Assembly: GCA_958009085.1 (NCBI GenBank)
Contig: OY253670.1
Location: 372,001-436,000, forward strand
Source of the DNA: Protoeuglena noctilucae
Taxonomy: Eukaryota
Direction: 5' to 3'
Length of the DNA: 64,000 nt
Shown here: positions 1 to 64,000 of the stretch, piece after piece
Layout of the letters: each line of letters begins with the position of its first letter
Numbering within the stretch: the first letter of the stretch is position 1
Notes under the pieces: model-generated
Seen by the model: the letters and a program-made list of their open reading frames with translations, nothing else
Told to the model about the DNA's origin: nothing
Databases searched by the model: none
Position numbers and translations under genes: made by a program

Positions 1-400
1 CTCGCTACGATGGGTTTGGACGTCACATTCATGAGCGAACCCGTCGGCCCCGGCTGCAGAGCCTCAGATGCGTGCGGGGGGCAAGAGAAAGCGAGCATAG
101 CCCAGATGCGCGCTTGCCCCAACGCTAGGCTCCCTCGCAAGCTTGCCGATCCCACTGGTGTCCCGTCGAGATAATGAATCGACTGGACTTTTCATCCAAG
201 CCGTTTTCCTGCGACTCACCGGCACGCCTGCGCAGGAAACTTAGTTCGTTTAGCGCTGTCCAGCCACCGAAGCTGGCCCATTGTTCACCAGCAAGACGTG
301 GACCAGTTGGAGTGTCGATAGCGGCCACCTTTGTCCTCCATCGCAAGCGGCTCGGGGGAGAGGGAGCGCGTCAAGAAGGGTCGCACACGATTCCGCGCTG

Positions 401-1451
401 ATGGCGCAGGAAGCGGCGGCGGGCGCAAAGCCCACGCTCGCCGCTCTCGTCCAGCAGGCGCTGCAGGTGCTGGCAACGCGGAGCCGCGACGCCACCGTGG
501 CTTCTGCCTTGCGTCGCTTTCTCTGCACCCCGCGCCGAGTGCGCTGGCTCCAGACGGCCTCGTGGCTCATGGTCCCTGACTCTGTGCGCGCAGAATCAGG
601 GCGGTGTGAAGGAAAAGGGCAGCGAACGACAGCGCCTCTTCGACTTTGCGCCCGAGAACGTCAGCAAGGATGTGAGGGACGGCGCGTGATTGTCATTCGC
701 TTTTGACACCCTAGCGCGCCTCTAACGCTGGCTCTCTTGCGTCTGCAGGACTCGGAGTACGCGAAGCTGCTGCAGGCGATTGAGGAGGGGCATGGCGCGA
801 GGAAGGTTCACTACATCCACGCGCGCGGGGCCATGGACCGCGGCGACTTGGGGTGGATGAGTGAGCTTCAGGAGCGCCAGGCGCACGGTGAGCTCGCGGC
901 CGTGGAGAAAGAGAAGCGGCTCTTCAAGAAGCTCAAGCAGCAGTCGGTCGTGGAGGCCCCAGCCGCGGTGAGCTGCGCGCCGCTGAAGCCGCCCTGCGAT
1001 CACGATTCGCTACTCTATAGATACGTCTTGCCGCACAGGAGAAAAAGGGGCGCAGAACTGTCCCACGTCCTTCGCTGCTGTGCCTGAAAATCTTCTGCAC
1101 CCTCCCGCGCCGCAGGTGGACCCTCCCGGCCCGTCTCCTGCCGCGCTATCTCTTTTAGCTGGCAAGAAGGAGACGAGGAAGCGGGCGGCGGTGAAGATGG
1201 TGAAGAAGAGGGGCGCAGAGGCGGAGGGGACCGGGGCAGGGGATGAGGAGGGTGTCTCCGCGGTTAGCGGGGATCAAAGGGGCGTAAGCGGAAGCGTGGG
1301 GGACAGCAGGGAAGAAGGGAGCGGGGAGCGCGCGAGGAAGCGCAGCCGGGGAGGCGACGAGGAGGCAAGTGCGGGCAGCGAGGGCGATGGGGCGGGGGTG
1401 GGGGGGCTGGGGGGTTTGTTGGGGAACTACGGGAGCGACGAAGAAGACTGA
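401..1451 (+). CDS. Small nuclear protein, possibly FAM192A/NIP30(Fyv6)-like (4 exons)
   Basis: ATG 401, three GT-AG introns give MAQEAAAG...NVSKD|DSEYAKLL...RGAMDRGDLGWMSELQERQ...|VDPPG...GLLGNYGSDEED*. The family call rests only on a loose resemblance and the acidic LLGxYGSD tail. Confidence 0.5.
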
Positions 1452-1735
1452 CGGGAGCGTACGGACAATGCATGGCAGTTGAGGGTCCTTACTTGAGGCA
1501 TTGGGGGTTGCGGGGCCCATGTTAATGGCCTCGCAACGTACAGATTACACCGCATGTCCATCCTTGTCGCCCACTCGTCCCAGCATTTGAAACGGACATC
1601 TAGACACAACATCCATTGGGCTTTCTCACCCAGTCCAGCCCTACAGTGCCGGGGCACATGCCATCCAGTGCTGCAGTCAGGTCACAGACCAGCTTCTCAC
1701 TCACAAGATCCCCTTGAATTCAAATATTGTCTCCC

Positions 1736-3033
1736 TCACAGCTCGTCGGGCAACTGGTACGTCTCGATCTCCCCCGCCTTGTGCTTTGCGTTGTTCATCG
1801 TGCCCCCGCCTTGGAACAAAATCCCCTGCCCCGCGACCCACTGCGCGTTGCTGTTCTGTGGCCACATACGAGTTGCGAAAGTGGAATGGAATGCAAACAA
1901 TTCGATATAAGACGAAGGTGATAAAAGAGTACGCCACTCCCTCATCAGATTCTGACATTGCCTCAGCACAGAGATCGCGTCTCACCGCGACCGGGTGCGC
2001 AGCCACTTCCAGGTGGTGTGCCAGGGGCATGCCGTACTGCACGTTGTGCGTGATCAGGAAGCGACCAGATGCCGCGTTTTCCAAGTACACCTGCGCACCA
2101 TAAACCACCGATGCTTGTTGGCGTCACGCCCGTGCCACAACACGTTCCCACCGCCATCTCTCATTTGCCCAGAAACTCGCCTTGGACCCCAGCTTCCACT
2201 CGCCCCTGCTGTCCGTGTGCACAATCCACTCGGAGTTGTCCCGGAGGTCGCCCTCTTCAGCCTGTGGGCTCAAAGACAGACGCACCGCACTGCCGACCAG
2301 GTCCCACGCATGAGCGATGCCACGCATGATCGGTGCCATCCCAGCGCTGCGCTGCCGCGATTCCGTAACAACAATTCGCACGCTGTTGTTATCCCTGTAC
2401 CTTGATGACGCTGACTTCGTGGCTTTGGGAGAGGGGCGACGCGTGCGACGTGGACGTCAGCCATCGCCCCATCGGGAGGTGCCGGATGCGCACCGCCTGC
2501 CCGTCCTTGATCCTGCGGAATAGACGGCACGAAGCGCTATCTGTGTGACGGCAGCACATCCCGGCGCTTCCCAGCCTGTGCCATCTCGAGCAGTGCGATG
2601 TCGATCGTGCTGCAGCCGGCAGCCCCTCGCCTGTCTCCCTGACCGCACGGCTCGCTCCTGGTGCCGTGGATGGTCCAGTACGTCGATGACGTCGAAGACT
2701 CCCCCTCCATGATGCTCGACACGACCAGATTGCCGCTCCCACCTCCCCCATACGTCACCTGGGGGCATAGGCGTCGTCGGGCACTCACGCGACTGGACGG
2801 ATGCAGTTTCGGTGACTCGTGGCTGATATTGACGGCGTCGGTGCCGAGCTTCGCGGATCGGAGGCCCAGGCGCGGCTCGGCAGCCAACGCACCTCGTTGG
2901 CCAGCATCTTGACGCCGAGACCCGCATGGATCAACTTGATAGGGCTCCCACACGTCACATACGCGGTTGCTCCGAGCGTCGCAGCCGGCAGGAGCAGCAG
3001 AGAAGCCGCGGCTGCGACGCACAAGAGCGCCAT
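1736..3033 (-). CDS. SDF2: Stromal cell-derived factor 2-like MIR-domain ER protein (6 exons)
   Basis: Signal peptide MALLCVAAAASLLLLPAATLG, VTCGSPIKLIH, VTYGGGGSGN, IRHLPMGRWLTS..SPLSQSHEVS, C-terminal PDEL*. Two introns use GC donors (2630, 2180). Confidence 0.9.
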
Positions 3034-3393
3034 AGCGCTCCCGGGCTTCTGGAACCGGAGCCACTGGCGCGGAGTACGAGGCAGAGGATGCGGCTCTCGT
3101 GTGGGGCGCAGCTTCGCATTAATTTTGATAGGCGAATGGTTCTGCGCCCGCAGGACGAAGGCGGGGTAAGTTTTTTTGCGCCAGAACTCAGTGTCACAAG
3201 CACGCCAGTGATCTCCTCCTGGAGGCTCCCAGCGCATTGTCATCTCGACTGCGTTGCCAGTCCGCTACTGAAGCCACTGCCGCTATTGCCGGGAGCAGGG
3301 GGCTGTCACAGAGTGTAACTCAGCAGCGGAGCGCCAGCTAGGGCCCAAACCTGGCAGCCTCTGTTGGACGCCGCGCGCGGGCACCAGGACACG

Positions 3394-6354
3394 ATGCAGG
3401 GGGGCGCGGGGCCCGTGCTCCGGCACATATGGTCAGCCGCCGGCAGCCGCGTTGACCAGCCTCCCGCGCCGGGGGAGAGCCGCCGCGTTTTCGTAGCTCA
3501 GGCCGTTGCATCATCTCCCAATGCAGCGAATCGCACCTGCCTTTCCCGCAGCGGCGCGGTGTGGATGCGGGTGTCTAGACCCGCGTCGCTGCTCGCCCCA
3601 CCTCGCGCTCTCGCGCCGCTGGGAGGTATCCCCGCGCTGCGCCGGCCGTGCCGTGATACGTGGATTGCATGCGCAGCACAGAAGTCATCCGCTGGACTCA
3701 ACGACCGCCAAGCACGCCCCGCGAGGTGTGCAGGAGACAGCTCATGTCTCGCAGCCCCTGCGCCGCCCACGCGCCACATTTCGTCGCTCTTTTCCAACTG
3801 ACCTGCACTCTGTTGTCTTCGCAGCACACAAGCTGTCTCCTTCCTCTCGGAGCGCACCTGGCCGGACTTGGGAGTGTCCCCGACCGTCGCTGCAGCTCTG
3901 TCCCGCGCCGGTTTCCCCGCTCCCGCGCACATCCAGGCGCGCTCCGTGCCGAGGATCCTCTCCGGCGGCACGGCGGTGGTCGCCGCGGAGACAGGGTCGG
4001 GCAAACCCTCAGCTACGTGGTCCCTGTGGTGGACACGGTCGTGCGGCTCGCGGGGCCACAGCCAGCCGCGGCAGTCGACAAGCGCAACCACGACCCTTTC
4101 TCACACGGACCCAAGGCCCTCATTCTCCTCCCGACGGGCATCCTCTGCGACCAGGCACGGCATTGCAGAGGACAACAGGACAGGCGCGTTTGTGCTCGTT
4201 CGCACCGCGTGCGACACAGCCCATCTCTGGCCCGCTCCAATCCCCGCAGGTTATCGGCGTGATCCACAGCCTGGCGGGCGACGCGGGTGCGCCTCTGGTG
4301 GAGGCAGCCAAGCTGAGCTCTGCCAGCATCCCAGGGTATGTGCCTGACGTGCTTGTGACCACCCCCGCGGCACTGCTGTCCTTCTGGCGCAACGTCTCGG
4401 TGGGGTATCCCCGGGGCTGGATGTCGCGAGAAAATTTGCTGGCGTCCGTTCGAATCGTCGTGCTGGATGAGGCCGACCTGGTGCTCACGGGTGAGGCGAT
4501 TACTGAAGCCGGGGCTGGTTGCGGGTCGACAGGCTGGTGTATGTGGTGGTTCTTGCGAGACGTTGTGAGAGGTTTCTGACTATGTCCTTCTTTGCCTTGC
4601 TTCTTTCGACCATCGCTACAGCGCGATGGTAAGGCAAGCCAGGGCACGTGCAGCTGTGATGCATGCTGCAGCTCCTCACTTCCCCGTCTCTGTGTCGCTC
4701 TCCGCAGCGAGTGCGCGCGCGTCGGAGCAGGTGCTGGAGATGCTGAGGCTGGACGACCGAAGGCGCACGGCGCGCATGTGCCAGGCGCAGATGGGGATCG
4801 GGCCCGACGAGTGGGAGGCAATCAGCTCACACAAGCGGCAAGTGGCATACGACGAGGGCGTCGCGGCCTTCCTGGTGAGCAGGGGGGTATGCTTGCTGCA
4901 GGACGCCCGATGTCTGGTGGTACGCTTGCTGCATAGATGGTAGCCATCGTAATCTGGGCTTTGCCGGTTTTGTTCGCTTGCGAGCAAGCACTTGAGGGAG
5001 CGCTGCTTCGCATTCCTCGCTCCTGGTCATATCTTTCATACCGTTCCCAGGAGTTGATGGAGAGGCCGGGACGTCCCCAGGCGGAGTCGGAGCCTTTCTA
5101 CTGGTCGCGGCAGTACGTGTTCGTGGGTGCGACGATTCCGGACACGGGGGCCAAGGGGGTGGCGTCGAGCATCATGGAGCGCGCCCCGCACGCGGCCTGG
5201 ATTGAGGGCCAGGTGGGTGTGACGCGTGAGCTTGAAATTTTCGAAAAATTCGAAGCAGCGCGCAGGTCTGATGTGCGGTGACACGCTATCGATGTCCCAT
5301 GCGCGCCGCTGTGCTTCATATCGTCTGCAGGAGCTGCACCAGTCAAAGCGCGTGGTGGCGCATTCGTTTGTGCGAGTCACAGACGACACCTGGGCAGAGG
5401 AGCTGGTGCGGGCCGTCAGGGGAGATGCCACGCGGGGTCGGAATGCGAAGGCCGGGCGCGCTGGCGGTGCGGTGGGTTCGGGGGACCGAGATGGGGACCG
5501 AGAAGGCGCAGCCACGGGCGGTGACGGGGCGGGCGGGACGGGGGCGGGAGAGGAGGGCGGGGGCCGGACGATGGTGTTCGCCAAGAGCAAAGGCGGCGCG
5601 GACGAGGCCGCGATGGTGCTCGCCAGGGCCGGGTGCGATGTCCTGCTCTACCACAATGGTTTGCCGGTCGAGGAGCGGGATTCGGCACTGCGGTGAGGGG
5701 CGTGGCTGGGACGGCGGGACTTGCAACAGACATTAAGCACTTGCTGTACTGCTGCCGGCTCCACTTGCTGTACTGCTGCCGGCTCCATGATGTGAGCGCA
5801 CGGGTTACCTTGTCGACTGCCCTGTGCCCCGGGGTGACCTTCACTGCATGTTGAGTCGCGATGCCCATCACCCTTTCGCTCTCAGGGCTTTCCGCGGGAC
5901 TCCGGGCAGCCTTCTGGTGTGCACGGACTCGGCGTCGCGTGGCCTGGACATCCCAGGGGTCGATCACGTGGTGCAAGCGGACTTCGCGTCGACCGCCGTC
6001 GACTTTTTGCATCGCACGGGGCGCACCGCGCGCGCCGATCGGCCCGGGCGCGTCACGTCGCTTTATACCGACGCCGACGCGGCTCTGGCGGGGGCCATCC
6101 GTGACGCCGTGGCCGCGCACAAGCCGGTGGAGGCGTGTTTCAGCCGGAACCGCAGTTTCCGGAAGAAAGTGAAGCGCAGGGGGGAGGATTACATCAAGGA
6201 GCGCATCCACATGAGTAAGAGGATAGCTGGGATAGTAGCGGCCTCTTCGCTGGCAGGGAGCGTGCTTAAATCGCCATGCAATGTGAGCCATCCTTTTCTG
6301 GCACTGCCTGGCCCTCTGCTGGCGAACAGAAGAACCTGCCGCGCTGGTCACTGA
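3394..6354 (+). CDS. DEAD-box RNA helicase, RH22-like (organellar), with an apparent 1-nt frameshift near 4003
   Basis: AETGSGK[T][59 protein letters not shown]. Both ends are approximate. Confidence 0.85.
5739..5788. repeat. 24-bp tandem duplication in an intron
   Basis: cacttgctgtactgctgccggctc occurs twice in a row. Confidence 0.9.
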
Positions 6355-6853
6355 TGCTACTTCTCTCTCGCAACCTGTGGTCCCGATTTTCTTCGCCATC
6401 GGTGTGGTGGGCGCGGAGTCTGGGCCATCTTTTGGAACACAGCAAAACACAGTAGGATTGAGGTTTGGCGCACACCAACGTCTCGTCAGCGAATACCTCG
6501 TGTCGTACAAAGCAGGAGAGATACGGCTGGCGCCGCCCGCGTGTTTCTTTCGAGAGCTTTGGCGCTAACAGTCCGGACAGCATTCACGCAAGGTGCGCCC
6601 CTCTGGAGCCTCGGAAAAGCGTTTCGATTGCAAATTAAGTGCCTCATCCTTTTCCTATCAAAGCAATGAACCGATTAATGGCATCTTGTGTCCAGAAAGC
6701 TGCTCAGGGGCTGAGAGCGCGCACGCGCAAGGGTCGTGCTTGCAGCCCCTCCCCGCGTCCCATCTCAACACCATCTGCGTCTCACCTCTCATAAAAGGGT
6801 ACCACTAACAACAATATATCTATTCAGCACGTCCGCCTCGCCGCAGAGGCTCC

Positions 6854-8363
6854 ATGGCGCTCGCGGGCCAGGGCGCACAAGCGCTCGCCTTCGCGTCGTC
6901 TGGCCTGACGTCCTTCGCTCTCCAGGCCGCGTGCGTCGGGGGCGGGCGTTTTCTGGCGAGCATAGCGTCCGGCGAGGCCACTTCTCGGGCCACGAGCAGC
7001 GCTCCCGGCTCCACCCAGGGCAGCGTGACTGCGCGGACTGCCACCTCCGCAAGTGAGCCCGCCCTCTCTCGCTATCCCTCCCACACCACCTCCACACCCT
7101 TGTGGTAATTACTTACACGTGTTGCACGCGTCCGACCACACCCCAGGTCTTGAGCATGGCCACGCGGACGAGCGCGTACAATCGGGGGCCCAGTCCGGCG
7201 CACGCCCGCTGCCCCTGCCGACGGTTCAGGTCACAGCCGCGGAGGAGATCCAGAGCCTCGCCAAGAAGCGCTACGGGATAGCCAAGAAGCTTGCTCTCAA
7301 GGTCATTAACAAGAAGCTCGTCCTGCGCTTCCTGGCCAGGCGTCTGAGGTGGGGCGTGCGTGTCGACTTAGCAGCCTCTGCTACGGCGTACGTCCCTGCA
7401 CGCGGCGACCGCAGCAACATCTTCAGCAGCATGCGATGTGACCGAGCGCTGCATAGGTGTGCTGCACGCATGCAAGTGCTGCGCTGTCCGCGTGATCCCC
7501 GCAGCATTGCCGTCCCCGTCTACGGCCTCTACTCTGGCAGCAAGCTCCTCCGCAACGACATACGCCGATCGATCCGCGAGGCCGACGATGGGCTCCCGGA
7601 GGTGTGCGCCGTGCAGTGCAGCCCCGCCCGCCACTCGCTGTCGATTCGCCCCGCGCCCTTCGCCCTTCGCCACGCAACGCTGACTGACCTTTGCAAACAC
7701 ATAGCCCTGCGTTCCGTGTCCCCAGGCGTCCCGTGCCTTCGCGGCATGCGCCTTCCTCGACCTCATCGACGTGTCATGCCAGACCGTCGTGTTATCGTCC
7801 CTCATGGTCAGCCTGTTTGGGTAAGCACCGAACCCGCCACATCCACATCGCCTGCGCCCTGAGGCAGCCTCTTTTACCTTGCGGTCAACTTTCTACTGCA
7901 AGCTGACCGCTCGCCTGGACGCCCCCACCTGCAGGGCCGGCATCCCCGTCCACCCCGCCCTGGTCGGCGTGTGCGACAAGATGGCCATCAGCGCGTCTGT
8001 CATCTCCACGGCAATGGTGAGATACAGATAGCTAATCCATAAGGAGACGGGTTACATGACAAGGGCCCCCATGATTGGACGACCATCCACCCCTCGCCCC
8101 TCCTGTGGTTGCGGTGGCGTGTGAGGCTGACGCGTTCCTTTGCGCAGGGATTATACGGAGAGCACGTGGCCTTGCATCGGCTGTACCCCGCGGAGGCGAC
8201 CGAGGCCCTCGCAAACATCGCCCGGGGCCTGGACGCAGCGCCGGGAGCGCCGGTGTTGTCGCCGCCGATGGAAGAGGGAGAGGTCGGGGAGCTGAGCGAC
8301 GCGGAGTGGGAGGCCAGGGAAGAACAACGTGCCAAGGCCAAGGCTGAAAGGAGAGAATCGTGA
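6854..8363 (+). CDS. Hypothetical, probably membrane-associated protein (about 6 exons)
   Basis: Exons join in frame: MALAGQGAQ...|..AKKLALKVINKKLVLRFLARRL|SIAVPVYGLYSGSKLL..|ASRAFAACAFLDLIDV..|..|GLYGEHVALH...AERRES*. No domain recognised. Confidence 0.6.
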
Positions 8364-8509
8364 TACTAGAAGAATGCTGCACACGAATGACGCCTGACGC
8401 GTGTAGCGGTCGAATGAATTGGCTGTTGCGCAGCCCTACGCCGGATCCAGTTTCCTGTTGACCTCCAATACGTAGTGCTGCCGGCCATTGGGGCGTAGCG
8501 GCGCCCTCA

Positions 8510-9805
8510 ATGGCTGACGGGGCCTCTGAATGGACGATCGTCACAACGTCCCGCAAGCGCCCCAAGCCAGCTGAGTTGAAGCGGGTGCTTCATGATGCTA
8601 GCTATGAGAAGCCAAGGGACTGCTCCGCTGAGGATTTGGCATCCAGCGTCCCCCAGGAAAGGCAGCCCTAGCATCCTCGCGCGTTTGGCCAAACCGGCAC
8701 GCCATCCACGAGCCGATAGGCCCGCCGCTGCTCTGTGCAGACGTGAATGGTTGTTATTATTCGTTGGAGATGCGCTCATAGCATGAAAGCGGCTCCCTAC
8801 GCTGCAGTACGGACCGGACGAGGTCCAGCGCCTTGTCGGCGCCGCGGTGCGCAAGGTGGAGGATTGCAAAAGAGAGGTTGAGGCACATCCGGTCCTTGCA
8901 TCAGTCGTGGAGGCCGTGAACACCGCGTTGTCGCACGGACGCACGCCGACAGGCAACGCAGCCCAGGCGGACGGCGTCGCCGGTGACCGATCGACGCGGG
9001 CCGCACAACGGCGTTTATCGATGCTCCTGTCGCCGCCTTAAATATGTGCCCGTTGCGGAGCGCAGGGACATGGGAGCACATCGAGGAGATTGTCGTGTAC
9101 GGCCTTGGGAGCCCCCACGAGTCGAGGACGTCGCGATACCAGCTCGCCCTCGTGTGCGCTCTCCAGGCGCGGGCTCCACGGTTACGTAAACCGCCCCTTC
9201 TCTTCGACCCCATCTTCAGGTATGGCTGAGCGGGGACTTAACATCAAGGGGTCAGAGCCCGGCGTCTACGGCTGTACGCTTGCTCGACTCTCTCTCTGCG
9301 ATCTCCGCGCAGCGAGGTGGACAAGGGCGTGTTATTGGCGCTGGGGATGTCGGTGATACCGGAGAACGAGAGTGGCAGGCGGCGCGTGGGTGCCACGGAG
9401 GGCGGTGTGTCGCTCTTCTACCTCGCGCACTGCGAGAGCCACATCTGCGAAGCCCTGCTCGATGCCAACTGGGAAGAGGGCGCGATCCGGAGACTCGTGT
9501 TGCTCGGCAACAGCTTCGCGACGTACCAGGACCGCTGGGCCCTGCCGTCCGCCCAGGTCGGACGTGTCCGGCCCGAAAAGGCGAGCATGGGTCTGGGGTG
9601 GGTCAGGGAGGTATGCCCGCTGCACATATGGGGGAGGGAGACCGTCGCAGTCGTAACGAGTGTCGCTGCTGGCCTCCCGCAGCTGCTGTCACTGGTGCAG
9701 AGAGGCGCGGTGGTGGAGAGGCGTGTGGACGAGTGCGGGTTCCCCGACATCTCCGCGTTCAACGACATGTCCGCTCATGCCTTCGGATGGGCGGCGGGGG
9801 TCTGA
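8510..9805 (+). CDS. SRR1: SRR1-domain protein (SENSITIVITY TO RED LIGHT REDUCED 1)
   Basis: WTIV..RKR N-terminus, IVVYGLGS, RYQLAL, LFDPIF, LFYLAHCE, LLDANW, LLGNSF, SAFNDMSAH. Confidence 0.9.
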
Positions 9806-9850
9806 AGCGGGACCGAGCCGCGCGCGTCCTGACGGTCTGGTGGCATCGCA

Positions 9851-11508
9851 GCGACGACGCTCGCTCAACAGGGCGGGGACGTGCCGGGGCTGCTGTGGGG
9901 GAACGTGGTGCTCGCGGGTGGCGTGGCAGCCGCGATGCCAGACGACAGGCCAGTGAGCACTGCGCGCGCCCGGCGGCATGCGACCCATGTGGCCCCGCGA
10001 CGCACCTGCACGCACGCCTCGGCAATGCCAGCCTGCGCCATGCCGATGTCTGCGGGCCGGAACAGCGCCTCGGCAGCCATGAAGCGCTCGTTGTTGAGCG
10101 GCAGGATGTGGTCCTCGGGCGGGGGCCGCGGCGCAGGGAGGCCGTTCTGCGGAGGGCAATGCGACGAGGCGGCTTGTGTCGCCGTCATCAACGCGCACCG
10201 CGGTCCACCCCACCTGGCTGGGGTGGTGCAGTGCGACTGACGCACCTGCTCGGCCCTCCTCGCCGCCTCTTTTTCCTTCTCCAAATCGCGTATGTACCCC
10301 CGCACGTTGGACAGCCCGTCTGGAAGCACGTACTCGAGGCGGTGGGGGCTCGTCTGGGGCTTGGCGGCCCGCCTCAGGTCCTCCACCACGTCCGGGCTGA
10401 CGAACGCCGTCGCCTCTTTGACGATATCCATCAGGAACGTCTCCTCCATCATGTTGACTGCGCCGCGCGCATAGAAAAGGGGTCACACAGAGGGGGCACG
10501 ACCGCCGTGGTTGACAGCGTGGGCTGCAGCGCTGGGTGGGTCGCTCACCGGACCGATAGGACACCATCTCCTTCATCAAGTTGGTAATCAGCTTGCCCCC
10601 CACGTTCACCCGCTTGATGCCGGCCTTCAGTGCCTGGCCCCCCAGGACGGGCACAGCGTGCGCAAAAGAGTACCCGCAGTCCACCACCAGGCCCGCCTGC
10701 AGCGCCCGCGCCGGGTGCGACCTGGGCAGCGACTTGTTATGATGCCGGAGAGCTGCGGGGAGGGACGCATCGCGGAAGGTAGGCGTCTCGTGGAATCTTG
10801 TGCACCTCAGAGAGGGTGCAACCGCGTGTCGAGACAACATCAGCCGACACGCGGCGGCAGTCACCGAGGCAGGCCGCGGGCGCGGCAACGAAGGAGGCGA
10901 CGGACAGGTCCTCGAAGAGCGTCTGGCACATGATGTCCTGGAGAGCGCGGAAATTGAAGAGAGGCTCCGTGACGACCATGTGCGATCCCCGCGTGCCGCA
11001 CCCGAGGACCTCCTGCACCGCCCGCTGGATGGTCTCCGCCTGGAGTCCCCAGTCTACCACGTAGCCGCGATCCACGGGCCGGCGCACCGACTGCGCGAGC
11101 GATGGTGCTGGCTTTCGCAATGACGCGCCCCGCCCCACGGCCGCATGCATCGCCAGCGGTCCGTCTGAAGGCCGTGATCGCTCACCAACGCTGCCACGTC
11201 CTGGCACTCGTCGATCAGATGCGCCGGATAGGTCTTCTTGTCCGTCTTGCATCGGCCCACGCCGTTCGTGAAGACCGCCCTGCGAGAGTGCGGCGCCTAG
11301 CCACGTTTGCGCCAATCATGATGCATTTCTGAGATATGTACCACGCAATGGTACCGAAGCGACGCGCCGATGCGACGACAACCGCGCGCAGGCGGCCCGG
11401 CACGGTTTGCTGCGACGCGCACCTCGGGGACGCCTCCCCCGCCACGCCCAGCTTCACATGCCCCCCGCCGATGTCGACCACGAGCACTTGACGACCCGAC
11501 GAGCTCAT
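9851..11508 (-). CDS. ARP6: Actin-related protein 6, 3' end disrupted (one exon inverted, C-terminus absent)
   Basis: LVVDIGGGHVKLG, RRPVDRGYVVDW, VTEPLFN, LVVDCGYSFAHAVP, VGGKLITNLMKEMVSYR, NMMEET, EYVLPDG, NERFMAAEALFRPADIG. The next exon (GLLWGNVVLAGG) lies on the + strand at about 9851-9940. Confidence 0.88.
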
Positions 11509-12041
11509 CGTGACAAGTCCAACCGCGGTGCGCGGCGCGGGGCACGGCCCAAAGACAGCGCCCCGCCCACCCCGCTTCGACCCTGAGCCTTCACGCGAGC
11601 GCGATGCCACCAGTCGATGCCTAAGAACATGAAATAAGAGCTAGAAGAGTGCGGAGGTCAAAGGTCGGTCCTTCGCGACGCCTCACGGTTTCACCACCAG
11701 CGTGCCTCCCGCGGGGTCTGTTTCACGAGACTCTCGGCACTGAGACAATTCAAACAACGCACGCTGAAAGTGGCTGCCGTAAAAATGTGTCGCTGTGATC
11801 TCGAAGTGAAAGAATTAGCGGGGAATGGCCCCTGGTGCCTGACACGGAAAAATGGCGTCCCTGCGCAAAGCCCTTGTCTGCCATCTACCCTGCCCTCTGC
11901 CCTGTGCTGTCTGCCACCGCTGCCCTCTACCCTGAGTCACCTGCCACCTGTATCACCCTGCCACTCTCTCAGCTTTGCTGTATACGTGTAGCTCTCTCAT
12001 GTATGTCCTATCTTCTCCTGCCTGACATCTGCACGCCTGCA

Positions 12042-13498
12042 TCACGAGTCGTCCTCCGATACGGATATGGGCCTCGCGATGGCCTCGTCGTCGGAGTCCT
12101 CGCCCTGCCCGAACGTCAGCACGGCCACCATGATGTCGATCGATGCAACCAAGCCGTCGTGGTCCAGCAGCGCGTGGACCACGTGAGCGTCCACCTCCGC
12201 CATCTCCCCCAGCGCGTAAAGGAACGGCCTGCGTGTGCGGAGAGACCGCCAGCGTTCGACTGCCGTGAGGTGGCCCCCTCATGGCCTTGGTGTGTGTATG
12301 GGCATGCGCAGCTTTCTCACGTGAGGCCGGGTCGCTCGACGGGGCTAACGACGACGACGTTGCTCTTCTCGTGCACGACCTCGAGCACCGTCCGCAGGAG
12401 CGCGGAGCAGTCGGGGCGGTAGAAGAGGTCGCACGCCACCACCACGTCGAACCGCCTGCCCCCCGCGCCACCGCCCCACGCGAGCCTCGCGGCAGTGACG
12501 CCCGGGAGGTCCCTCAGCACCTCAATGCACTTGTGACACGCGTCTGCGTGCGTGCCGGGAAGGTGCGGGGTCGCTCTAGATATGGAGCTGGAGCTGCAGA
12601 GGCAAGGGTGGCACGCTCCCCCTGCCACCGGCACAGCAGCAGCCCCTGCGTGTCACGCACCCGTGGCGAGGACTGCCCTCGGCGGCGGCATCACGGCGGC
12701 GGCGGCGGCACTAGCCAGGCCCACCCCCGCGCCGAGCTCGATCACGGTCCGGCCGGCCAGCATGTCGTGTCCCATCGGCGATGCCGCGAGGGACGCAAAC
12801 ACGATGGAGCTCACCCAGGGCGCACCGCCTGTGGAGGGACTCTGCGGGGTGGTAGCGGCGCGGGGTATGGTGTGCGGCCCGTTCGTCGGGATGCCGTTGC
12901 ATGGTGTGCTGCACATTTGTCAACGCTGGGCGGGGCGCGGGGCGTGGCGATGCCCGATGCCTCGCCTCGACGGCCTCCCGAATGTTGATCTTGGCACTCT
13001 CCGTCAGGAATCGCTTCGTGAGCTGGTCCACTCGCCGCGCATGCACGTTCCCTAAGGGGAGCGTCGTGCCATGGAAGGAAAAAACGCCCGTGACATCTGA
13101 GAGCGCAGGAGGAAGGGCGCGGGCTGATGCGATCGGAAGAACGGCATCGAGTCTGGCATGCGCGGGCCAGGAAGGCACGCACCGGCGAGGCCCTGTGGCG
13201 CCTGTCCCTGCGCCACGAGCTGCGAATGAAATGGCGAGGCCTGAACCAGCGATAGCGACGCCACTCGGTCGGGTTTGGGGACAAATGACTTGCAGGTGGA
13301 TTCCTCGTCGCTGTCTGCGGTCTCTGCGGGTGGGAAAACGCGGGAGACGTTCTGGACTCTTGGACGCCCGCGTCGCCCCACCCGGACACGATCGGCGGAT
13401 CCCCGGCCACTCCGGCCCGTAGTAGAAGCATTCAAATAGCTGAGCCGCGCTGCACCTGCTGTGGCGGCCGCTGCCGGCGTTTGGAAATCGTGGAACAT
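12042..13498 (-). CDS. Protein N-lysine methyltransferase, family 16 (METTL21/23-like)
   Basis: TGGAPWVSSIV, VIELGAGVGLAS, LAWG..FDVVVACDLFY. The 5' exons are tentative. Confidence 0.8.
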
Positions 13499-13721
13499 CG
13501 CAGCGCCGAGCGGGCGCCCGAGAAGCTCTGAGCGGCCCCTTCAGCCTCGCTTTTGGCGCATGTGGAGAGTGCCGATGCGGAGGTTGTGGAGAGCCACGGG
13601 GCCGCGGGCTAGGGTAGATGTGCAGCACACAGTTTGTGGAGCTTTGACCCTGTCGTCGCCGTGCCACGGTGACGCGATATTCCAGTTCCAAACGCAGCTC
13701 TTGGTGACCGAGAAAGCAACC

Positions 13722-16354
13722 ATGGTCCTCGTCGATGAAGAAAAGGGCGACATCCCCGGCGCCCGCCGGCCCGGATGCTGGAGGCGGTGAGTAGGCTCGA
13801 AACGCGTTTGAACGGGCCTAATTTCAAAGGTTTGGTGTCTGGCCGTCACACATGTCGGCTAAGATGGCCTCCTGAGTTGTCTCAAGAGTCACAGGCATGC
13901 GACCCCCCTTGCTGAGCCCTCAGCCTCCAAAGGCCTCCTATTCCATTCCAAGTATGTTACTTGCATTCCCAGTATGAACCCGTGCGTGCGGATGGCGCTC
14001 GTGGTGGGCGGATGCCTCGTCCTCGTCGCCGCGGCGGTCTTGGTGGGGCTCGGCGCCTCGGGCATTTTGGGCGGGTCCAAAAAGGGTTCGTCTTCTTCCA
14101 CGTACGCCAAAGTCACGGCTGCCAACGCCAAAAACACCGGACGACGGCGCGCCGTGCTCGGAGCACAGGTCAACAACATCGCATGGTCGGCGGAGGCTTC
14201 GGGACTCCCCAGGTGACCACAACGGCTGTGCTGGCCCCACATCGTCCTTAATCTGGTATGTGACACCCCTGATTGGGATGGGCCGCGATGGGACCGGCGG
14301 GGCAGGCGGGCAAGGTGCGAGGTGTGCGAGGTCAATTGCACGCCACGTCACAAGCCGGCCGCCTTCGCATGAAACCTCCCTCCGCAAACTCTTACACAGG
14401 GTTCTGAACGCTGCCACTCCGACTCCGGCCTCAAGCACGCCCGGATCGACCGGCGGGCCGCCCTCCAGCGGCACGCCCCCGCCGGGCGAGCGCCCGGAGC
14501 CCTGCGTCAACTGCGCCGTCCCCGACCCGGTCGTCTTTCAGGTGAGAAAACGCAGGGATGGATCGGATTTGACTTTCACTCGCCCCAGGCAGCAAGATGT
14601 TCGCTAATGTATGCGCATGTGCACCGTTGATCCCCGCAGCGCCGCATCACATACATCTTCGTATCGGAGGAGAACGACACGTCTGTGCCCCCCGACACGC
14701 CCGATTCCGCCTACTTCCCCAGCCAAAACCCCCGCTTCGGGGGCGGCAGCTGCGTGATCCCCAACAAGTGCATGAACTTCATCGTCTACGAGGTGAGCTA
14801 GGAACATGTCGTTGTTCAAACATATTAAATGTTCATATATCATCGTTTGTAGTGTGCGCAAACCGGCCCTGGGGCATCTTATAGCCTCACCCGCTGCCCC
14901 TTCGCACGCAGAACCCCGGCTGCTGCGTGGGTGGCACCGTGTCTGCGGATACGTGCACGTTCGCCTACTCCCCCTGCTGCGCGACGACGCCCGCCGACTT
15001 CGACGCCAAGTACCCCACGCAGCAGGACATGATCAGCGCCTGCCAGGGTGGGCCCGACCAGACCGGCGGCTGGGCCCAGGCATTCCGTGACGGCACGACC
15101 CAGAGACCGAGTGCCGAGACGTGGATCGACTTCACGCAGACGTCCGCTGCCGTCACGGCCGAGCTGGGGTCCCAGGTGAGACGCGGTCGCCCTGCCGGGT
15201 ACGCCTGCCTGCGTCAGCGTGCCAGATATGCCACTGCCACGGTATGCCCTGGATACTCCCTGGCAACCCCGCCTGAGTTGGCGTGCTAGTGCCGCCCCTG
15301 TCACGTTTTGCCATGGTCTGCTGTGCCTGTGGTACGCGTGGTGGTGAGCTGTGGACCGCCCTAAGTGTCCACGCCCCATGTCGTGTTTGTCATGCTTCAC
15401 CGCCTCGCCTCTTTGCTGCCCCACAGCCCATCCCCTTCCTCCTCAAGGAAAACGAGCGCCAGTGGGCCAACCACAGCAGCGGCCAGCTACGAATGGTGGT
15501 CCTGCAGTTCGGCAACAGCAACACGGCAGCCAACCTTCGCTGGCAGTGCGGGCCCATGACGGCGCCCACCGAAGAGATCGGGGCGCAGGCGAGTGCGGTT
15601 CGGATCGCGACATGAAGTCCCGGTTGCACAGCACGAAACGGCGGCTGCACAGGCTGTGCATACAGAGCACGCGTGGTGTACAGCAATGCACTCACCCTGC
15701 ATCACCCTGCCCTGCCCACGTGCTCACGCTCACACTTGCCTCTCTGCAACCTTACCTGTACACCCATGTCCCCTTGTGTGCCCACCCCAGGCCCAAGTCA
15801 ACACGCTCTTCAGCTCCCCCATCTCCGTCCCCGAGAACATGACGGTCGTCTTTGAGCTCTCGTATGACTACACCAACTCCTGCGAGTGCTACACGACCAA
15901 GCCCTCCTGGTGGGACAACTTCACGCCCGCCGGGACCACCTACACCTACGACAAGTGAGACTCGCAATTTACTGACCGAGACGAAATGAGATGGAGACAA
16001 ACATGAGCCAGGGGTGTGGCTGTGGCTATGGCTGTGGATGTGACTGTGACTGTGAAGGTCGGCCGTTTCAACCCCTCCAACTCCAGCCCCACGTCCGCAC
16101 CCCACAGGAACAAGCGCCAGTCGGGCCACATCGGCACCGACAACTCCTCGTACTGGTGCATCTTCTGGGACCCCGTCATTACCCCCACCGCATCCCTCGT
16201 GGCCAACGCCGCGCCGACTCCGGAGCCCACCCGCCAGCACCAGTACACTGGCTCGCCCACCGCCACCGCCCCATCGGGCCCAGGCACACCGAGCGGCACC
16301 GGCGGCCCCACTTCGACGCCCGCGGCCGCGCCCACTCCCACCCCCACGCCCTGA
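13722..16354 (+). CDS. Orphan type II membrane/surface protein with Cys-rich ectodomain and Pro/Thr-rich tail (8 exons)
   Basis: Short N-tail, hydrophobic ALVVGGCLVLVAAAVLVGLGASGILG, Cys-rich exons, PTPTPTP* end. All exons join in frame, one via a GC donor at 15589. Confidence 0.75.
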
Positions 16355-16985
16355 ACAAGAGATTCCTGGGAGGAACTTGCGAGTTGTTACGTCATCTCAG
16401 CTCAGCTCCCAGCTCCCAGCAACACACCCACCACTCTGCCCTTGTGGGGAGGGTCCACATCGTGATGCCGTGCACGTGGACGCACGACCTCGTAACATCC
16501 CGTCTAATAGCTATCCTCGTTTTCTGTGCTTGCCGCTTAACGAGACCTGTGGATGCCACCGCCCAGCTGCTCAGCGAGCATCGCTGGTGTCGCATCGTGT
16601 TACGTAGCACCCATGTCACGGTTGCTGCCCTGGCGCTCGCCTGCTGCCGATGCTGTCGGCAGCATGCCGACCGACAAGGGCCCTGTCACTGTAACGTCCA
16701 TAGCCGGCTTGTAATGAAGCTAGCTTGTCACGCCCTGTCGTGATCGTGCTGTCGCGACTGGTACCAGTGCCCTCGCGCAGGCGACTGACGGGACTGTGAG
16801 CTAAGCCTGAGGCACTTTCTGCCACCTTGGTTGAAACCGATAAGTGCCGAGCCACTTCACCTATGCAGTGTGTCAGGTCCGTTTGTTCCTAGCTAACCCA
16901 GAGCAGCGACACTATGCCTCTTCGCAGTAACAATCGCTCGACCGCCGCGCTCAGTGGTGGTCATTGTCACATGCATGCCATTGAT

Positions 16986-19900
16986 TCACTTGGCCGTCGC
17001 CGCCCCCTTGGCCGCCCCCTTCTTTGTCTTGGCAGATGTCCTAAGCACTTGAAGGGCGTCAGGCCCTTCCTGTGGCCGCCCCAACGCCCCCCGACCCACC
17101 ACCACCATCGCGCGACCCCCCTTGCCACCCTTGCCGCGCCTCGCCAAAGCGTCACGCAACGCGCGGGCACGCGACTCCGCCTGCATTGCAGAGAGACGGC
17201 GGCTTCGAGAGTCACTCGTTATAAATGTGCAAACGGAGCTGCCATATCACCATCACTGACAACCCCTCTCCTCCCTGACCCTTACACACGCTACCACCAC
17301 CTCTCTCTCCTCCCATCCCTCACCAATGTCTCCACCCTCCCCTTCCCTTTCCCCTTCTTCCCCTCACGCCCCGCCCCACGCCCCGCCCCCGCCCCTCCCT
17401 GCCCAGCCGCCCCACTGTTACCCCCACCGCTGCTCCCCGCCTCCCCATCCGCGTTTCGCTTTGCTGGAGGTTCCTCGTTACCACCATTACCCCCACCCTC
17501 GCCCCGGCTCCCCACCAACTCCTTGGCGAGAGCCACGCCTCCCCTTGATGCCGTCAGCACAGCGTCGCTCCCCTCCCCGCCCTCTGCACCTGAAAAGAAG
17601 CGGGACAGGGTAGGGTTTCAGTGAGACCATTGCATGTGAGCCGAGGCACAAAGGGTCACAGCCACGGCCACAGCCACAACACATCATCCCTTACGCATGG
17701 CACCCCTCACATCCCCCACCTCCCCAACACCCCAAATCACCCCAACACCCCCTCGCCTGCTGCCCCCCCCACGTGTGCCAGTACGGTCGCCTGCGCCCCC
17801 GTGAAGAATCGATGGCTGAATCGGGGCTGCATGGGCTGGGCCAGTCGTGTAGATAGCTGGGCACGCAATGACCGTGCCTGAGCCAACGCCTTTGCGTCTG
17901 CCTTGGTGCGGGGGGAGGGGCCTGGGGTGCAAGAGTAAGAGAGAAGAGAAGTTGCAGTTGGGTTGCGGTTGCATCGGGTTGCGAGTTGCATGTGATGGGG
18001 GGTGACAAAGGAACAGTGGCACTTACAATCCACATTTTGACGCTCGCCTTTCCCATCAGCACCCACTCTCACTCACCCCCACTCCTCCCCTCACCTTCCC
18101 CGTCCCCCTCCCCCTCATCGCCCTCCACCTCAAGCCCCACCTTCCCCATCCCCACCCCCACTCCTCCCCTCACCTTCCCCGTCCCCCTCCCCCTCATCGC
18201 CCTCCACCTCAAGCCCCACCTTCCCCATCCCCACCCCCACTCCTCCCCTCACCTTCCCCGTCCCCCTCCCCCTCATCGCCCTCCACCTCCAGCCCCGCCT
18301 CCTCGGCATTGCGCCGCATCCAGTCACCCTCAGCCTTCTGCTTGCGCATGCCCCGCTCAATGTCATCCACACGCATCGCCAACGCCAAACGAGCCTTGGC
18401 CTCTGGCAGCACTGCGACAGAGGGAGGGCGATGAGTGCATCATGGGGTGATGTGTTATGGGTGGCAGAAGGGGATAAGTGTGTGGGGTGACGTGCCGCTT
18501 TGTCACCACAAGTGAGGGGTGCGTGGCACAAGGGAAGCGAGCGCAAGCGACAGAGGGGCACAACGTTGCGATGCTATGAGTGCCCACAAAACTGTCCCTT
18601 GTGAGCTGAGCCAATTCAAATCACTGTACAGTCACAGTCACTGACCTGTGGTGGACAGTCGCAGTCACTGAGTCACTAACCTGTGGGGTCTACGGGGAAC
18701 TCGGGTGGCAGGTCGTCGACGAGGTGAGCGAGGAGGGCGAGGTACCTCGGCTTGTCGGGGGGGGTGACCAGGGCCACGGAGAGACCCTCCTGCCCCGCGC
18801 GACCGGTGCGGCCGGCACGGTGCACGTAGATGTCTGCGTGGGGGGGTACATGGAGATAGATGACTGCGTTGGGTAAGTGGGGTGAGAGATGCCGATGTGT
18901 GTGGATGGGTGGCTGGCAGCTGCATGCGCGGGGAGTGCGGATGGCATGTGAAGGTAAGAAGTAGCATTGCTAATGCCGTACACTCACCCAGGCTGGCGGG
19001 CATCTGGTAGTGCACCACGCACCACACACAGACACACCACCCACACACACACACCCACCCACCACGCATGACACACTCACTCACCCAGGCTGGCGGGCAT
19101 CTGGTAGTGCACGACGCACCGCACCCCCCGGACGTCGATGCCCCTCGCCGCCACGTCCGTGGCCACGAGGACCGCGGAGGGATTCGAACCGAACCGCTCC
19201 AGGCTCCGCAGTCGCTGCCGCTGCTGCTGCTGGGCGTGGATGGCGTGGGCGGGGAGGCCCAGGATGGAGAGGAGCGCCACCACGCGCCGCACGGCCGACA
19301 CCGCGTTACAAAAGACCATCGTCCGGCCCGGGTGCAAAGCGAGGAGGTAGTAGAGCAGCGCGTCGCGGTCGCGATCGAGGCACTCGATGTGCGCCTGGTG
19401 GACCCCCGCGGCCAGGCGACGGGAGGACGTCACGTCGACGATGTCTGGCACGGCACCGCCACGCCAGATGCGCTCCACCAGGGCCTCGATCTGCAAACGC
19501 GATAACAGAAACGTGTTAAATATGTATATACAACTCAGAATATGCGTGAGCTTTCCTGCACGGCACTCGGAGCGGGCGGGTGGGAGGTCAGCAGCGAGGG
19601 CGTGTCAACTTGATCCCACCGCAGCACGCCCTCTGCGCCAGAGCGAGCCTCACGTTGGGCGCCCTGCCGCCGTATCCGCCCTTGCCGCGCTCGACTTTCT
19701 TCTTCCATGACTGCGGGAGCGTGAGCGTAGCCGAGAAGAGCATTCGCGTGACTTGCAGCCTTGCCCCCCGCCTCTTCCGGGCCAAACGCTCCTGCTCCCG
19801 CAGAACCGCGTCGCCGCGGTCCTCGTTCGGATCGACGGAGAGGAACTCCGCGTGGTCGGCGCCCCTGCAAAGCGATGATAAGGAGGGTGAGGGTCGGGGA

Positions 19901-21628
19901 GTGGAGGCAGGAGCACGCATGGCCACAGTCCCAGCTATGTGTGTCCATCCCGACAAGACGCCACAGGACGAACAGTCACTTGAGAGCACGCAGACAGATG
20001 CAGGCAGGCGTGCTCAAGAGAGAGCTCGAAGCCAGTCATAATGCCCCCACATCGGAGCTCGGCTGGCGTCGCCTTGCCTTGTGTGCATGTGCATATGACC
20101 CAGGCGCTCACCAGAGGGGCGACAATCGATCGAGGATGTGCATGAGTTCCTGGAAATGTCCCTTCTCCGCCATTCGGTCCGCCTCGTCAATCACCAGGAA
20201 TCGAAGTCCCGATGTGTCGGTGAGATGCACGTGGTCCCCGCTGCTCATCAGCTCCCACAGCCGCCCGGGAGTCGCCACCACCACCTCAGGGCGGTATCCT
20301 ACCAATCGCTCCTGTTTCTGATGCGAGATGCCCCCCACGATTGCCACAGTGCGGATGCCACAGGGGCGGCCCACCGCCGCGAAGTGCTCCGCCACCTGAA
20401 GGGCCAGCTCCCGCGTCGGGGCGAGGACCAGCGCGCGGAGGCGGCGGTCGGCCGCAGCGGCGTCCCTGCAAGCGCGCGAAGCGGGGGGCGTGAGGCAGGG
20501 GCGAGGCGGGGAGCGCAGGTGGGAGCGGCAGGCAGCGAGCGTCGGCCGATGAACCCCCAAACGCGCGTGCGCACGCGAACCGCACCCGTCCGCGTCGCTC
20601 TCTGTGGCCCCGACTGCTGCGCGCTCCTCCCGCTCCTGCAGTAACCGCTGTAGGATGGGCAGCGCAAAGGCAAGCGTCTTGCCGCTGCCCGTCTCGGCCG
20701 CGCCCACGACGTCCCGGCCGTCTCGCGTCACGCGCGGAATCACCGCCTTCTGGATCGGAGTCGGCCTCTCGAATCCAACTTTCGACAGCGCCGCCTCGAT
20801 GCGCGGATGGAGCAGGAGGGGCCGCCACGCAGACACGTCCACCCCCGGGGACGCATCCTCCTCCGCTCCCTCCTCCTGAGACGCCGCGAAGAGACAAGCG
20901 AGATATATAGTGCGGAACTAATGATGGCGCCGAACAGAATTACGCTTCGCCGCGGCGCGCGCACCTCCGCCTCCACGGCCTTCGCTTCGGCCCTTTCCTT
21001 CGCCTTGGCCCTCTTCCCGCGCCGCCCCTCGACCGCTCCCGACCCGCTCTTTCCTTCCTCGCTCTCCGCCCGCTCCCTGCCTCGCTTCGCGCCGCCCTCC
21101 CTGGCGCGCCCCTCCCCAGCAGCACCCGCACCGTCGGCTTCCCCCGCCCCCGCCTCGCGCAGCAGACGGTTTGCCTTCTCCTGGAGCTTCCGCGCGCGCT
21201 CCAACAGTTTCTCTCGTCGAACGTCGTCCTCGGCGCCGGATTCGTCCCTCGCGCCGCCCTGCGCCTTCGCTGGAGTCTTCCCGGCCTTCTTTCGCGAGCC
21301 GCCGTCACCGCCCGGGGCGCTTGTCCGCGCGGCAAAGAACTTATCCGGATTCAGGCGCTCAATAACCATCAGCCCGGGCTCCGAGAGGCCCCCGAAGAAG
21401 TCGTCGCCGGGCGCCACGGGCTCAAAGGCGTCATCGACCGCTGTCCTGCGGCCAAAGCGTGCCGGGGAGCGCATTCCGCGCCTCCCGAGACGCACGAGGG
21501 GAGTTTACGTGGCAAGTAAAAACGCACGGTCCTCACCAGTCGATGTCGGCGAGGTCGGCTGCCGCTTCCAGCGGGGGAGCAGCCTCGCCGCCTCGTGCAT
21601 CCTTGCGTTTCTTGACCGCTTTTCCCAT
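16986..21628 (-). CDS. DEAD-box RNA helicase DDX24/MAK5/RH13-like
   Basis: PTPIQ, AETGSGKTLAF, PTRELA, VIDEADRM..GHF.EL, FSATLT, ATDVAARGIDV, DIYVHRAGRTGRAG. Confidence 0.92.
18074..18299 (-). repeat. Three copies of a 79-bp unit containing exon end plus 5' splice site
   Basis: Unit starts at 18074, 18153 and 18232. Each carries ...GGGGACGGGGAAG|gtgagg on the minus strand. Confidence 0.92.
18981..19120 (-). repeat. 43-bp direct repeat of exon end plus donor
   Basis: 18981-19023 versus 19078-19120, one mismatch, encoding CVVHYQMPASL|gtgagtg. Confidence 0.92.
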
Positions 21629-21950
21629 CTCAAACTGGGAGCGCGACTTCACTGACGGCAGCCGCCATTACGGAGCGCCAAGAGGCAGGGACGCCAGCTG
21701 AGCTGCAGCGGGTCTGGCACGAACACGCCAGCCCATGAAACGGGCTCCGCCGCGCAAAAGGCTTGCTGGGGTGAAGCTCCTGGTCAATGCCTGCTAGCTA
21801 ATTGTATTCCTCACCACCACTGTTGCATAAGACGCACCACGTGCCCCGTGGAAGCTTGCAACGTGGCCGCATGCCTCTGTCGTCACTTAGGAAAGGCTAG
21901 GGGGCAGTTCAAGTGCTCGCACCGCGGGCCCATAGCCGGGCTACGCGCGC

Positions 21951-22594
21951 ATGTCCGGGGTCGTCCAGCAGGCGCTCGAGCACTACGCGCAGAAGCGCGA
22001 GACGCTGCAGGTGCCCCGCTGAAACCGCCTCGCAGAGCTCCGTCGTCATGCGACACGCTTGCGTCTTTGTTATTTCATCTGGGCCCGCCAAATGGGATTT
22101 TGTGGCTTCGAGCGCGTCGCGCCGCGGCATGAAGTACCGCCCCGCCCCTCGTGGCGTCCCGCGCCGCGAGCTTTCCGGCCGCCGAAAGCGCGAGCATGGG
22201 AACGTTACGTGCATCGTGCAGGAGGACGTGCGGGTTTTGGACCGGAAGATCTACGATTTGGAAGGAGCGTACCTTGGGTCCGAGAGCAGCCAATGCGGGA
22301 CGGTGTTCAAGGGCTTTGAGGGCTTCATGTCCAGCAAGGACGCAAATCGTAGGGTAAGCGGAGGCGTTGGGGCGGAAGAGCTTCGCCAGTCTCGCATAGG
22401 CTGGCCAGTGTCTTGGGTTGTGTCGCACGACCGACCATTTCAATGTCTGGTGCTTCTCGCAGCGCGGCAGGGTCTTCAAGGCCGACGAGCGACTCTTCTC
22501 TCTGTCATCCTTGACGAGTCCCGCGCACCAGGAGGTCGAGGCGGCGATAGAGGCCGAGCAGGGCGTGGGTGGGGGCAAGAAGGGCAAGCGATGA
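21951..22594 (+). CDS. EAF6: NuA4 subunit EAF6/MEAF6 (3 exons)
   Basis: LDRKIYDLEGAYL..CGTVFKGFEGF..FKADERLFSLSSLTSP. Confidence 0.9.
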
Positions 22595-22613
22595 CTTGAA
22601 CCGATGAACGGAG

Positions 22614-24626
22614 TCACAGCCTGGCCACCATCCACATGCCGTCGACGCAGTAGGGCCGCACGTCGAGGTCCAGCTCGCGTCCCTCCTCTGCCAACTGCTC
22701 CAACACCTCCGCCAGAGTCTGGCTGGACGACGGGCCGAAGCGGTTGTCCCACACGCGCACGTACTGCGTGGGGCGGGCAAGACACAGGCCATGTCATTTC
22801 GATGCCATGACCATCGCTCCTTTACCCTTTCTTAATGCCGCTCCTCGCCCTGTGTCTAAGCCACTGTGGTTCCCATGCTTTCCGGCGTATCCCATGCATC
22901 TGTGTCAGCTGGCAATGGCCTTGCCTGTAGGGACGGGCACTGCGCCAGCGTCTCCGAAACCGCCTCCAATCCCAGGTCGTTGATGCAGCACGTCTGCAGG
23001 TCGAGGCGCCAGATGTTGCACTGGTCGCCCATGTCGATCATCGCCTGGCACAACTCCACCACCGCCGCGTCCCCCAGCCTGCGTGGCACGGGCAGCATGC
23101 GTGCGGTCAGAGCTTGGCAGGAAGCCCCGCACCGTTGCGTCGACCTGGCGATGTCAATCCAGCGTTGCTCGTATGAGTTAGCGTTGCTCGCTTCATTCCG
23201 TCCTCATCCTGTGCTCCCACCTGTTCCCTGCCAAGTCCAGCTCCTCCAGGCACGGGAGCTTCTTGACCATCTCCGCCAACGTCGGCCCGCTGACGTCCGA
23301 GAGCTGGTTCGACCGCAGCGACTGCAAGCGAGAGGAGGAAGAGGGGACGTGTTCGTTCCCAAACCCGGGAGGATCGCAATCAGCAACATTCCACAGTGCC
23401 ACCCACGCGATACTGCAGTGGGCTCCACTGCGCAGGCAGGGTCCTTATGATATATGACATCAGCAACTCACCAGCGACACGATGCCCGAACCCGTGGGCA
23501 GGGCCGTTCTCATGAGGTACTGCAGGTCGTGGTCCTGTATTTGGCAGACCTTGAGGCTCAGCTCCTTCAGCGCGGAGCAGGCGCTGATCACGTTGCCCAG
23601 GTGCCGCGTGGAGTGCTCCGAGGGGCCCCGGAACGTCGGGGCGTCGATCTTGAGCGACTCGAGTGTCGCCTTGCACGCGCCCTCGTGGGTAGCAGCAAAG
23701 AGGCCCATGAGGCCCTTCATGCCCACGCCGGTGTAGCCGATGTCGAGCATGGTCTGCGAAGGGCCGGGTCGGGCGGGCGCGATGTGCAGCCGGCGACGAT
23801 TGGCTGGTGAGAGCGCCGGCTGTGTGTGTGCGACGTTGCGCGTGCAAGTTGCTGGGCGATGCCTGCGGGCCGCTGCGCTTACCAGCGTGTCGTGGGTGCG
23901 GAGGAAGTCGGAAAGGCGCAGGATGCCGTCGTCGGTGATGCCCGGGTTGCAATTGAGGACGAGCTGCTGCAGTCCCGATCCCCGGGACTCTGCCAGGGCA
24001 TCAACGAGCGCGACCAGACCGTCGTCCGTGACGCGGTTGTTCGACAGGATGATGCTCGCGATGTTGGGATTGCGGCGCACCAGGGCGGCCAGCGCCCGCA
24101 CGCCCTCGTCATCGATCCTGGAATGCGGGAGGGACCGACATGAGCCCGGCAGGGTTGCGTGTAGAGCGAGCGTTCTTAGCCCAGCAGCATGCCGCGACGA
24201 AAGCAGGACCGCATCGCGTACCTGTTGTAAGAGAAGTCGAGCGTGTGGACGTTGGCGTCGTCCTGGAGGGCCTCGGCGATGGCGGTGACGTCCGTGGAGT
24301 CGAGGCGCTCGTTGAAGAGGACCTTGGAATTGCCCGTGAGCTTGATGGCTGCCACCACCGAGTTCACTTGCACCGCGTTCTGCACGCAATTGGCGCTTCC
24401 AGTCATACCGCGTGCCGTGCGCGTGAGGGGACGTACACCAGCAGCAGCATCGCCGTCCCGCCTCCCGACAGGCCAGACTGGAACTCTCTGGCCACGCAGA
24501 GTTTCGGTCTGACGTTCGATAGCATGTCGTAACGTCTCTCGCCTTCAGGCCGTTGACGAGGATGTGGAGCGGCTCGACCTGCAGCCTCTCGCATGCCGCC
24601 GTGTAATTGGCGAGGAGGTGGTCCAT
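22614..24626 (-). CDS. LRRC34: Leucine-rich repeat protein, LRRC34-like
   Basis: LTGN..LFNERLDSTD, LDFSYNRIDDEG, RI-type LRRs, VWDNRF, C-terminal DVRPYCVDG. Confidence 0.75.
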
Positions 24627-25056
24627 GGCACCGGACCGGGGGCCCGGAAGCCCCCACGAAGTCTAACGGCGATACTCTGTCACAGACGTGGCAGCCGGCC
24701 AAGCAGCGAGGACGCCAAGGGGTGGAACAAGTGTGTATGCTTCAGTGTGTGCTTGTCCGATGAAATCAGGGGCTGTGCGTTGTGAGCAAGTTTGGATTGT
24801 GAACAAGTGCAGAGACTGAGGTGGAGTAGGGAGATTTTGAGCGCAACAGAGGTGATTGGCTTAAGCGCAAGTTGCAGCGCCAGCGATGGTTGCAGCGCTC
24901 GATCTCAAGCACGCCCGAGAGCGCGAGCTTATGCGTTGTTTTCCATGCATCTCTGACACGTGCCGAGTGCTTGCATCCGTTGTTCGCACGCTGGCAACGG
25001 CAAGCCCACGCGAAGTCTTGCCTCTTTGCTCCACGAATGGGCTCTTTCCAGCGACC

Positions 25057-26087
25057 ATGATTGCCACGGATGGCATCGTTTTCCGACCCAGCCGCCTGAC
25101 CCGGTCTCGGGGTGCAGCGGGTCCCACGCAGGGGCGCACGTTGCTCGGAGCACCACGCTGGCATCAGGCGAACTCCGTTTCGCCCACTGCGTTCGTCCTC
25201 CGCGCTCTCCGCGATGATCGAAGCGTGCGCGACCCGTATGTCGTGCTCGGCGTGCCACGAGGGGTGCGTGGAGCTGCGGCGGGGCTGCCCAGGGAAACGT
25301 ACCCGGCCCGCACGCGCGCGGGACGACGACACGTCGATGACCCCGCCCTCGCAGGCATCTCGAGCGGAAATTCGCATGGCGTATCGCGCCATGATGAAGC
25401 AACTGCACCCGGACGTGAAAAGCGCCGACACAACTGCCGCTGCGGTGGAGGTGCCTCTGCCCGCCCTTTGCGATGCGTGGCGATGCGTGGCAATGTCATC
25501 GTGGTCGCTGTGTGACAAGCGTTGCCCTCCTTCCGTCTCCGGCAGGTCATTGAGGCGTACCGGTCGTTGATGGGCGAGACGCGGGCACGGTTAAGCGAGG
25601 AGGAGGAGAGCGCCCCAACCGGTCCGCAGGGCGACATCTTCGACTTCCCTGAGGGCCCAGCGGACGCCATTTTCGTCGATCCCTTCGCCTGCCTCAACGT
25701 AGACCCGTCGCTGTGGAGGGAGCTGCAGCAGGTCGTGCGCTCTGCGGAAGAGTCGGGGCGTGACCCTTTCGACGCCCTCACCGCCAAGGGCGTGTCGGGC
25801 CAGGGGGCAGTGACGTGGCTGACGCAGTCGCAGCTGTCGGATTTGGAAGAAGAGTTGGAGCTCATGGAGAAGTCCTTTTCCTACGAGACGTCACGATACT
25901 ACGTGCAGGACTGCCTGCTGCGAGCCAGGTGAGGGAGGGACTCAATGCATGACGTGGTTACTCGGCGCTAGTCACTGTTACTCAGAAGAGACGTCGCCGC
26001 ACTTCCGCACCAGCCACCTCAGCAGCTGCGCCTCTCCCCCATGCCCGCAGCGGTGCCTACAACCGTGGTACACGAGGCTTTGGATGA
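25057..26087 (+). CDS. Plastid-type J-domain protein with a degenerate ferredoxin-like C-terminal region
   Basis: Transit-peptide-like start, DPYVVLGV, AYRAMMKQLHPDV (HPD motif), then FDFPEGPADAIFVDPFAC and VTWLTQSQLSDLE. Confidence 0.8.
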
Positions 26088-26095
26088 GGCGGTTC

Positions 26096-26100
26096 TGTAA
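26096..26100 (+). promoter_or_regulatory. Candidate chlorophyte-type polyadenylation signal TGTAA
   Basis: TGTAA 8 nt after the J-protein stop. UGUAA is the established chlorophyte signal, but a 5-mer can occur by chance. Confidence 0.4.
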
Positions 26101-26370
26101 GGCAATGCCAGTTTCTAGCATGCCACGCCTCAGTGCCAGGTGGCTGTTTGCTTGCTATGGGTCCCTGACATGTTCTGACCCACATCACATCTATCCACTC
26201 ACATTTTTGGGTGCCCATTTATCCCCTTTTTCTTGCCAGCCGCTGAGCATCCCACTTCCCAGGGCCCCTCCCAGTGTTGCTGTTGCCGTCATCGCCTTTG
26301 GCACGTTTCAACCAAGCCGTCGCACGCACGGCAGCAGCCACGCTCGCCCGCCCGCCGAGCCCCTCGGCTC

Positions 26371-29300
26371 TCATCGCCGGTCCGTCTTGCCCTGCTTGCG
26401 CTTCCCCGAGAAGAGGTGCTTGGGCATCTTGTTGAACAGGCGACGGTCAGCCTCGCCAGCGCGCGCCCGGTGCTTGTCCATCGACAGGTGTCGCTGCGGG
26501 GAGCAAAGCACGAAATGCAATTCGAATATACTCACAAGTGACTCCGGCGCAGCAGACGCGCCGCAGCGGGTGCGCGGGAGCGAGTGATGGGTGCCCTCAG
26601 GCGGACGATGATGGTCGCCCTTTAGTTTTGTCAACACGATCCATCGGCCGGTGCTACCCAGCCATTCAGGTCTCAAAGATTGCATTCCCTCGCAGGGCAC
26701 CTTCCCCCGCGCGAACCACGCCAGAGTTGCGGTTCGCAACCACGCTCTTTTTGCGCTGTACACACATGACCACTCCCGCCCCCACTCGCCTGCGCCACGT
26801 CCCCCATCTTGAGCGATTTGTTCCTCTGCGATGCGTCCTTGAGGCCGGACCCGGGCGCCACGGGCGCCATCGACACGCTCCGTCCCCGCGACAGGCTGCG
26901 GCTGGGCTTGGAGTGCGTGCGCACCCGCTTGCGCCCCTCCCCGCCCATCTCCGCGTCCCCGTCGTCGTCGACCTCCGCGCCGCCCCTGGAAGAGGCGCGG
27001 GACTCGCTCAGGCCGCGCTTGAGGGGGCGCCCGCGCGACTGGGACCTGCAAGCACAACACGGGAGGAGGGTGCAGTGGGGCGCATCGGGTGCGGTCACTC
27101 ATGTAGCATAAAGCAAACGATCCAGGCGGTGAAACATATGCTTAGCAGGGAAAAGCAGGGTGGTATGAGCGAGTCTTAGTGAGCCCTGCAAGTGAGGACC
27201 CAGCCCTCCTCTCACCGTATCCGCGCCTCTGCCGCAGTCGTGTCCACCCCCCGCCCCCGCAGCTCCTCCCTGGCCCTCTCTAGCCTCTCGTCTCCCGCGT
27301 ACGAGGCCACCGTGCGTGGCACCACCGGGTTGTTGGACGCACGGACCTTCTTCTCCCGACTCAAGGCCTGGGGACGCAACACAAAGGGTGGGGCGTAAGG
27401 CATCGGCACGTGTGGGGGGCTGCGAGTGGCGTGCGTTGTGTGTGGGACGGGCACCAAGCGTGCCAGGCGTGCTTGTGCTAGTAGTTGTCACAAAGCACCA
27501 ACATGGCATCGTCCCCCCCGTCGCTTCCTCACCTTGAGCTTCTTCTTCTTGTCGTTGATGCGCATAAGCAGAGCACGGTCCTCTGGGGTCAGGTCCTCCT
27601 CTGCAGGGATGGCTTCCGCCATCGACTGCTCCTGAAAGCACGATAAGACACGACGGACATGAGGTTGAGGCTGACTTTGAGGTTGAAGCGGGGTCAACGA
27701 GGGAGGCGCCGAGATAGATGCACTCCTAACTAGCTCGGTTGCAGTCGGATGCAGCCGCTTGCTGCCATGTCACACGCTGTGGTGTGGCATGCCGTTAGTC
27801 AGCACCCACCCCCGCTACCTCCACATCTCACCCGCACCCACCTGCCAGTCTCACCTGCCACTCCCTCAGCATCTCGTCCCCCTCCCTTCTACCACCACCC
27901 TAACAACTCTCACCTGCCACTCCCTCAGCATCTCACCCCACCACCACCCGCTCATCTCACCTGCCACTCCCTGAGCATCTCGTCCTCCTCCCTTCCACCA
28001 CCCACCCGCAAAGCCTCACCTGCCACTCCCTCCTTACCACCTGCCACTACCCCACCAACTCTCACCTGCCACTCCCTGAGCATCTCGTCCTCCTCCCTCT
28101 CCAGCGCCTCCAGCTTCGCGTCGATGTCCGGGTCCACGAAATCCGCCACGTTGTGCCCGTCGAGCGTCTCTGGCATGACGTCGTAACGCCAGTCCGCCGG
28201 CAGGTCGTACATCTTCCGCAAGTCCGCGTTGTAGACACCCGCGCCGCCGTTCTCCTCTTGCAAATCGCGCTGTGAGTTATGGAAGCGGAAAAGACTGCAT
28301 TTGCACGTAGCATACACACGGCCAACACGAAACAAGTTCGACAAGCCCGCACCCTCCATCCAGTGTCCATGTTCCATCTCCCACCCCAAACTCTTTTCAC
28401 AAGCCCCTCTCTTCCATTCCCCTAACACACCCGCTTTCACCACCCATAGCACCACCGCGCGCCCCTCACCTCCGTCTTTCTTCGCACCACCTCGCGCCCC
28501 GCCCCTCACCTCCGTCTTTCTTCGCAGCCCCTCCTCCCTGGCCCTCCGCGCCGCCTCCACCCCCGCCGGGATCACGGGCGGCCTCGCCGCACCCCCCGTC
28601 GCCTTGGGCACCGCCACGTGCACCCGATTGGCCACGTCAGCGACTTTCTTCGATCGCAACTTGAGCTGCACCCGCGCCGCCAGCAGCCTCTCGCACGCCA
28701 GGTTCTTGACTGCCTGGACTGACGCGTCGTCTGTCAGAGTCGACATGGCCGCGAAGCACGTCTCGCCCTGGCCGGCGTGGGGCGGGATGCCGCCGTTGGA
28801 GATCTTGGCGGCCTGGGGGGGATGGGGGCGGGGTGGCGGGGGTGTCAGGATGGCGGGGGGGGGTGGGCGGGGGTGTCAGGATGGGGAGTGAGTGGCGGGG
28901 GTGTCAGGATGGGGGGTGAGACAGTGGCAGGGGAGGAACCAAGTGGCACAGACCCTCGACATCCCAGCCACCACCCACCACCCCACCCACCCCGCCCTGC
29001 CCTTACCTCCCCCACCATCTCTTGCGCAGTCCGCCAAACACCCCAAACCACACACACCCGCTCTACCCACTCCACCCTCCCCTCACCTCCACCACATCTC
29101 CTGCACACACCCTCAACAACCCCACCAACACACACCAACTCCCCACCCCACCCTCCCCTCACCTCCTACACCATCTCCTGCACAGGCCCTCAACATCCAC
29201 ACCACCCCACCCTCTCACCTCCTCCACCATCTCCTGCACGAGCCCCCTGGCCTCCTCCCCCAGTGCCTCGTAGGGCGTCACGTCGACCTTGTTCACCACC

Positions 29301-31044
29301 ACCAGCACGGGCTTGTTGGCGAAAAGGGGCTTGATGCTGTGGAAAAGCGCGGCCTGCTGTGCGACCGAGTACCCGCACTGCTCGGAGACGTCGACCAGGT
29401 ACAGCACAGCGGCGCGCAAATGGGCCATGGCTGTGATGGACTGCATCTCGATCGTGTTGCGCTCCTCCAGGGGACGGTCCAGGATACCGGGGGAGTCCAC
29501 CACCTGCCACCGAAGGTACTTGTAGTCTGCAAGCAAGGCGAGGGGCGGGAGGGTGTCAATGGAGGGTGTCGGTGCAGTCAAGCACCTGCCAGCGGAGGTG
29601 CTTAGTGACTGTCGAATAAGTGATGGGTGGGGAATGCTACGTGGGAGGCTTGTGTGTCAGACTAAATGCGTGCGTCTGAGTGAGCCACGGTGTGCGTGCC
29701 GCTCCAAGTTGAAGGGAAGGTGCAAGTGGCATCTCATGCTCTGCTCTAATGTGATACCTCACCGAGGTGCCCGACGTAGAGCGACTTGGTGGTGAAGGCG
29801 TACGGCTGAACCTCCACGTCCGCCCGCGTGACCTTGTTAATGAACGAGGACTTGCCCACGTTGGGGTAGCCGCAGACGAGGAGCGTGCGGGTGTTGGGGT
29901 CGATCGATGGAAGGCGCGACATGTGCTGGCGGACCTGCGGGGAGGGTGGGCGACGGCAGGGGGTCTCGGCCCTGACCGCCCCACCCGTCGCGTGCGACGC
30001 ACGCCAGCTATCGCGCAATCCCAAAGGCGCCACTGCGCTGATCGGAGCAGTCGCAAGCCCTCCGGATGCAGCCCGTCGCGTCCCCGCGCCCAACGCCCCC
30101 TCCTCGCTGCCCTGGGTTCAGCTCACCTGCTCCAGGTAGGCCAGCGAGGGCCCCTGGCGCTTGATGATCGTGCACATGCGGCCCAGCGCGGCGCGCTTGA
30201 GCGTCTTCGCCCGATATTGAGAGTCCGCGTACTTGAGCATGCGAACGTAGTCGTTGGCGAGCTTGTCGATCAGCGTGCGCGCCATGTTGACCTGGCCCAG
30301 CGCGAGCTTGTAGTGGTCCTTGTCGTACAGCACGTTCATGAGGTCCGCGTAGAAGGGATGAATCTCGTCCACCTGCGGAGGCCGGGCGGCGGGCCTCGGA
30401 ACAACCCGCCACGTCCCAGCAGCCGGCGGGGCAGAAAGCCACCGCTCGGAGCTCGCGCGGCCCCGGTGCGTGGGGAGAGGAAGGCACAAAGAATCATCTA
30501 CAACATCGGCTGGGTTGCGGGGGAGGAGAACGTGCGTGCGCGGCGGCGGCGCGCGTAGACCTAGCAGCAGACTGAAGGACCGGCGCGAGGGCCTCCGCCG
30601 ACGCACGCGCTGCCGCGGCGAGCGGCAATGGCGATGGCGGAAAGCAGAAATGCTTGCACATTCGCAGCGCACCGAGAGGCCGGGTCGGATGGGAAAGGAC
30701 ACCGCGCGCGCGCAGCCGGCAGAGTGTGAGCGTGCTGCGCATCGCTCCGGACCGGCCAGGAGAAGCTCCCCTGGCGCATATAAACCACACGGTCCCACAC
30801 GCAGCGTGGGGCGTCCACCGCACGCCCTCACCTTGGGGAAGTCCTCCAGAATCTGCCCGAGGCGCTCGTTCCACGTCTGCTGGGTGTACTTGACCTTGCG
30901 CATGTAGAAGGACCGAATGCGCGTGATGTGCCACCCCGCATGATTCACGGTGGGCGTCTGCCGCTGCGTCTTCGACAGGACAATGTCGATGAAGTCCTTG
31001 GCCGTCGGCACGACCTTCATGGCCTTGAAGTTGTACGTCGGCAT
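26371..31044 (-). CDS. NOG1: Nucleolar GTP-binding protein 1
   Basis: [74 protein letters not shown]. Confidence 0.97.
27839..28097 (-). repeat. About 5-6 degenerate copies of NOG1 exon end plus donor
   Basis: ctcacctgccactccct(g/c)agcatctc core at 27850, 27908, 27956 and 28061, with partial copies at 28015 and 28038. Confidence 0.88.
28461..28526 (-). repeat. 26-bp exact repeat of NOG1 exon end plus donor (period 40)
   Basis: gcccctcacctccgtctttcttcgca at 28461 and 28501. Confidence 0.92.
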
Positions 31045-31583
31045 GACGGACCCGGGCGACGGAACGCAGCGACAGCCACTCTCGACGCTGGGCTGGCGGC
31101 CCCGCCCCGCCGCGTCGCCCCTCGCTCTGCTCCCTAGTTGGCCGGGTGCAACCTCTCCGCTAGTTTAGACTAAATGCAAGTCGCGCAGTCGGATGCCTTG
31201 GATGTGGAGCGACGAGTTCGTGGAAACATCGCGACGATGACCAGAGGATCGGATTTGGCGCACTAGCTAGGGTGCTGCCCTGCGCTGGAATGATGGTTCG
31301 TCGCGTCGGACGCGCTTCGGATATGGCCCGGCCTCTGCAGCGTCTCCTCAAAAAGAGCAACGTCGAATCTGAGTGCCATTGGCTCCGAGAGACTTTCCGG
31401 TTGTCGCATCAAGGCAACGTGCAGTTCCCACGCTCTCCCCGCTCTCTCCGCGCGCGTAGCCATCCTTTTTCCTCCATTCATCTCCCGTCGACATCTCTTA
31501 TTAATAAAGCCCGATTAGGGACTGGATCCTTGTCCAGAGACCTCCGGCCGCGGCTGCCTGCCCCCGTCTCCAGGGGCGGTGTC

Positions 31584-33048
31584 ATGTCAGTCGCCGAGCG
31601 GGTGGCGGACATCGCCGCCTCGCTGTCGTGGCCCTGGAGCAGCATGCACGAGGGCCACAAGATGTCGGAGGAGGACGCGCGCCTCGCCGTCGCCAACTAC
31701 GCGACCTTCAAGCCCGTCGTCCGGATGCGCTTGCTCATGGCCCTCTGGCATCTCCCTGCGAGGGACAAGGCCGCGATCGCCGCGGATCTCGAAAGGCGAG
31801 GCTCACCTCTAACGATGTCGCGTGGGACAGTGCCACGCGCACCTGTAAAGGGTGCCATGCCGCACCACGACCCGACCCAGGCCAAGCCATCAAAAGCCAG
31901 CCGTCTCACACCCCCGCAGGCTCTCTCAGATGGCGCGAGCGGACGATGACCAGTGGGTCCGCGTGGTCGCCGCGGCAGTGGGGGAGTTCCGCGGTCCCTT
32001 GGACCTGCCCAGCCTCGTGGCACTACCAGCGGTCAGGGACACGGTCGACGGCATCGCCCGTGTGCTGGCAGACAACGAGGCAGCGGGAGGTCCACTGATC
32101 GTCCCCGAGGCCGCCTATCTCTCGCCGTACGCCATGCAGTGCCTGGGCCTGCCAGAGCCTCACCCCGAGTCACGGTCACCCCATCTGAAGGCGCGGCCGT
32201 CGCACGTGCCACCCTTCCAGCCCCTGCCGCCCCGGACGCAAGGTGCGGTCGGACCGAGTCCCTGCGATACTTTCGTGAAATACCGCTTTTTGTTTTCACC
32301 CGTCCCTTTGCAGCACAGGGGCATAAACTACAACTGAGTGGGGCATGCGCCTGCTATTTGGGGATAAGCCGCATCTGCAGGTGTGGGACTGGATATGGCG
32401 GGAGGGGTTCTGGGGCGTGCGGGTCCTGCGTCGGGGGAGCGTGCGAACGGGGCCGTGGCAGGCGGGCTGCACGAGGCGGCGAGCGGGGCGGGCGGCGTCG
32501 GGATGGAGAGCGACGGGCTCGAGGTGAGCGGCGGCGCTGCTGTACCTGACAGACGCCGGCATGGGATAGTGCAAACCTCCCAAGCATCGCAGTCATCACC
32601 AGCCACGCCGTTGCCCAGCAGCTTTTGCTGCTTCGCCTGTGTCCAGCATTCCCATCAGCTTCGTTTGTCACCATGATTAAATCTGCTTTGCTGCATGCGC
32701 AGTGGGAGGAGGCGAGCCTCGGGGATGCAGGGCCTGGGCTACTGATGGGGTCGCGTGGCATGGGGGATGGCGGCAGTCTGGGAGTGCCCAGCCGACCAGG
32801 GACGGCGATGGGGTGCGGAACGCAGGCGGCTGCATCGCGCTTGCCTCTTTGTATGGCCCGTCCTGTCCATGGGCCATGCCATGCCGATGTGTGGCTCGGC
32901 GGCTGCTGGCGAAGTGGACACCATCCTTTCATTGCCAGGGTGAAAAGGCGAACATTCTAACACATCTCTGTCTTGCAGGGTGGATGTGGCTTCGCAGGGG
33001 AGTGCGGGAGCAGCGGCGTCCATGCCGGCCAAGCGGCCAAGGCGATGA
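31584..33048 (+). CDS. NELF-A (negative elongation factor A) N-terminal-domain homologue (5 exons)
   Basis: PWSS, VRMRLLMALWHLP, ARADDDQWVRVVA, LDL, PEAAYLSP, HLKARP follow the order of the NELF-A N-terminal motifs. It ends in NLS-like PAKRPRR*. Confidence 0.7.
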
Positions 33049-33629
33049 CAGTGGGGTGCGGAGTGAGGAGCTGTTGAAGCACCGGCGCGTCGCATTTCAC
33101 AGACACTGTTCAACTGTGCACTATTCAACTGTGCCTGGGATGCTGGGGTGCAGGTAGCTAATGGCCCACGGGTCACGGCGTGGCCTGCGGTTGCCTAGTA
33201 CTAGTTGCCTAGCTGTGCTGGTGCCAGGCAGCCAGTCACACACGCTGGCCCGCGATCCACGGCGCGTGGTCGCCGCCGATGCGTTTCGAAACAAGATCAG
33301 GGGAGGAGATTACTCACGGGCGTAACAGCAAACAACAGGACCTGGTGTTGCGCCTCTAGGCCGGAGCGAACACATGACCCCTCGTTAGGACAGGAGCACC
33401 CGGCTGTAATCCAACGAGACAGGCAGGTCCGTGATGAGATCAGAGATCAGAGACAACACATGATGCGTAACAGAGGCAGCTCTCAGCATGCACTGCGGGC
33501 AGCTGAGGTTTCGCGCGATGTACGTGAGGGTGTTTCGTGATAAACCCAGCAGGAGTGCTATTACATGTGGAATCAAGGTTTGCTATCGAATGACCGGTCG
33601 GAGTAGGCGGGAGGGGCGCCGGTGGCCGG

Positions 33630-36600
33630 TCAGCGGCTCTCACGCTCGACGGCCTCTGGCGCAGCTGCGGACTTCCCCGTGTTAGCCGGGGACGCGGCCA
33701 GGTGCGTCTGATAGACGGTCTGAATTCCCGCGCCTTTGGTGTACATCTCGACGGATACGAAGCCAGCTGAGGAGGGGCCCTGGCTGGATCGCATCGTCTT
33801 GGCACTGCGGAGGGAGGGAGGGAGCGGGGCATGGAAATGAAAAAACAAACGTTAAGGACCGATCGCTGGCACGGCGAGGATGTAAATATGATGGAACAAA
33901 ATAACAACACGATCTTCGCTGATTCCTGCAGGGCGCAGCGTGGTTCAGGCGAGGTCGTGAAAGCGCGACGTCGCAAGCACTAGCGTCCCCTCACCTCGCG
34001 CTCATCCAACCCACGGGAGTCCTGTCCAGCAGCTGCGTGACGTCCGACACCGCCTCGCCCATCACCGTGAGCGTCGGCTGGGCCCGGCCGAGCACGGCCG
34101 CCCCCACCGCACCCGTCGCCACTGCAACCTTGCACCCAGGGGTGAGCCGGGTCGCTGACCACCCCGTCAGGTGCATGGCTGCGTGGAAGAGCTGCCTCGC
34201 GACGTTGGCCGCCATGGCCGGGTGGTTGCGCAGGGGTGCGCGGAGGTTGAGGGCCACCACGAGGGTGGCGTTGCGAGTCAGGGGCTCCACCTTGGTCAGA
34301 CCGGTCATGCCTGCGGGGGCGGTGACGGGTGTCGTCAAATGTCGCCAACCGGTCGAGCCATTGCGCCTCGGCCGCGGCTGATGAGTGCAAACAGTAATAC
34401 TAGGTTGTACGGCGCAGGCGCACGGACTGCAGGGCTGTCGCGCCGCTCACTCGCGGCGATCCTCTCCATCGCGCAGTGCAGCTCGTTGGCCAGAAACACC
34501 GAGGCGTCCAGGCGGTCCGTGCAGGCCTCCCGCTGCAGGCCCGCCAGCTCCACGGCCACCAGCGTCACGTCGCTCGCCGTGTAGAGGAAGCCGCTCGAGG
34601 GACGCTCGCTCGCAGCAGACGACTCGACCTTGCTCCGGGTGTCGCTCAGCATCTCGCTCGGCATCACGCGCCCGGACCTCCCGCCCGCGCTCGCCGCGCG
34701 GCCGCGCAGGCCCTGCCACGCCGCCACCGCTTCGTTCGCCGGCAGCACGACCTCGCCGGTCCGCTCGTTGTCGGGGCCGAGCGCGCTCTTCACGCGCCCC
34801 GGGTCCGCGGGCGACACGCGCCTGGCGAAACGCCCCTCGGGCGCGTGGCTGCCCCGCGTCACGCGCACGCCGGGCGATACCGCCTCGCCCGTCTCGGAAG
34901 TGAGCCGGTGGGATGGCCCGTTCGACGGACCCATGGGGAAGCTGTCCACCGAGTCCTCCTCCTCTGCGACGCTGCAGTGCTTGGCGCATGCCGCGAAACG
35001 CTTCGTCTTGAAAGGCTCCTGGCCACCGTCGGGGTCCTTCATGGCAATCTGGCGCAGCGGGTACTGCGTGCGGGGTGGGTGAGAGAGCGACGTCGCTGGT
35101 GCGCGTCAAAGTGCTGAGACGCTCTGATTGCCTGTGAGAGAGTGTGGAGGGCGGCAGCGCTGGCGCAGCCCAGTCACTCCGCTTGCACCAGCCGAGTGCA
35201 ACGCATATCACTACTGGGCCCCCCCATGACCATCCTCACCTCTGCGGCCTCCTGGGGTAGCATGTTGAGGATGAGGCGGTCGCGGGCGTGGAGGGCGAGG
35301 GAGCTGCTGAGCTTTACGATGGCCATGTTGAGGAGCGCAAAGAGCAACGCAAGGACCGACAGCATGTCGACCGTGACCCACGGCAGGCTGGCCGACCCCG
35401 TGACGACCACGAGCCCAATGGCGCCGACCATGATCGTCCACAGACCCCAGCCGAGGAGGTGCAGGGCTCCGGAGATGTCGGACTCAACCGTGGGGCGCAC
35501 AGCCGACGACAGCGGGTGCGTGCCCAGGCGCGCTGCCTTCTCCGAGCTCGCCATGCCTCCGTGCAGCGCCGTGCTGCGGGACAGACGCGAGCGTGGGGCG
35601 AGATGGGAAGGTTGAGGAGGTGCATGTGGGATCAATGGAGCCAACTTGCAAGCATGCATGCCCCATCACCAGCAGGCCCAGCACACGCAGTTACAAAAGC
35701 CTCAGTACGTGAACCACAGCAACCTCTCACCAGTAGATCCAGTACATGAACCACCAAAGGAGCGTGACTCCCAAAGCTCCAACGAAGTGCCCGGCCGCCG
35801 GCGGGGCGTACTTCCCACCGTGGAGCTCATGGTAGGCGGCGCCGCCCATGTCGTGGAAGTGGCCGACGTGCGCGAGCGTTGAGATGGTGCCCGTGGCCAG
35901 CAGCGTGCCGAACTCAAGGGCGACGGGCACGGCGACGCCCGTGTGCATGGCGACGGCGTAGATGCCGGGCCAGAAGAGGGCGTCGCGCACGCGCATGGCG
36001 AGAAAGGCGTCGGGGAGGTAGGCGAACCATCCCACCCCGCCGCGCCACGCGCCCAGCAGCATTGCGGCGACGCCCAGCTGGAACACGGAGCCGGCGATGG
36101 GGACCAGGGTCTGGCAGGTGCGCTTGCGACAGAGGCAGCACGCGACGAGGGTGATGCCCACGGAGCCGACGCATACGGACGAGCATGCGAGGACGAAGAG
36201 CCATGGCGCGCCGCGAGCAGAAGCGACTGTCCCAGCCGCTTCCGCGGTCGCGCGCGAGGTACGCCATGACGCCGCATTCGTTGGCGGGGGAGATGACCTG
36301 CGGGATGGCCAGGACGGGGTGGGCGGGTCTGGAACGCGTGTTCGGAGGAAATCTTTGGGAGAAGCGGAAATGCAAACGAGCGCATGTGCACCTCAACCCA
36401 AGTCCCGCGAGACAAATCAGCGCGCACGCACCTCGAACCACGTCCCGGCCAGGAAGAACGGTAAAAGGAGCGCGTGAGCGAAGAACATCTTGTGCCGCGA
36501 ATTGAGCGTCAGGTCCCAACCCTTGAGGGCGACGTTCCCGCTGAGCCTGGCCGCCCAAACGAGCATGCGGCTGACGAGGCCCGCGAGCCTGGCGGGCGGC

Positions 36601-37129
36601 GCGTCGGCCGCGGGGGCCGCCGACCACAGACCCTCGCTCCCGGGCGGCCCCGCGGGCGGAGCGATTGCCCCGGAGCGATCGGACGTCTCCGCTGATAGGA
36701 TGGAAGTGGTGTGTCGCTCAGCGACCGGCACCGTAGGAGGGGCCCGCGATCGGGAGCGCGAGGGCTGCCGCGACCGGGACCCAGAGCAGCGAGACTCCGG
36801 CCGGTCGTGGTGGCGGCCGTAATACAGCTCCGCATCTGCTCTGAGCTTNNNNNNNNNNNNNNNNNNNNNNNNNNNNNNNNNNNNNNNNNNNNNNNNNNNN
36901 NNNNNNNNNNNNNNNNNNNNNNNNNNNNNNNNNNNNNNNNNNNNNNNNNNNNNNNNNNNNNNNNNNNNNNNNNNNNNNNNNNNNNNNNNNNNNNNNNNNN
37001 NNNNNNNNNNNNNNNNNNNNNNNNNNNNNNNNNNNNNNNNNNNNNNNNCATATCGCGGACGGCGCAAGCGGACGCCTCGGCGCAATGCCCCCAGCGCGCA
37101 CCCTGATCAGTGGGCTCCAGCGCCAACAT
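33630..37129 (-). CDS. Multi-pass membrane protein with a degenerate class III nucleotide cyclase domain (paralog A, spans the N gap)
   Basis: About 8 hydrophobic segments, RDRLILNMLP, DVTLVAVELAGL, LANELH, TKVE, VATGAVGAAVLGRAQP..MGEAV, KGAGIQTVY. Confidence 0.78.
36849..37048. other. Assembly gap (200 N)
   Basis: Run of N; the round length suggests a placeholder. Confidence 0.99.
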
Positions 37130-37427
37130 GGGCTCCCGCGGTCGGCGGCTGCAGAAGTGCAATGCAACAATGCTCACGCAAAGCGAATTACGGGCTTTGG
37201 GGCTGTGCTAACCACGGAGCGCTTTCAAATGCAGGTTTTCCTAAGGGGGCACCCTCACGACGTCCCCGCGAAGGGAACGTACAGATGTTGTTTGGCACTG
37301 GACCATGCCAATGGGTGGCAGCAGGCGAAGACGCGCGAAACGGGGACGCGGGCAAATGAGTAGGGCAAAGTCTCTCATGTTTCGCATTGAGCAATGCGCA
37401 TTGCTGACAAAAGACGGTCGCGATTTA

Positions 37428-40400
37428 TCACATACCCGGCACACTGCCCGGCGCACTGAGTTGTACCTGATAAAAGGCCTGGATTCCGATGCCGCGCACG
37501 TACGACTCATGGCAGATGAATCCTTGCGCCACAGGGTCCCCGACCATGGACTTGAGGCTACGTGACGAAGCAACATTGCGTCAGGAGGCGCTCCTGAAGT
37601 CCCACACAGCGCAAATGCACCGGAACGCAGGCGCACCTGACGCTCATCCAGCCGACCGCGGTGCGCTCGAAGAGCATCGCCACGTCCGTCGCAGCCTCGC
37701 CCAGGACGCTCAGCACGGGCTGGGCCCGGCCGAGCACCACGGCAGTCGCGGACCCGGTCGAAATGGCGACCTTGCAGGCGGGCGTCAGACCGCTGCCCTG
37801 CGAGCAGGAGCAAGAGAGGACGCAGGCGCTGAATCCTCCTGCTTTCGCACAGCCGACCCCGCAAAGCGAGCTGCGATCCTGATGCCACTCGCCTCCCAGG
37901 CCTGGAGCCCCATTGCCGCGGCGAAGAGCTTGCGTGCCAGCGCCAGCGCGGCGGGGCGGTGGTCGCGCACGGCGCTGCGGAGGTTCAGGGCCACTACCAG
38001 TGTCGCCTGGCTCCCGAGGATCTCCACCTTGTTCGCGCCAGGGATCCCTGCAATCACGAGACGACACAGCAAACGTGGCTGATTGTAGCGAGCTGCACCG
38101 ACCGATGCTTCGCCAGCTGCGGGCGACAGGGCGGCACCTTCGACTGCGCCCTCCGCCACGCAATGCAGCTCGTGGAGCAGCGCGGCCGCCTGGTCGGGAA
38201 AGGGCGCCCGCGAGAGGCGATCCAGGCCCGGCACGCCCACCGCCATGAACGTCACGTCCTGGGCGTGCAGCTTGAACGCCGCCGGGAGCTGCGCGGGTGC
38301 GCGACCCGGCCCCGAGCCCTGAGGGCCGCGGGTGCGACCCCGCACGCTCCGCCCGGCCTCCGCGCCGGACGCCCCTGTGCGACTTGACGACCCCCCAATG
38401 TGCTGCAACCCGGGACCAGGGCGGCCCCCTTTGCCGGTTTCTCCGGAACGCGAGGCGCCGGACGACAGCTGGCCCTGCCGGTCGGGCCCGGACGCATCCG
38501 CACCGGCCTGCGCGAACGAGTGCCCCGGTATGCGTTGCGAGTGCGCCCCGAATGTGCACGCGCATGCAGCCGCAACGCTCAAGGTCTGAGGTCGGCAGAG
38601 AGACCCACCGTCTCTGGTTTCCCTTGCTCCTCCTCCCGTATGTCCCGCAGTGGCCCTTTGGCGCCTCGCTCCTCTGCGCCCGACGTCTGCTCAGCCATCC
38701 CGTCGTCATCGTCGGCGTTTGCGATTCGCCGCAGCAGGACCTGCGATCTCAGCCGTGCCGCGGCATGGAAAACGCGCACACGCACGGACGTTTCGGGCAG
38801 CTGGCTAGACCTGGGCTGGATGGAATGTCCAACCCCAAACCGCACACCCGCAGGACTCCTGTGCAAGCTGCCGCTGATGGTTTGGCCACACAGCTGCTCT
38901 AGCGCGTCACCTTGGCTGCATCCGGTGGGAGAATCTGAAGGATGAGTCGGTCCCGCGCCTCGAGGGCGAGGGTACTGCTGAGGCGGACGATGGCGGTGCT
39001 AAGGATGGCGAAGAGCAGTGATACGACGGCCACATCGTCGACGGTGACCCACGGGAAGGTTGGGCCGCCCGCAGCGACGAGGACGGCGATGCTCGCGACC
39101 ATGACGACCCAAACCATCCAGCCGGCGAGGTGCAGGGTGCCACGGAGGTCCACAGAGGGTGACTTTGGCGGGGGAGCCGCAAGGGAGGCGCCGGGGCCGA
39201 TGGCGCGCGCAGTCAGCCCGGTGCGGCTGGCGAGACCCCCGTAAAAGGCGACGCTGCGGCGGGACGCGAGTCGGGGAGCCATTGCCGTCGCGCTGCCACC
39301 TCTTGCGAGGCCATGCTCCAGCTCGCTGCGTGGGTGTGCGCCCCAGACGACAGCTTACACCTCCTCACCTAATCATCCAATACACAGTGATCCACATGGC
39401 GGCGAGGAGGGGCACGACGAAGTAGGCCCAGGCGTTGGGCGCGTGGTTGGGAAGCCCCTCGGCTCGCAGGTAGTCATGGAATCGGTCATGCGACATGTCA
39501 ACCAGGTGCCCAAAATGCCCGATGGCCGGGATGACCGTGGCGATGGCGAGGACGATTGCCTCGAGCGCCACTGGCACGCGGACGCCGGTGTGCAGGCTGG
39601 CCGCGAGCGTGCCGGGGAAGACGAGCGCGTCACTGCAGTGGGGCGGGGGAGGACCGGGGCTCACACGGTTAGCTGCAAATCTCAAGTCAATAAGGGTCAC
39701 GATGGCTAGCTAGCAAGCTGCACAGGGTGCAGGGGTTTGGCGTTGTGGGTGGTGGGGGTTCGTGTCACGGCAGCCAGCAGAGTGCACAGGATGTGCAGCC
39801 GAGCACGAGGGGTGGGTGCCGTGCAGGCTGGGCGCCGGCGCAGCACTCACCGGAGGCGGTTCATGAGGAAGGTGCTCTCGGTCATCAAACCCCAGGCGAA
39901 GCCGCCCAGCCATCCCCCGAAGATGGCAAGAGCGAGGCCCAGGTGGGCGACGGTGGCGAAGTAGGGCACGACAGTGCGACAGGACAGGTCTGGGAGGAAC
40001 ATTGCGCAGAACACGGCGGCGAGAAGGGCCACTGCAGACAGAGCGATGGATGCCAGCACAAGGACAGTGCCCTCCACGCGGCAGATGCCGTATCGCCACG
40101 TGGCCCGTCCGTAGTGGTCGAGGTAGGCCACGAGACCGCAGTCGTTGGAACGACCCAGGAACTGCGGGTGAGCAGCCAACGGAATAGCGCATCAACTGAG
40201 GTGCAGCATACAACATGCATGGGAAGTTGCCTCCCGCTCCACCCTTGATGGGAACTCGACAGGTCCCCATTTCGATCCGCAACGACTCGCCTTGGCCCAA
40301 GCGCCGCCGAGGAAGAGGATGAGCAGTACGAAATACCACCAAAACACCCGTCGGCGGGTCTTCAGCGCCAAGTCCCAGCCATGCAGCGCGATGGAGCCGC

Positions 40401-40915
40401 TGACGCGGGTGGTCCACGCGGCCACGCGCGCAAACCAGCTGTCGCCACGCAAAGACTGGGCCGGCAATGCAGGCTCCGCCGGAGAGTCGTCCATGCCGCC
40501 CCCGTCCGTTGCAACGCTGGGGCGGAGCGCAGGGGGCGCCGCTGCAGCCCCTGCGCTCTGCGCTGCGGGTTTTCGCGATCGCGATCGGGACCGGGACCGG
40601 GACTTGCGGTGGGCGAGCTGGCCGTCGTAGTACGAACGGGCCTGGGGATCGGTGGGGGCAGACATTCCAACCTGGGCCCCCACGGCGAGGTCCAGCACGG
40701 TGGCCGCCTCAGCCCACACGCGTGCGGCGTCGGGGAATCCAGCATTCGGAGGGGGCATGAAGTAGCCCAGGCGCTGCGCCACGGCCTCATCTTCGGACGC
40801 TGCGCCACAGGAAGAGGACCCGCGTCGCGCCGCTCGATAGGCCGCCGCGCAAGTGATCAAGCACCTCCCCTAATCAAGGTATCTTACCAAGCTCCAAAGA
40901 GCTCTGGCCGTGCAT
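37428..40915 (-). CDS. Multi-pass membrane protein with a degenerate class III nucleotide cyclase domain (paralog B)
   Basis: Colinear with paralog A: SGSIALHGWDLAL, RDRLILQILP, DVTFMAVGVPGL, LLHELH, NKVEILGS, ISTGSATAVVLGRAQP..LGEAA, RGIGIQAFY. Confidence 0.78.
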
Positions 40916-41140
40916 TGTTCCGGCCACCTGCGGCCCGTGCGGCAAGCTACATGACACAAAGGGGCGCACGGAACCGAGCTCTGTTGACTGTACCGACGTA
41001 ATGAACTGGATTAATCGTCCATTTTCAGAGTGCGACCGCGAAAGGCAGATGCCCGTGCCGGGAGGGTTTGTGACACGGCATGCCAACGCGTGCACAAGTG
41101 TTCCCGTGCTAATCGACATCTCTTTTCCGCGCTAACGCCG

Positions 41141-44100
41141 TCAGTTCCACCTCCCCCCGAGCGCCAGCGGGTCCGCCTCGATGCTCTCGGCGCTCTTGGG
41201 CACGCCGTCCGCCTGGCGCGTGTGCCGCGAGTGGGCGATGCGAAGGATGTACTCCGGCACCGCCGTCGTTGTCGGCTTGAACGTGCACTTTTGCAGCTCC
41301 TCGAGCTCCCGCCGCCGCAGGATGTTGTGCCTGCGACCGAGAGAAACGCACGCTTGGAGATGCCGCTGCTCCCCCGGCCCCGCACGGCCGCCTCCCGGCG
41401 CCTCGCCGCACCTCTCCGTCTCTTTCTGTTGCATTTGAAGCGTCGCTCGATCGATGTAAGCCTCCGGGTCCTCCAGCACGCGCAGCTTCCCCGACACGCC
41501 CTCGCTCGCCGCGCTCTTGCGCATCCGCGGCTTGAAGGGCAGGCGCCGCAGCTCCTCCGCGTCTTTCTGCGCCTGCCGCGCGCGGAGACGCGCCTCCCGC
41601 GCGCTCTGGTCCAGGTAAAGCTTCTCGAAGTGCTGCGGGGGCACAAAACAAGCACACGCGCTTCGCCGCACGCAGCAGAGGCGCCGGAAGGGTCTTGACA
41701 CAAGCGCCCGCCGCGCCCCTCGCCTCGTCCACAGTCAGCTTAGGCGCCAGCCGCTCGCTCCTCGGGTTGATGTGCGGCCGGAAGAGATCCGCCTCTTCGC
41801 CGGGTCCCCTGTACCTTGGGCCTGCACTCTGCGGCCGCCCTCCGCTCCGCGCCCCGCCCGCGCCCGCCTCCGCGCCCCTCCCGGCCTGCTCCTTGTCCGG
41901 CGAGGCGCGCGCGACCGACGAGTCGTCGGCGGAAGTGCCCGGACCCGCGGGTGGCCGTCGGCCAAGCACGCCCTGCCTCCCCGTCATGCGTGCCAGGATC
42001 CGCTTCGAACCCTGCGACATCCCGGGGCCCTCCATGGCCGCCCGGTCCGCGGCGCTGCGTGCGGGAACATCACCCGGGCCGTCACCCCCAATGCCAAGCA
42101 CCACGCCGCCCAAACGCTCCACCCTCCACGCCGGCTGCATGCTCACCTGAGCCGGACGGCCGTCTGCGCCTTGCGCTCCAGCAGCGCCTGCTGCCTCGCG
42201 AGGAAGCGGTCGAGCTTGTCAGGGTCGACGCGGAAGGCCCCCAAGTCCTGGGACCCGTCCAGCCCCGCCCCGCGCACCGCGTGGGAAAAGAGCGCGTCAC
42301 CCAGGGCCCCCGCCGCGTCCTCGATTCGATTCTCGACGACCTGGAGTCGCTTGAGCATCTGGAAGGACCGCTTGCTGGGCTTGGTGTCTGGGTTGAATGC
42401 CCCGGGGGGCGGGGGGCGCTGGGGCGAGGGCGAGCGGGGCTGGCGCCACCGGGAGGGGACCTGGGAGCGCGGGAGCGGAGGGTGTGCGCGCGTGGTAGGG
42501 CGGAGCGGCGATGAGGGCGGCGACAGCGGCATGGTGGGCAAGCACAAGGCCGGGGACGGACGGCATAGCAGAGGCGGGGAGCGTGGGTGTGGATGCCAGT
42601 ACTGTGCTCACCCTCGCGTGGGGGTTCTTGGGGAGGTTGAGGATGCGCGATGCGTCCTCGAGCGTCATCGACTCGCGCTCCATGTTCGTCCGCTGCTGCT
42701 TCATCTGCAGGCGGAGATTCTGCGGGCGGGACCGAGGGTAGGGGACACGACTTAGCAGTGCGGACGGGGCAGGGTGCCAACGACGCAGGCACTGCGGGGG
42801 GTGCAGTCGCGACCGCGCTCCCGCCAGCATCCCCGCGCATGTATTCTAGATGTGTCATTAAGAATGAAGACCCTAAGAATAAAGACCCGCCGCCGCCCCT
42901 CGCCTTCCCCTGAGCGTAGGCGTACAGCCGCAAGCACGCCCGGGTGCTGACGTCGCCCTCGCTGGGCCCCTCGCGGCCCGACAGGGGGCGGTAGGGCCCG
43001 GTGGGGGGCGCCCCGACGCCGGCGAACTTATCCACGAGTCGCAGGCCTTGCGGGAACTGCGAGTGGTGGACGTAACAACACAGGTTTTGCCAAGCAAGGA
43101 GAAGTACGGTGAGACGCGTGGGGTGCGACGAGGAAGGAGGGTTGGGTGCGCTGTGCTGTATGCAGCCCATGTCGACATAGCCCTCCCAGGTCTGCATAGC
43201 CTACCTGCTCAACCGAGAGGGACGTGCCGCCCTTTCGCGGGGAGTCCGGCCTGGGCCGCTGGGGCGTGGTGAGCGGGGACGCCCGCACCCACTTGTCCCC
43301 GGGGTAGGCAATGCCCTGCTGTGCCAGGTGCTTCGACTTGCGGTCGATGCTGGGGCTGAACGTGCACGCCGCCATCTCCTGCCTGCGCGCAGCGAGCCGG
43401 CGAGCGACACCTCGACATCTCGCCATATGCAACCCAACCACCCCCAACACCTCTAGCTACCCCGCACATGCCACTTACGGACGGGCAGGCACCCTGCTTG
43501 TAGCACAAGTGTGCCCCTCCCGCAGCCCACGCCACGGCCTCACCTCACTCCCTCCCTCCTCTTCTCTTCGTACTCCTTCTCCCGCTTCTTGCTCTTCTCT
43601 TTCCAAGCCTCGTACATCTCCTCCCCCCAATTGCTGTCGTCCACATCACGAGACAAGCCCGCCCCGCCCTCCCGCAGACCCTGCGCCGCCATCCACTCGT
43701 CCCAGTGCCGGTCCGACTCGTCGCCACCGCCCGCACCCCCGTAGCGCTCCGAGCTCGGCTGGTAAGCGCCCGCATAACCCCCCGCGTACCCCGGCCCCAT
43801 CGGCCCCGTCGCCATGCCCGCCCCGGCGCCCGCCCGCGCCCCACCGCCGCCACTGTCCTCCCCCGCGATCGCGAACCGCGACTCGGGGGTCCGCAGCGGG
43901 TCCAGCGCCTCGCTGCCATCGCCGTCGCTGCGGTCGGTGCGCGACGTCATCACCGTGTGGCGCGTGTACTGCCCCGCCACGTCCACCGACACGGCCGTGT
44001 ACACCGGCTCCTCCGCTTCGGGCGGAGGGGTGCGCCGGGCCGACGCGGGCGGCGTCGACGGAGCGGAGGGCTGCCCCGACGGCGCGACGCTCGGCCGCGC

Positions 44101-44643
44101 CGACACGCGGGCGCTGTCACGGCGAGACTGGGATTGCGACCGGATCTGCTCCTGCATCGGCGCGGGCAGCGTCGCGATCAGCGCCGCGTCCAGCTCCGGG
44201 CTCGGCTCGCGAAGCGCATCCCCCGCCGTGGCGTCCCCGGGCCGCAAGCCCAGGCTCTCCTCCAAGGCACGCTCGGCCGCGTGCATCTGCCGGGCGTCCA
44301 GCGCGCCCGCGGGCTCCCGCCGGCGCGCCGCCGCGGTCGTTCCGGCCTCGGACGGCGTGCGGGTGCCGTCGCGAGGGGTCGTCGCGCCGGACAGGATCCC
44401 CTTGACCGCGTCCTGCAGCGAACCCGCTGCGGACATGGACGCGTCTCCGTGGCCTCGCGCGGCGCGCACCCGCTGGAGGAGCTCCTGCGCGCGCGAGGAG
44501 AAGCAGCTTGCGTCGCAGCTGGGACGACCCATGGCAAGAACGGGAAGGGCCGCCACGCTTTCGCCGGCGCGACTCGCCTGTTGCTTCACTCGCTCCTGCT
44601 CTGCTTCTTGAATCGTCACTTCCAGCGCCCCGGCGCTGGACAT
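41141..44643 (-). CDS. Hypothetical low-complexity protein with CTFxP/FxP repeats (possibly cytoskeletal or flagellar)
   Basis: Spliced ORF with ACTFSPSID, AFNPDT, LFRPHIN, LPFKPRM, KCTFKP. The function is an inference. Confidence 0.6.
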
Positions 44644-45504
44644 CGGACGGCGGACTGCCTGAAGAGAGACCCTGCACCTTCTGCCAGCCTAGCGCCAATG
44701 TCCGGGAGCTCTGGGTGATCCGGGCCTGCGAGCGTGCAGAGAGAAAAGGCTAGCGTCGGCAGCGTGGCCAGGCAGCCGGGACGGGGGACGCGTCAAGCAC
44801 CCACGGCGCCCACATCCCTGTCGCTGCCGGGCAGGACAGCGGCATGGTCGGGGAGTCTGTGGGCGGTGAAACCCAGTCCGGCCAAGGAGCGCGCAACAAG
44901 CATGCGCCGACGACTCTCAGAGCGGAGTTGGAGGGCCGAAACCCCGCCATCGCTCGGGGAGACCTCTGGCCCACGAATTCCCGAGAAATGGACACCCTCG
45001 TCGTGGGCGACCCGAGCGACCCGTGCGATGAGAGCAATGAGGCCAGGAAAGACGAGCGCCGAACGCATCTCGCTCGCGCTCGGCCCTTCGCTGAGCTGTG
45101 TGGGCAGGCAGCTCACCCTGCCCCCTCGGGACGCCCACGACGTCGGTGTGAGCAGTATCTAGCTCGTGACGTACCGGAGATGCTGCCGCCTTGCGGGAAA
45201 ACGAGCTTTATCCCCCGGGCCGGCTCGGCAACAACGCCCCTGCTTGAGGCTGACCGGCCTCGGCCATGCGCCCGCGTCACTTCCGGAGTAAAAGCACCTT
45301 CTGCATGCTCATGCGCGCCCCCCCCCGTACCTGTCAGACAAGCAGTGCCCGCCAATGGTGTGTCGCGGAGCGTCGGGAGCTGGCTTGATTGCACACGACA
45401 ACGATGCTTCTCGGCAGACGGCTGAAGCGGCCCGCCTAGGGCAGCGTCATCGCCCCTCCTTGCCAGTGCACGCGCGGCTGCGCGCTTGTGACGGCCTTTG
45501 CCCC

Positions 45505-48500
45505 ATGCTGCGGCGGGGATGGCCGGGCGCGCTTCTCTCACGGCTCATGCTTCGAACGTACGCCAAGACCGACGGGGTGAGCGCCTCTGCGGGGTCGCCT
45601 TTTGGCCATCCAGGGCCCATTCGGGGGACCTAGGCGCCCGCCGCGCGCGCTCAACGCTCCTGGAGCCTCCGCGCCGCGCAGAGAGCACCATCACAGCCGT
45701 ACTTACGCGCGCACTGCTGGTTTGGGAAGGACCTAGGCCGCCTGGCGGGGGAACGGAACCTGAGGATATGCGTGCACGCCCGCAGGCGCTTCACTGCTTC
45801 GCCCCAAGGTGCCGCGCTTGGCATGCCGCACCATTGTATCTGGGTCTTGAATCCACTGTCGGCCGCCTTGCCATCCGATGCGGTTTTCTATGCCAAACCA
45901 CTGCTGACTGCTCTGCTCCCGTCCACCCACGGCCCCCGCGGCGGACGACCGCGATGAAAGGATTGCCTATGCAGAGTTAGAAGAGTATGTTCTGGAGGAT
46001 GTCGTCGGCCCGCCGCCGCCGACCGCGGGCCGCGAGCAAGCCGACGCGGGCCCGTCTGGGCGCCCGGCCGCGGGGAAGGGGAGGTCCCCGAAGGATTTGC
46101 GGCGCCGCAAGGGTGTGGGCGTCGCGAGGGACGATATCGCGCAGCGTCGGCGTGCGAGGACGCAGCGCGAAGGGGTGCTGTTCCGTGGGGAACACCCCCT
46201 GGACTGCTCGGCATTGCCCAGCGAAGTCCGGGCAGTCCTGTCATACATCACGTGAGACGCTGTCACGACTACAAGACCTTGTCCAATCGATTGCTGGACT
46301 GGTCTGGGCCGCGTGTCGCGTGCTGACTCACCTGGCTATCGGGCACACCACCGCAGGAAGCAGGGGCACGACGTGTGGCTTGCGGGCGGGCCTGTCCGGG
46401 ACCTATTGATGGACCGTCCCGTGAAGGACTGGGACCTAGTGACGTCGATGCCTCCCGGCGAATGGCGCGTGCTGTGGCGTGCGCCGGGAGCACGAAGCGT
46501 CGCCATCTACGGGATGAGGTTTAAGGTGGGTGCAAGCCACGGGGCACTTACGGGGGCCCTGACATGTAGAAGCCGTTACGGTCATTGCTCGACTCCTGAA
46601 GTGTACCCGGATCCTCGGAGGGGTGCGGCAGACGTGCTTTCAGACGTGCTTTGCAAGCGCGCCTCGACCGCCCTTTCGTGCTACGCAGGTCGCTGACGTG
46701 AAGCTGAACAGCAAGCACCACTTGCAAGTGACGCACATCGCCGCGTTCATGGACAAGCACTGCCCCCCGCCGCTCGCGTCCCTGGGAGTCGACCCCAACT
46801 CCCTGCGGGCCCGTTTCCAACGCACCGAGTCAGGGCGTGACGGCGAGGACGACGACGAGGATGACGACGGTGACGGGAAGCGCGCGGGAGGGGGGCGGAA
46901 GGGCGGGAAACGCAAGAATCTGGACGCTTTCAGGGTCTGGCGGTCGTGGGTGCGGTACTTGCAAAAGGAGACGGCACGGCGTGACTTCACGGTCAACAGC
47001 ATGTGAGCGCCCGCGCTGGTCACAACAGCGGGCGCCCAGCGCCGGGATGGAAGCCGCTTCGTGCTGCGGGGTCGCGTCGGTCACGACTGACTCCCGATCG
47101 TGCTTTGCGCTGCCAGCGCCATTCGTGGGTTTGGCCGGACGTGCTTTGTGCTGAGGGCGCCCGCAGGCTCTTCAACGCGACGCACGAGGTGCTCTTTGAC
47201 TTCCACGGCGGCCTCCCGGACGTCTCAGCGGGGCTCCTGCGCACGGTGGGGGACCCCAGGGATGCAATGGCAGAAGACGCAGCTCGCACGTTGCGCGGGA
47301 TGCGGTTCGCGGCGAGGCTCGGGTTCCGCGTGCACCCGGCCACGGAGAAAGCCATGAGGTGATTGCGATCACGCCTTGGGGGCATTGTATGTGATGCTTG
47401 CACAGGCAGTCGTCGGTTGGGAGCAATGCGCGATACGCTTGCAGGCACGGTGGTCGGAGTGGACCCCAAGCTCAGATGCGACCATCGCTGGCATGCCCCT
47501 CACTTCGCCCCTTTCCTAACTTCGCCCCGCCCCTCTCTCTGCAGGGTCGCTCGTGTCGATGCGCTGCCCACCGGCCGCATCCGCTACGAAGCGCACAAGA
47601 CGCTGCTGGACCCGGGGCGCGCAGACGTGCTGCGGATGATGTGGGAGTGGGGGCAGCTGCAGCACGTTTTGCCGGACTTGTACGGGCGATTGGTGCAGAC
47701 GCGGGCGAGGGACGGGGGATGTCAGCAGGACAGCGTGTTTCGCTTGCTGAGGGAGACGGCGCCGGGACAGGCGAGTGGGTGGGCTTAGTCAGTGGTGGTA
47801 GCAGCAGTGGGGCAGGCAGGCGAGCACGAGCATGCTGTCAGTAGAAGGCAGTAGTGAAGCACCATTGCCTTTTTTTGCCGTCTTATTTAAAGTTAGTATG
47901 TTTGATAGCCGCAGAGCAACGATGGCGCATCGGGGTGGTGGACCGACAGCTCTGCGGACTCGGAAGTCATGGATCGGATGGGAGAGCCACTCTCCGTGCT
48001 GGTGAGCGGAAGAGAGCGGAAGAGAGAGATAGCAGCTTGCGTGTCTGACAATTGAGACCGTTGCGTGCAAACCGTCACTTGTAACTTGTGACGGTTACGC
48101 GTCGCTCCACACCTGTGCACCCCGCAGACATCGTTGTTGGCCCGGTGGGTCCTGACTCCCTCCTCTTGGCCCAGCGCCGTTCGCTCCGAGGTCGTCGCCG
48201 CGTCGAGGGCCGCGAAGAGGGCAGAGCACGTTGCGCGTGACCTGGAGGGTCCGTGGCCGAGGGCCGAGGGCGATGCGGAGGTGTTGCCCCGGTCGCTACG
48301 GGGGTCTCTCCTCCAGTGGCCCATCATCGGTGCCAAGAAGGGTGAGGGAATGCTGAATGCGAGTTTCTTTAGTGTCTATAGTGTCTAAAATTGTGAGGTT
48401 GTCTGACCATTGCACCTCGCTCTCTCGCTCTTCCCAATGCCATGACCTACACGTGTGGAAGACCCTGCCCACCCTCGTCAACTCACAGTCTCCACTCTCT

Positions 48501-49901
48501 CATTCAAAACCAGTCACAGCACCTGTCCTGCTTGCAGAGGGGAAGGCGAAAGACCCGACACCGCTCGAGCGATGGGCTTCAGACTTCGCCCAGGCGAACC
48601 CCACCCTGGCCCGACTCTCTATCGCACGCATCCTCCGCGCCACCGCCGACGCGCCCCTGCACCCCAGCACAGCAACAACGGCAGGGAGCAGCGACGGGGC
48701 AACCAACAATGCGCCCCTGCTCCCCAGCACAGCAGCGGCGGCGGCGGGGAGCATCGACGGCGCACCCACCAACTCCCCTGTTTCGGATATTGGATCGAAT
48801 CCCACCGACGCCTCTGACGCCCCTACCGCTTCCTCCTCCACCGCTGCGCCATCGGAACATCCATCAGAGCGACCCTCGCAACACCCATCAAGACACTTGC
48901 CCTTAGGACCCTCCGAGCGTGCCCGCTTCTTCTCTCTAGCTGTCGCGCTCGGCCCCGTGGGTCTCGCCAGGCTCGCCTGGGCTCTGGCATTGAGCGAGGA
49001 CGCCGTCCGCGTTCTCACGGCGTTCACGGTGTCTAGGCGGGACGCGGACTTTGCTGCCGCGGAGGTCGCGAGGCGCCTGACGGTGCAGGCGGTTCTGGCG
49101 GTGGCGCTGCCAGAAAGCGTGGGGCTGCGGTGGGAGGGGGCCGCGGGGCCGTGGGCGCTGGAGGAGGGGGGCGTGCGTGCGGGGGGAGATGCGTCTGGGG
49201 GCGTGGCGACGGTATCGGGTGTGGCAGATGGGGTGGTGGGGGCGGGTGTGGCAGAGGCGGGGACGGTGTTGGGGACTGCAGAGGTGGGGACAGTGGTTGG
49301 GATGGCGGAGGGCGGCTCGAGGGGCGGTGGGGAGGGGGCGGAGTCGGGCAGTCGGTCAAGAGAGCGAGAAGAGGGGGTAGAGAGGGCGTCAGAGTGGGCA
49401 GGGCCGACGGTCGAGGCGCTGCGGGGCTGTGGGATGGAGGTGATGCGGGTGAGTGACCGTGGTTGGGGAAGAATGGCTGCAAAATGTGTCGTATCTTCTG
49501 CATCTCTGTTAACAACAATCATTTTGCAACAATCTAATCATTCGTCTCTCTTCAACTCTTCCCAGTATCCCCCAGAGATGGCTCCGTTTCTGACACCGGT
49601 CGGCAGGGAAGCATTGGCAGAGGGGCGCGGGGGGCTGAGCGTATGGGCAGCTGATGCCGCACTGTCAGGGGCGCTCGTCAGAGCCTTGCAGGGCCAAGCG
49701 GGAAGGTGGGTGGAGGTGGTTGGGGCTGCAGAGTCGGGAAAGTCCAAAGGGGGACGTGGGGCAGGGGGCGGGGGTGAGAGTGGGGGCGGGGGCGAGGGCG
49801 GGGGTGGGGGAAGTGGCAAGGGGGGTGGCAAAGGCAAGGGCGGGGCGAAGGCTGTGTGGGTGACTAAGAAAAGGAGATCGGGGGCGAAGGCGAAACGCTA
49901 G
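45505..49901 (+). CDS. Class II nucleotidyltransferase (PcnB poly(A) polymerase/CCA-adding family), probably organellar
   Basis: AGGPVRDLL..KDWD, RRDFTVNSM, DFHGG..D, EDAARTLRGMRFAARLGF, RIRYE. Transit-peptide-like first exon MLRRGWPGALLSRLMLRTYAK is tentative. Confidence 0.85.
48651..48773 (+). repeat. About 60-bp in-frame tandem duplication in coding sequence
   Basis: APLHPSTATTAGSSDGATNN / APLLPSTAAAAAGSIDGAPTN. Confidence 0.8.
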
Positions 49902-50201
49902 CTGTGCTGCTGTTGCAACAGTAGTATACTGTTGTGCTAGCGGTGATACTGGGGTGAGACCATGCTACTTGGGGTGTTACCGAGGCCATCTGGGCTCGCA
50001 TGATGCTTTAAGATGAGCTTGCTTTCAATGCCTGCTTCGACTGATATGAAGCAAGGACTTCGCCGATAGAGGCAAATCTAAGCATAGCTGCTTCATACCG
50101 ACGGCGTTCGTCATCGATAGCAACAACATGCGACACCCGCCATGTCGTGAGCCATTCAACATCCACAAAGACATTACCCCACCACATGCTTCGCCAATCA
50201 T

Positions 50202-52471
50202 TCACCCTGTCCCCCCCTCCGCCATCTCCACCTCCTCCTCTCCCCCCGCCCCCATCGCCACCCCCACGCCCGCCCCCGCCCCTGCACCCCGCGCCCACTC
50301 GCCACTCCCCACCTCCTCAATGCGCACTCCCCCGCTCCCGAAACCCCGAAACGACGCGTCACCCGCGCCCGCGCCCTGCCCCAGCCCTCCCCACACCCCA
50401 AACGACGCCCCCGCACCCGCACCCCCCTCCGCACTCCCAGACCCACCCTGGCTCAACGGCTCCTCCACCCAGACCCTCCCGGTGCTCGCGCTGCTCCCTG
50501 GCCCCGCGGGCGCCCCATTCCTGTCGTCATCGTCCCCTATTTCCTCAATCACCACACCCCCTGGGTTCCTTGCAAACCCCACCCTCGTCGCACCGTCTGC
50601 CGCCCCCGCTTCGCACCCACCCATCACCGCATCGATACCCAGCGGCTCATTCCTCGCCATGTACTGAAAAAGGACCTTGCTCCAGGTGTCTGCGCGGCCC
50701 CGGCGCTGGTTGCCCACCCCCTCCAATCGCAGGTCCGCACCGGCAGGCGCGCCTCCCTGCAGCACAATCCCGCCCTCACGCACCGAGAATCGCAGCAGGC
50801 GGCCGTCGGGGGCCATGGGCCGGCCGGGACCGGCGCGCTGTGCGTCCATGAAGGCATTTGGCATGCGTGCCACGACGACGGGCGGGTCGTCCTCTGGGGT
50901 GGTACAGGAGATGGGGTGGAGGGTGAGGGTGGGGGTGGCAGGGTGGCATTTGAGACCCTGACAGCCCCGTCCATCCTCAGCCACATCAAATAGATATGCA
51001 GTCAGAACATAATATGCATATAATACATCCAATGCAAGTCGCCGCCTCACCGGTGGCCACGGTGCCGTCCATCCTCAGCCGCAGCGACACGACTTGGTGC
51101 GTGGGGACGCGCCCCTCCGCATCGGTCTCCAGAAAGAACCGACTGCAGGAGGGGTCCTTCCAGAGTAGAGCCAGGGGCGTGCCGCCCGGCGCGTACATCA
51201 TGCCCTTGTGAAGGAACAGCAGGCCGTCCCGATCGAACTCGACGGACGCGTCGCGATATGCCTGCCGCACCCCCTGCGCCGTCGCCGGCCAAAAGGGCAC
51301 CACCCGGAATTCGAACGGACACCCGTCCTTCCCCCGCGGACCCTCGCACGCGGCCTCGGCCCGGCTGCCACGGCTGTCTCCCATCTCCGCGTCCCCCTCC
51401 TCTTCTTGCACCCCACCCTGGCGCCCTGCACCGGGAACGCCACCCACCGCGAACCCCTCGTCTTCGCTGCTTTTCGAGTGCGCCCAAAACAGCCGGAAAT
51501 CCGCGCCGCAGTCCTCCAGTGCCACCCCGCGCCACGCAACCACGTCTGTCACCCAAAAGACGCCCCGCTGCTCATCAAACACGCAGTCCAGCACGCAGCC
51601 GTCCGCGCCCTGCGACGAGCCTAAACCACCGCCAGGAAGCCTCGACCTGAGAGGGCCGAAGCAGCAGCGGGGTTGCAGTGGGTGGTGGGGGGGGCGGGCA
51701 TAGTGCACCTGAGACACCCTGCCACCTGTGTCACGGCAGGTCGTGCTGGCTTGGCTCAGTTGCTGGAGATGCAATGGTAGGCTTGTAGTTGCGTTCACGT
51801 GACTCCCCGTGACTCTTGCAACTCACTTGAACCTCCGAATGACAACCCCTGTCCTGTTGCGTGCGACCGTCCACCCTGCGCCGCTGGCCACAAGGCACCG
51901 CTGTCCCTCCGGCCGCGCCATCACCAGCCATTGGTCCCCCAGGTCCCCCGGGACGCTCGTCATCCATTCCGGGTGCATCATTTGGCGGGACCAGAACTCG
52001 CGCATACGTGCGCTCTGGCCTGCGAGCAGCCGGAAACACATTCGGCAAAATGACGTGATAAAATCGCAACAATAGTTGCCATCTACGCGGCGTCGAGGAC
52101 GAAGGGCCGGCCAGCGCAGGGAGAGGACCGCAGCACTCACTTGGGACCACGGCCGTAGTCGAGGGCAGGCCCGGCGTGGACATGGGGGCGTCCGACGCGG
52201 TGTCCGAGTCGGTGCCCCGCATCGCACTCTGCGGAACAGGTGCGAGCGCCTCATCGAGCCATCCCAGGCCGAGTAATCTCAGGTTTACGCCCAAGAGCCA
52301 ACGCCAGCGCACGCCGTCGCCCACCTGCGCCATCTCCTCATGATGCGCGCGCGCTAGTTTGATCGCCAGCTCTCGGCGCTTGCTGCGGTCCCGCTGCGCC
52401 GCCTCCAGCGCCCGCTTCCTCCGCTTCTCTTGGAAGCTCGCCGCATCCGCGGCCTTCAGCCCCTTCGGCAT
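50202..52471 (-). CDS. SNUPN: Snurportin-1
   Basis: IBB-like QEKRRKRALEAAQRDR, QMMHPEWM, RPEGQRCLV, SRLPGG, LDCVF, FRLFW, DGLLFLHK, TPLALLWKD. The start is uncertain. Confidence 0.92.
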
Positions 52472-52829
52472 GCCCTGCCGTGCACGCCCGCGCGCCACGT
52501 GGGCACGACAAGGGACACGCAGCCTCTCCCGACGCCGCGCGCGACGAAGTTACCAATTTGACAGGCGGGCAGCGGAACGTTCTTTCGTGCGCGCGAGCAG
52601 GCGTCCCGAGGGGCGAGAGGATCGGAATTTTGCGCGCGTCAAGCGAGCAGCGAACTCGATATGGCGCTGGACTCGTCGCTCTGCCAGCCATCGCTCTCAT
52701 TCGGGCGTGCGTTGCTTGCCAGACACTCGGTGCCCATGAAGCGCCTACGAACGATGCATTGCGCGAGAGATGCATTCCCCCGTTCGTACATGTGACAACC
52801 TTGAGGCGAGCCGGGGTCCTAGGAGCATC

Positions 52830-55321
52830 ATGTTCGCGGGGCCTTCGGGCCTGGGGGTTTCTCGCCGCGCCTTCGCATTCGTGCGGGTGAGCGCAAGCGA
52901 GTGCTGCCTGTTATTATGCCTTACACCGTTCGGATTGCAACGCAACCCAACGCGCCCCTCCGCTCGCCGCGCAGGCCAGTCGCGGCGCACGGACGATGGT
53001 GCTCGCCACGAGTGCTCCCGGCGTCGCCCCCGCCGCGGCGCCGGCGTCGGGCCGCCTCGTGGCGCTGGAGGAGCTTGCGTTCACCAACAGCTTTCAGGCG
53101 GAGCTCCCTGCCGACCCCGAGCCCCGTTCCTTCATCCGCCAAGTGTCCGGCGCGGCCTACAGCCGTGTCCTCCCGACCCCCGCCGATGGCGAGCCCCGCC
53201 TGGTCTGCGCCTCGCGGGAGTGTGCGGAGCTATTGGGACTGGACCCTTCGGAGCTGTCGCGCCCGGAGTTCGCGCTCGTTTTCGGCGGCAGCGCGGTCTT
53301 GCCTGGTATGGACCCCTACGCGCAATGCTACGGAGGGCACCAGTTCGGCACGTGGGCGGGGCAGCTGGGCGACGGGCGCGCCATCACACTGGCGGAGGTG
53401 TCGCCCGAGGGCCGGGCTTCCCAGGAGGTGCAGCTGAAGGGAGCGGGGCAGACGCCTTACTCGCGCCGCGCGGATGGCCGCGCAGTGCTCCGATCGTCTT
53501 TGCGAGAGTTCATCTGCTCCGAGGCCATGCACCATTTGGGCGTCCCCACCACGCGCGCCCTGTGCCTGGTGGCCACGGGTGCCCCCGTCGTGCGCGATAT
53601 GTTTTACATGGGCGATCCGAAGGTCGAGCCCGGCGCAGTGACGACCCGCGTGGCGCCCAGTTTCGTGCGCTTTGGCACCTTCCAGCTCCCCGTGTCTCGC
53701 GGCGACAAGGCCCTCGCGCGGCGCGTGGCGGGGTACGTCATCCGGCGGCATTTCCCGCAGCATTGGGACGGCAAGGCGGAGATGGATGCGGAGAGCGAGA
53801 GCGAGCCCAAGGGGTATGACGTGGAGGGGTGGCTGCGGGAGGTGGCGGAGCGCACGGGGCGGCTTGTCGCAAAGTGGCAGCTGGTGAGGCAGGAGCAGTG
53901 GCTGGTCTTGAAGTGGATGGGGCGGTGGCAGGTGGCGTGGTGGCATGGGCGGGGTTGCAAGTAGCGTGTGCGGATGCGGGTGCGTGGGCTATCGGGAGGA
54001 CAAGAGCTGTGCGCTTATCTGTGTTTGCGCAGGTTGGGTTTGTCCACGGCGTGCTCAACACGGACAACATGAGCATCCTGGGAGTCACGATCGACTACGG
54101 CCCGTATGGGTTCTTGGAGGCGTTCGATCCCACCTTCACGCCCAACACGACCGATATGCCGGGGCGCAGGCGAGGTTCCGGGATGAGAATGGGGTGCAGC
54201 GATACGATGCCGACAAAGCGTGTGGCACTACAACAAACAGCGCCCCTCTCATCGGTCTCAACGTGCAGGTATGCGTTCCAGGAGCAGCCGGAGATCGGGC
54301 ACTGGAACCTGGTGATGCTGGCGAATGCGTTGATCGGGGCGCGCCTCGTGGGCAAGGCCGCCGCTGAGCGTGCCCTGGGGGCCTACTGTGACGCTTTGCA
54401 GAAGACGTACACGGCGGGCATTGCGAAGAAGATGGGGCTCAAGTGAATCGCGCAAAGCGACAAAATGGCTGTCTCTTCAGCTTGGCACTTTGGCTATGCG
54501 CAAGTGTCTGTTCGCTGTCGATGTCGCACGCTTGCGCAGCAGCTCTGCGTGGCTGCGCTTATACTTGCCTTCCCGCGCCTCTTTCACCTCGCAGGGCGTA
54601 CGACGGTGATCTGTCGGTGTCGTTCCACCAGCTCATGTACGACTCCCAGGCGGATTTCACCCGGACCTTCCGGGCATTGTCGACCGTCGACCCGGACGGG
54701 ACGGACGAGGTGCCCGAGGCGCTGCTGCGGGAGGTGATGCGGAGGGCGCCGGAGAACGAAAGCGCGGCGGCCAAGGGCAAGGGCATGCAGTCGCCGGTCG
54801 TCGAGTTGATCGCCAACGCCAGGCCGGCCGGCGGCGACGCTTCGGGGCGCACGAGCTTCGGCAGCGCGGCGAGCGGGGCGGGGGACGAGGGCGAGTGGGA
54901 GGGGCTGCGGCGGCGGTGGGCGGAGTGGGTGGCCAAGTACCGTGCGGCGCTGCGGGCGGAGGGGCGGTCCTGGGAGGAGCGGCGGAGAGAGCAGGACTCG
55001 GCCAATCCCATGTACATCCCGCGCAACTGGCTGGCGCAAGTGGCGATCGAGGCTGCCGAGGTGAGGGGCGGCAGGGTGGCGCAGGCAGGCAGGTAGGGTA
55101 GCGGGGCGCCTTGCTTTCCCTGCGCCGCAAACGCAGCTCGCGCTTCATTGCATCGCTCGGTTGCGCCGCCGCAGAAAGGGGATTATTCGCGGGTCCAGGA
55201 GCTGCACGAGGTGCTGAAGCGGCCGTACGAGGAGCAGGAGGGCCGCGAGATGTATGCGGACGTCGCGCCGCCAGAATATGCGACACGGCCGGGGGTCGTG
55301 TGCCTCTCGTGCTCGTCGTAG
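52830..55321 (+). CDS. SELENOO: Protein adenylyltransferase SelO/YdiU (Cys form)
   Basis: [69 protein letters not shown]-terminal CLSCSS*. Confidence 0.97.
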
Positions 55322-55472
55322 TTCCATCGCCGCATGCTATCGCCAGCACTTTTTCTAAGCCGTTTGCGGCTGTTTATCGGGTTGGCTGGTCCTAAGCAGT
55401 TGAACACGCATGCAGGCGTTGGTTACGCTCCGATCCATGGTCTAGCCATCACACAGCCCCTGCAGCATGACG

Positions 55473-57174
55473 CTACGTGTCCGTAGCCCTGCGCTCGACT
55501 CCGAGCATGCCCTTGGCGGCCTCATACGCGACGAAGCGCATGCCATTATGGGGCAGCACGCGCAGTGCGTTGGCAGCCATCCCACGGTAGAAGCCACGGT
55601 ACCCCTCCTGGCGCCACAGGGCCACCACAGCGGAGACCAGACCACTGGCGTGGTCCCCGGGCATCTGCATGCGCCGCCGAATCGTGTCCAGGGGATAGCA
55701 GCACAGCGTGGCTGCGGGCAAGAGAGCGAGCCACCCACTCACAATGGAATTGCAGCCAATTGACCCGCAAAGCGGCGGTGCGATCGTTGAGCGCAGCGCC
55801 GACGCGCTTTGGACCCGCTGGCGCAAGCGACGAGGCTGGCTCGCGCGCCCTCACCGATGCTCCCCGCAAGCGCCCCCAAAACAGCGTTCACAGCCACCAG
55901 CTGGTCGCCCTGGCCGCGCCGCTCGAACAGACGCAGCCCAACCGCCCCCGCCGGCCGGCCGTCTGCCCCCGCCGCGCCCCCTTCCTCGTAGACAAGCGCC
56001 TTAAGGGCGTCATAGCATGCAAAGTTGATGCCCGCGTACGGCGCGACCCCCAACATCGCCGCGGGGAGGCCCCGGTAGAACCCTCGCGCGCCCTCGGTGC
56101 GCGCTATCGACGCGGCGGTGGCCACGAGGCCTCGGCGGGACGCCCCACGAGCCACCGGCATCGCCATGCGGAGCCTCAGGGTGTCGAGAGGATGCGTGGC
56201 GGCTGTGGCTGTGACTCCCGCCAGGGACCCTGCCAACAGACGCTCCGCTGGGGACAGGTAAGGCGTGTCCCTGCCACGGGCGAACACCCTAGGGCGGAGA
56301 CGGGAGGTGGCGCATGAGAGCGGTCATCGCGGCGGTGGTGTAGCGACCGTGCACAACCGGCGCTCGCCGTGCGACTACAATCTTGCTGAGGCGATCCCGT
56401 GCGCTTCCTCGCCTCTTGAAAAAGTCGTTCGATGCCAGCTGCACTGCGGAGTAAGGGAACACGCGTGCCAGGCTGGTGGCGTTGCCCCTCCAGAGCGCCC
56501 AGACACCCTCCTCGCGATAGATTTTGGTGAGAGCTTGCCACACCCCGGTATAGGACTTGGAAGCTAGCCCTGGAGCGCAGGGAATGGGTGCGTAGGTGCG
56601 GCGGGCTGGCACAGCGGGTGGCATAACAGTCCTCGTCATGCCGATTCCTAAAAGAGTCAGCATGTTGCGGCTGCGTTGGGTGTGTGGCAAAGAGCATGGC
56701 ATGGGACCGTTTTGACGCCAATACTGCATCACATGCGCTCTGCCGCACCGCACCTGCGCTCGCCCCGACTCCCTGGACCTGGAACAGAATCTTGACGCGG
56801 TCCAGCGGAGCACTCGATGTCCTCGCAATCGCTCCTGCCAATCAGAATCGGGCGAGGACGGCCCAATTCGCAGAAAGCCCATCGCAGGACTTAGGGTGCA
56901 TGATGAACCACGCAGGAATCCCTCCTAGCAATGTCCGGCGCATGGTTGCAAGAGAAACGTAACTACCAATGCCTCAGTGTCCACGAGGAGGGTCGCGGTA
57001 GAGAGTTCGACGTGCACGAGGCCCGGCACTTCTTCCGGGCTGAAACGATGTCGAGGCAGGAGCGCAGTCACCTGCGACACCTCCTGCCAGTAGCATCTTC
57101 CAGTGGTCATGGACTGACCGAGCGGCCCGCGCCCCATCCCCAGCCTCGGCGCGCAGCACGGCGCCGTGCCCCAT
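55473..57174 (-). CDS. Mitochondrial carrier family protein, TAAC/plastid ADP,ATP carrier-like
   Basis: Three Px[DE]xx[KR] repeats (PLDRVK, PLDTLR, PLDTIRRRMQM) and YTGVWQALTKIYREEG. Confidence 0.9.
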
Positions 57175-57465
57175 CCCCCTCGCTGCGCCCGTCCAGCACC
57201 GGCCCCGTCTAATGCACGGGCCGGCCGCTGGACTCCCGCGTGGTGCCTTTGCTGACTGCAGCTTAGATCGATATGGATGTCTTGCAGCTGTCTGACATCG
57301 TCTGGCACCAATTTCCACTCCTCAAGCAAATGAATGCATGCTTTTCGCCCAAGCCAATCACGTGCATGGAGTCGTGCGCTTCCTGTTAAGCTGCGGCCTC
57401 CTGACCCCTCCCAGCGGACACAGCGACCCACATCGTCATAAAGTTTGCGAGCTCTTGTAACTGCG

Positions 57466-58607
57466 ATGGGTTGGCTGTCGTGGCTTGGTCGCGATGCGGG
57501 CTCCGCGCCCGGCCCTAGTGACAGGGACGCCGCTGCCGGGGTGCGCGGGGGGGACGCAATGGGACAGCGGCCGCCGGGCGGGGATGGCTCAGAAGGCCCA
57601 GCGAGTCCCCGGCCGGGTCCCCGGCCCGATCAGATGCAAGGGGATGGTCTTCAGAGCAGTCGAGGGGATGGAAGCGAGGGAGATCCCCAGGAGAAGCGGC
57701 AGCTTTACTACCCCAACGGGCAGCCCATCCCAAAGGGCCCGTACGAGGACATGAGCGACCGGGCGTTCCGTGCGCTGGTCGACAGCATCATCAGCACCAA
57801 CCAACGCGTCCGGCACATCATGCAGGCGATGACGAAGGCGAGTGCGGGGGCGCGCAGGCGAGTGCAAGGCGTCGCGGTGGCAGGGGGCAGCGAAGGCGAA
57901 AGGCAGCTCCCCGGCGCACCCCCGCAGCTTGGTTGTCATGTGGACAAGAACTTCGTGCAGGTGGAGGTGTGCGACGAGGCGGTTTCCGGGGGATATCGCC
58001 CTCCGGACGGGGTTGTGCTGTGCAAGAACCACCTGAGCTTCGAGAAGGACATCGCGACCACCATGCAGGCGAGTCGGTTGCAAAGCATTATGCGCGCTTG
58101 GTCGAACCATCTCGCGTTGCGTCCTTGGTGGCAGCAGCACCGATCACGCTCCCACTCCCTGCCCCGCAGCACGAGCTCATCCACGCGTTCGACTCGTGCC
58201 GAGCGCGCAACCTGGACTGGGACAGCTGCGAGCACCACGCGTGCTCCGAGGTGCGGGCGGCCGCGCTCTCGGGGGACTGTGACTGGGACATGGAGGTCCG
58301 TCGAGGCAATTACAGCATCATCGGGCAGTGGAAGGCGAGTGGCGGCTCCGCGACTCGTTTAAAAATGGTTGATAGAATGTGCCATGGCAGACGCGCCCTC
58401 CGCCAGGGCCGTACAGCTCGAGCATTGTGGTCACTTTTTTCAACCCACACCCTGCATCATGCGCGCCCCCAGCGGTGCGTGCGGCGCCGGGCCGAGCTCT
58501 CCGTGTCGATGAAGGCGGCGTGCCAGGGTCCGCGGGCGAAGGAGGCCGTGGACGCAGTGCTGGAGAAGTGCATCAAAGACACCGCACCCTTCCACCGCAC
58601 GCCATGA
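57466..58607 (+). CDS. ATP23: Mitochondrial inner membrane protease ATP23 (4 exons)
   Basis: SGGY..VVLCKN, HELIHAFD, HHACSEVRAAALSGDC, CVRRRAELSV, CIKDTAPF. All three introns are GC-AG. Confidence 0.95.
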
Positions 58608-58701
58608 CAACATGTACTCCCAGACAGTACTCAACCCTGCTTGGTCCGCCGTGCTTCAAACGTCGATAACGACGCATGCCGCACCAACCGCGCCAATTGC
58701 C

Positions 58702-60459
58702 TTAGCCGTAGCACCGGATGGGGTCGTTGCAGCCCTTCGCCGCCGACTGGGGCCTCCCGAACCGCCCGCCCCGGGCCAGGTACTGCTGGTGGTAGGTCTC
58801 CGCGGGGCAGTAGTTGCGAATCTCCTCGACCTCCGTCACCACCGGGTCGCTGTGCTTGGCCTGCACCTTCTGGATCGCCTCCTTGGCGGCCGTGACGCGC
58901 TCCGGCTTGCTCACGTAGATGCCGCTCCGGTACTGCGTGCCGACGTCGTTGCCCTGCCGGTTGAGCTGCGTGGGGTCGTGACGGTCGAAGAACACCTGTA
59001 CCATAGAAAGGAGTAGATGCTGATGAGACACAGTGCCCAACATCGCCCTGACGCGCAGGACCGGTGGCCGTGTGCACAGCGCATGGATGGCCTGGATGGC
59101 GCATCTCGCCTCAAACAGCCGATCGAGCGTCACGGTCTTGGGGTCGTACTGCACTTGCACCACCTCCACGTGGCCCGTCTGCCCGGAGCACACCTCCTGC
59201 GTGCACACCAAGCACCGCCTCGGCTCGCGTCACACAACACCCAGCAACGCAGGTCACGTGCTGCCTACGCTTCCAACCAATTCCGGTGGAACAGAGGTGG
59301 CCACCGCATGCGGCACTGTCTCGCCCATCACTTGCACAAGCTCACACATCCACCCAAGTCTATCGATGAGACGAGGACGCGTGTCTTGCAGCGTGGCTCG
59401 TCACCTCGTACGTCGTCTGCTCCGATGACCCCTGGCAGTACCCGACCTGGGTGGACAACACCCCCGGGATGCGCTGGAATGCCAACTCGACGCCCCAGAA
59501 GCACCCGGCCCCAAACGTCACCGTCTCCATCGCAGACTTGGGCACGCTGCTGACCAGCTCGACCTGAGAGAAGCAGAGCAGACTCGGTTAGCTTTAAGAT
59601 ACATCAGTTATTGAGACGGAGGAGTGATGGACGAATACTCAGATGGGCAGTGGAACAGAGGGCTACGGCATTGGCGGGGCCAGCTATGCAGACACACGCC
59701 AACCCCCGCCGGCTCGCCTCGAACGTCAGGTCCTTCCCCGCCAGCTGGTGGTTCGCGTCCAGCGTGATGAACTCGTCATCCATGTCCGTCACCGCAGCCA
59801 CCATCCCGTTCGACAGCTGGACAGCCGCGCCCTTCTTGAGGCCCTGCGATTGCCATACGATGAGAAGCATGGCTGCTAAGCATGGCACTTGATGAAAAGC
59901 TGCAGCTCTGCCGATGATAGTGCTCCACGCAGGCACAAGCAAGCTCGCAGGTGCAGATGGGAACTCACGTCGGGGGCTTGCGACGCGGGGACCTTGGCGA
60001 CGAGGTCCTCCGACCACTCGCCGTACGCCTTCTTGGCCTCGATAGTGCGTGTGCGCTTCTCTCCTGTCCCGAGACCCATCACCAGGTCGTGGAAACCCTC
60101 GATAACGTTGCTAGACCCCACGACGAACTCCAGAGGTCCCCGGCCCCGCGACGAGTCGAACTCCGAGCCATCCGCCTGCAGTAACAGCGCCAACAGATGG
60201 TATGAAATACATACTGCCGCGGCACTGCGGCAACGCGAGGCCATCGTGAGCCCCCGATGCGAGAGACGGCGGAACGCACCAGGGTGCCCGTGTAATGGAC
60301 GCGAACGAAGTCCCCTGCCTCCACGCCAGCGTACACAACCGCGTTGCGCTTCCCCCCGACCCGGCGAATGCTCAGCGGCGACGCAGCGACGGAGGGGCGG
60401 GGCGCAGAGGCCGCTGCGGGCGCCAGGCAACATATGGCTGTCCCCGCCTCGCCAGGCAT
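58702..60459 (-). CDS. SlyD/FkpB-type FKBP prolyl isomerase fused to methionine sulfoxide reductase A
   Basis: VRVHYTGTL|ADGSEFDSS..LDANHQLAGKDLTFE|VEL runs in frame into FGAGCFWGVE, GHVEVV, QGNDVGTQYRSGIY, AETYHQQYL, IRCYG*. Confidence 0.92.
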
Positions 60460-60842
60460 TTTCCTTCTCGAAGGCTCCACGTGATGTAATGACGTTTGAC
60501 GTTTACCGCAGCATATGCGCTCGATCCGCGGAAAGGTGGTCCAGAGCGGGCGCGGCGGGGGGAGCGGGTATCTGATGGTTCATCACGCACCAGCGCTGCG
60601 AAGAAGCCTCGAGGGCCCTGCTGCTGCCCCTCCACGCCGCATTTGGCTCCCTCGCGCGCCCATCGCGACGCACGAGGTCGCCATCGCGCTGATACCCCCC
60701 GCTGCCATGTCTGCCACTAGTTTCACCCTTAAAACAATCGGCAGCTCTTCCTATACGCCGCTGCAGGTAATAAGGGTGTCACTCTGCCATACAGTGCATT
60801 CTGAAAGCGCAGGAGCGGGCGGCCAAACGCCAGCCAGGTGTT

Positions 60843-62406
60843 TCATGGCATGAGGGCGACAACGACCGCCTCCCTCGGCCGGTGTTGCCGGAGCTTGACC
60901 CCCGCGAGAGCGAGCAGCGTCCTGGATGCCTCGTAAGCCGGATCCGCGCGCAAGCCACCCTTGGTCGGCGTCTGCGTCCAAGGAGAGAGCATGAACGTGC
61001 TGTGGCCCCACCGTGGTCGCCGCAGGGCAAGGGCCGCGCGATCGAGGTCCTTGCAAGCCCCGCAGGCATGCGCTTGAGATGCATCCGCATACGTGCTTCG
61101 TGCTGTCCATCCCTCACCATCGAGTCGCGGAGGGACATTACGTTCTTGTCCTCGTAGAAAACGACCTCCACCAGTCCCGACTGGATGATGAGCTTGGCGC
61201 ATTCGTTGCAGGGGAACATGGTCACGAAGATACGGGCCCCAGCGAGGCTGGCCGAGTTCTACGAGAACGGTGCACAGGACAACGATTGTGACACGCCGTC
61301 GCCCTACCCAGGGTCAGCGCAGGAAAGACATCCCAGCATTGGACTTGAAACGCAACATCTCGCCAGCTTGCGTCCCTCCCGCCTCGCCTTGTTCATGATC
61401 GCGTTCATCTCTGCGTGACACACGTACGGGTACTTGGTCTCGAGAGGGTTGTTGCCCTGGGACGCCTTAGACCAGGGGAGGTGCTCGTCGGGGCAACCTC
61501 GAGGGAAGCCGTTGTATCCAATCCCGAGAATGACGTTCTCTGCAGCCACCATGCCTCGCCAAGGCTCGTTACGGCTGCCTTGGCAAGCAGGGGGGTGCCG
61601 GCCCAGCAGACCAGACAGGCTCCGGGGCCGCCCTGCGACTCCGCGCGCTGTCGCGAGTCACCTGGAGACACGATGCACGCCCCGACCTGCTTGTTGGGGT
61701 CCTTCGACCGCTGGGCTGACAGAAACGCAATGGCCATGAAGTAATCGTCCCACACCAGGTACCCCCCCCGAGGCCTGGGGTCGTACGGATCGCTGCATTT
61801 GTCCGCTCGGAGACTCGAGGCCGTCCGCACGCCCCCCGTGCCACCGCACTGCGCCACGGGGCACCCCACACACCCCGCGCCACTGCAAGGCCCCTCTGGG
61901 CCGGGGCCGGCCCCGCCGTCCCCACGCCCCTCCTCCGTACCCACGGCCCCCCAGAGTACCCGCGCTGCCTCCGCCATGACGTCATCGCCGACCGTGCGGC
62001 GAGCTGGCGATGCTGAGCACGCCTCCACAGAGACCGTGTCCGAAGGCGACGGCGACGCTGTCGATGGTGTGCAGTCACTGCACGCGTCTCTTCGCCGGAT
62101 GGCATCGCAGTCGCATCGCACGATGGCCTCGCTCGGGAGCGGCTGTCTGTCGATGGGTCTGTCGGGCGTCGCGGGCTTCGTACGCACAGCCGCCCCGGGA
62201 GGCGCCTCAGCGGCTGCAAGTTCCAGCGCCACGCACCCTGCGATGGACGTAAACGTCGATGGAGATGCTGGGTAGGTCAATGCAGCCGCCGCTGCGGCTT
62301 GCCCGGGACGGGCTCGACACACGCAACCACAAAGTGAACCGGGAGGCGCGAAACGCACCTGGAGTCGCGACGCGGTCGGCTTCTGCAGGGGCGCTTCGCT
62401 TAGCAT
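60843..62406 (-). CDS. DCTD: dCMP deaminase with an N-terminal extension
   Basis: [45 protein letters not shown]. The start is uncertain. Confidence 0.92.
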
Positions 62407-63143
62407 ATTCTCTGCACATTGCAAAGGTAGCGAACCCTGCACGTGGTCGGAGAACGCGGAATTTGGGTCTCCATGCGTGTGGCGCAGACGGCGGGCGCCG
62501 CGAGCGCCGCCACGTCCCCGGCAGCCCTCCGCGGGGTTTGAGAGCGAGCAAGACGAGCTAAATATGTTGGCAACCAAATCTTGGGCGCAGCCGACGGGAT
62601 TTTCGAATGGCATGGGCCCTAGTCCATGACAGCTGCCACGGCCGCTCCTCGGCCCAGCGTGCCGCCAGCATGCCGCGGACGAGGCAACCGCTCGGTGACG
62701 AGTCCATCATCGCAGCAGGAGCTTGGAACGGCTCACCAGTGACGACCCCAGCCATGACCGCCATGGGCAAGAGCGTGCCAGCGCCCAGAGACCACCCGGC
62801 CCCCGTTGGCCCCACCATATTCACGACTCTTAGATGCGATGTGAGCTGAGGCAGGATGACCAGGGAGACGGCTGCGCGAGACACACCAAAAGGCGCAACG
62901 TGGCAACGTGCCAAGGGCGCTGGCAGGCAGTGTGCAACGTAGGCGAGTTGCCAGGGCTATGACGTCCCGCGCGCGATGAATGAGTATTGCATGGATGGCT
63001 CCACGAGTGCATGCGCGAGCCAGATAGCTTTTCGCCAGTGGAACATGCCAGACGATGCCTGCGCTCACAAAGCGCCCACATCCCGCCACGAAGTCAATCA
63101 GTCGCACCTCTTTCTCGCGCTCACGTCGACTTCCTGGTCTGCG

Positions 63144-64000
63144 ATGGCGCGCGTCTTGCAGCAGCAGGCGGCGGGGCTGCAGCGGGATTTCGGAGCGGTG
63201 CTGCACTCGCTCTCGCAGCTCACGTCGGCCGTTCACGAGCTGGGAAGACGCTCTGATGCCATCTCTCTCGGCGTTCAAGCGTGCGTGCGCGAAATGTGCG
63301 GCTTTTCGCTCATGTCTTTGGCACTGCGGTTGCTCGCAACGAGGAAGTTCTCCGCTCCGCTGATGCGCAGGTTTGATTTGCCAGACACCCAAGAGCGCGG
63401 CGTTCAAGCGTCGCTCGAGGCAGGCCCCTCCGCTGGACTCCCCACGCGCATAACTGTCGGCGCGCCGTTCCGCTTCCAAAAGTCGGACCGCCGGGTCAAC
63501 TGGGCGCGGCTGCGCTCTCTGGACCTCGCGGAGATCCATCGCGAGACGGACGTGCAGGGGCTGATGAGCGCCTTGGAAGGCAAGGGGTCGAACACACTTC
63601 GACACTCGCAATTTCCCTTCTGAGCGTCGAGGCGCGTCCGGGCCCGTGCCGACGATCTTTAGCCCCCGAAAGCTGCCGCAGATTTCGCGTACGGGGACCT
63701 GGAGCGCGAGAGCACGTTCAACCTGACGGAGGCGTCCCTCTTGCGCCTGTGCCGGGCGCAGCAGATGGCAATTCAGTACCTGTTGCACGAGAGGCAGCAA
63801 GCGACGGCGGAGGCGCTTCAGATCAGCGACGGGCACGCGCGCATGGAGGCGTATTTGGACCGGCTGGATGCGGCGGGGCAGGCGGTGCATCTCGACAAGC
63901 TGTCGCAGCAAGTGTCAGCGATGGAGGACGCCCTGCGGCATTTGAGCGACGGCGATATGCAGGCGCTGGCCGGGGAGTTGGCGGCGGTGGGCGCTGCGGG
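63144..64000 (+). CDS. DZIP1/Iguana-like N-terminal domain protein (partial, runs off the window)
   Basis: FRFQKSDRRVNWARL..D...RETDV..L, FAYGDLE, LCRAQQMAIQYLLH, then a coiled coil. Confidence 0.8.

Follow-up and report, generated by a model that had tools for sequence, protein, structure and literature searches.

U2-type GC-AG introns account for 0.4-0.9% of introns in animals and plants (Sheth et al., 2006, PMC1557818), and far higher shares have been described in several algae with GC-rich genomes. In the green alga Micromonas pusilla CCMP1545, whose genome is 65.9% G+C, 22.2% of introns are GC-AG (Iwata and Gotoh, 2011, PMC3033335). The same study gives shares of 8% for Chlorella and 39.6% for Aureococcus anophagefferens, yet places Micromonas RCC299, at 64% G+C, at only 2.7%. 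A share of 14-17% is given for Aureococcus and Pelagomonas calceolata in bioRxiv 10.1101/2024.10.30.620910, and both of these sources ascribe the excess to G+C content. In Emiliania huxleyi, Feldmesser et al. (2014, PMC4028052) found GC donors at about 60% of junctions and used RT-PCR to check them. The earlier note on this DNA had named dinoflagellates as a known exception, a background that is incomplete given that GC-rich algae with shares of 8-60% were in print in 2011 and 2014 (PMC3033335; PMC4028052).

The window, by which we mean the whole 64,000-nucleotide stretch of Protoeuglena noctilucae DNA analysed here, resembles these genomes in composition, with a G+C content of 65% overall and 63-69% in each 4-kb bin. 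Its conserved proteins are closest to those of green algae, its genes carry 3-9 introns each, and the high frequency of GC-AG introns among them is confirmed as genuine. Micromonas pusilla CCMP1545 is likewise a green alga with the same G+C content and a near-identical GC-AG share (26 of 100 curated introns in the window), but the window comes from a different organism with a far more intron-dense genome, as illustrated by the nine introns of its NOG1 gene. The NOG1 protein is 60-66% identical to that of each named green alga retrieved, with no Micromonas among the best matches. Aureococcus and Pelagomonas calceolata are likewise rich in G+C, and 14-40% of their introns are GC-AG, but they are stramenopiles with fewer than one intron per gene. 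Emiliania huxleyi also combines a 65% G+C genome with the retention of AG acceptors; it is, however, a haptophyte whose donors are mostly GC, whereas GT holds the majority in the window (74/100). The GC-AG introns of animals and plants have in common with those described here the GC at +1/+2, the 3' AG and a stronger U1-pairing consensus elsewhere, and differ in being about 30 times rarer. Outside Micromonas and Chlorella, our literature search turned up no core green alga for which abundant GC-AG introns have been described.

Donors fixed by spliced proteins and residue-exact homology

The earlier note had placed 22 GC donors in the window, all reading AG|GC and mostly AG|GCGAG. Inspection of the sequence shows this motif at 22 of 22 places on the strand given, with 19 donors of the GCGAG class, two of GCAAG and one of GCACG, and none of the 22 sites is refuted. 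The evidence behind them falls into four tiers, which comprise six, four, eight and four sites. Below, donors on the minus strand lie at the higher coordinate of each interval.

The first tier is defined by three database proteins that are 100% identical to the window and map to it exactly only when introns are removed, namely P0001 (214 aa, ATP23), P0057 (691 aa, NOG1) and P0177 (387 aa, LRR). The contig encoding P0057 measures 3364 nt against a genomic locus of 4671 nt, and that of P0177 measures 1826 nt against 2010 nt, so both sources must be spliced. Together the three proteins define 18 junctions with one GY-AG solution each, 12 of them GT and six GC, a 6/18 rate that is biased because these genes were chosen for holding claimed sites. 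Three of the six GC-AG introns lie on the plus strand in ATP23 (peptidase M76), where P0001 places intron 1 at 57838..57927 (AAG|GCGAGT, 90 nt), intron 2 at 58069..58169 (CAG|GCGAGT, 101 nt) and intron 3 at 58335..58472 (AAG|GCGAGT, 138 nt). Introns 1 and 3 are in frame and stop-free, and Pfam Peptidase_M76 positions 73|74 are continuous across the junction of intron 2. The other three lie on the minus strand. P0057 maps intron 9 of NOG1 to 26494..26789 (CAG|GCGAGT), the eight other introns of this gene being GT-AG, and P0177 maps introns 1 and 6 of the LRR (RNI-like) gene to 24380..24542 (AAG|GCGAGA) and 22764..22924 (CAG|GCAAGG).

At the four sites of the second tier, the joined exons match a profile or a homologue of known structure exactly to the residue. 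The dCMP deaminase intron (61259..61387, minus strand, AAG|GCGAGG) separates an upstream exon that ends at residue 90 of the human dCMP deaminase chain (2W4L) from a downstream exon that begins at residue 91. The gene parser chose a GC donor 24 nt further on, at 61363, which we rejected since it would insert eight residues. In the SelO gene, the parser calls the intron at 54170..54268 (plus strand, CAG|GCGAGG, phase 2), and the middle exon, consisting of 45 codons and one split codon, exactly fills SelO profile positions 241-286, a fit that rests on the length of this exon. Another GC call of the parser in SelO, at 53935, is false, and a GT donor at 53884 fits the profile. The two remaining sites are also called by the parser: the intron within the MsrA-coding portion of an FKBP-MsrA gene (58996..59109, minus strand, GAG|GCGAGA) leaves Pfam PMSR positions 69|70 continuous, and that of a Dzip-like gene (63580..63681, plus strand, AAG|GCAAGG, phase 1) does so for Dzip-like_N positions 37/38/39.

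Donors called by the parser or by reading frame

The absence of the intron from the mature message is thus given by spliced proteins for six of 26 curated GC introns, and by residue-exact homology for four more; for the remaining 16, namely 12 claimed sites and the four that we added, the basis is the parser or the reading frame. The parser was trained on the flanks of GT donors only and is neutral at +2. Applied to the 18 proven introns it recovers 16, and it selects 17 donors from the 22 claimed GC sites. Its summed gene score is 1585 with GT donors only and 1812 with GC allowed, as compared to 1648 and 1664 in control runs that allow GA or GG, so the GT-only parse scores 227 lower than the parse with GC. 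The control runs accept 15 GA or 23 GG donors; these are weak, and many lie no further than about 30 nt from GC donors. Parser use of strong GC sites exceeds chance: 20 of 36 strong AG|GCGAG-type sites are used, against one of nine equivalent GA sites and two of 19 GG sites (controls pooled 3/28; Fisher p=2e-4). AGGCGAG occurs 36 times in the window; the curated models use 23 of these as donors, and the remaining 13 all fall outside sense exons. We further note that the parser over-calls, with ten GC donors of flank score below 5, about the control rate. Weak or antisense GC calls at 22588, 23328, 31069, 32712, 33949, 38958, 44493, 48546 and 50747 were rejected.

Eight claimed sites form the third tier as parser picks. 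The intron located where the FKBP domain ends (59564..59717, minus strand, GAG|GCGAGC) follows an exon that stops before the last strand of SlyD-type FKBPs, and the exon after it continues into MsrA. This donor and those of SelO and dCMP deaminase had been put forward in the earlier note as examples; the latter two hold at residue-exact level and the FKBP donor is supported by the parser. In other recognizable genes, the parser places introns in an SDF2-like gene (2091..2180, minus strand, AAG|GCGAGT), in the SRR1 gene (9581..9682, plus strand, AAG|GCGAGC), where the profile match stops before the donor, and in a Methyltransf_16 gene (12842..12965, minus strand, GAG|GCGAGG). Four introns have the parser as their sole source. 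Two of these are in genes of unknown family, at 15589..15790 (CAG|GCGAGT) and 31796..31919 (AAG|GCGAGG), both on the plus strand; the others are in a multi-pass membrane protein (40162..40290, minus strand, AAG|GCGAGT) and in a poly(A)-polymerase/CCA-enzyme-like gene (47771..48127, plus strand, CAG|GCGAGT). The same holds for the four introns that were absent from the earlier list, all on the minus strand, at 37798..37892 (GAG|GCGAGT), 41633..41723 (GAG|GCGAGG), 42720..42903 (AAG|GCGAGG) and 44485..44577 (CAG|GCGAGT).

Frame reading defines the last four sites, two of which also have weak homology support. One is another intron of the SDF2-like (MIR domain) gene (2513..2630, minus strand, CAG|GCGAGG, phase 2), whose downstream exon matches the SDF2-like protein 3MAL, with its first residue placed at residue 80. 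The other is an intron in a mitochondrial carrier gene (56289..56412, minus strand, GAG|GCGAGG, phase 2, acceptor TAG) that the parser misses; the Pfam Mito_carr match runs up to position 89 of 96 upstream and, once the downstream exon is extended, restarts at residue 12 of that exon. The frame reading by itself proposes an intron in the tail of a second DEAD-box helicase (17590..17756, minus strand, CAG|GCGAGG) and one in a first DEAD-box helicase (4155..4249, plus strand, CAG|GCACGG). With its GCACG donor and a flank score of 1.84, the latter is the weakest of the 22 cases.

Further searches around these sites returned little. Pfam gave no matches for the exons beside 4155 (the upstream exon included), downstream of 9581, upstream of 12965 or downstream of 47771, and PDB searches with the methyltransferase exons and, besides the 3MAL match, the SDF2-like exons gave no informative match. 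Neither the exon adjoining 42903 nor the one lying between 59717 and 59404 was matched in exact-pattern scans of metagenome contigs. A profile of eight unrelated exon peptides (A1) run against proteins recovered only the LRR gene among the best 8000 candidates, and a similar exon profile (A2) run against representatives gave matches that say nothing about splicing, consisting of four genome ORFs that are unspliced and a single 64% relative.

Share and consensus of the GC donors

Adding the donors at 37892, 41723, 42903 and 44577 to the 22 claimed gives 26 GC-AG introns in a curated set of 100, the other 74 having GT donors; all 26 start with GC and end with AG. The view that such introns are routine here therefore stands, while the share of about 15% proposed in the earlier note is too low, the value for this one window, as opposed to the whole genome, being nearer 25%.

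The GC donors follow a stricter consensus than the GT donors of the same set. AG occupies -2/-1 in 26/26 GC donors against 37/74 GT donors (p=6.5e-7), a figure inflated by a curated set that was partly selected by consensus strength; within the proven subset the counts are 6/6 and 8/12 and the difference is not significant (p=0.25). RAG at +3 to +5 is found in 25/26 GC and 47/74 GT donors, and the mean flank score is 5.5 against 3.6 (p=3e-9). The idea that a strict exonic AG acts as compensation is supported, AG on every GC donor being accompanied by a near-perfect +3 to +5, and this fits the known compensation for a +2 mismatch with U1 (PMC1557818). GC-type and GT-type introns are similar in length and composition and share no common sequence family. 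The donors read GCGAG, GCAAG or GCACG and never GCATCC, the donor that, together with a U12 branch site, marks U12-type GC-AG introns (PMC1557818).

Origin of the excess and its implications

These observations are best explained by spliceosomal introns of the ordinary U2 type and GC-AG subtype that have become unusually frequent through standard U1/U6 recognition and G+C pressure, a reading that we regard as probable. Standard recognition would put up with one C at +2 provided that pairing is good elsewhere in the donor, and strong genomic G+C pressure may replace T by C at this position in any donor that is otherwise strong enough, so that GC donors would accumulate. The part played by G+C pressure is suggested by analogy with other species, and special splicing machinery would not be required. 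The earlier note had instead proposed a variant U1 or altered U1C/Luc7/U6 contacts, which are not needed; strong flanks on GC donors are a general rule for U2-type GC-AG introns (PMC1557818).

A lineage-specific change in 5' splice-site recognition, such as a variant or second U1 pairing with C at +2, a base modification of U1 or U6, or altered U1C, Luc7 or U6 contacts, appears to us an unlikely source of the excess. In its favour are the GC-AG rate, about 20-fold that in animals and plants (PMC1557818; PMC6310983), the low share in Micromonas RCC299, which G+C content alone leaves unexplained, and the fact that differences in U1 snRNP proteins or base modification were left open for Micromonas pusilla and Aureococcus (PMC3033335). 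However, a stricter GC consensus is what a mismatch with ordinary U1 predicts, not what a U1 adapted to GC would, and the putative U1 5' end is canonical in these two comparable algae (PMC3033335), which leaves the variant-U1 idea unsupported. An Rfam search of the window gave no hits of any kind, to U1 or another snRNA gene included. The canonical 5' end of U1 snRNA reads ACUUACCUG. Were recognition altered, the excess would be more than a passive effect of G+C pressure, and C at +2 would nearly equal T given an exon-final AG, amounting to a two-class donor code that would have arisen independently in several GC-rich algae.

A modelling artefact in which conserved proteins were forced together, the true donors being nearby GT sites or the segments not being introns, gains some credit from the false parser calls at 53935 and 61363, the acceptance of GA and GG donors when allowed, the four sites read from frame and the poor consensus at 4155. 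We consider it very unlikely overall, and it is already refuted for ten sites, of which six have no GT-AG solution under exact spliced proteins and four are residue-exact; the score lost under GT only and the use of strong GC sites over controls count against it as well. Introners are known in Micromonas and Aureococcus, and the likeness of the donors does extend beyond +6 (GCGAGTG/GCGAGTCG), as might be expected of copies of a mobile family bringing its own GC donor. When the 100 curated introns were compared all against all, however, no two different introns matched at E<=1e-3, and length and composition are those of GT introns; with no near-identical copies in the set we rejected such a family, which we hold to be highly improbable. 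Errors of assembly or base calling that turned T to C at +2 are hardly credible. Near 3990, a helicase motif seems to be interrupted by a one-base frameshift, which indicates that the assembly is not flawless, but random errors would not favour sites with AG upstream of the cut and GAG downstream, and four DNA runs, which may include the source data, contain all sampled words of 54001-64000. As a separate observation on this interval, marine metatranscriptome runs contain 35-45% of the sampled words, a proportion that would fit exons only.

Abundant GC-AG introns have already been described for other GC-rich algae, and an intron-dense green alga now joins this short list, which supports the link between base composition and donor type and opens no new mechanism. 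The practical consequence is that gene finders restricted to GT would disrupt or cut short roughly one exon junction in four in this genome, much as the first ab initio gene models of Emiliania were misled by a GT-only assumption (PMC4028052). Within the window, conserved proteins such as ATP23, dCMP deaminase, SelO and MsrA are not rebuildable without GC donors. The many introns per gene also make this a good system for measuring GT-to-GC turnover. In the ATP23 of a relative (P0002, 87% identical), two orthologous introns are kept and start with a valine (GTN) where the window has GC, a difference that we count in favour of probable donor turnover, with GT in the relative and GC here.

Junctions fixed by identical proteins and by homology

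Splicing evidence was drawn from proteins in public collections that are identical to the window, of which three were found and mapped residue by residue. P0001 (ATP23, 214 aa, from the jgi and Logan sources) maps exactly in 4 blocks, P0057 (NOG1, 691 aa; contig of 3364 nt, genomic locus of 4671 nt) in 10 and P0177 (an LRR protein, 387 aa; contig of 1826 nt, genomic locus of 2010 nt) in 7. When all donor-acceptor pairs reproducing the protein were enumerated for each of the 18 gaps, one single GY...AG pair was left in every gap, 12 being GT-AG and 6 GC-AG. The six GC-AG junctions (57838, 58069, 58335, 26789, 24542 and 22924) are all donors proposed in the earlier note, which had listed 22 such sites from the sequence alone. 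Two of the three ATP23 introns, the first and third (57838-57927 and 58335-58472, + strand), are stop-free with lengths that are multiples of three, so that their retention would yield an in-frame insertion, yet both are missing from P0001 and from the ATP23 proteins of relatives P0003 and P0004. The ATP23 of another relative, P0002, carries exactly such in-frame retained segments.

Homology fixes further junctions to the residue. In MsrA, position 69 of Pfam PMSR ends the exon before 59109 and the next exon begins at 70, and in the Dzip-like protein Pfam positions 37, 38 (a split codon) and 39 are continuous over the 63580 junction. The upstream exon of dCMP deaminase matches the solved human enzyme 2W4L to chain residue 90 and the downstream exon from 91, placing the donor of the earlier note exactly at the end of the match; a GC donor 24 nt further on, picked by our gene finder, would add eight residues and is wrong. 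For the first SelO intron, profile fit gives a GT donor at 53884, in favour of which a weak GC donor chosen by the gene finder was rejected. Given this donor, the SelO middle exon, with its 45 codons and one split codon, has exactly the length of profile positions 241-286, which supports the predicted GC donor at 54170. The exon before 59717 stops where SlyD-type FKBPs still need their last strand, and the exon after it holds a short FKBP continuation followed directly by the MsrA active-site region, so that the two domains look fused; SlyD-type FKBP and MsrA appear to form one gene (58702-60413, - strand), a predicted fusion.

Frequency and sequence of GC donors

All 22 of the GC donors listed in the earlier note do read AG/GC on their strand, as it had claimed (19 GCGAG, 2 GCAAG and 1 GCACG). 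Counted on both strands, AGGCGAG occurs 36 times in the window and AGGTGAG 31 times; of the former, 23 serve as donors and the remaining 13 are intronic, antisense or intergenic, with none in a sense exon. A second AG/GCGAG lies within two GC-AG introns of the + strand, at 57858 (20 nt inside the 57838 intron) and at 47820 (49 nt inside the 47771 intron). In ATP23, mapping of the spliced protein shows that the upstream copy at 57838 is used and not 57858.

Our gene finder parses exon chains by dynamic programming, scoring codon log-odds together with acceptor and donor matrices; the donor matrix was trained only on GT donors and takes no account of position +2. It recovers 16 of the 18 proven introns; the misses are an LRR intron and a NOG1 donor that has a second copy within its intron. 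Of the 22 claimed GC donors it selects 17. The summed gene score is 1812 with GC allowed, 1585 with GT only, and 1648 or 1664 with GA or GG instead of GC. The parser over-calls, with 15 GA and 23 GG donors used in the control runs, many of them within ~30 nt of GC donors, at places that call for an intron but offer no GT. Among strong sites, 20/36 GC are used against 1/9 GA and 2/19 GG (p=2e-4). Weak GC calls arise at about the control rate, and were dropped from the curated set unless other evidence held (22924 and 63580 were kept).

The curated set, made up of proven and homology-checked junctions, dominant-strand parser calls and a few hand-read exons, holds 100 introns in the window, 74 GT and 26 GC; the raw parser output has 31 GC among 109. 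The share in this window is therefore nearer 25% than the roughly 15% estimated in the earlier note, whose total of 120-140 introns exceeds what could be modelled. The observation that GC-AG introns are routine here is thus confirmed, and was slightly understated. The proven subset (6/18 GC-AG) gives a biased rate, since its genes were chosen for holding claimed sites. Four predicted GC donors not listed before (37892, 41723, 42903 and 44577), all AG/GCGAG, come from parser calls only.

In the curated set, GT donors follow a loose (A)G/GTGAG with AG at -2/-1 in 37/74, whereas GC donors have AG in 26/26, G or A at +3, A at +4 in 25/26 and G at +5 in 26/26. The mean flank score is 5.5 for GC and 3.6 for GT donors. 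Selection accounts for part of the contrast between the two classes, since a GC donor with weak flanks is easily overlooked; among the proven junctions, AG is found in 6/6 GC versus 8/12 GT donors (p=0.25). These counts, read with that selection in mind, support the suggestion that strict exonic AG compensates for the GC, a well-established property of such donors. In five model species U2-type GC-AG introns make up 0.4-0.9%, and the rest of the GC donor is closer to consensus, compensating the +2 mismatch with U1 (Sheth et al., 2006, PMC1557818). GC-type and GT-type introns are alike in length, with medians of 124 and 148 nt, and in G+C (63%), and none of the curated introns has a U12 donor. 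No intron resembles another among the 100, and we therefore reject a mobile family as the source of the GC-AG introns.

Donor turnover and duplicated donors

P0002, with 87% identity over the query exon, keeps two orthologous ATP23 introns in frame, and both retained segments start with valine. As valine is always coded GTN, its source is inferred, from protein rather than DNA, to have GT where the window has GC.

Tandem arrays occur in NOG1 introns (27824-28103, 28449-28533 and 28946-29204, - strand) and in the tail of a DEAD-box helicase (18074-18300, - strand), with periods of 106, 40, 79 and 79 and 2.3-3.3 copies. They sit at intron 5' ends and repeat the exon end plus GT donor. Extra copies of an intron's own 16-base exon-end-plus-donor are found in 6 of the 100 curated introns against 0 in ~1000 control comparisons. 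One duplicated NOG1 donor misled the parser, which called 27960 instead of 28065.

Affinity, published GC-AG shares and gene content

Green algae are the nearest named relatives for both NOG1 and ATP23 among the matches listed, with full-length NOG1 identities of 66% for Parachlorella and 60-64% for Pedinophyceae, Volvox, Chlorella and others. This places the organism among the green algae, with no close annotated relative in those matches. Iwata and Gotoh (2011, PMC3033335) describe GC-AG introns as "extraordinarily abundant" in high-G+C species, with shares of 39.6% in Aureococcus, 22.2% in Micromonas pusilla (65.9% G+C) and 7.7% in Chlorella, and only 2.7% in Micromonas RCC299. Likewise, Feldmesser et al. 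(2014, PMC4028052) report GC at ~60% of the donor sites of Emiliania, with RT-PCR as a check, and show GT-only gene models there to be wrong, and a 2024 preprint (10.1101/2024.10.30.620910) gives 14-17% GC-AG for pelagophytes. Set against these published shares in GC-rich algae, the background of the earlier note, with dinoflagellates as the known exception, is incomplete.

A variant U1 snRNA had been suggested as the cause. The putative U1 genes retrieved by Iwata and Gotoh have a canonical 5' end, and those authors allowed for a role of protein components or base modifications (PMC3033335). A variant U1, not found in the closest analogues, would not be needed for the GC-AG excess in the window. 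This organism is a further GC-rich, intron-dense alga with abundant GC-AG introns, a phenomenon already known in such algae, and their main value here lies in correct annotation and the study of donor turnover.

The window has 65% G+C over 64,000 bases, with a single 200-N gap at 36849, and short exons are densely packed between introns of ~80-460 nt. Pfam matches on coding-like segments name ~17 genes, among them two DEAD-box helicases, SRR1, an actin-related protein, a Methyltransf_16 enzyme, EAF6, the LRR protein, NOG1, snurportin, SelO, a mitochondrial carrier, ATP23, MsrA, FKBP, dCMP deaminase and the Dzip-like protein. Near 3985-4000 (+ strand), the first DEAD-box helicase has a one-base frame shift within its Walker A motif (GSGK, with the next residues in another frame), which points to an assembly error in a homopolymer or to a broken gene. 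Two adjoining multi-pass membrane protein genes (33630-36689 and 37639-40790, - strand) have similar exon peptides without a Pfam family and look like tandem paralogues; the parser joined them into one 14-exon gene spanning the region of the N gap.

Follow-up and report, generated by a model that had tools for sequence, protein, structure and literature searches.

Exon-end copies within introns of a green alga differ mainly at synonymous sites and may be gene-conversion scars between diverged alleles

Introduction

Tandem repeats that span a splice donor have been described in human F7, in which intron 7 carries a 37-bp variable-number tandem repeat extending across the exon 7 donor; the downstream donors are reported to be intact, and the most upstream donor alone is used (PMC1557585). 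In the alga Protoeuglena noctilucae, introns of NOG1 and of many other genes hold copies of the adjoining exon end together with its splice site, which we call echoes. As in the published F7 description, the first unit spans the exon–intron junction, downstream donors are intact and the most upstream one is used; that description concerns one locus with identical donor sites, whereas echoes occur genome-wide, have an acceptor mirror form and are mostly single-copy, and their copies, unlike those of F7, differ as two coding alleles would (PMC1557585). Near-identical head-to-tail units of the F7 type are the exception here: intron parts are more than 90% alike in 2 of 55 echoes (both perfect tandem units), and units of the NOG1 arrays are 74–83% identical. 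Donor-spanning repeats are therefore already known, and the synonymous bias of the copies is the new point. Synonymous-biased exon-end copies, a 50-nt limit on the copied exon and a mirror form were not found in the literature searched, mainly open-access main texts.

Two further systems bear on how such copies could arise. Introns are reported to be gained by tandem genomic duplication of AGGT and also through double-strand break repair, and echoes resemble these in being short local duplications with splice signals for which break repair is a candidate source (PMC3443670). Unlike that process, an echo creates no intron: the second copy is a plausible acceptor in 0 of 56 cases and lies within an existing intron. 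Gao and Lynch reportedly described internal gene duplications. In mammalian cells, gene conversion that is unable to anneal its second end is closed by end joining, and microhomology end joining there leaves copied sequence at the junction, much as we propose for echoes (PMC5104497). The system, as its report presents it, uses mammalian reporters and kilobase tracts copied from the sister, whereas tracts here measure ~90 nt and seem to come from a diverged template, a natural genome carries the scars in fixed form and the mechanism is one that we infer (PMC5104497).

In the basidiomycete Schizophyllum commune, recombination between genomes 14% apart is limited to conserved stretches, mainly exons, which resembles the exon-confined recombination between diverged genomes proposed below (PMC4209137). 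Its abstract does not mention duplicated exon ends, and high diversity in the present alga is a supposition (PMC4209137).

Results

The window is a 64,000-nt stretch of DNA (G000:C3:372001-436000) from a genome of 26.3 Mb in 27 contigs. RNA contigs of two runs (X9 and X10) recovered all nine introns of NOG1; the translated model is identical to database protein P0001 and matches the NOG1 domain in Pfam. The features of the gene, in window coordinates, are as follows.

26371..31044, minus strand: NOG1, 10 exons, 691 amino acids, exon model from RNA joints
29563..29603, minus strand: acceptor-side echo of the exon 4 start in intron 3, decayed, 76% alike over 41 nt
28813..29218, minus strand: intron 4, spliced at its first donor, 29218 (RNA joint 28811/29218)
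29002..29189, minus strand: intron 4 echoes, three copies of the exon 4 end and donor (donors 29162, 29086, 29006)
28820..28916, minus strand: array at the 3' end of intron 4, 28 nt x 3.4, with a branch-point-like CTGAC and a C-rich tract
28270..28509, minus strand: intron 5, spliced at its first donor, 28509 (RNA joint 28269/28510)
28460..28486, minus strand: intron 5 echo of the exon 5 end and donor, exact over 27 nt, 40 nt downstream of the true site
27632..28065, minus strand: intron 6, spliced at its first donor, 28065 (RNA joint 27630/28065, X9 and X10)
27836..28049, minus strand: intron 6 echo array (donors 28040, 28019, 27960, 27913, 27854, 27841)

The three donor arrays lie where an initial annotation, made from the sequence alone, had placed them, on the minus strand in introns 4, 5 and 6 of 9. 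Intron 6 holds four echoes with an intact GTGAG donor (28019, 27960, 27913 and 27854), each copying 12–33 exon nucleotides, and two short ones (28040 and 27841). Its array forms a higher-order unit of 105–106 nt, and two distal copies carry a synonymous CTC-to-CTG change. The exact copy reported for intron 5 is real (28460-28486 = 28500-28526), although its length is 27 nt rather than the 26 nt first given. In intron 4, the echo array (79 nt x 3.3, 74% matches) decays with distance. The initial annotation had seen an exact-to-degenerate gradient across the three introns; outward decay holds for intron 4 only, intron 6 being a higher-order unit, and the nearest copy outscores the farthest in only 6 of 10 arrays. 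The acceptor echo of intron 3, where the downstream acceptor is the one used (RNA joint 29526/29763), and the CTGAC array of intron 4, which from consensus may serve as a branch point, are absent from the initial annotation.

Splicing ignores the donor copies in the RNA joints listed: in all three introns, the X9 and X10 contigs use the most upstream donor alone, bearing in mind that such contigs drop rare forms. Counting intron 3, the site beside the whole exon is used at three donors and one acceptor.

The echoes in NOG1 are real. Contigs from an independent DNA run, X6, cover 19662-27883, 27964-28098, 28069-28823 and 29163-31200 with 0 other letters, which contradicts an assembly slip and bears out the earlier claim of repeated real events. 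The third of these spans the intron 5 echo and the fourth the intron 3 acceptor echo; together the contigs cover most intron 6 echoes and part of the first intron 4 echo, with the two distal intron 4 copies falling outside the contigs listed. They break within the longest repeat (39 nt) with a 30-letter overlap, as a real repeat would cause. This check covered NOG1 and part of the helicase gene described below. No copy-number variant was seen across four runs, whose contigs break at repeats.

Several observations concern the gene and its surroundings. Intron 9 of NOG1 has a GC donor, confirmed by RNA, and GC replaces GT in ~20% of predicted donors (246/1225, all predicted introns). RNA contigs at window positions 25925-26493 run a plus-strand J-domain-like gene and NOG1 end to end; the 3' ends of the two genes seem to overlap, and a two-gene contig does not show a single transcript. 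Judged by eye, a relative (L061:967-1470) retains the gene that lies head to head with NOG1 (from window position 31584).

The nearest named relative of NOG1 is a chlorophyte (52% over exon 5); on this ground, and since marine runs contain the window's sequence, we class the source as a green alga. In the one relative whose introns were compared (529 of 691 residues identical), introns lie at residues 71, 330, 577 and 646; the first and last positions are common to both genes, and introns 2–7, including the three donor-echo introns (4, 5 and 6), are absent from it.

Echoes form a genome-wide class

Beyond NOG1, we sampled 1.044 Mb in 24 blocks, ~4% of the genome, using a gene model that trained itself with NOG1 as its seed. 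Splice sites beyond the window are predictions; the model reproduced 12 of the 14 spliceosomal joints listed (9 from the seed gene) and missed two. At an echo score of at least 18, donor echoes occur in 70 and acceptor echoes in 18 of the 1954 predicted introns, or ~1 intron in 25, a rate that is not a clean genome average since three echo-rich blocks were extended deliberately. Fifteen of the 24 blocks are echo-free. Echoes exceed chance: in the first 664 kb, the 16-mer starting at -12 recurs within its own intron in 55 of 1213 introns, as against 0 matched introns (introns of other genes, matched for length and G content). The first 16 intron bases recur in their own intron in only 14 of 1225.

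Echoes are concentrated in low-GC blocks, mostly lying over ~1 kb downstream of the start codon. The preference for long genes and their later introns, noted initially from two genes, extends to the sample, with an echo rate of 2/554 within 500 nt of the start codon against 44/477 beyond 2 kb. In a logistic model, position, gene length and the length of the gene's other introns each contribute; GC3 does not. As a weak proxy for the high transcription that the initial annotation had suggested as a link, GC3 is also the same in long genes with and without echoes (0.862 versus 0.859). A link to ribosome biogenesis, which the initial annotation had drawn from NOG1 and a helicase gene, dissolved on wider sampling. 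In a Pfam scan of 106 of the 117 exons listed for 42 echo genes, the matches were of mixed function, namely SPT16, coatomer beta, peptidase M16, CCT, bromodomain, MBOAT, Psb27, a sugar transporter and others. The SPT16 gene (L008-L010, G000:C3 ~348900-356900) is the densest case, with echoes in 8 of 21 predicted introns. The helicase gene lies in the window and contains two features of interest.

18981..19112, minus strand: DEAD-box helicase (initially annotated DDX24), exact 35-nt donor echo, 97 nt downstream, with a dissimilar spacer
18074..18300, minus strand: DEAD-box helicase, near-perfect 79-nt tandem unit across a predicted donor

The 79-nt unit is one of only two perfect cases in 55.

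On contig C3, a lower-GC stretch of ~200 kb has echoes in 43 of its 375 introns, against 0 of 180 outside, with bounds set post hoc. This block (G000:C3:332001-532000) has longer, AT-richer introns and contains all echoes of the C3 blocks; similar blocks exist on C8, C12 and C14. It is possibly a centromere region. In Pelagomonas calceolata, low-GC, intron-richer regions are reported as putative centromeres and read as regions of low recombination, and the C3 block resembles them as a gene-rich low-GC block (200–260 kb) with longer genes (bioRxiv 10.1101/2021.10.25.465678). Unlike in that report, the GC dip here is mild (0.61–0.66 versus 0.65–0.68) and introns are longer, not shorter.

Many introns of the low-GC blocks also contain recurrent simple repeats, for example GAGGGT and GGGGTGGCAGT units, some of them donor-like. 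A ~310-nt element with internal repeats is present in three copies (G000:C3 ~277900, 302200 and 309900; L001 and L004). In echo genes, strand skew flips at exons, intron starts being G-rich and intron ends C-rich. Strand skew, intron length and AT content climb with distance from the start codon, as does the echo rate. Four-fold sites of echo genes are G-rich before donors and C-rich after acceptors, and other genes differ in this.

Copies share constrained sites and differ at free ones

A donor echo repeats the last 15–50 exon bases and the donor at a median of 88 nt downstream of the true site. The order is exon end, donor, 30–120 nt of intron start, second exon end, second donor and then a full-length intron, of which at least 77 nt, holding the sole acceptor, follow the echo. 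Acceptor echoes mirror this arrangement; in most of them the AG is intact and the acceptor scores well. Spacer and post-echo sequence are homologous (P=1e-6 versus other echoes), yet only ~64% alike; intron parts are 52–82% alike even where the exon part is exact, and those of unrelated echoes align at ~40–55%. The left edge is sharp. The copied exon piece has a median of 24 nt and exceeds 50 nt in 1 of 53 donor echoes (22.3 expected) and 0 of 14 acceptor echoes (5.8 expected), where the expectation assumes even breakpoints and ungapped extension may shorten old copies.

Differences between copies are mainly synonymous. The pN/pS ratio is 0.20 for the 70 donor echoes and 0.23 for the 18 acceptor echoes, whereas a neutral copy would give 0.5; it is 0.20 outside the main C3 block (n=32) and 0.17 in a fresh replicate set of 8 echoes (P=0.08). 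Across 82 echoes, with perfect units left out, four-fold sites differ at 60 of 316 and zero-fold sites at 53 of 1192, a ratio of 4.3 (bootstrap 3.0–6.2) against the 2 predicted for a neutral copy. Nearly the whole excess consists of synonymous C/G swaps (31 versus 5.6 expected), while transitions and other transversions are close to expectation; a C/G excess is what divergence should produce when each of two sequences is kept at high GC3. Donor-echo swaps have no direction (C>G 13, G>C 11), and the commoner codon is in the exon in 43 cases and in the echo in 35.

Echo donors are conserved at +1 to +5 (91–98%) and +7 (80%), with +6 at only 59%, which, as a sequence profile, is that predicted of a working donor. 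Both copies bear the marks of coding and splice-site constraint: constrained sites differ by ~4% and adjacent free sites by 20–40%. The most economical interpretation is that the two copies diverged while functional and were joined later. The initial annotation took divergence as a measure of age alone, overlooking that the differences are mainly synonymous. Because they are, much of the divergence probably predates the copying, and the bias suggests that echoes were already diverged when they were born.

Echoes in NOG1 genes of other organisms were sought among 65 loci from one metagenome scan, none of them this species (near records may be omitted); in most of these, the stretch compared has few introns. 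In L112 (57% GC, with introns rich in CA/GT), two acceptor echoes lie 90 and 82 nt upstream (L112:2244-2368 and 3186-3303), and all 6 of their 6 differences are synonymous, which we counted for scars between two alleles. L117 has two decayed copies of acceptor and exon start (L117:4230-4540), which precede the true acceptor by 240 and 151 nt; their differences are mostly non-synonymous, which counts against that reading. L117-L124 are eight contigs of one organism and are identical to one another over the NOG1 echo, offering no polymorphism. No echo was seen in the four NOG1 introns of L061.

Discussion

On balance, though with limited confidence, we take the echoes to have arisen when gene conversion between diverged alleles was aborted and the break was closed by end joining. 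Each would be a recombination scar joining two diverged, once-functional versions of one exon–intron junction. A strand would invade in the exon, because this is the only part alike between the two alleles, and repair synthesis would start there and extend ~90 nt, crossing the splice site and entering intron sequence of the other allele that cannot be aligned. At the second broken end, the new strand would then find under ~50 homeologous exon bases (a threshold that we estimate from the breakpoints), too few for annealing, and the ends would be joined directly. Such a scar would be tolerated because the splice site beside the intact exon is used; selection probably explains why donor scars exceed acceptor scars 4 to 1 (70 versus 18). 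Scars would persist where recombination is low, in low-GC blocks and far from promoters, since removal would be slow there, and same-template duplications may later multiply some of them, as in NOG1 intron 6.

The second allele could come from a very diverse sexual population, or equally from a hybrid origin with later loss of heterozygosity, a history documented in another green alga in the report available (PMC12636532). No second allele was seen at the echoes in four runs from at most three samples, a thin sampling. The exon tested has one match only in the genome, and the protein cluster of P0001 has one member. Counting against the conversion reading, allelic divergence of ~20% at silent sites is far above that of most species.

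Echoes might instead arise by tandem duplication from the same template, followed by much faster change in the exon end in use and the adjoining intron than in the echo. Splice sites in use would then lie in a mutable zone with strand skew, caused for instance by R-loops, and selection would pass silent changes only. We think this unlikely, while recognizing what speaks for it. It requires no diverged allele and accommodates the two perfect tandem units; the four-fold skew of echo genes sets them apart from other genes, and skew, intron length, AT content and the echo rate all grow away from the start codon. Short-spacer echoes are also slightly richer in non-synonymous change (22/341 versus 21/607), as a mutable zone near donors predicts. 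However, spacers are strongly diverged throughout, beyond +100, and echoes at +30 to +55, which share the zone, differ by only ~6% at non-synonymous sites, a much stronger conservation than that of spacer bases equally far from the donor. Young copies of intermediate identity are nearly absent (2 of 55 above 85%), and the 50-nt limit is left unexplained.

Plain neutral duplication of the F7 type, in which those short random duplications that span a donor survive and the G/T-rich intron parts are scrambled by slippage, seems to us improbable as the general source. The anatomy and first-donor use match F7 intron 7 as reported (PMC1557585). These introns often carry slippage arrays (38 intron-internal repeats), and the L117 echoes decay in such a manner. 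Neutral copying predicts no C/G excess and evenly spread breakpoints, neither of which is seen, and the four-fold to zero-fold ratio is about twice its prediction of 2. It does account for the perfect units and the higher-order repeat of NOG1 intron 6, and to these plain duplication certainly contributes.

We very much doubt that the echoes serve as coding sequence of a minor isoform entered at a cryptic acceptor, or that selection on splicing maintains them. Echo donors score like true ones (53 of 56 exceed the 5th percentile for real donors) and echo conservation is of the coding type, but not one of 56 echoes has an acceptor that exceeds the corresponding percentile for real acceptors, in-frame read-through to the echo donor is open in 5 of 56, and the RNA joints listed use first donors only, in contigs that drop rare forms; a cryptic acceptor or alternative exon end was accordingly rejected. 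Two haplotypes merged by the assembly at exon ends, which would likewise yield synonymous-biased copies, deserve hardly any credence, as X6 contains the NOG1 echoes with 0 differences (among them the intron 3 echo and the copy at 27854 with its synonymous variant), runs X5 and X6 contain 97% and 94% of the window's words, and L112 stems from a different assembly.

Three other candidates were rejected. No introner families were evident in the sample of ~4% of the genome: 21 of 1954 introns have a match of at least 50 nt to another intron, and those among the matches listed comprise a few near-identical pairs and 70–86% matches, many on one intron. Against adenine-specific templated change of the retroelement type, only 18 of 121 differences have A on the echo side. 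Gene conversion between an echo and its own exon would, by reasoning, give a pN/pS ratio of 0.5 to 1, not 0.2.

If the conversion reading holds, the haploid assembly keeps, in hundreds of introns, fossil gene conversion between alleles ~20% apart at silent sites, each echo being a lost allele's exon end, and the geometry gives ~90 nt of synthesis and ~50 nt of least homology; the signature may be common in intron-rich green algae. We would wager on this whole picture and against it alike. If true, a single genome would suffice to read past sex or hybridization and past allelic diversity in unculturable or poorly studied algae, and intron growth would have one natural source identified. Whatever the mechanism, the echoes warn that gene predictors may choose the wrong donor, and the 88 natural duplicated, high-scoring splice sites provide a test of how a green alga chooses the exon-adjacent site.
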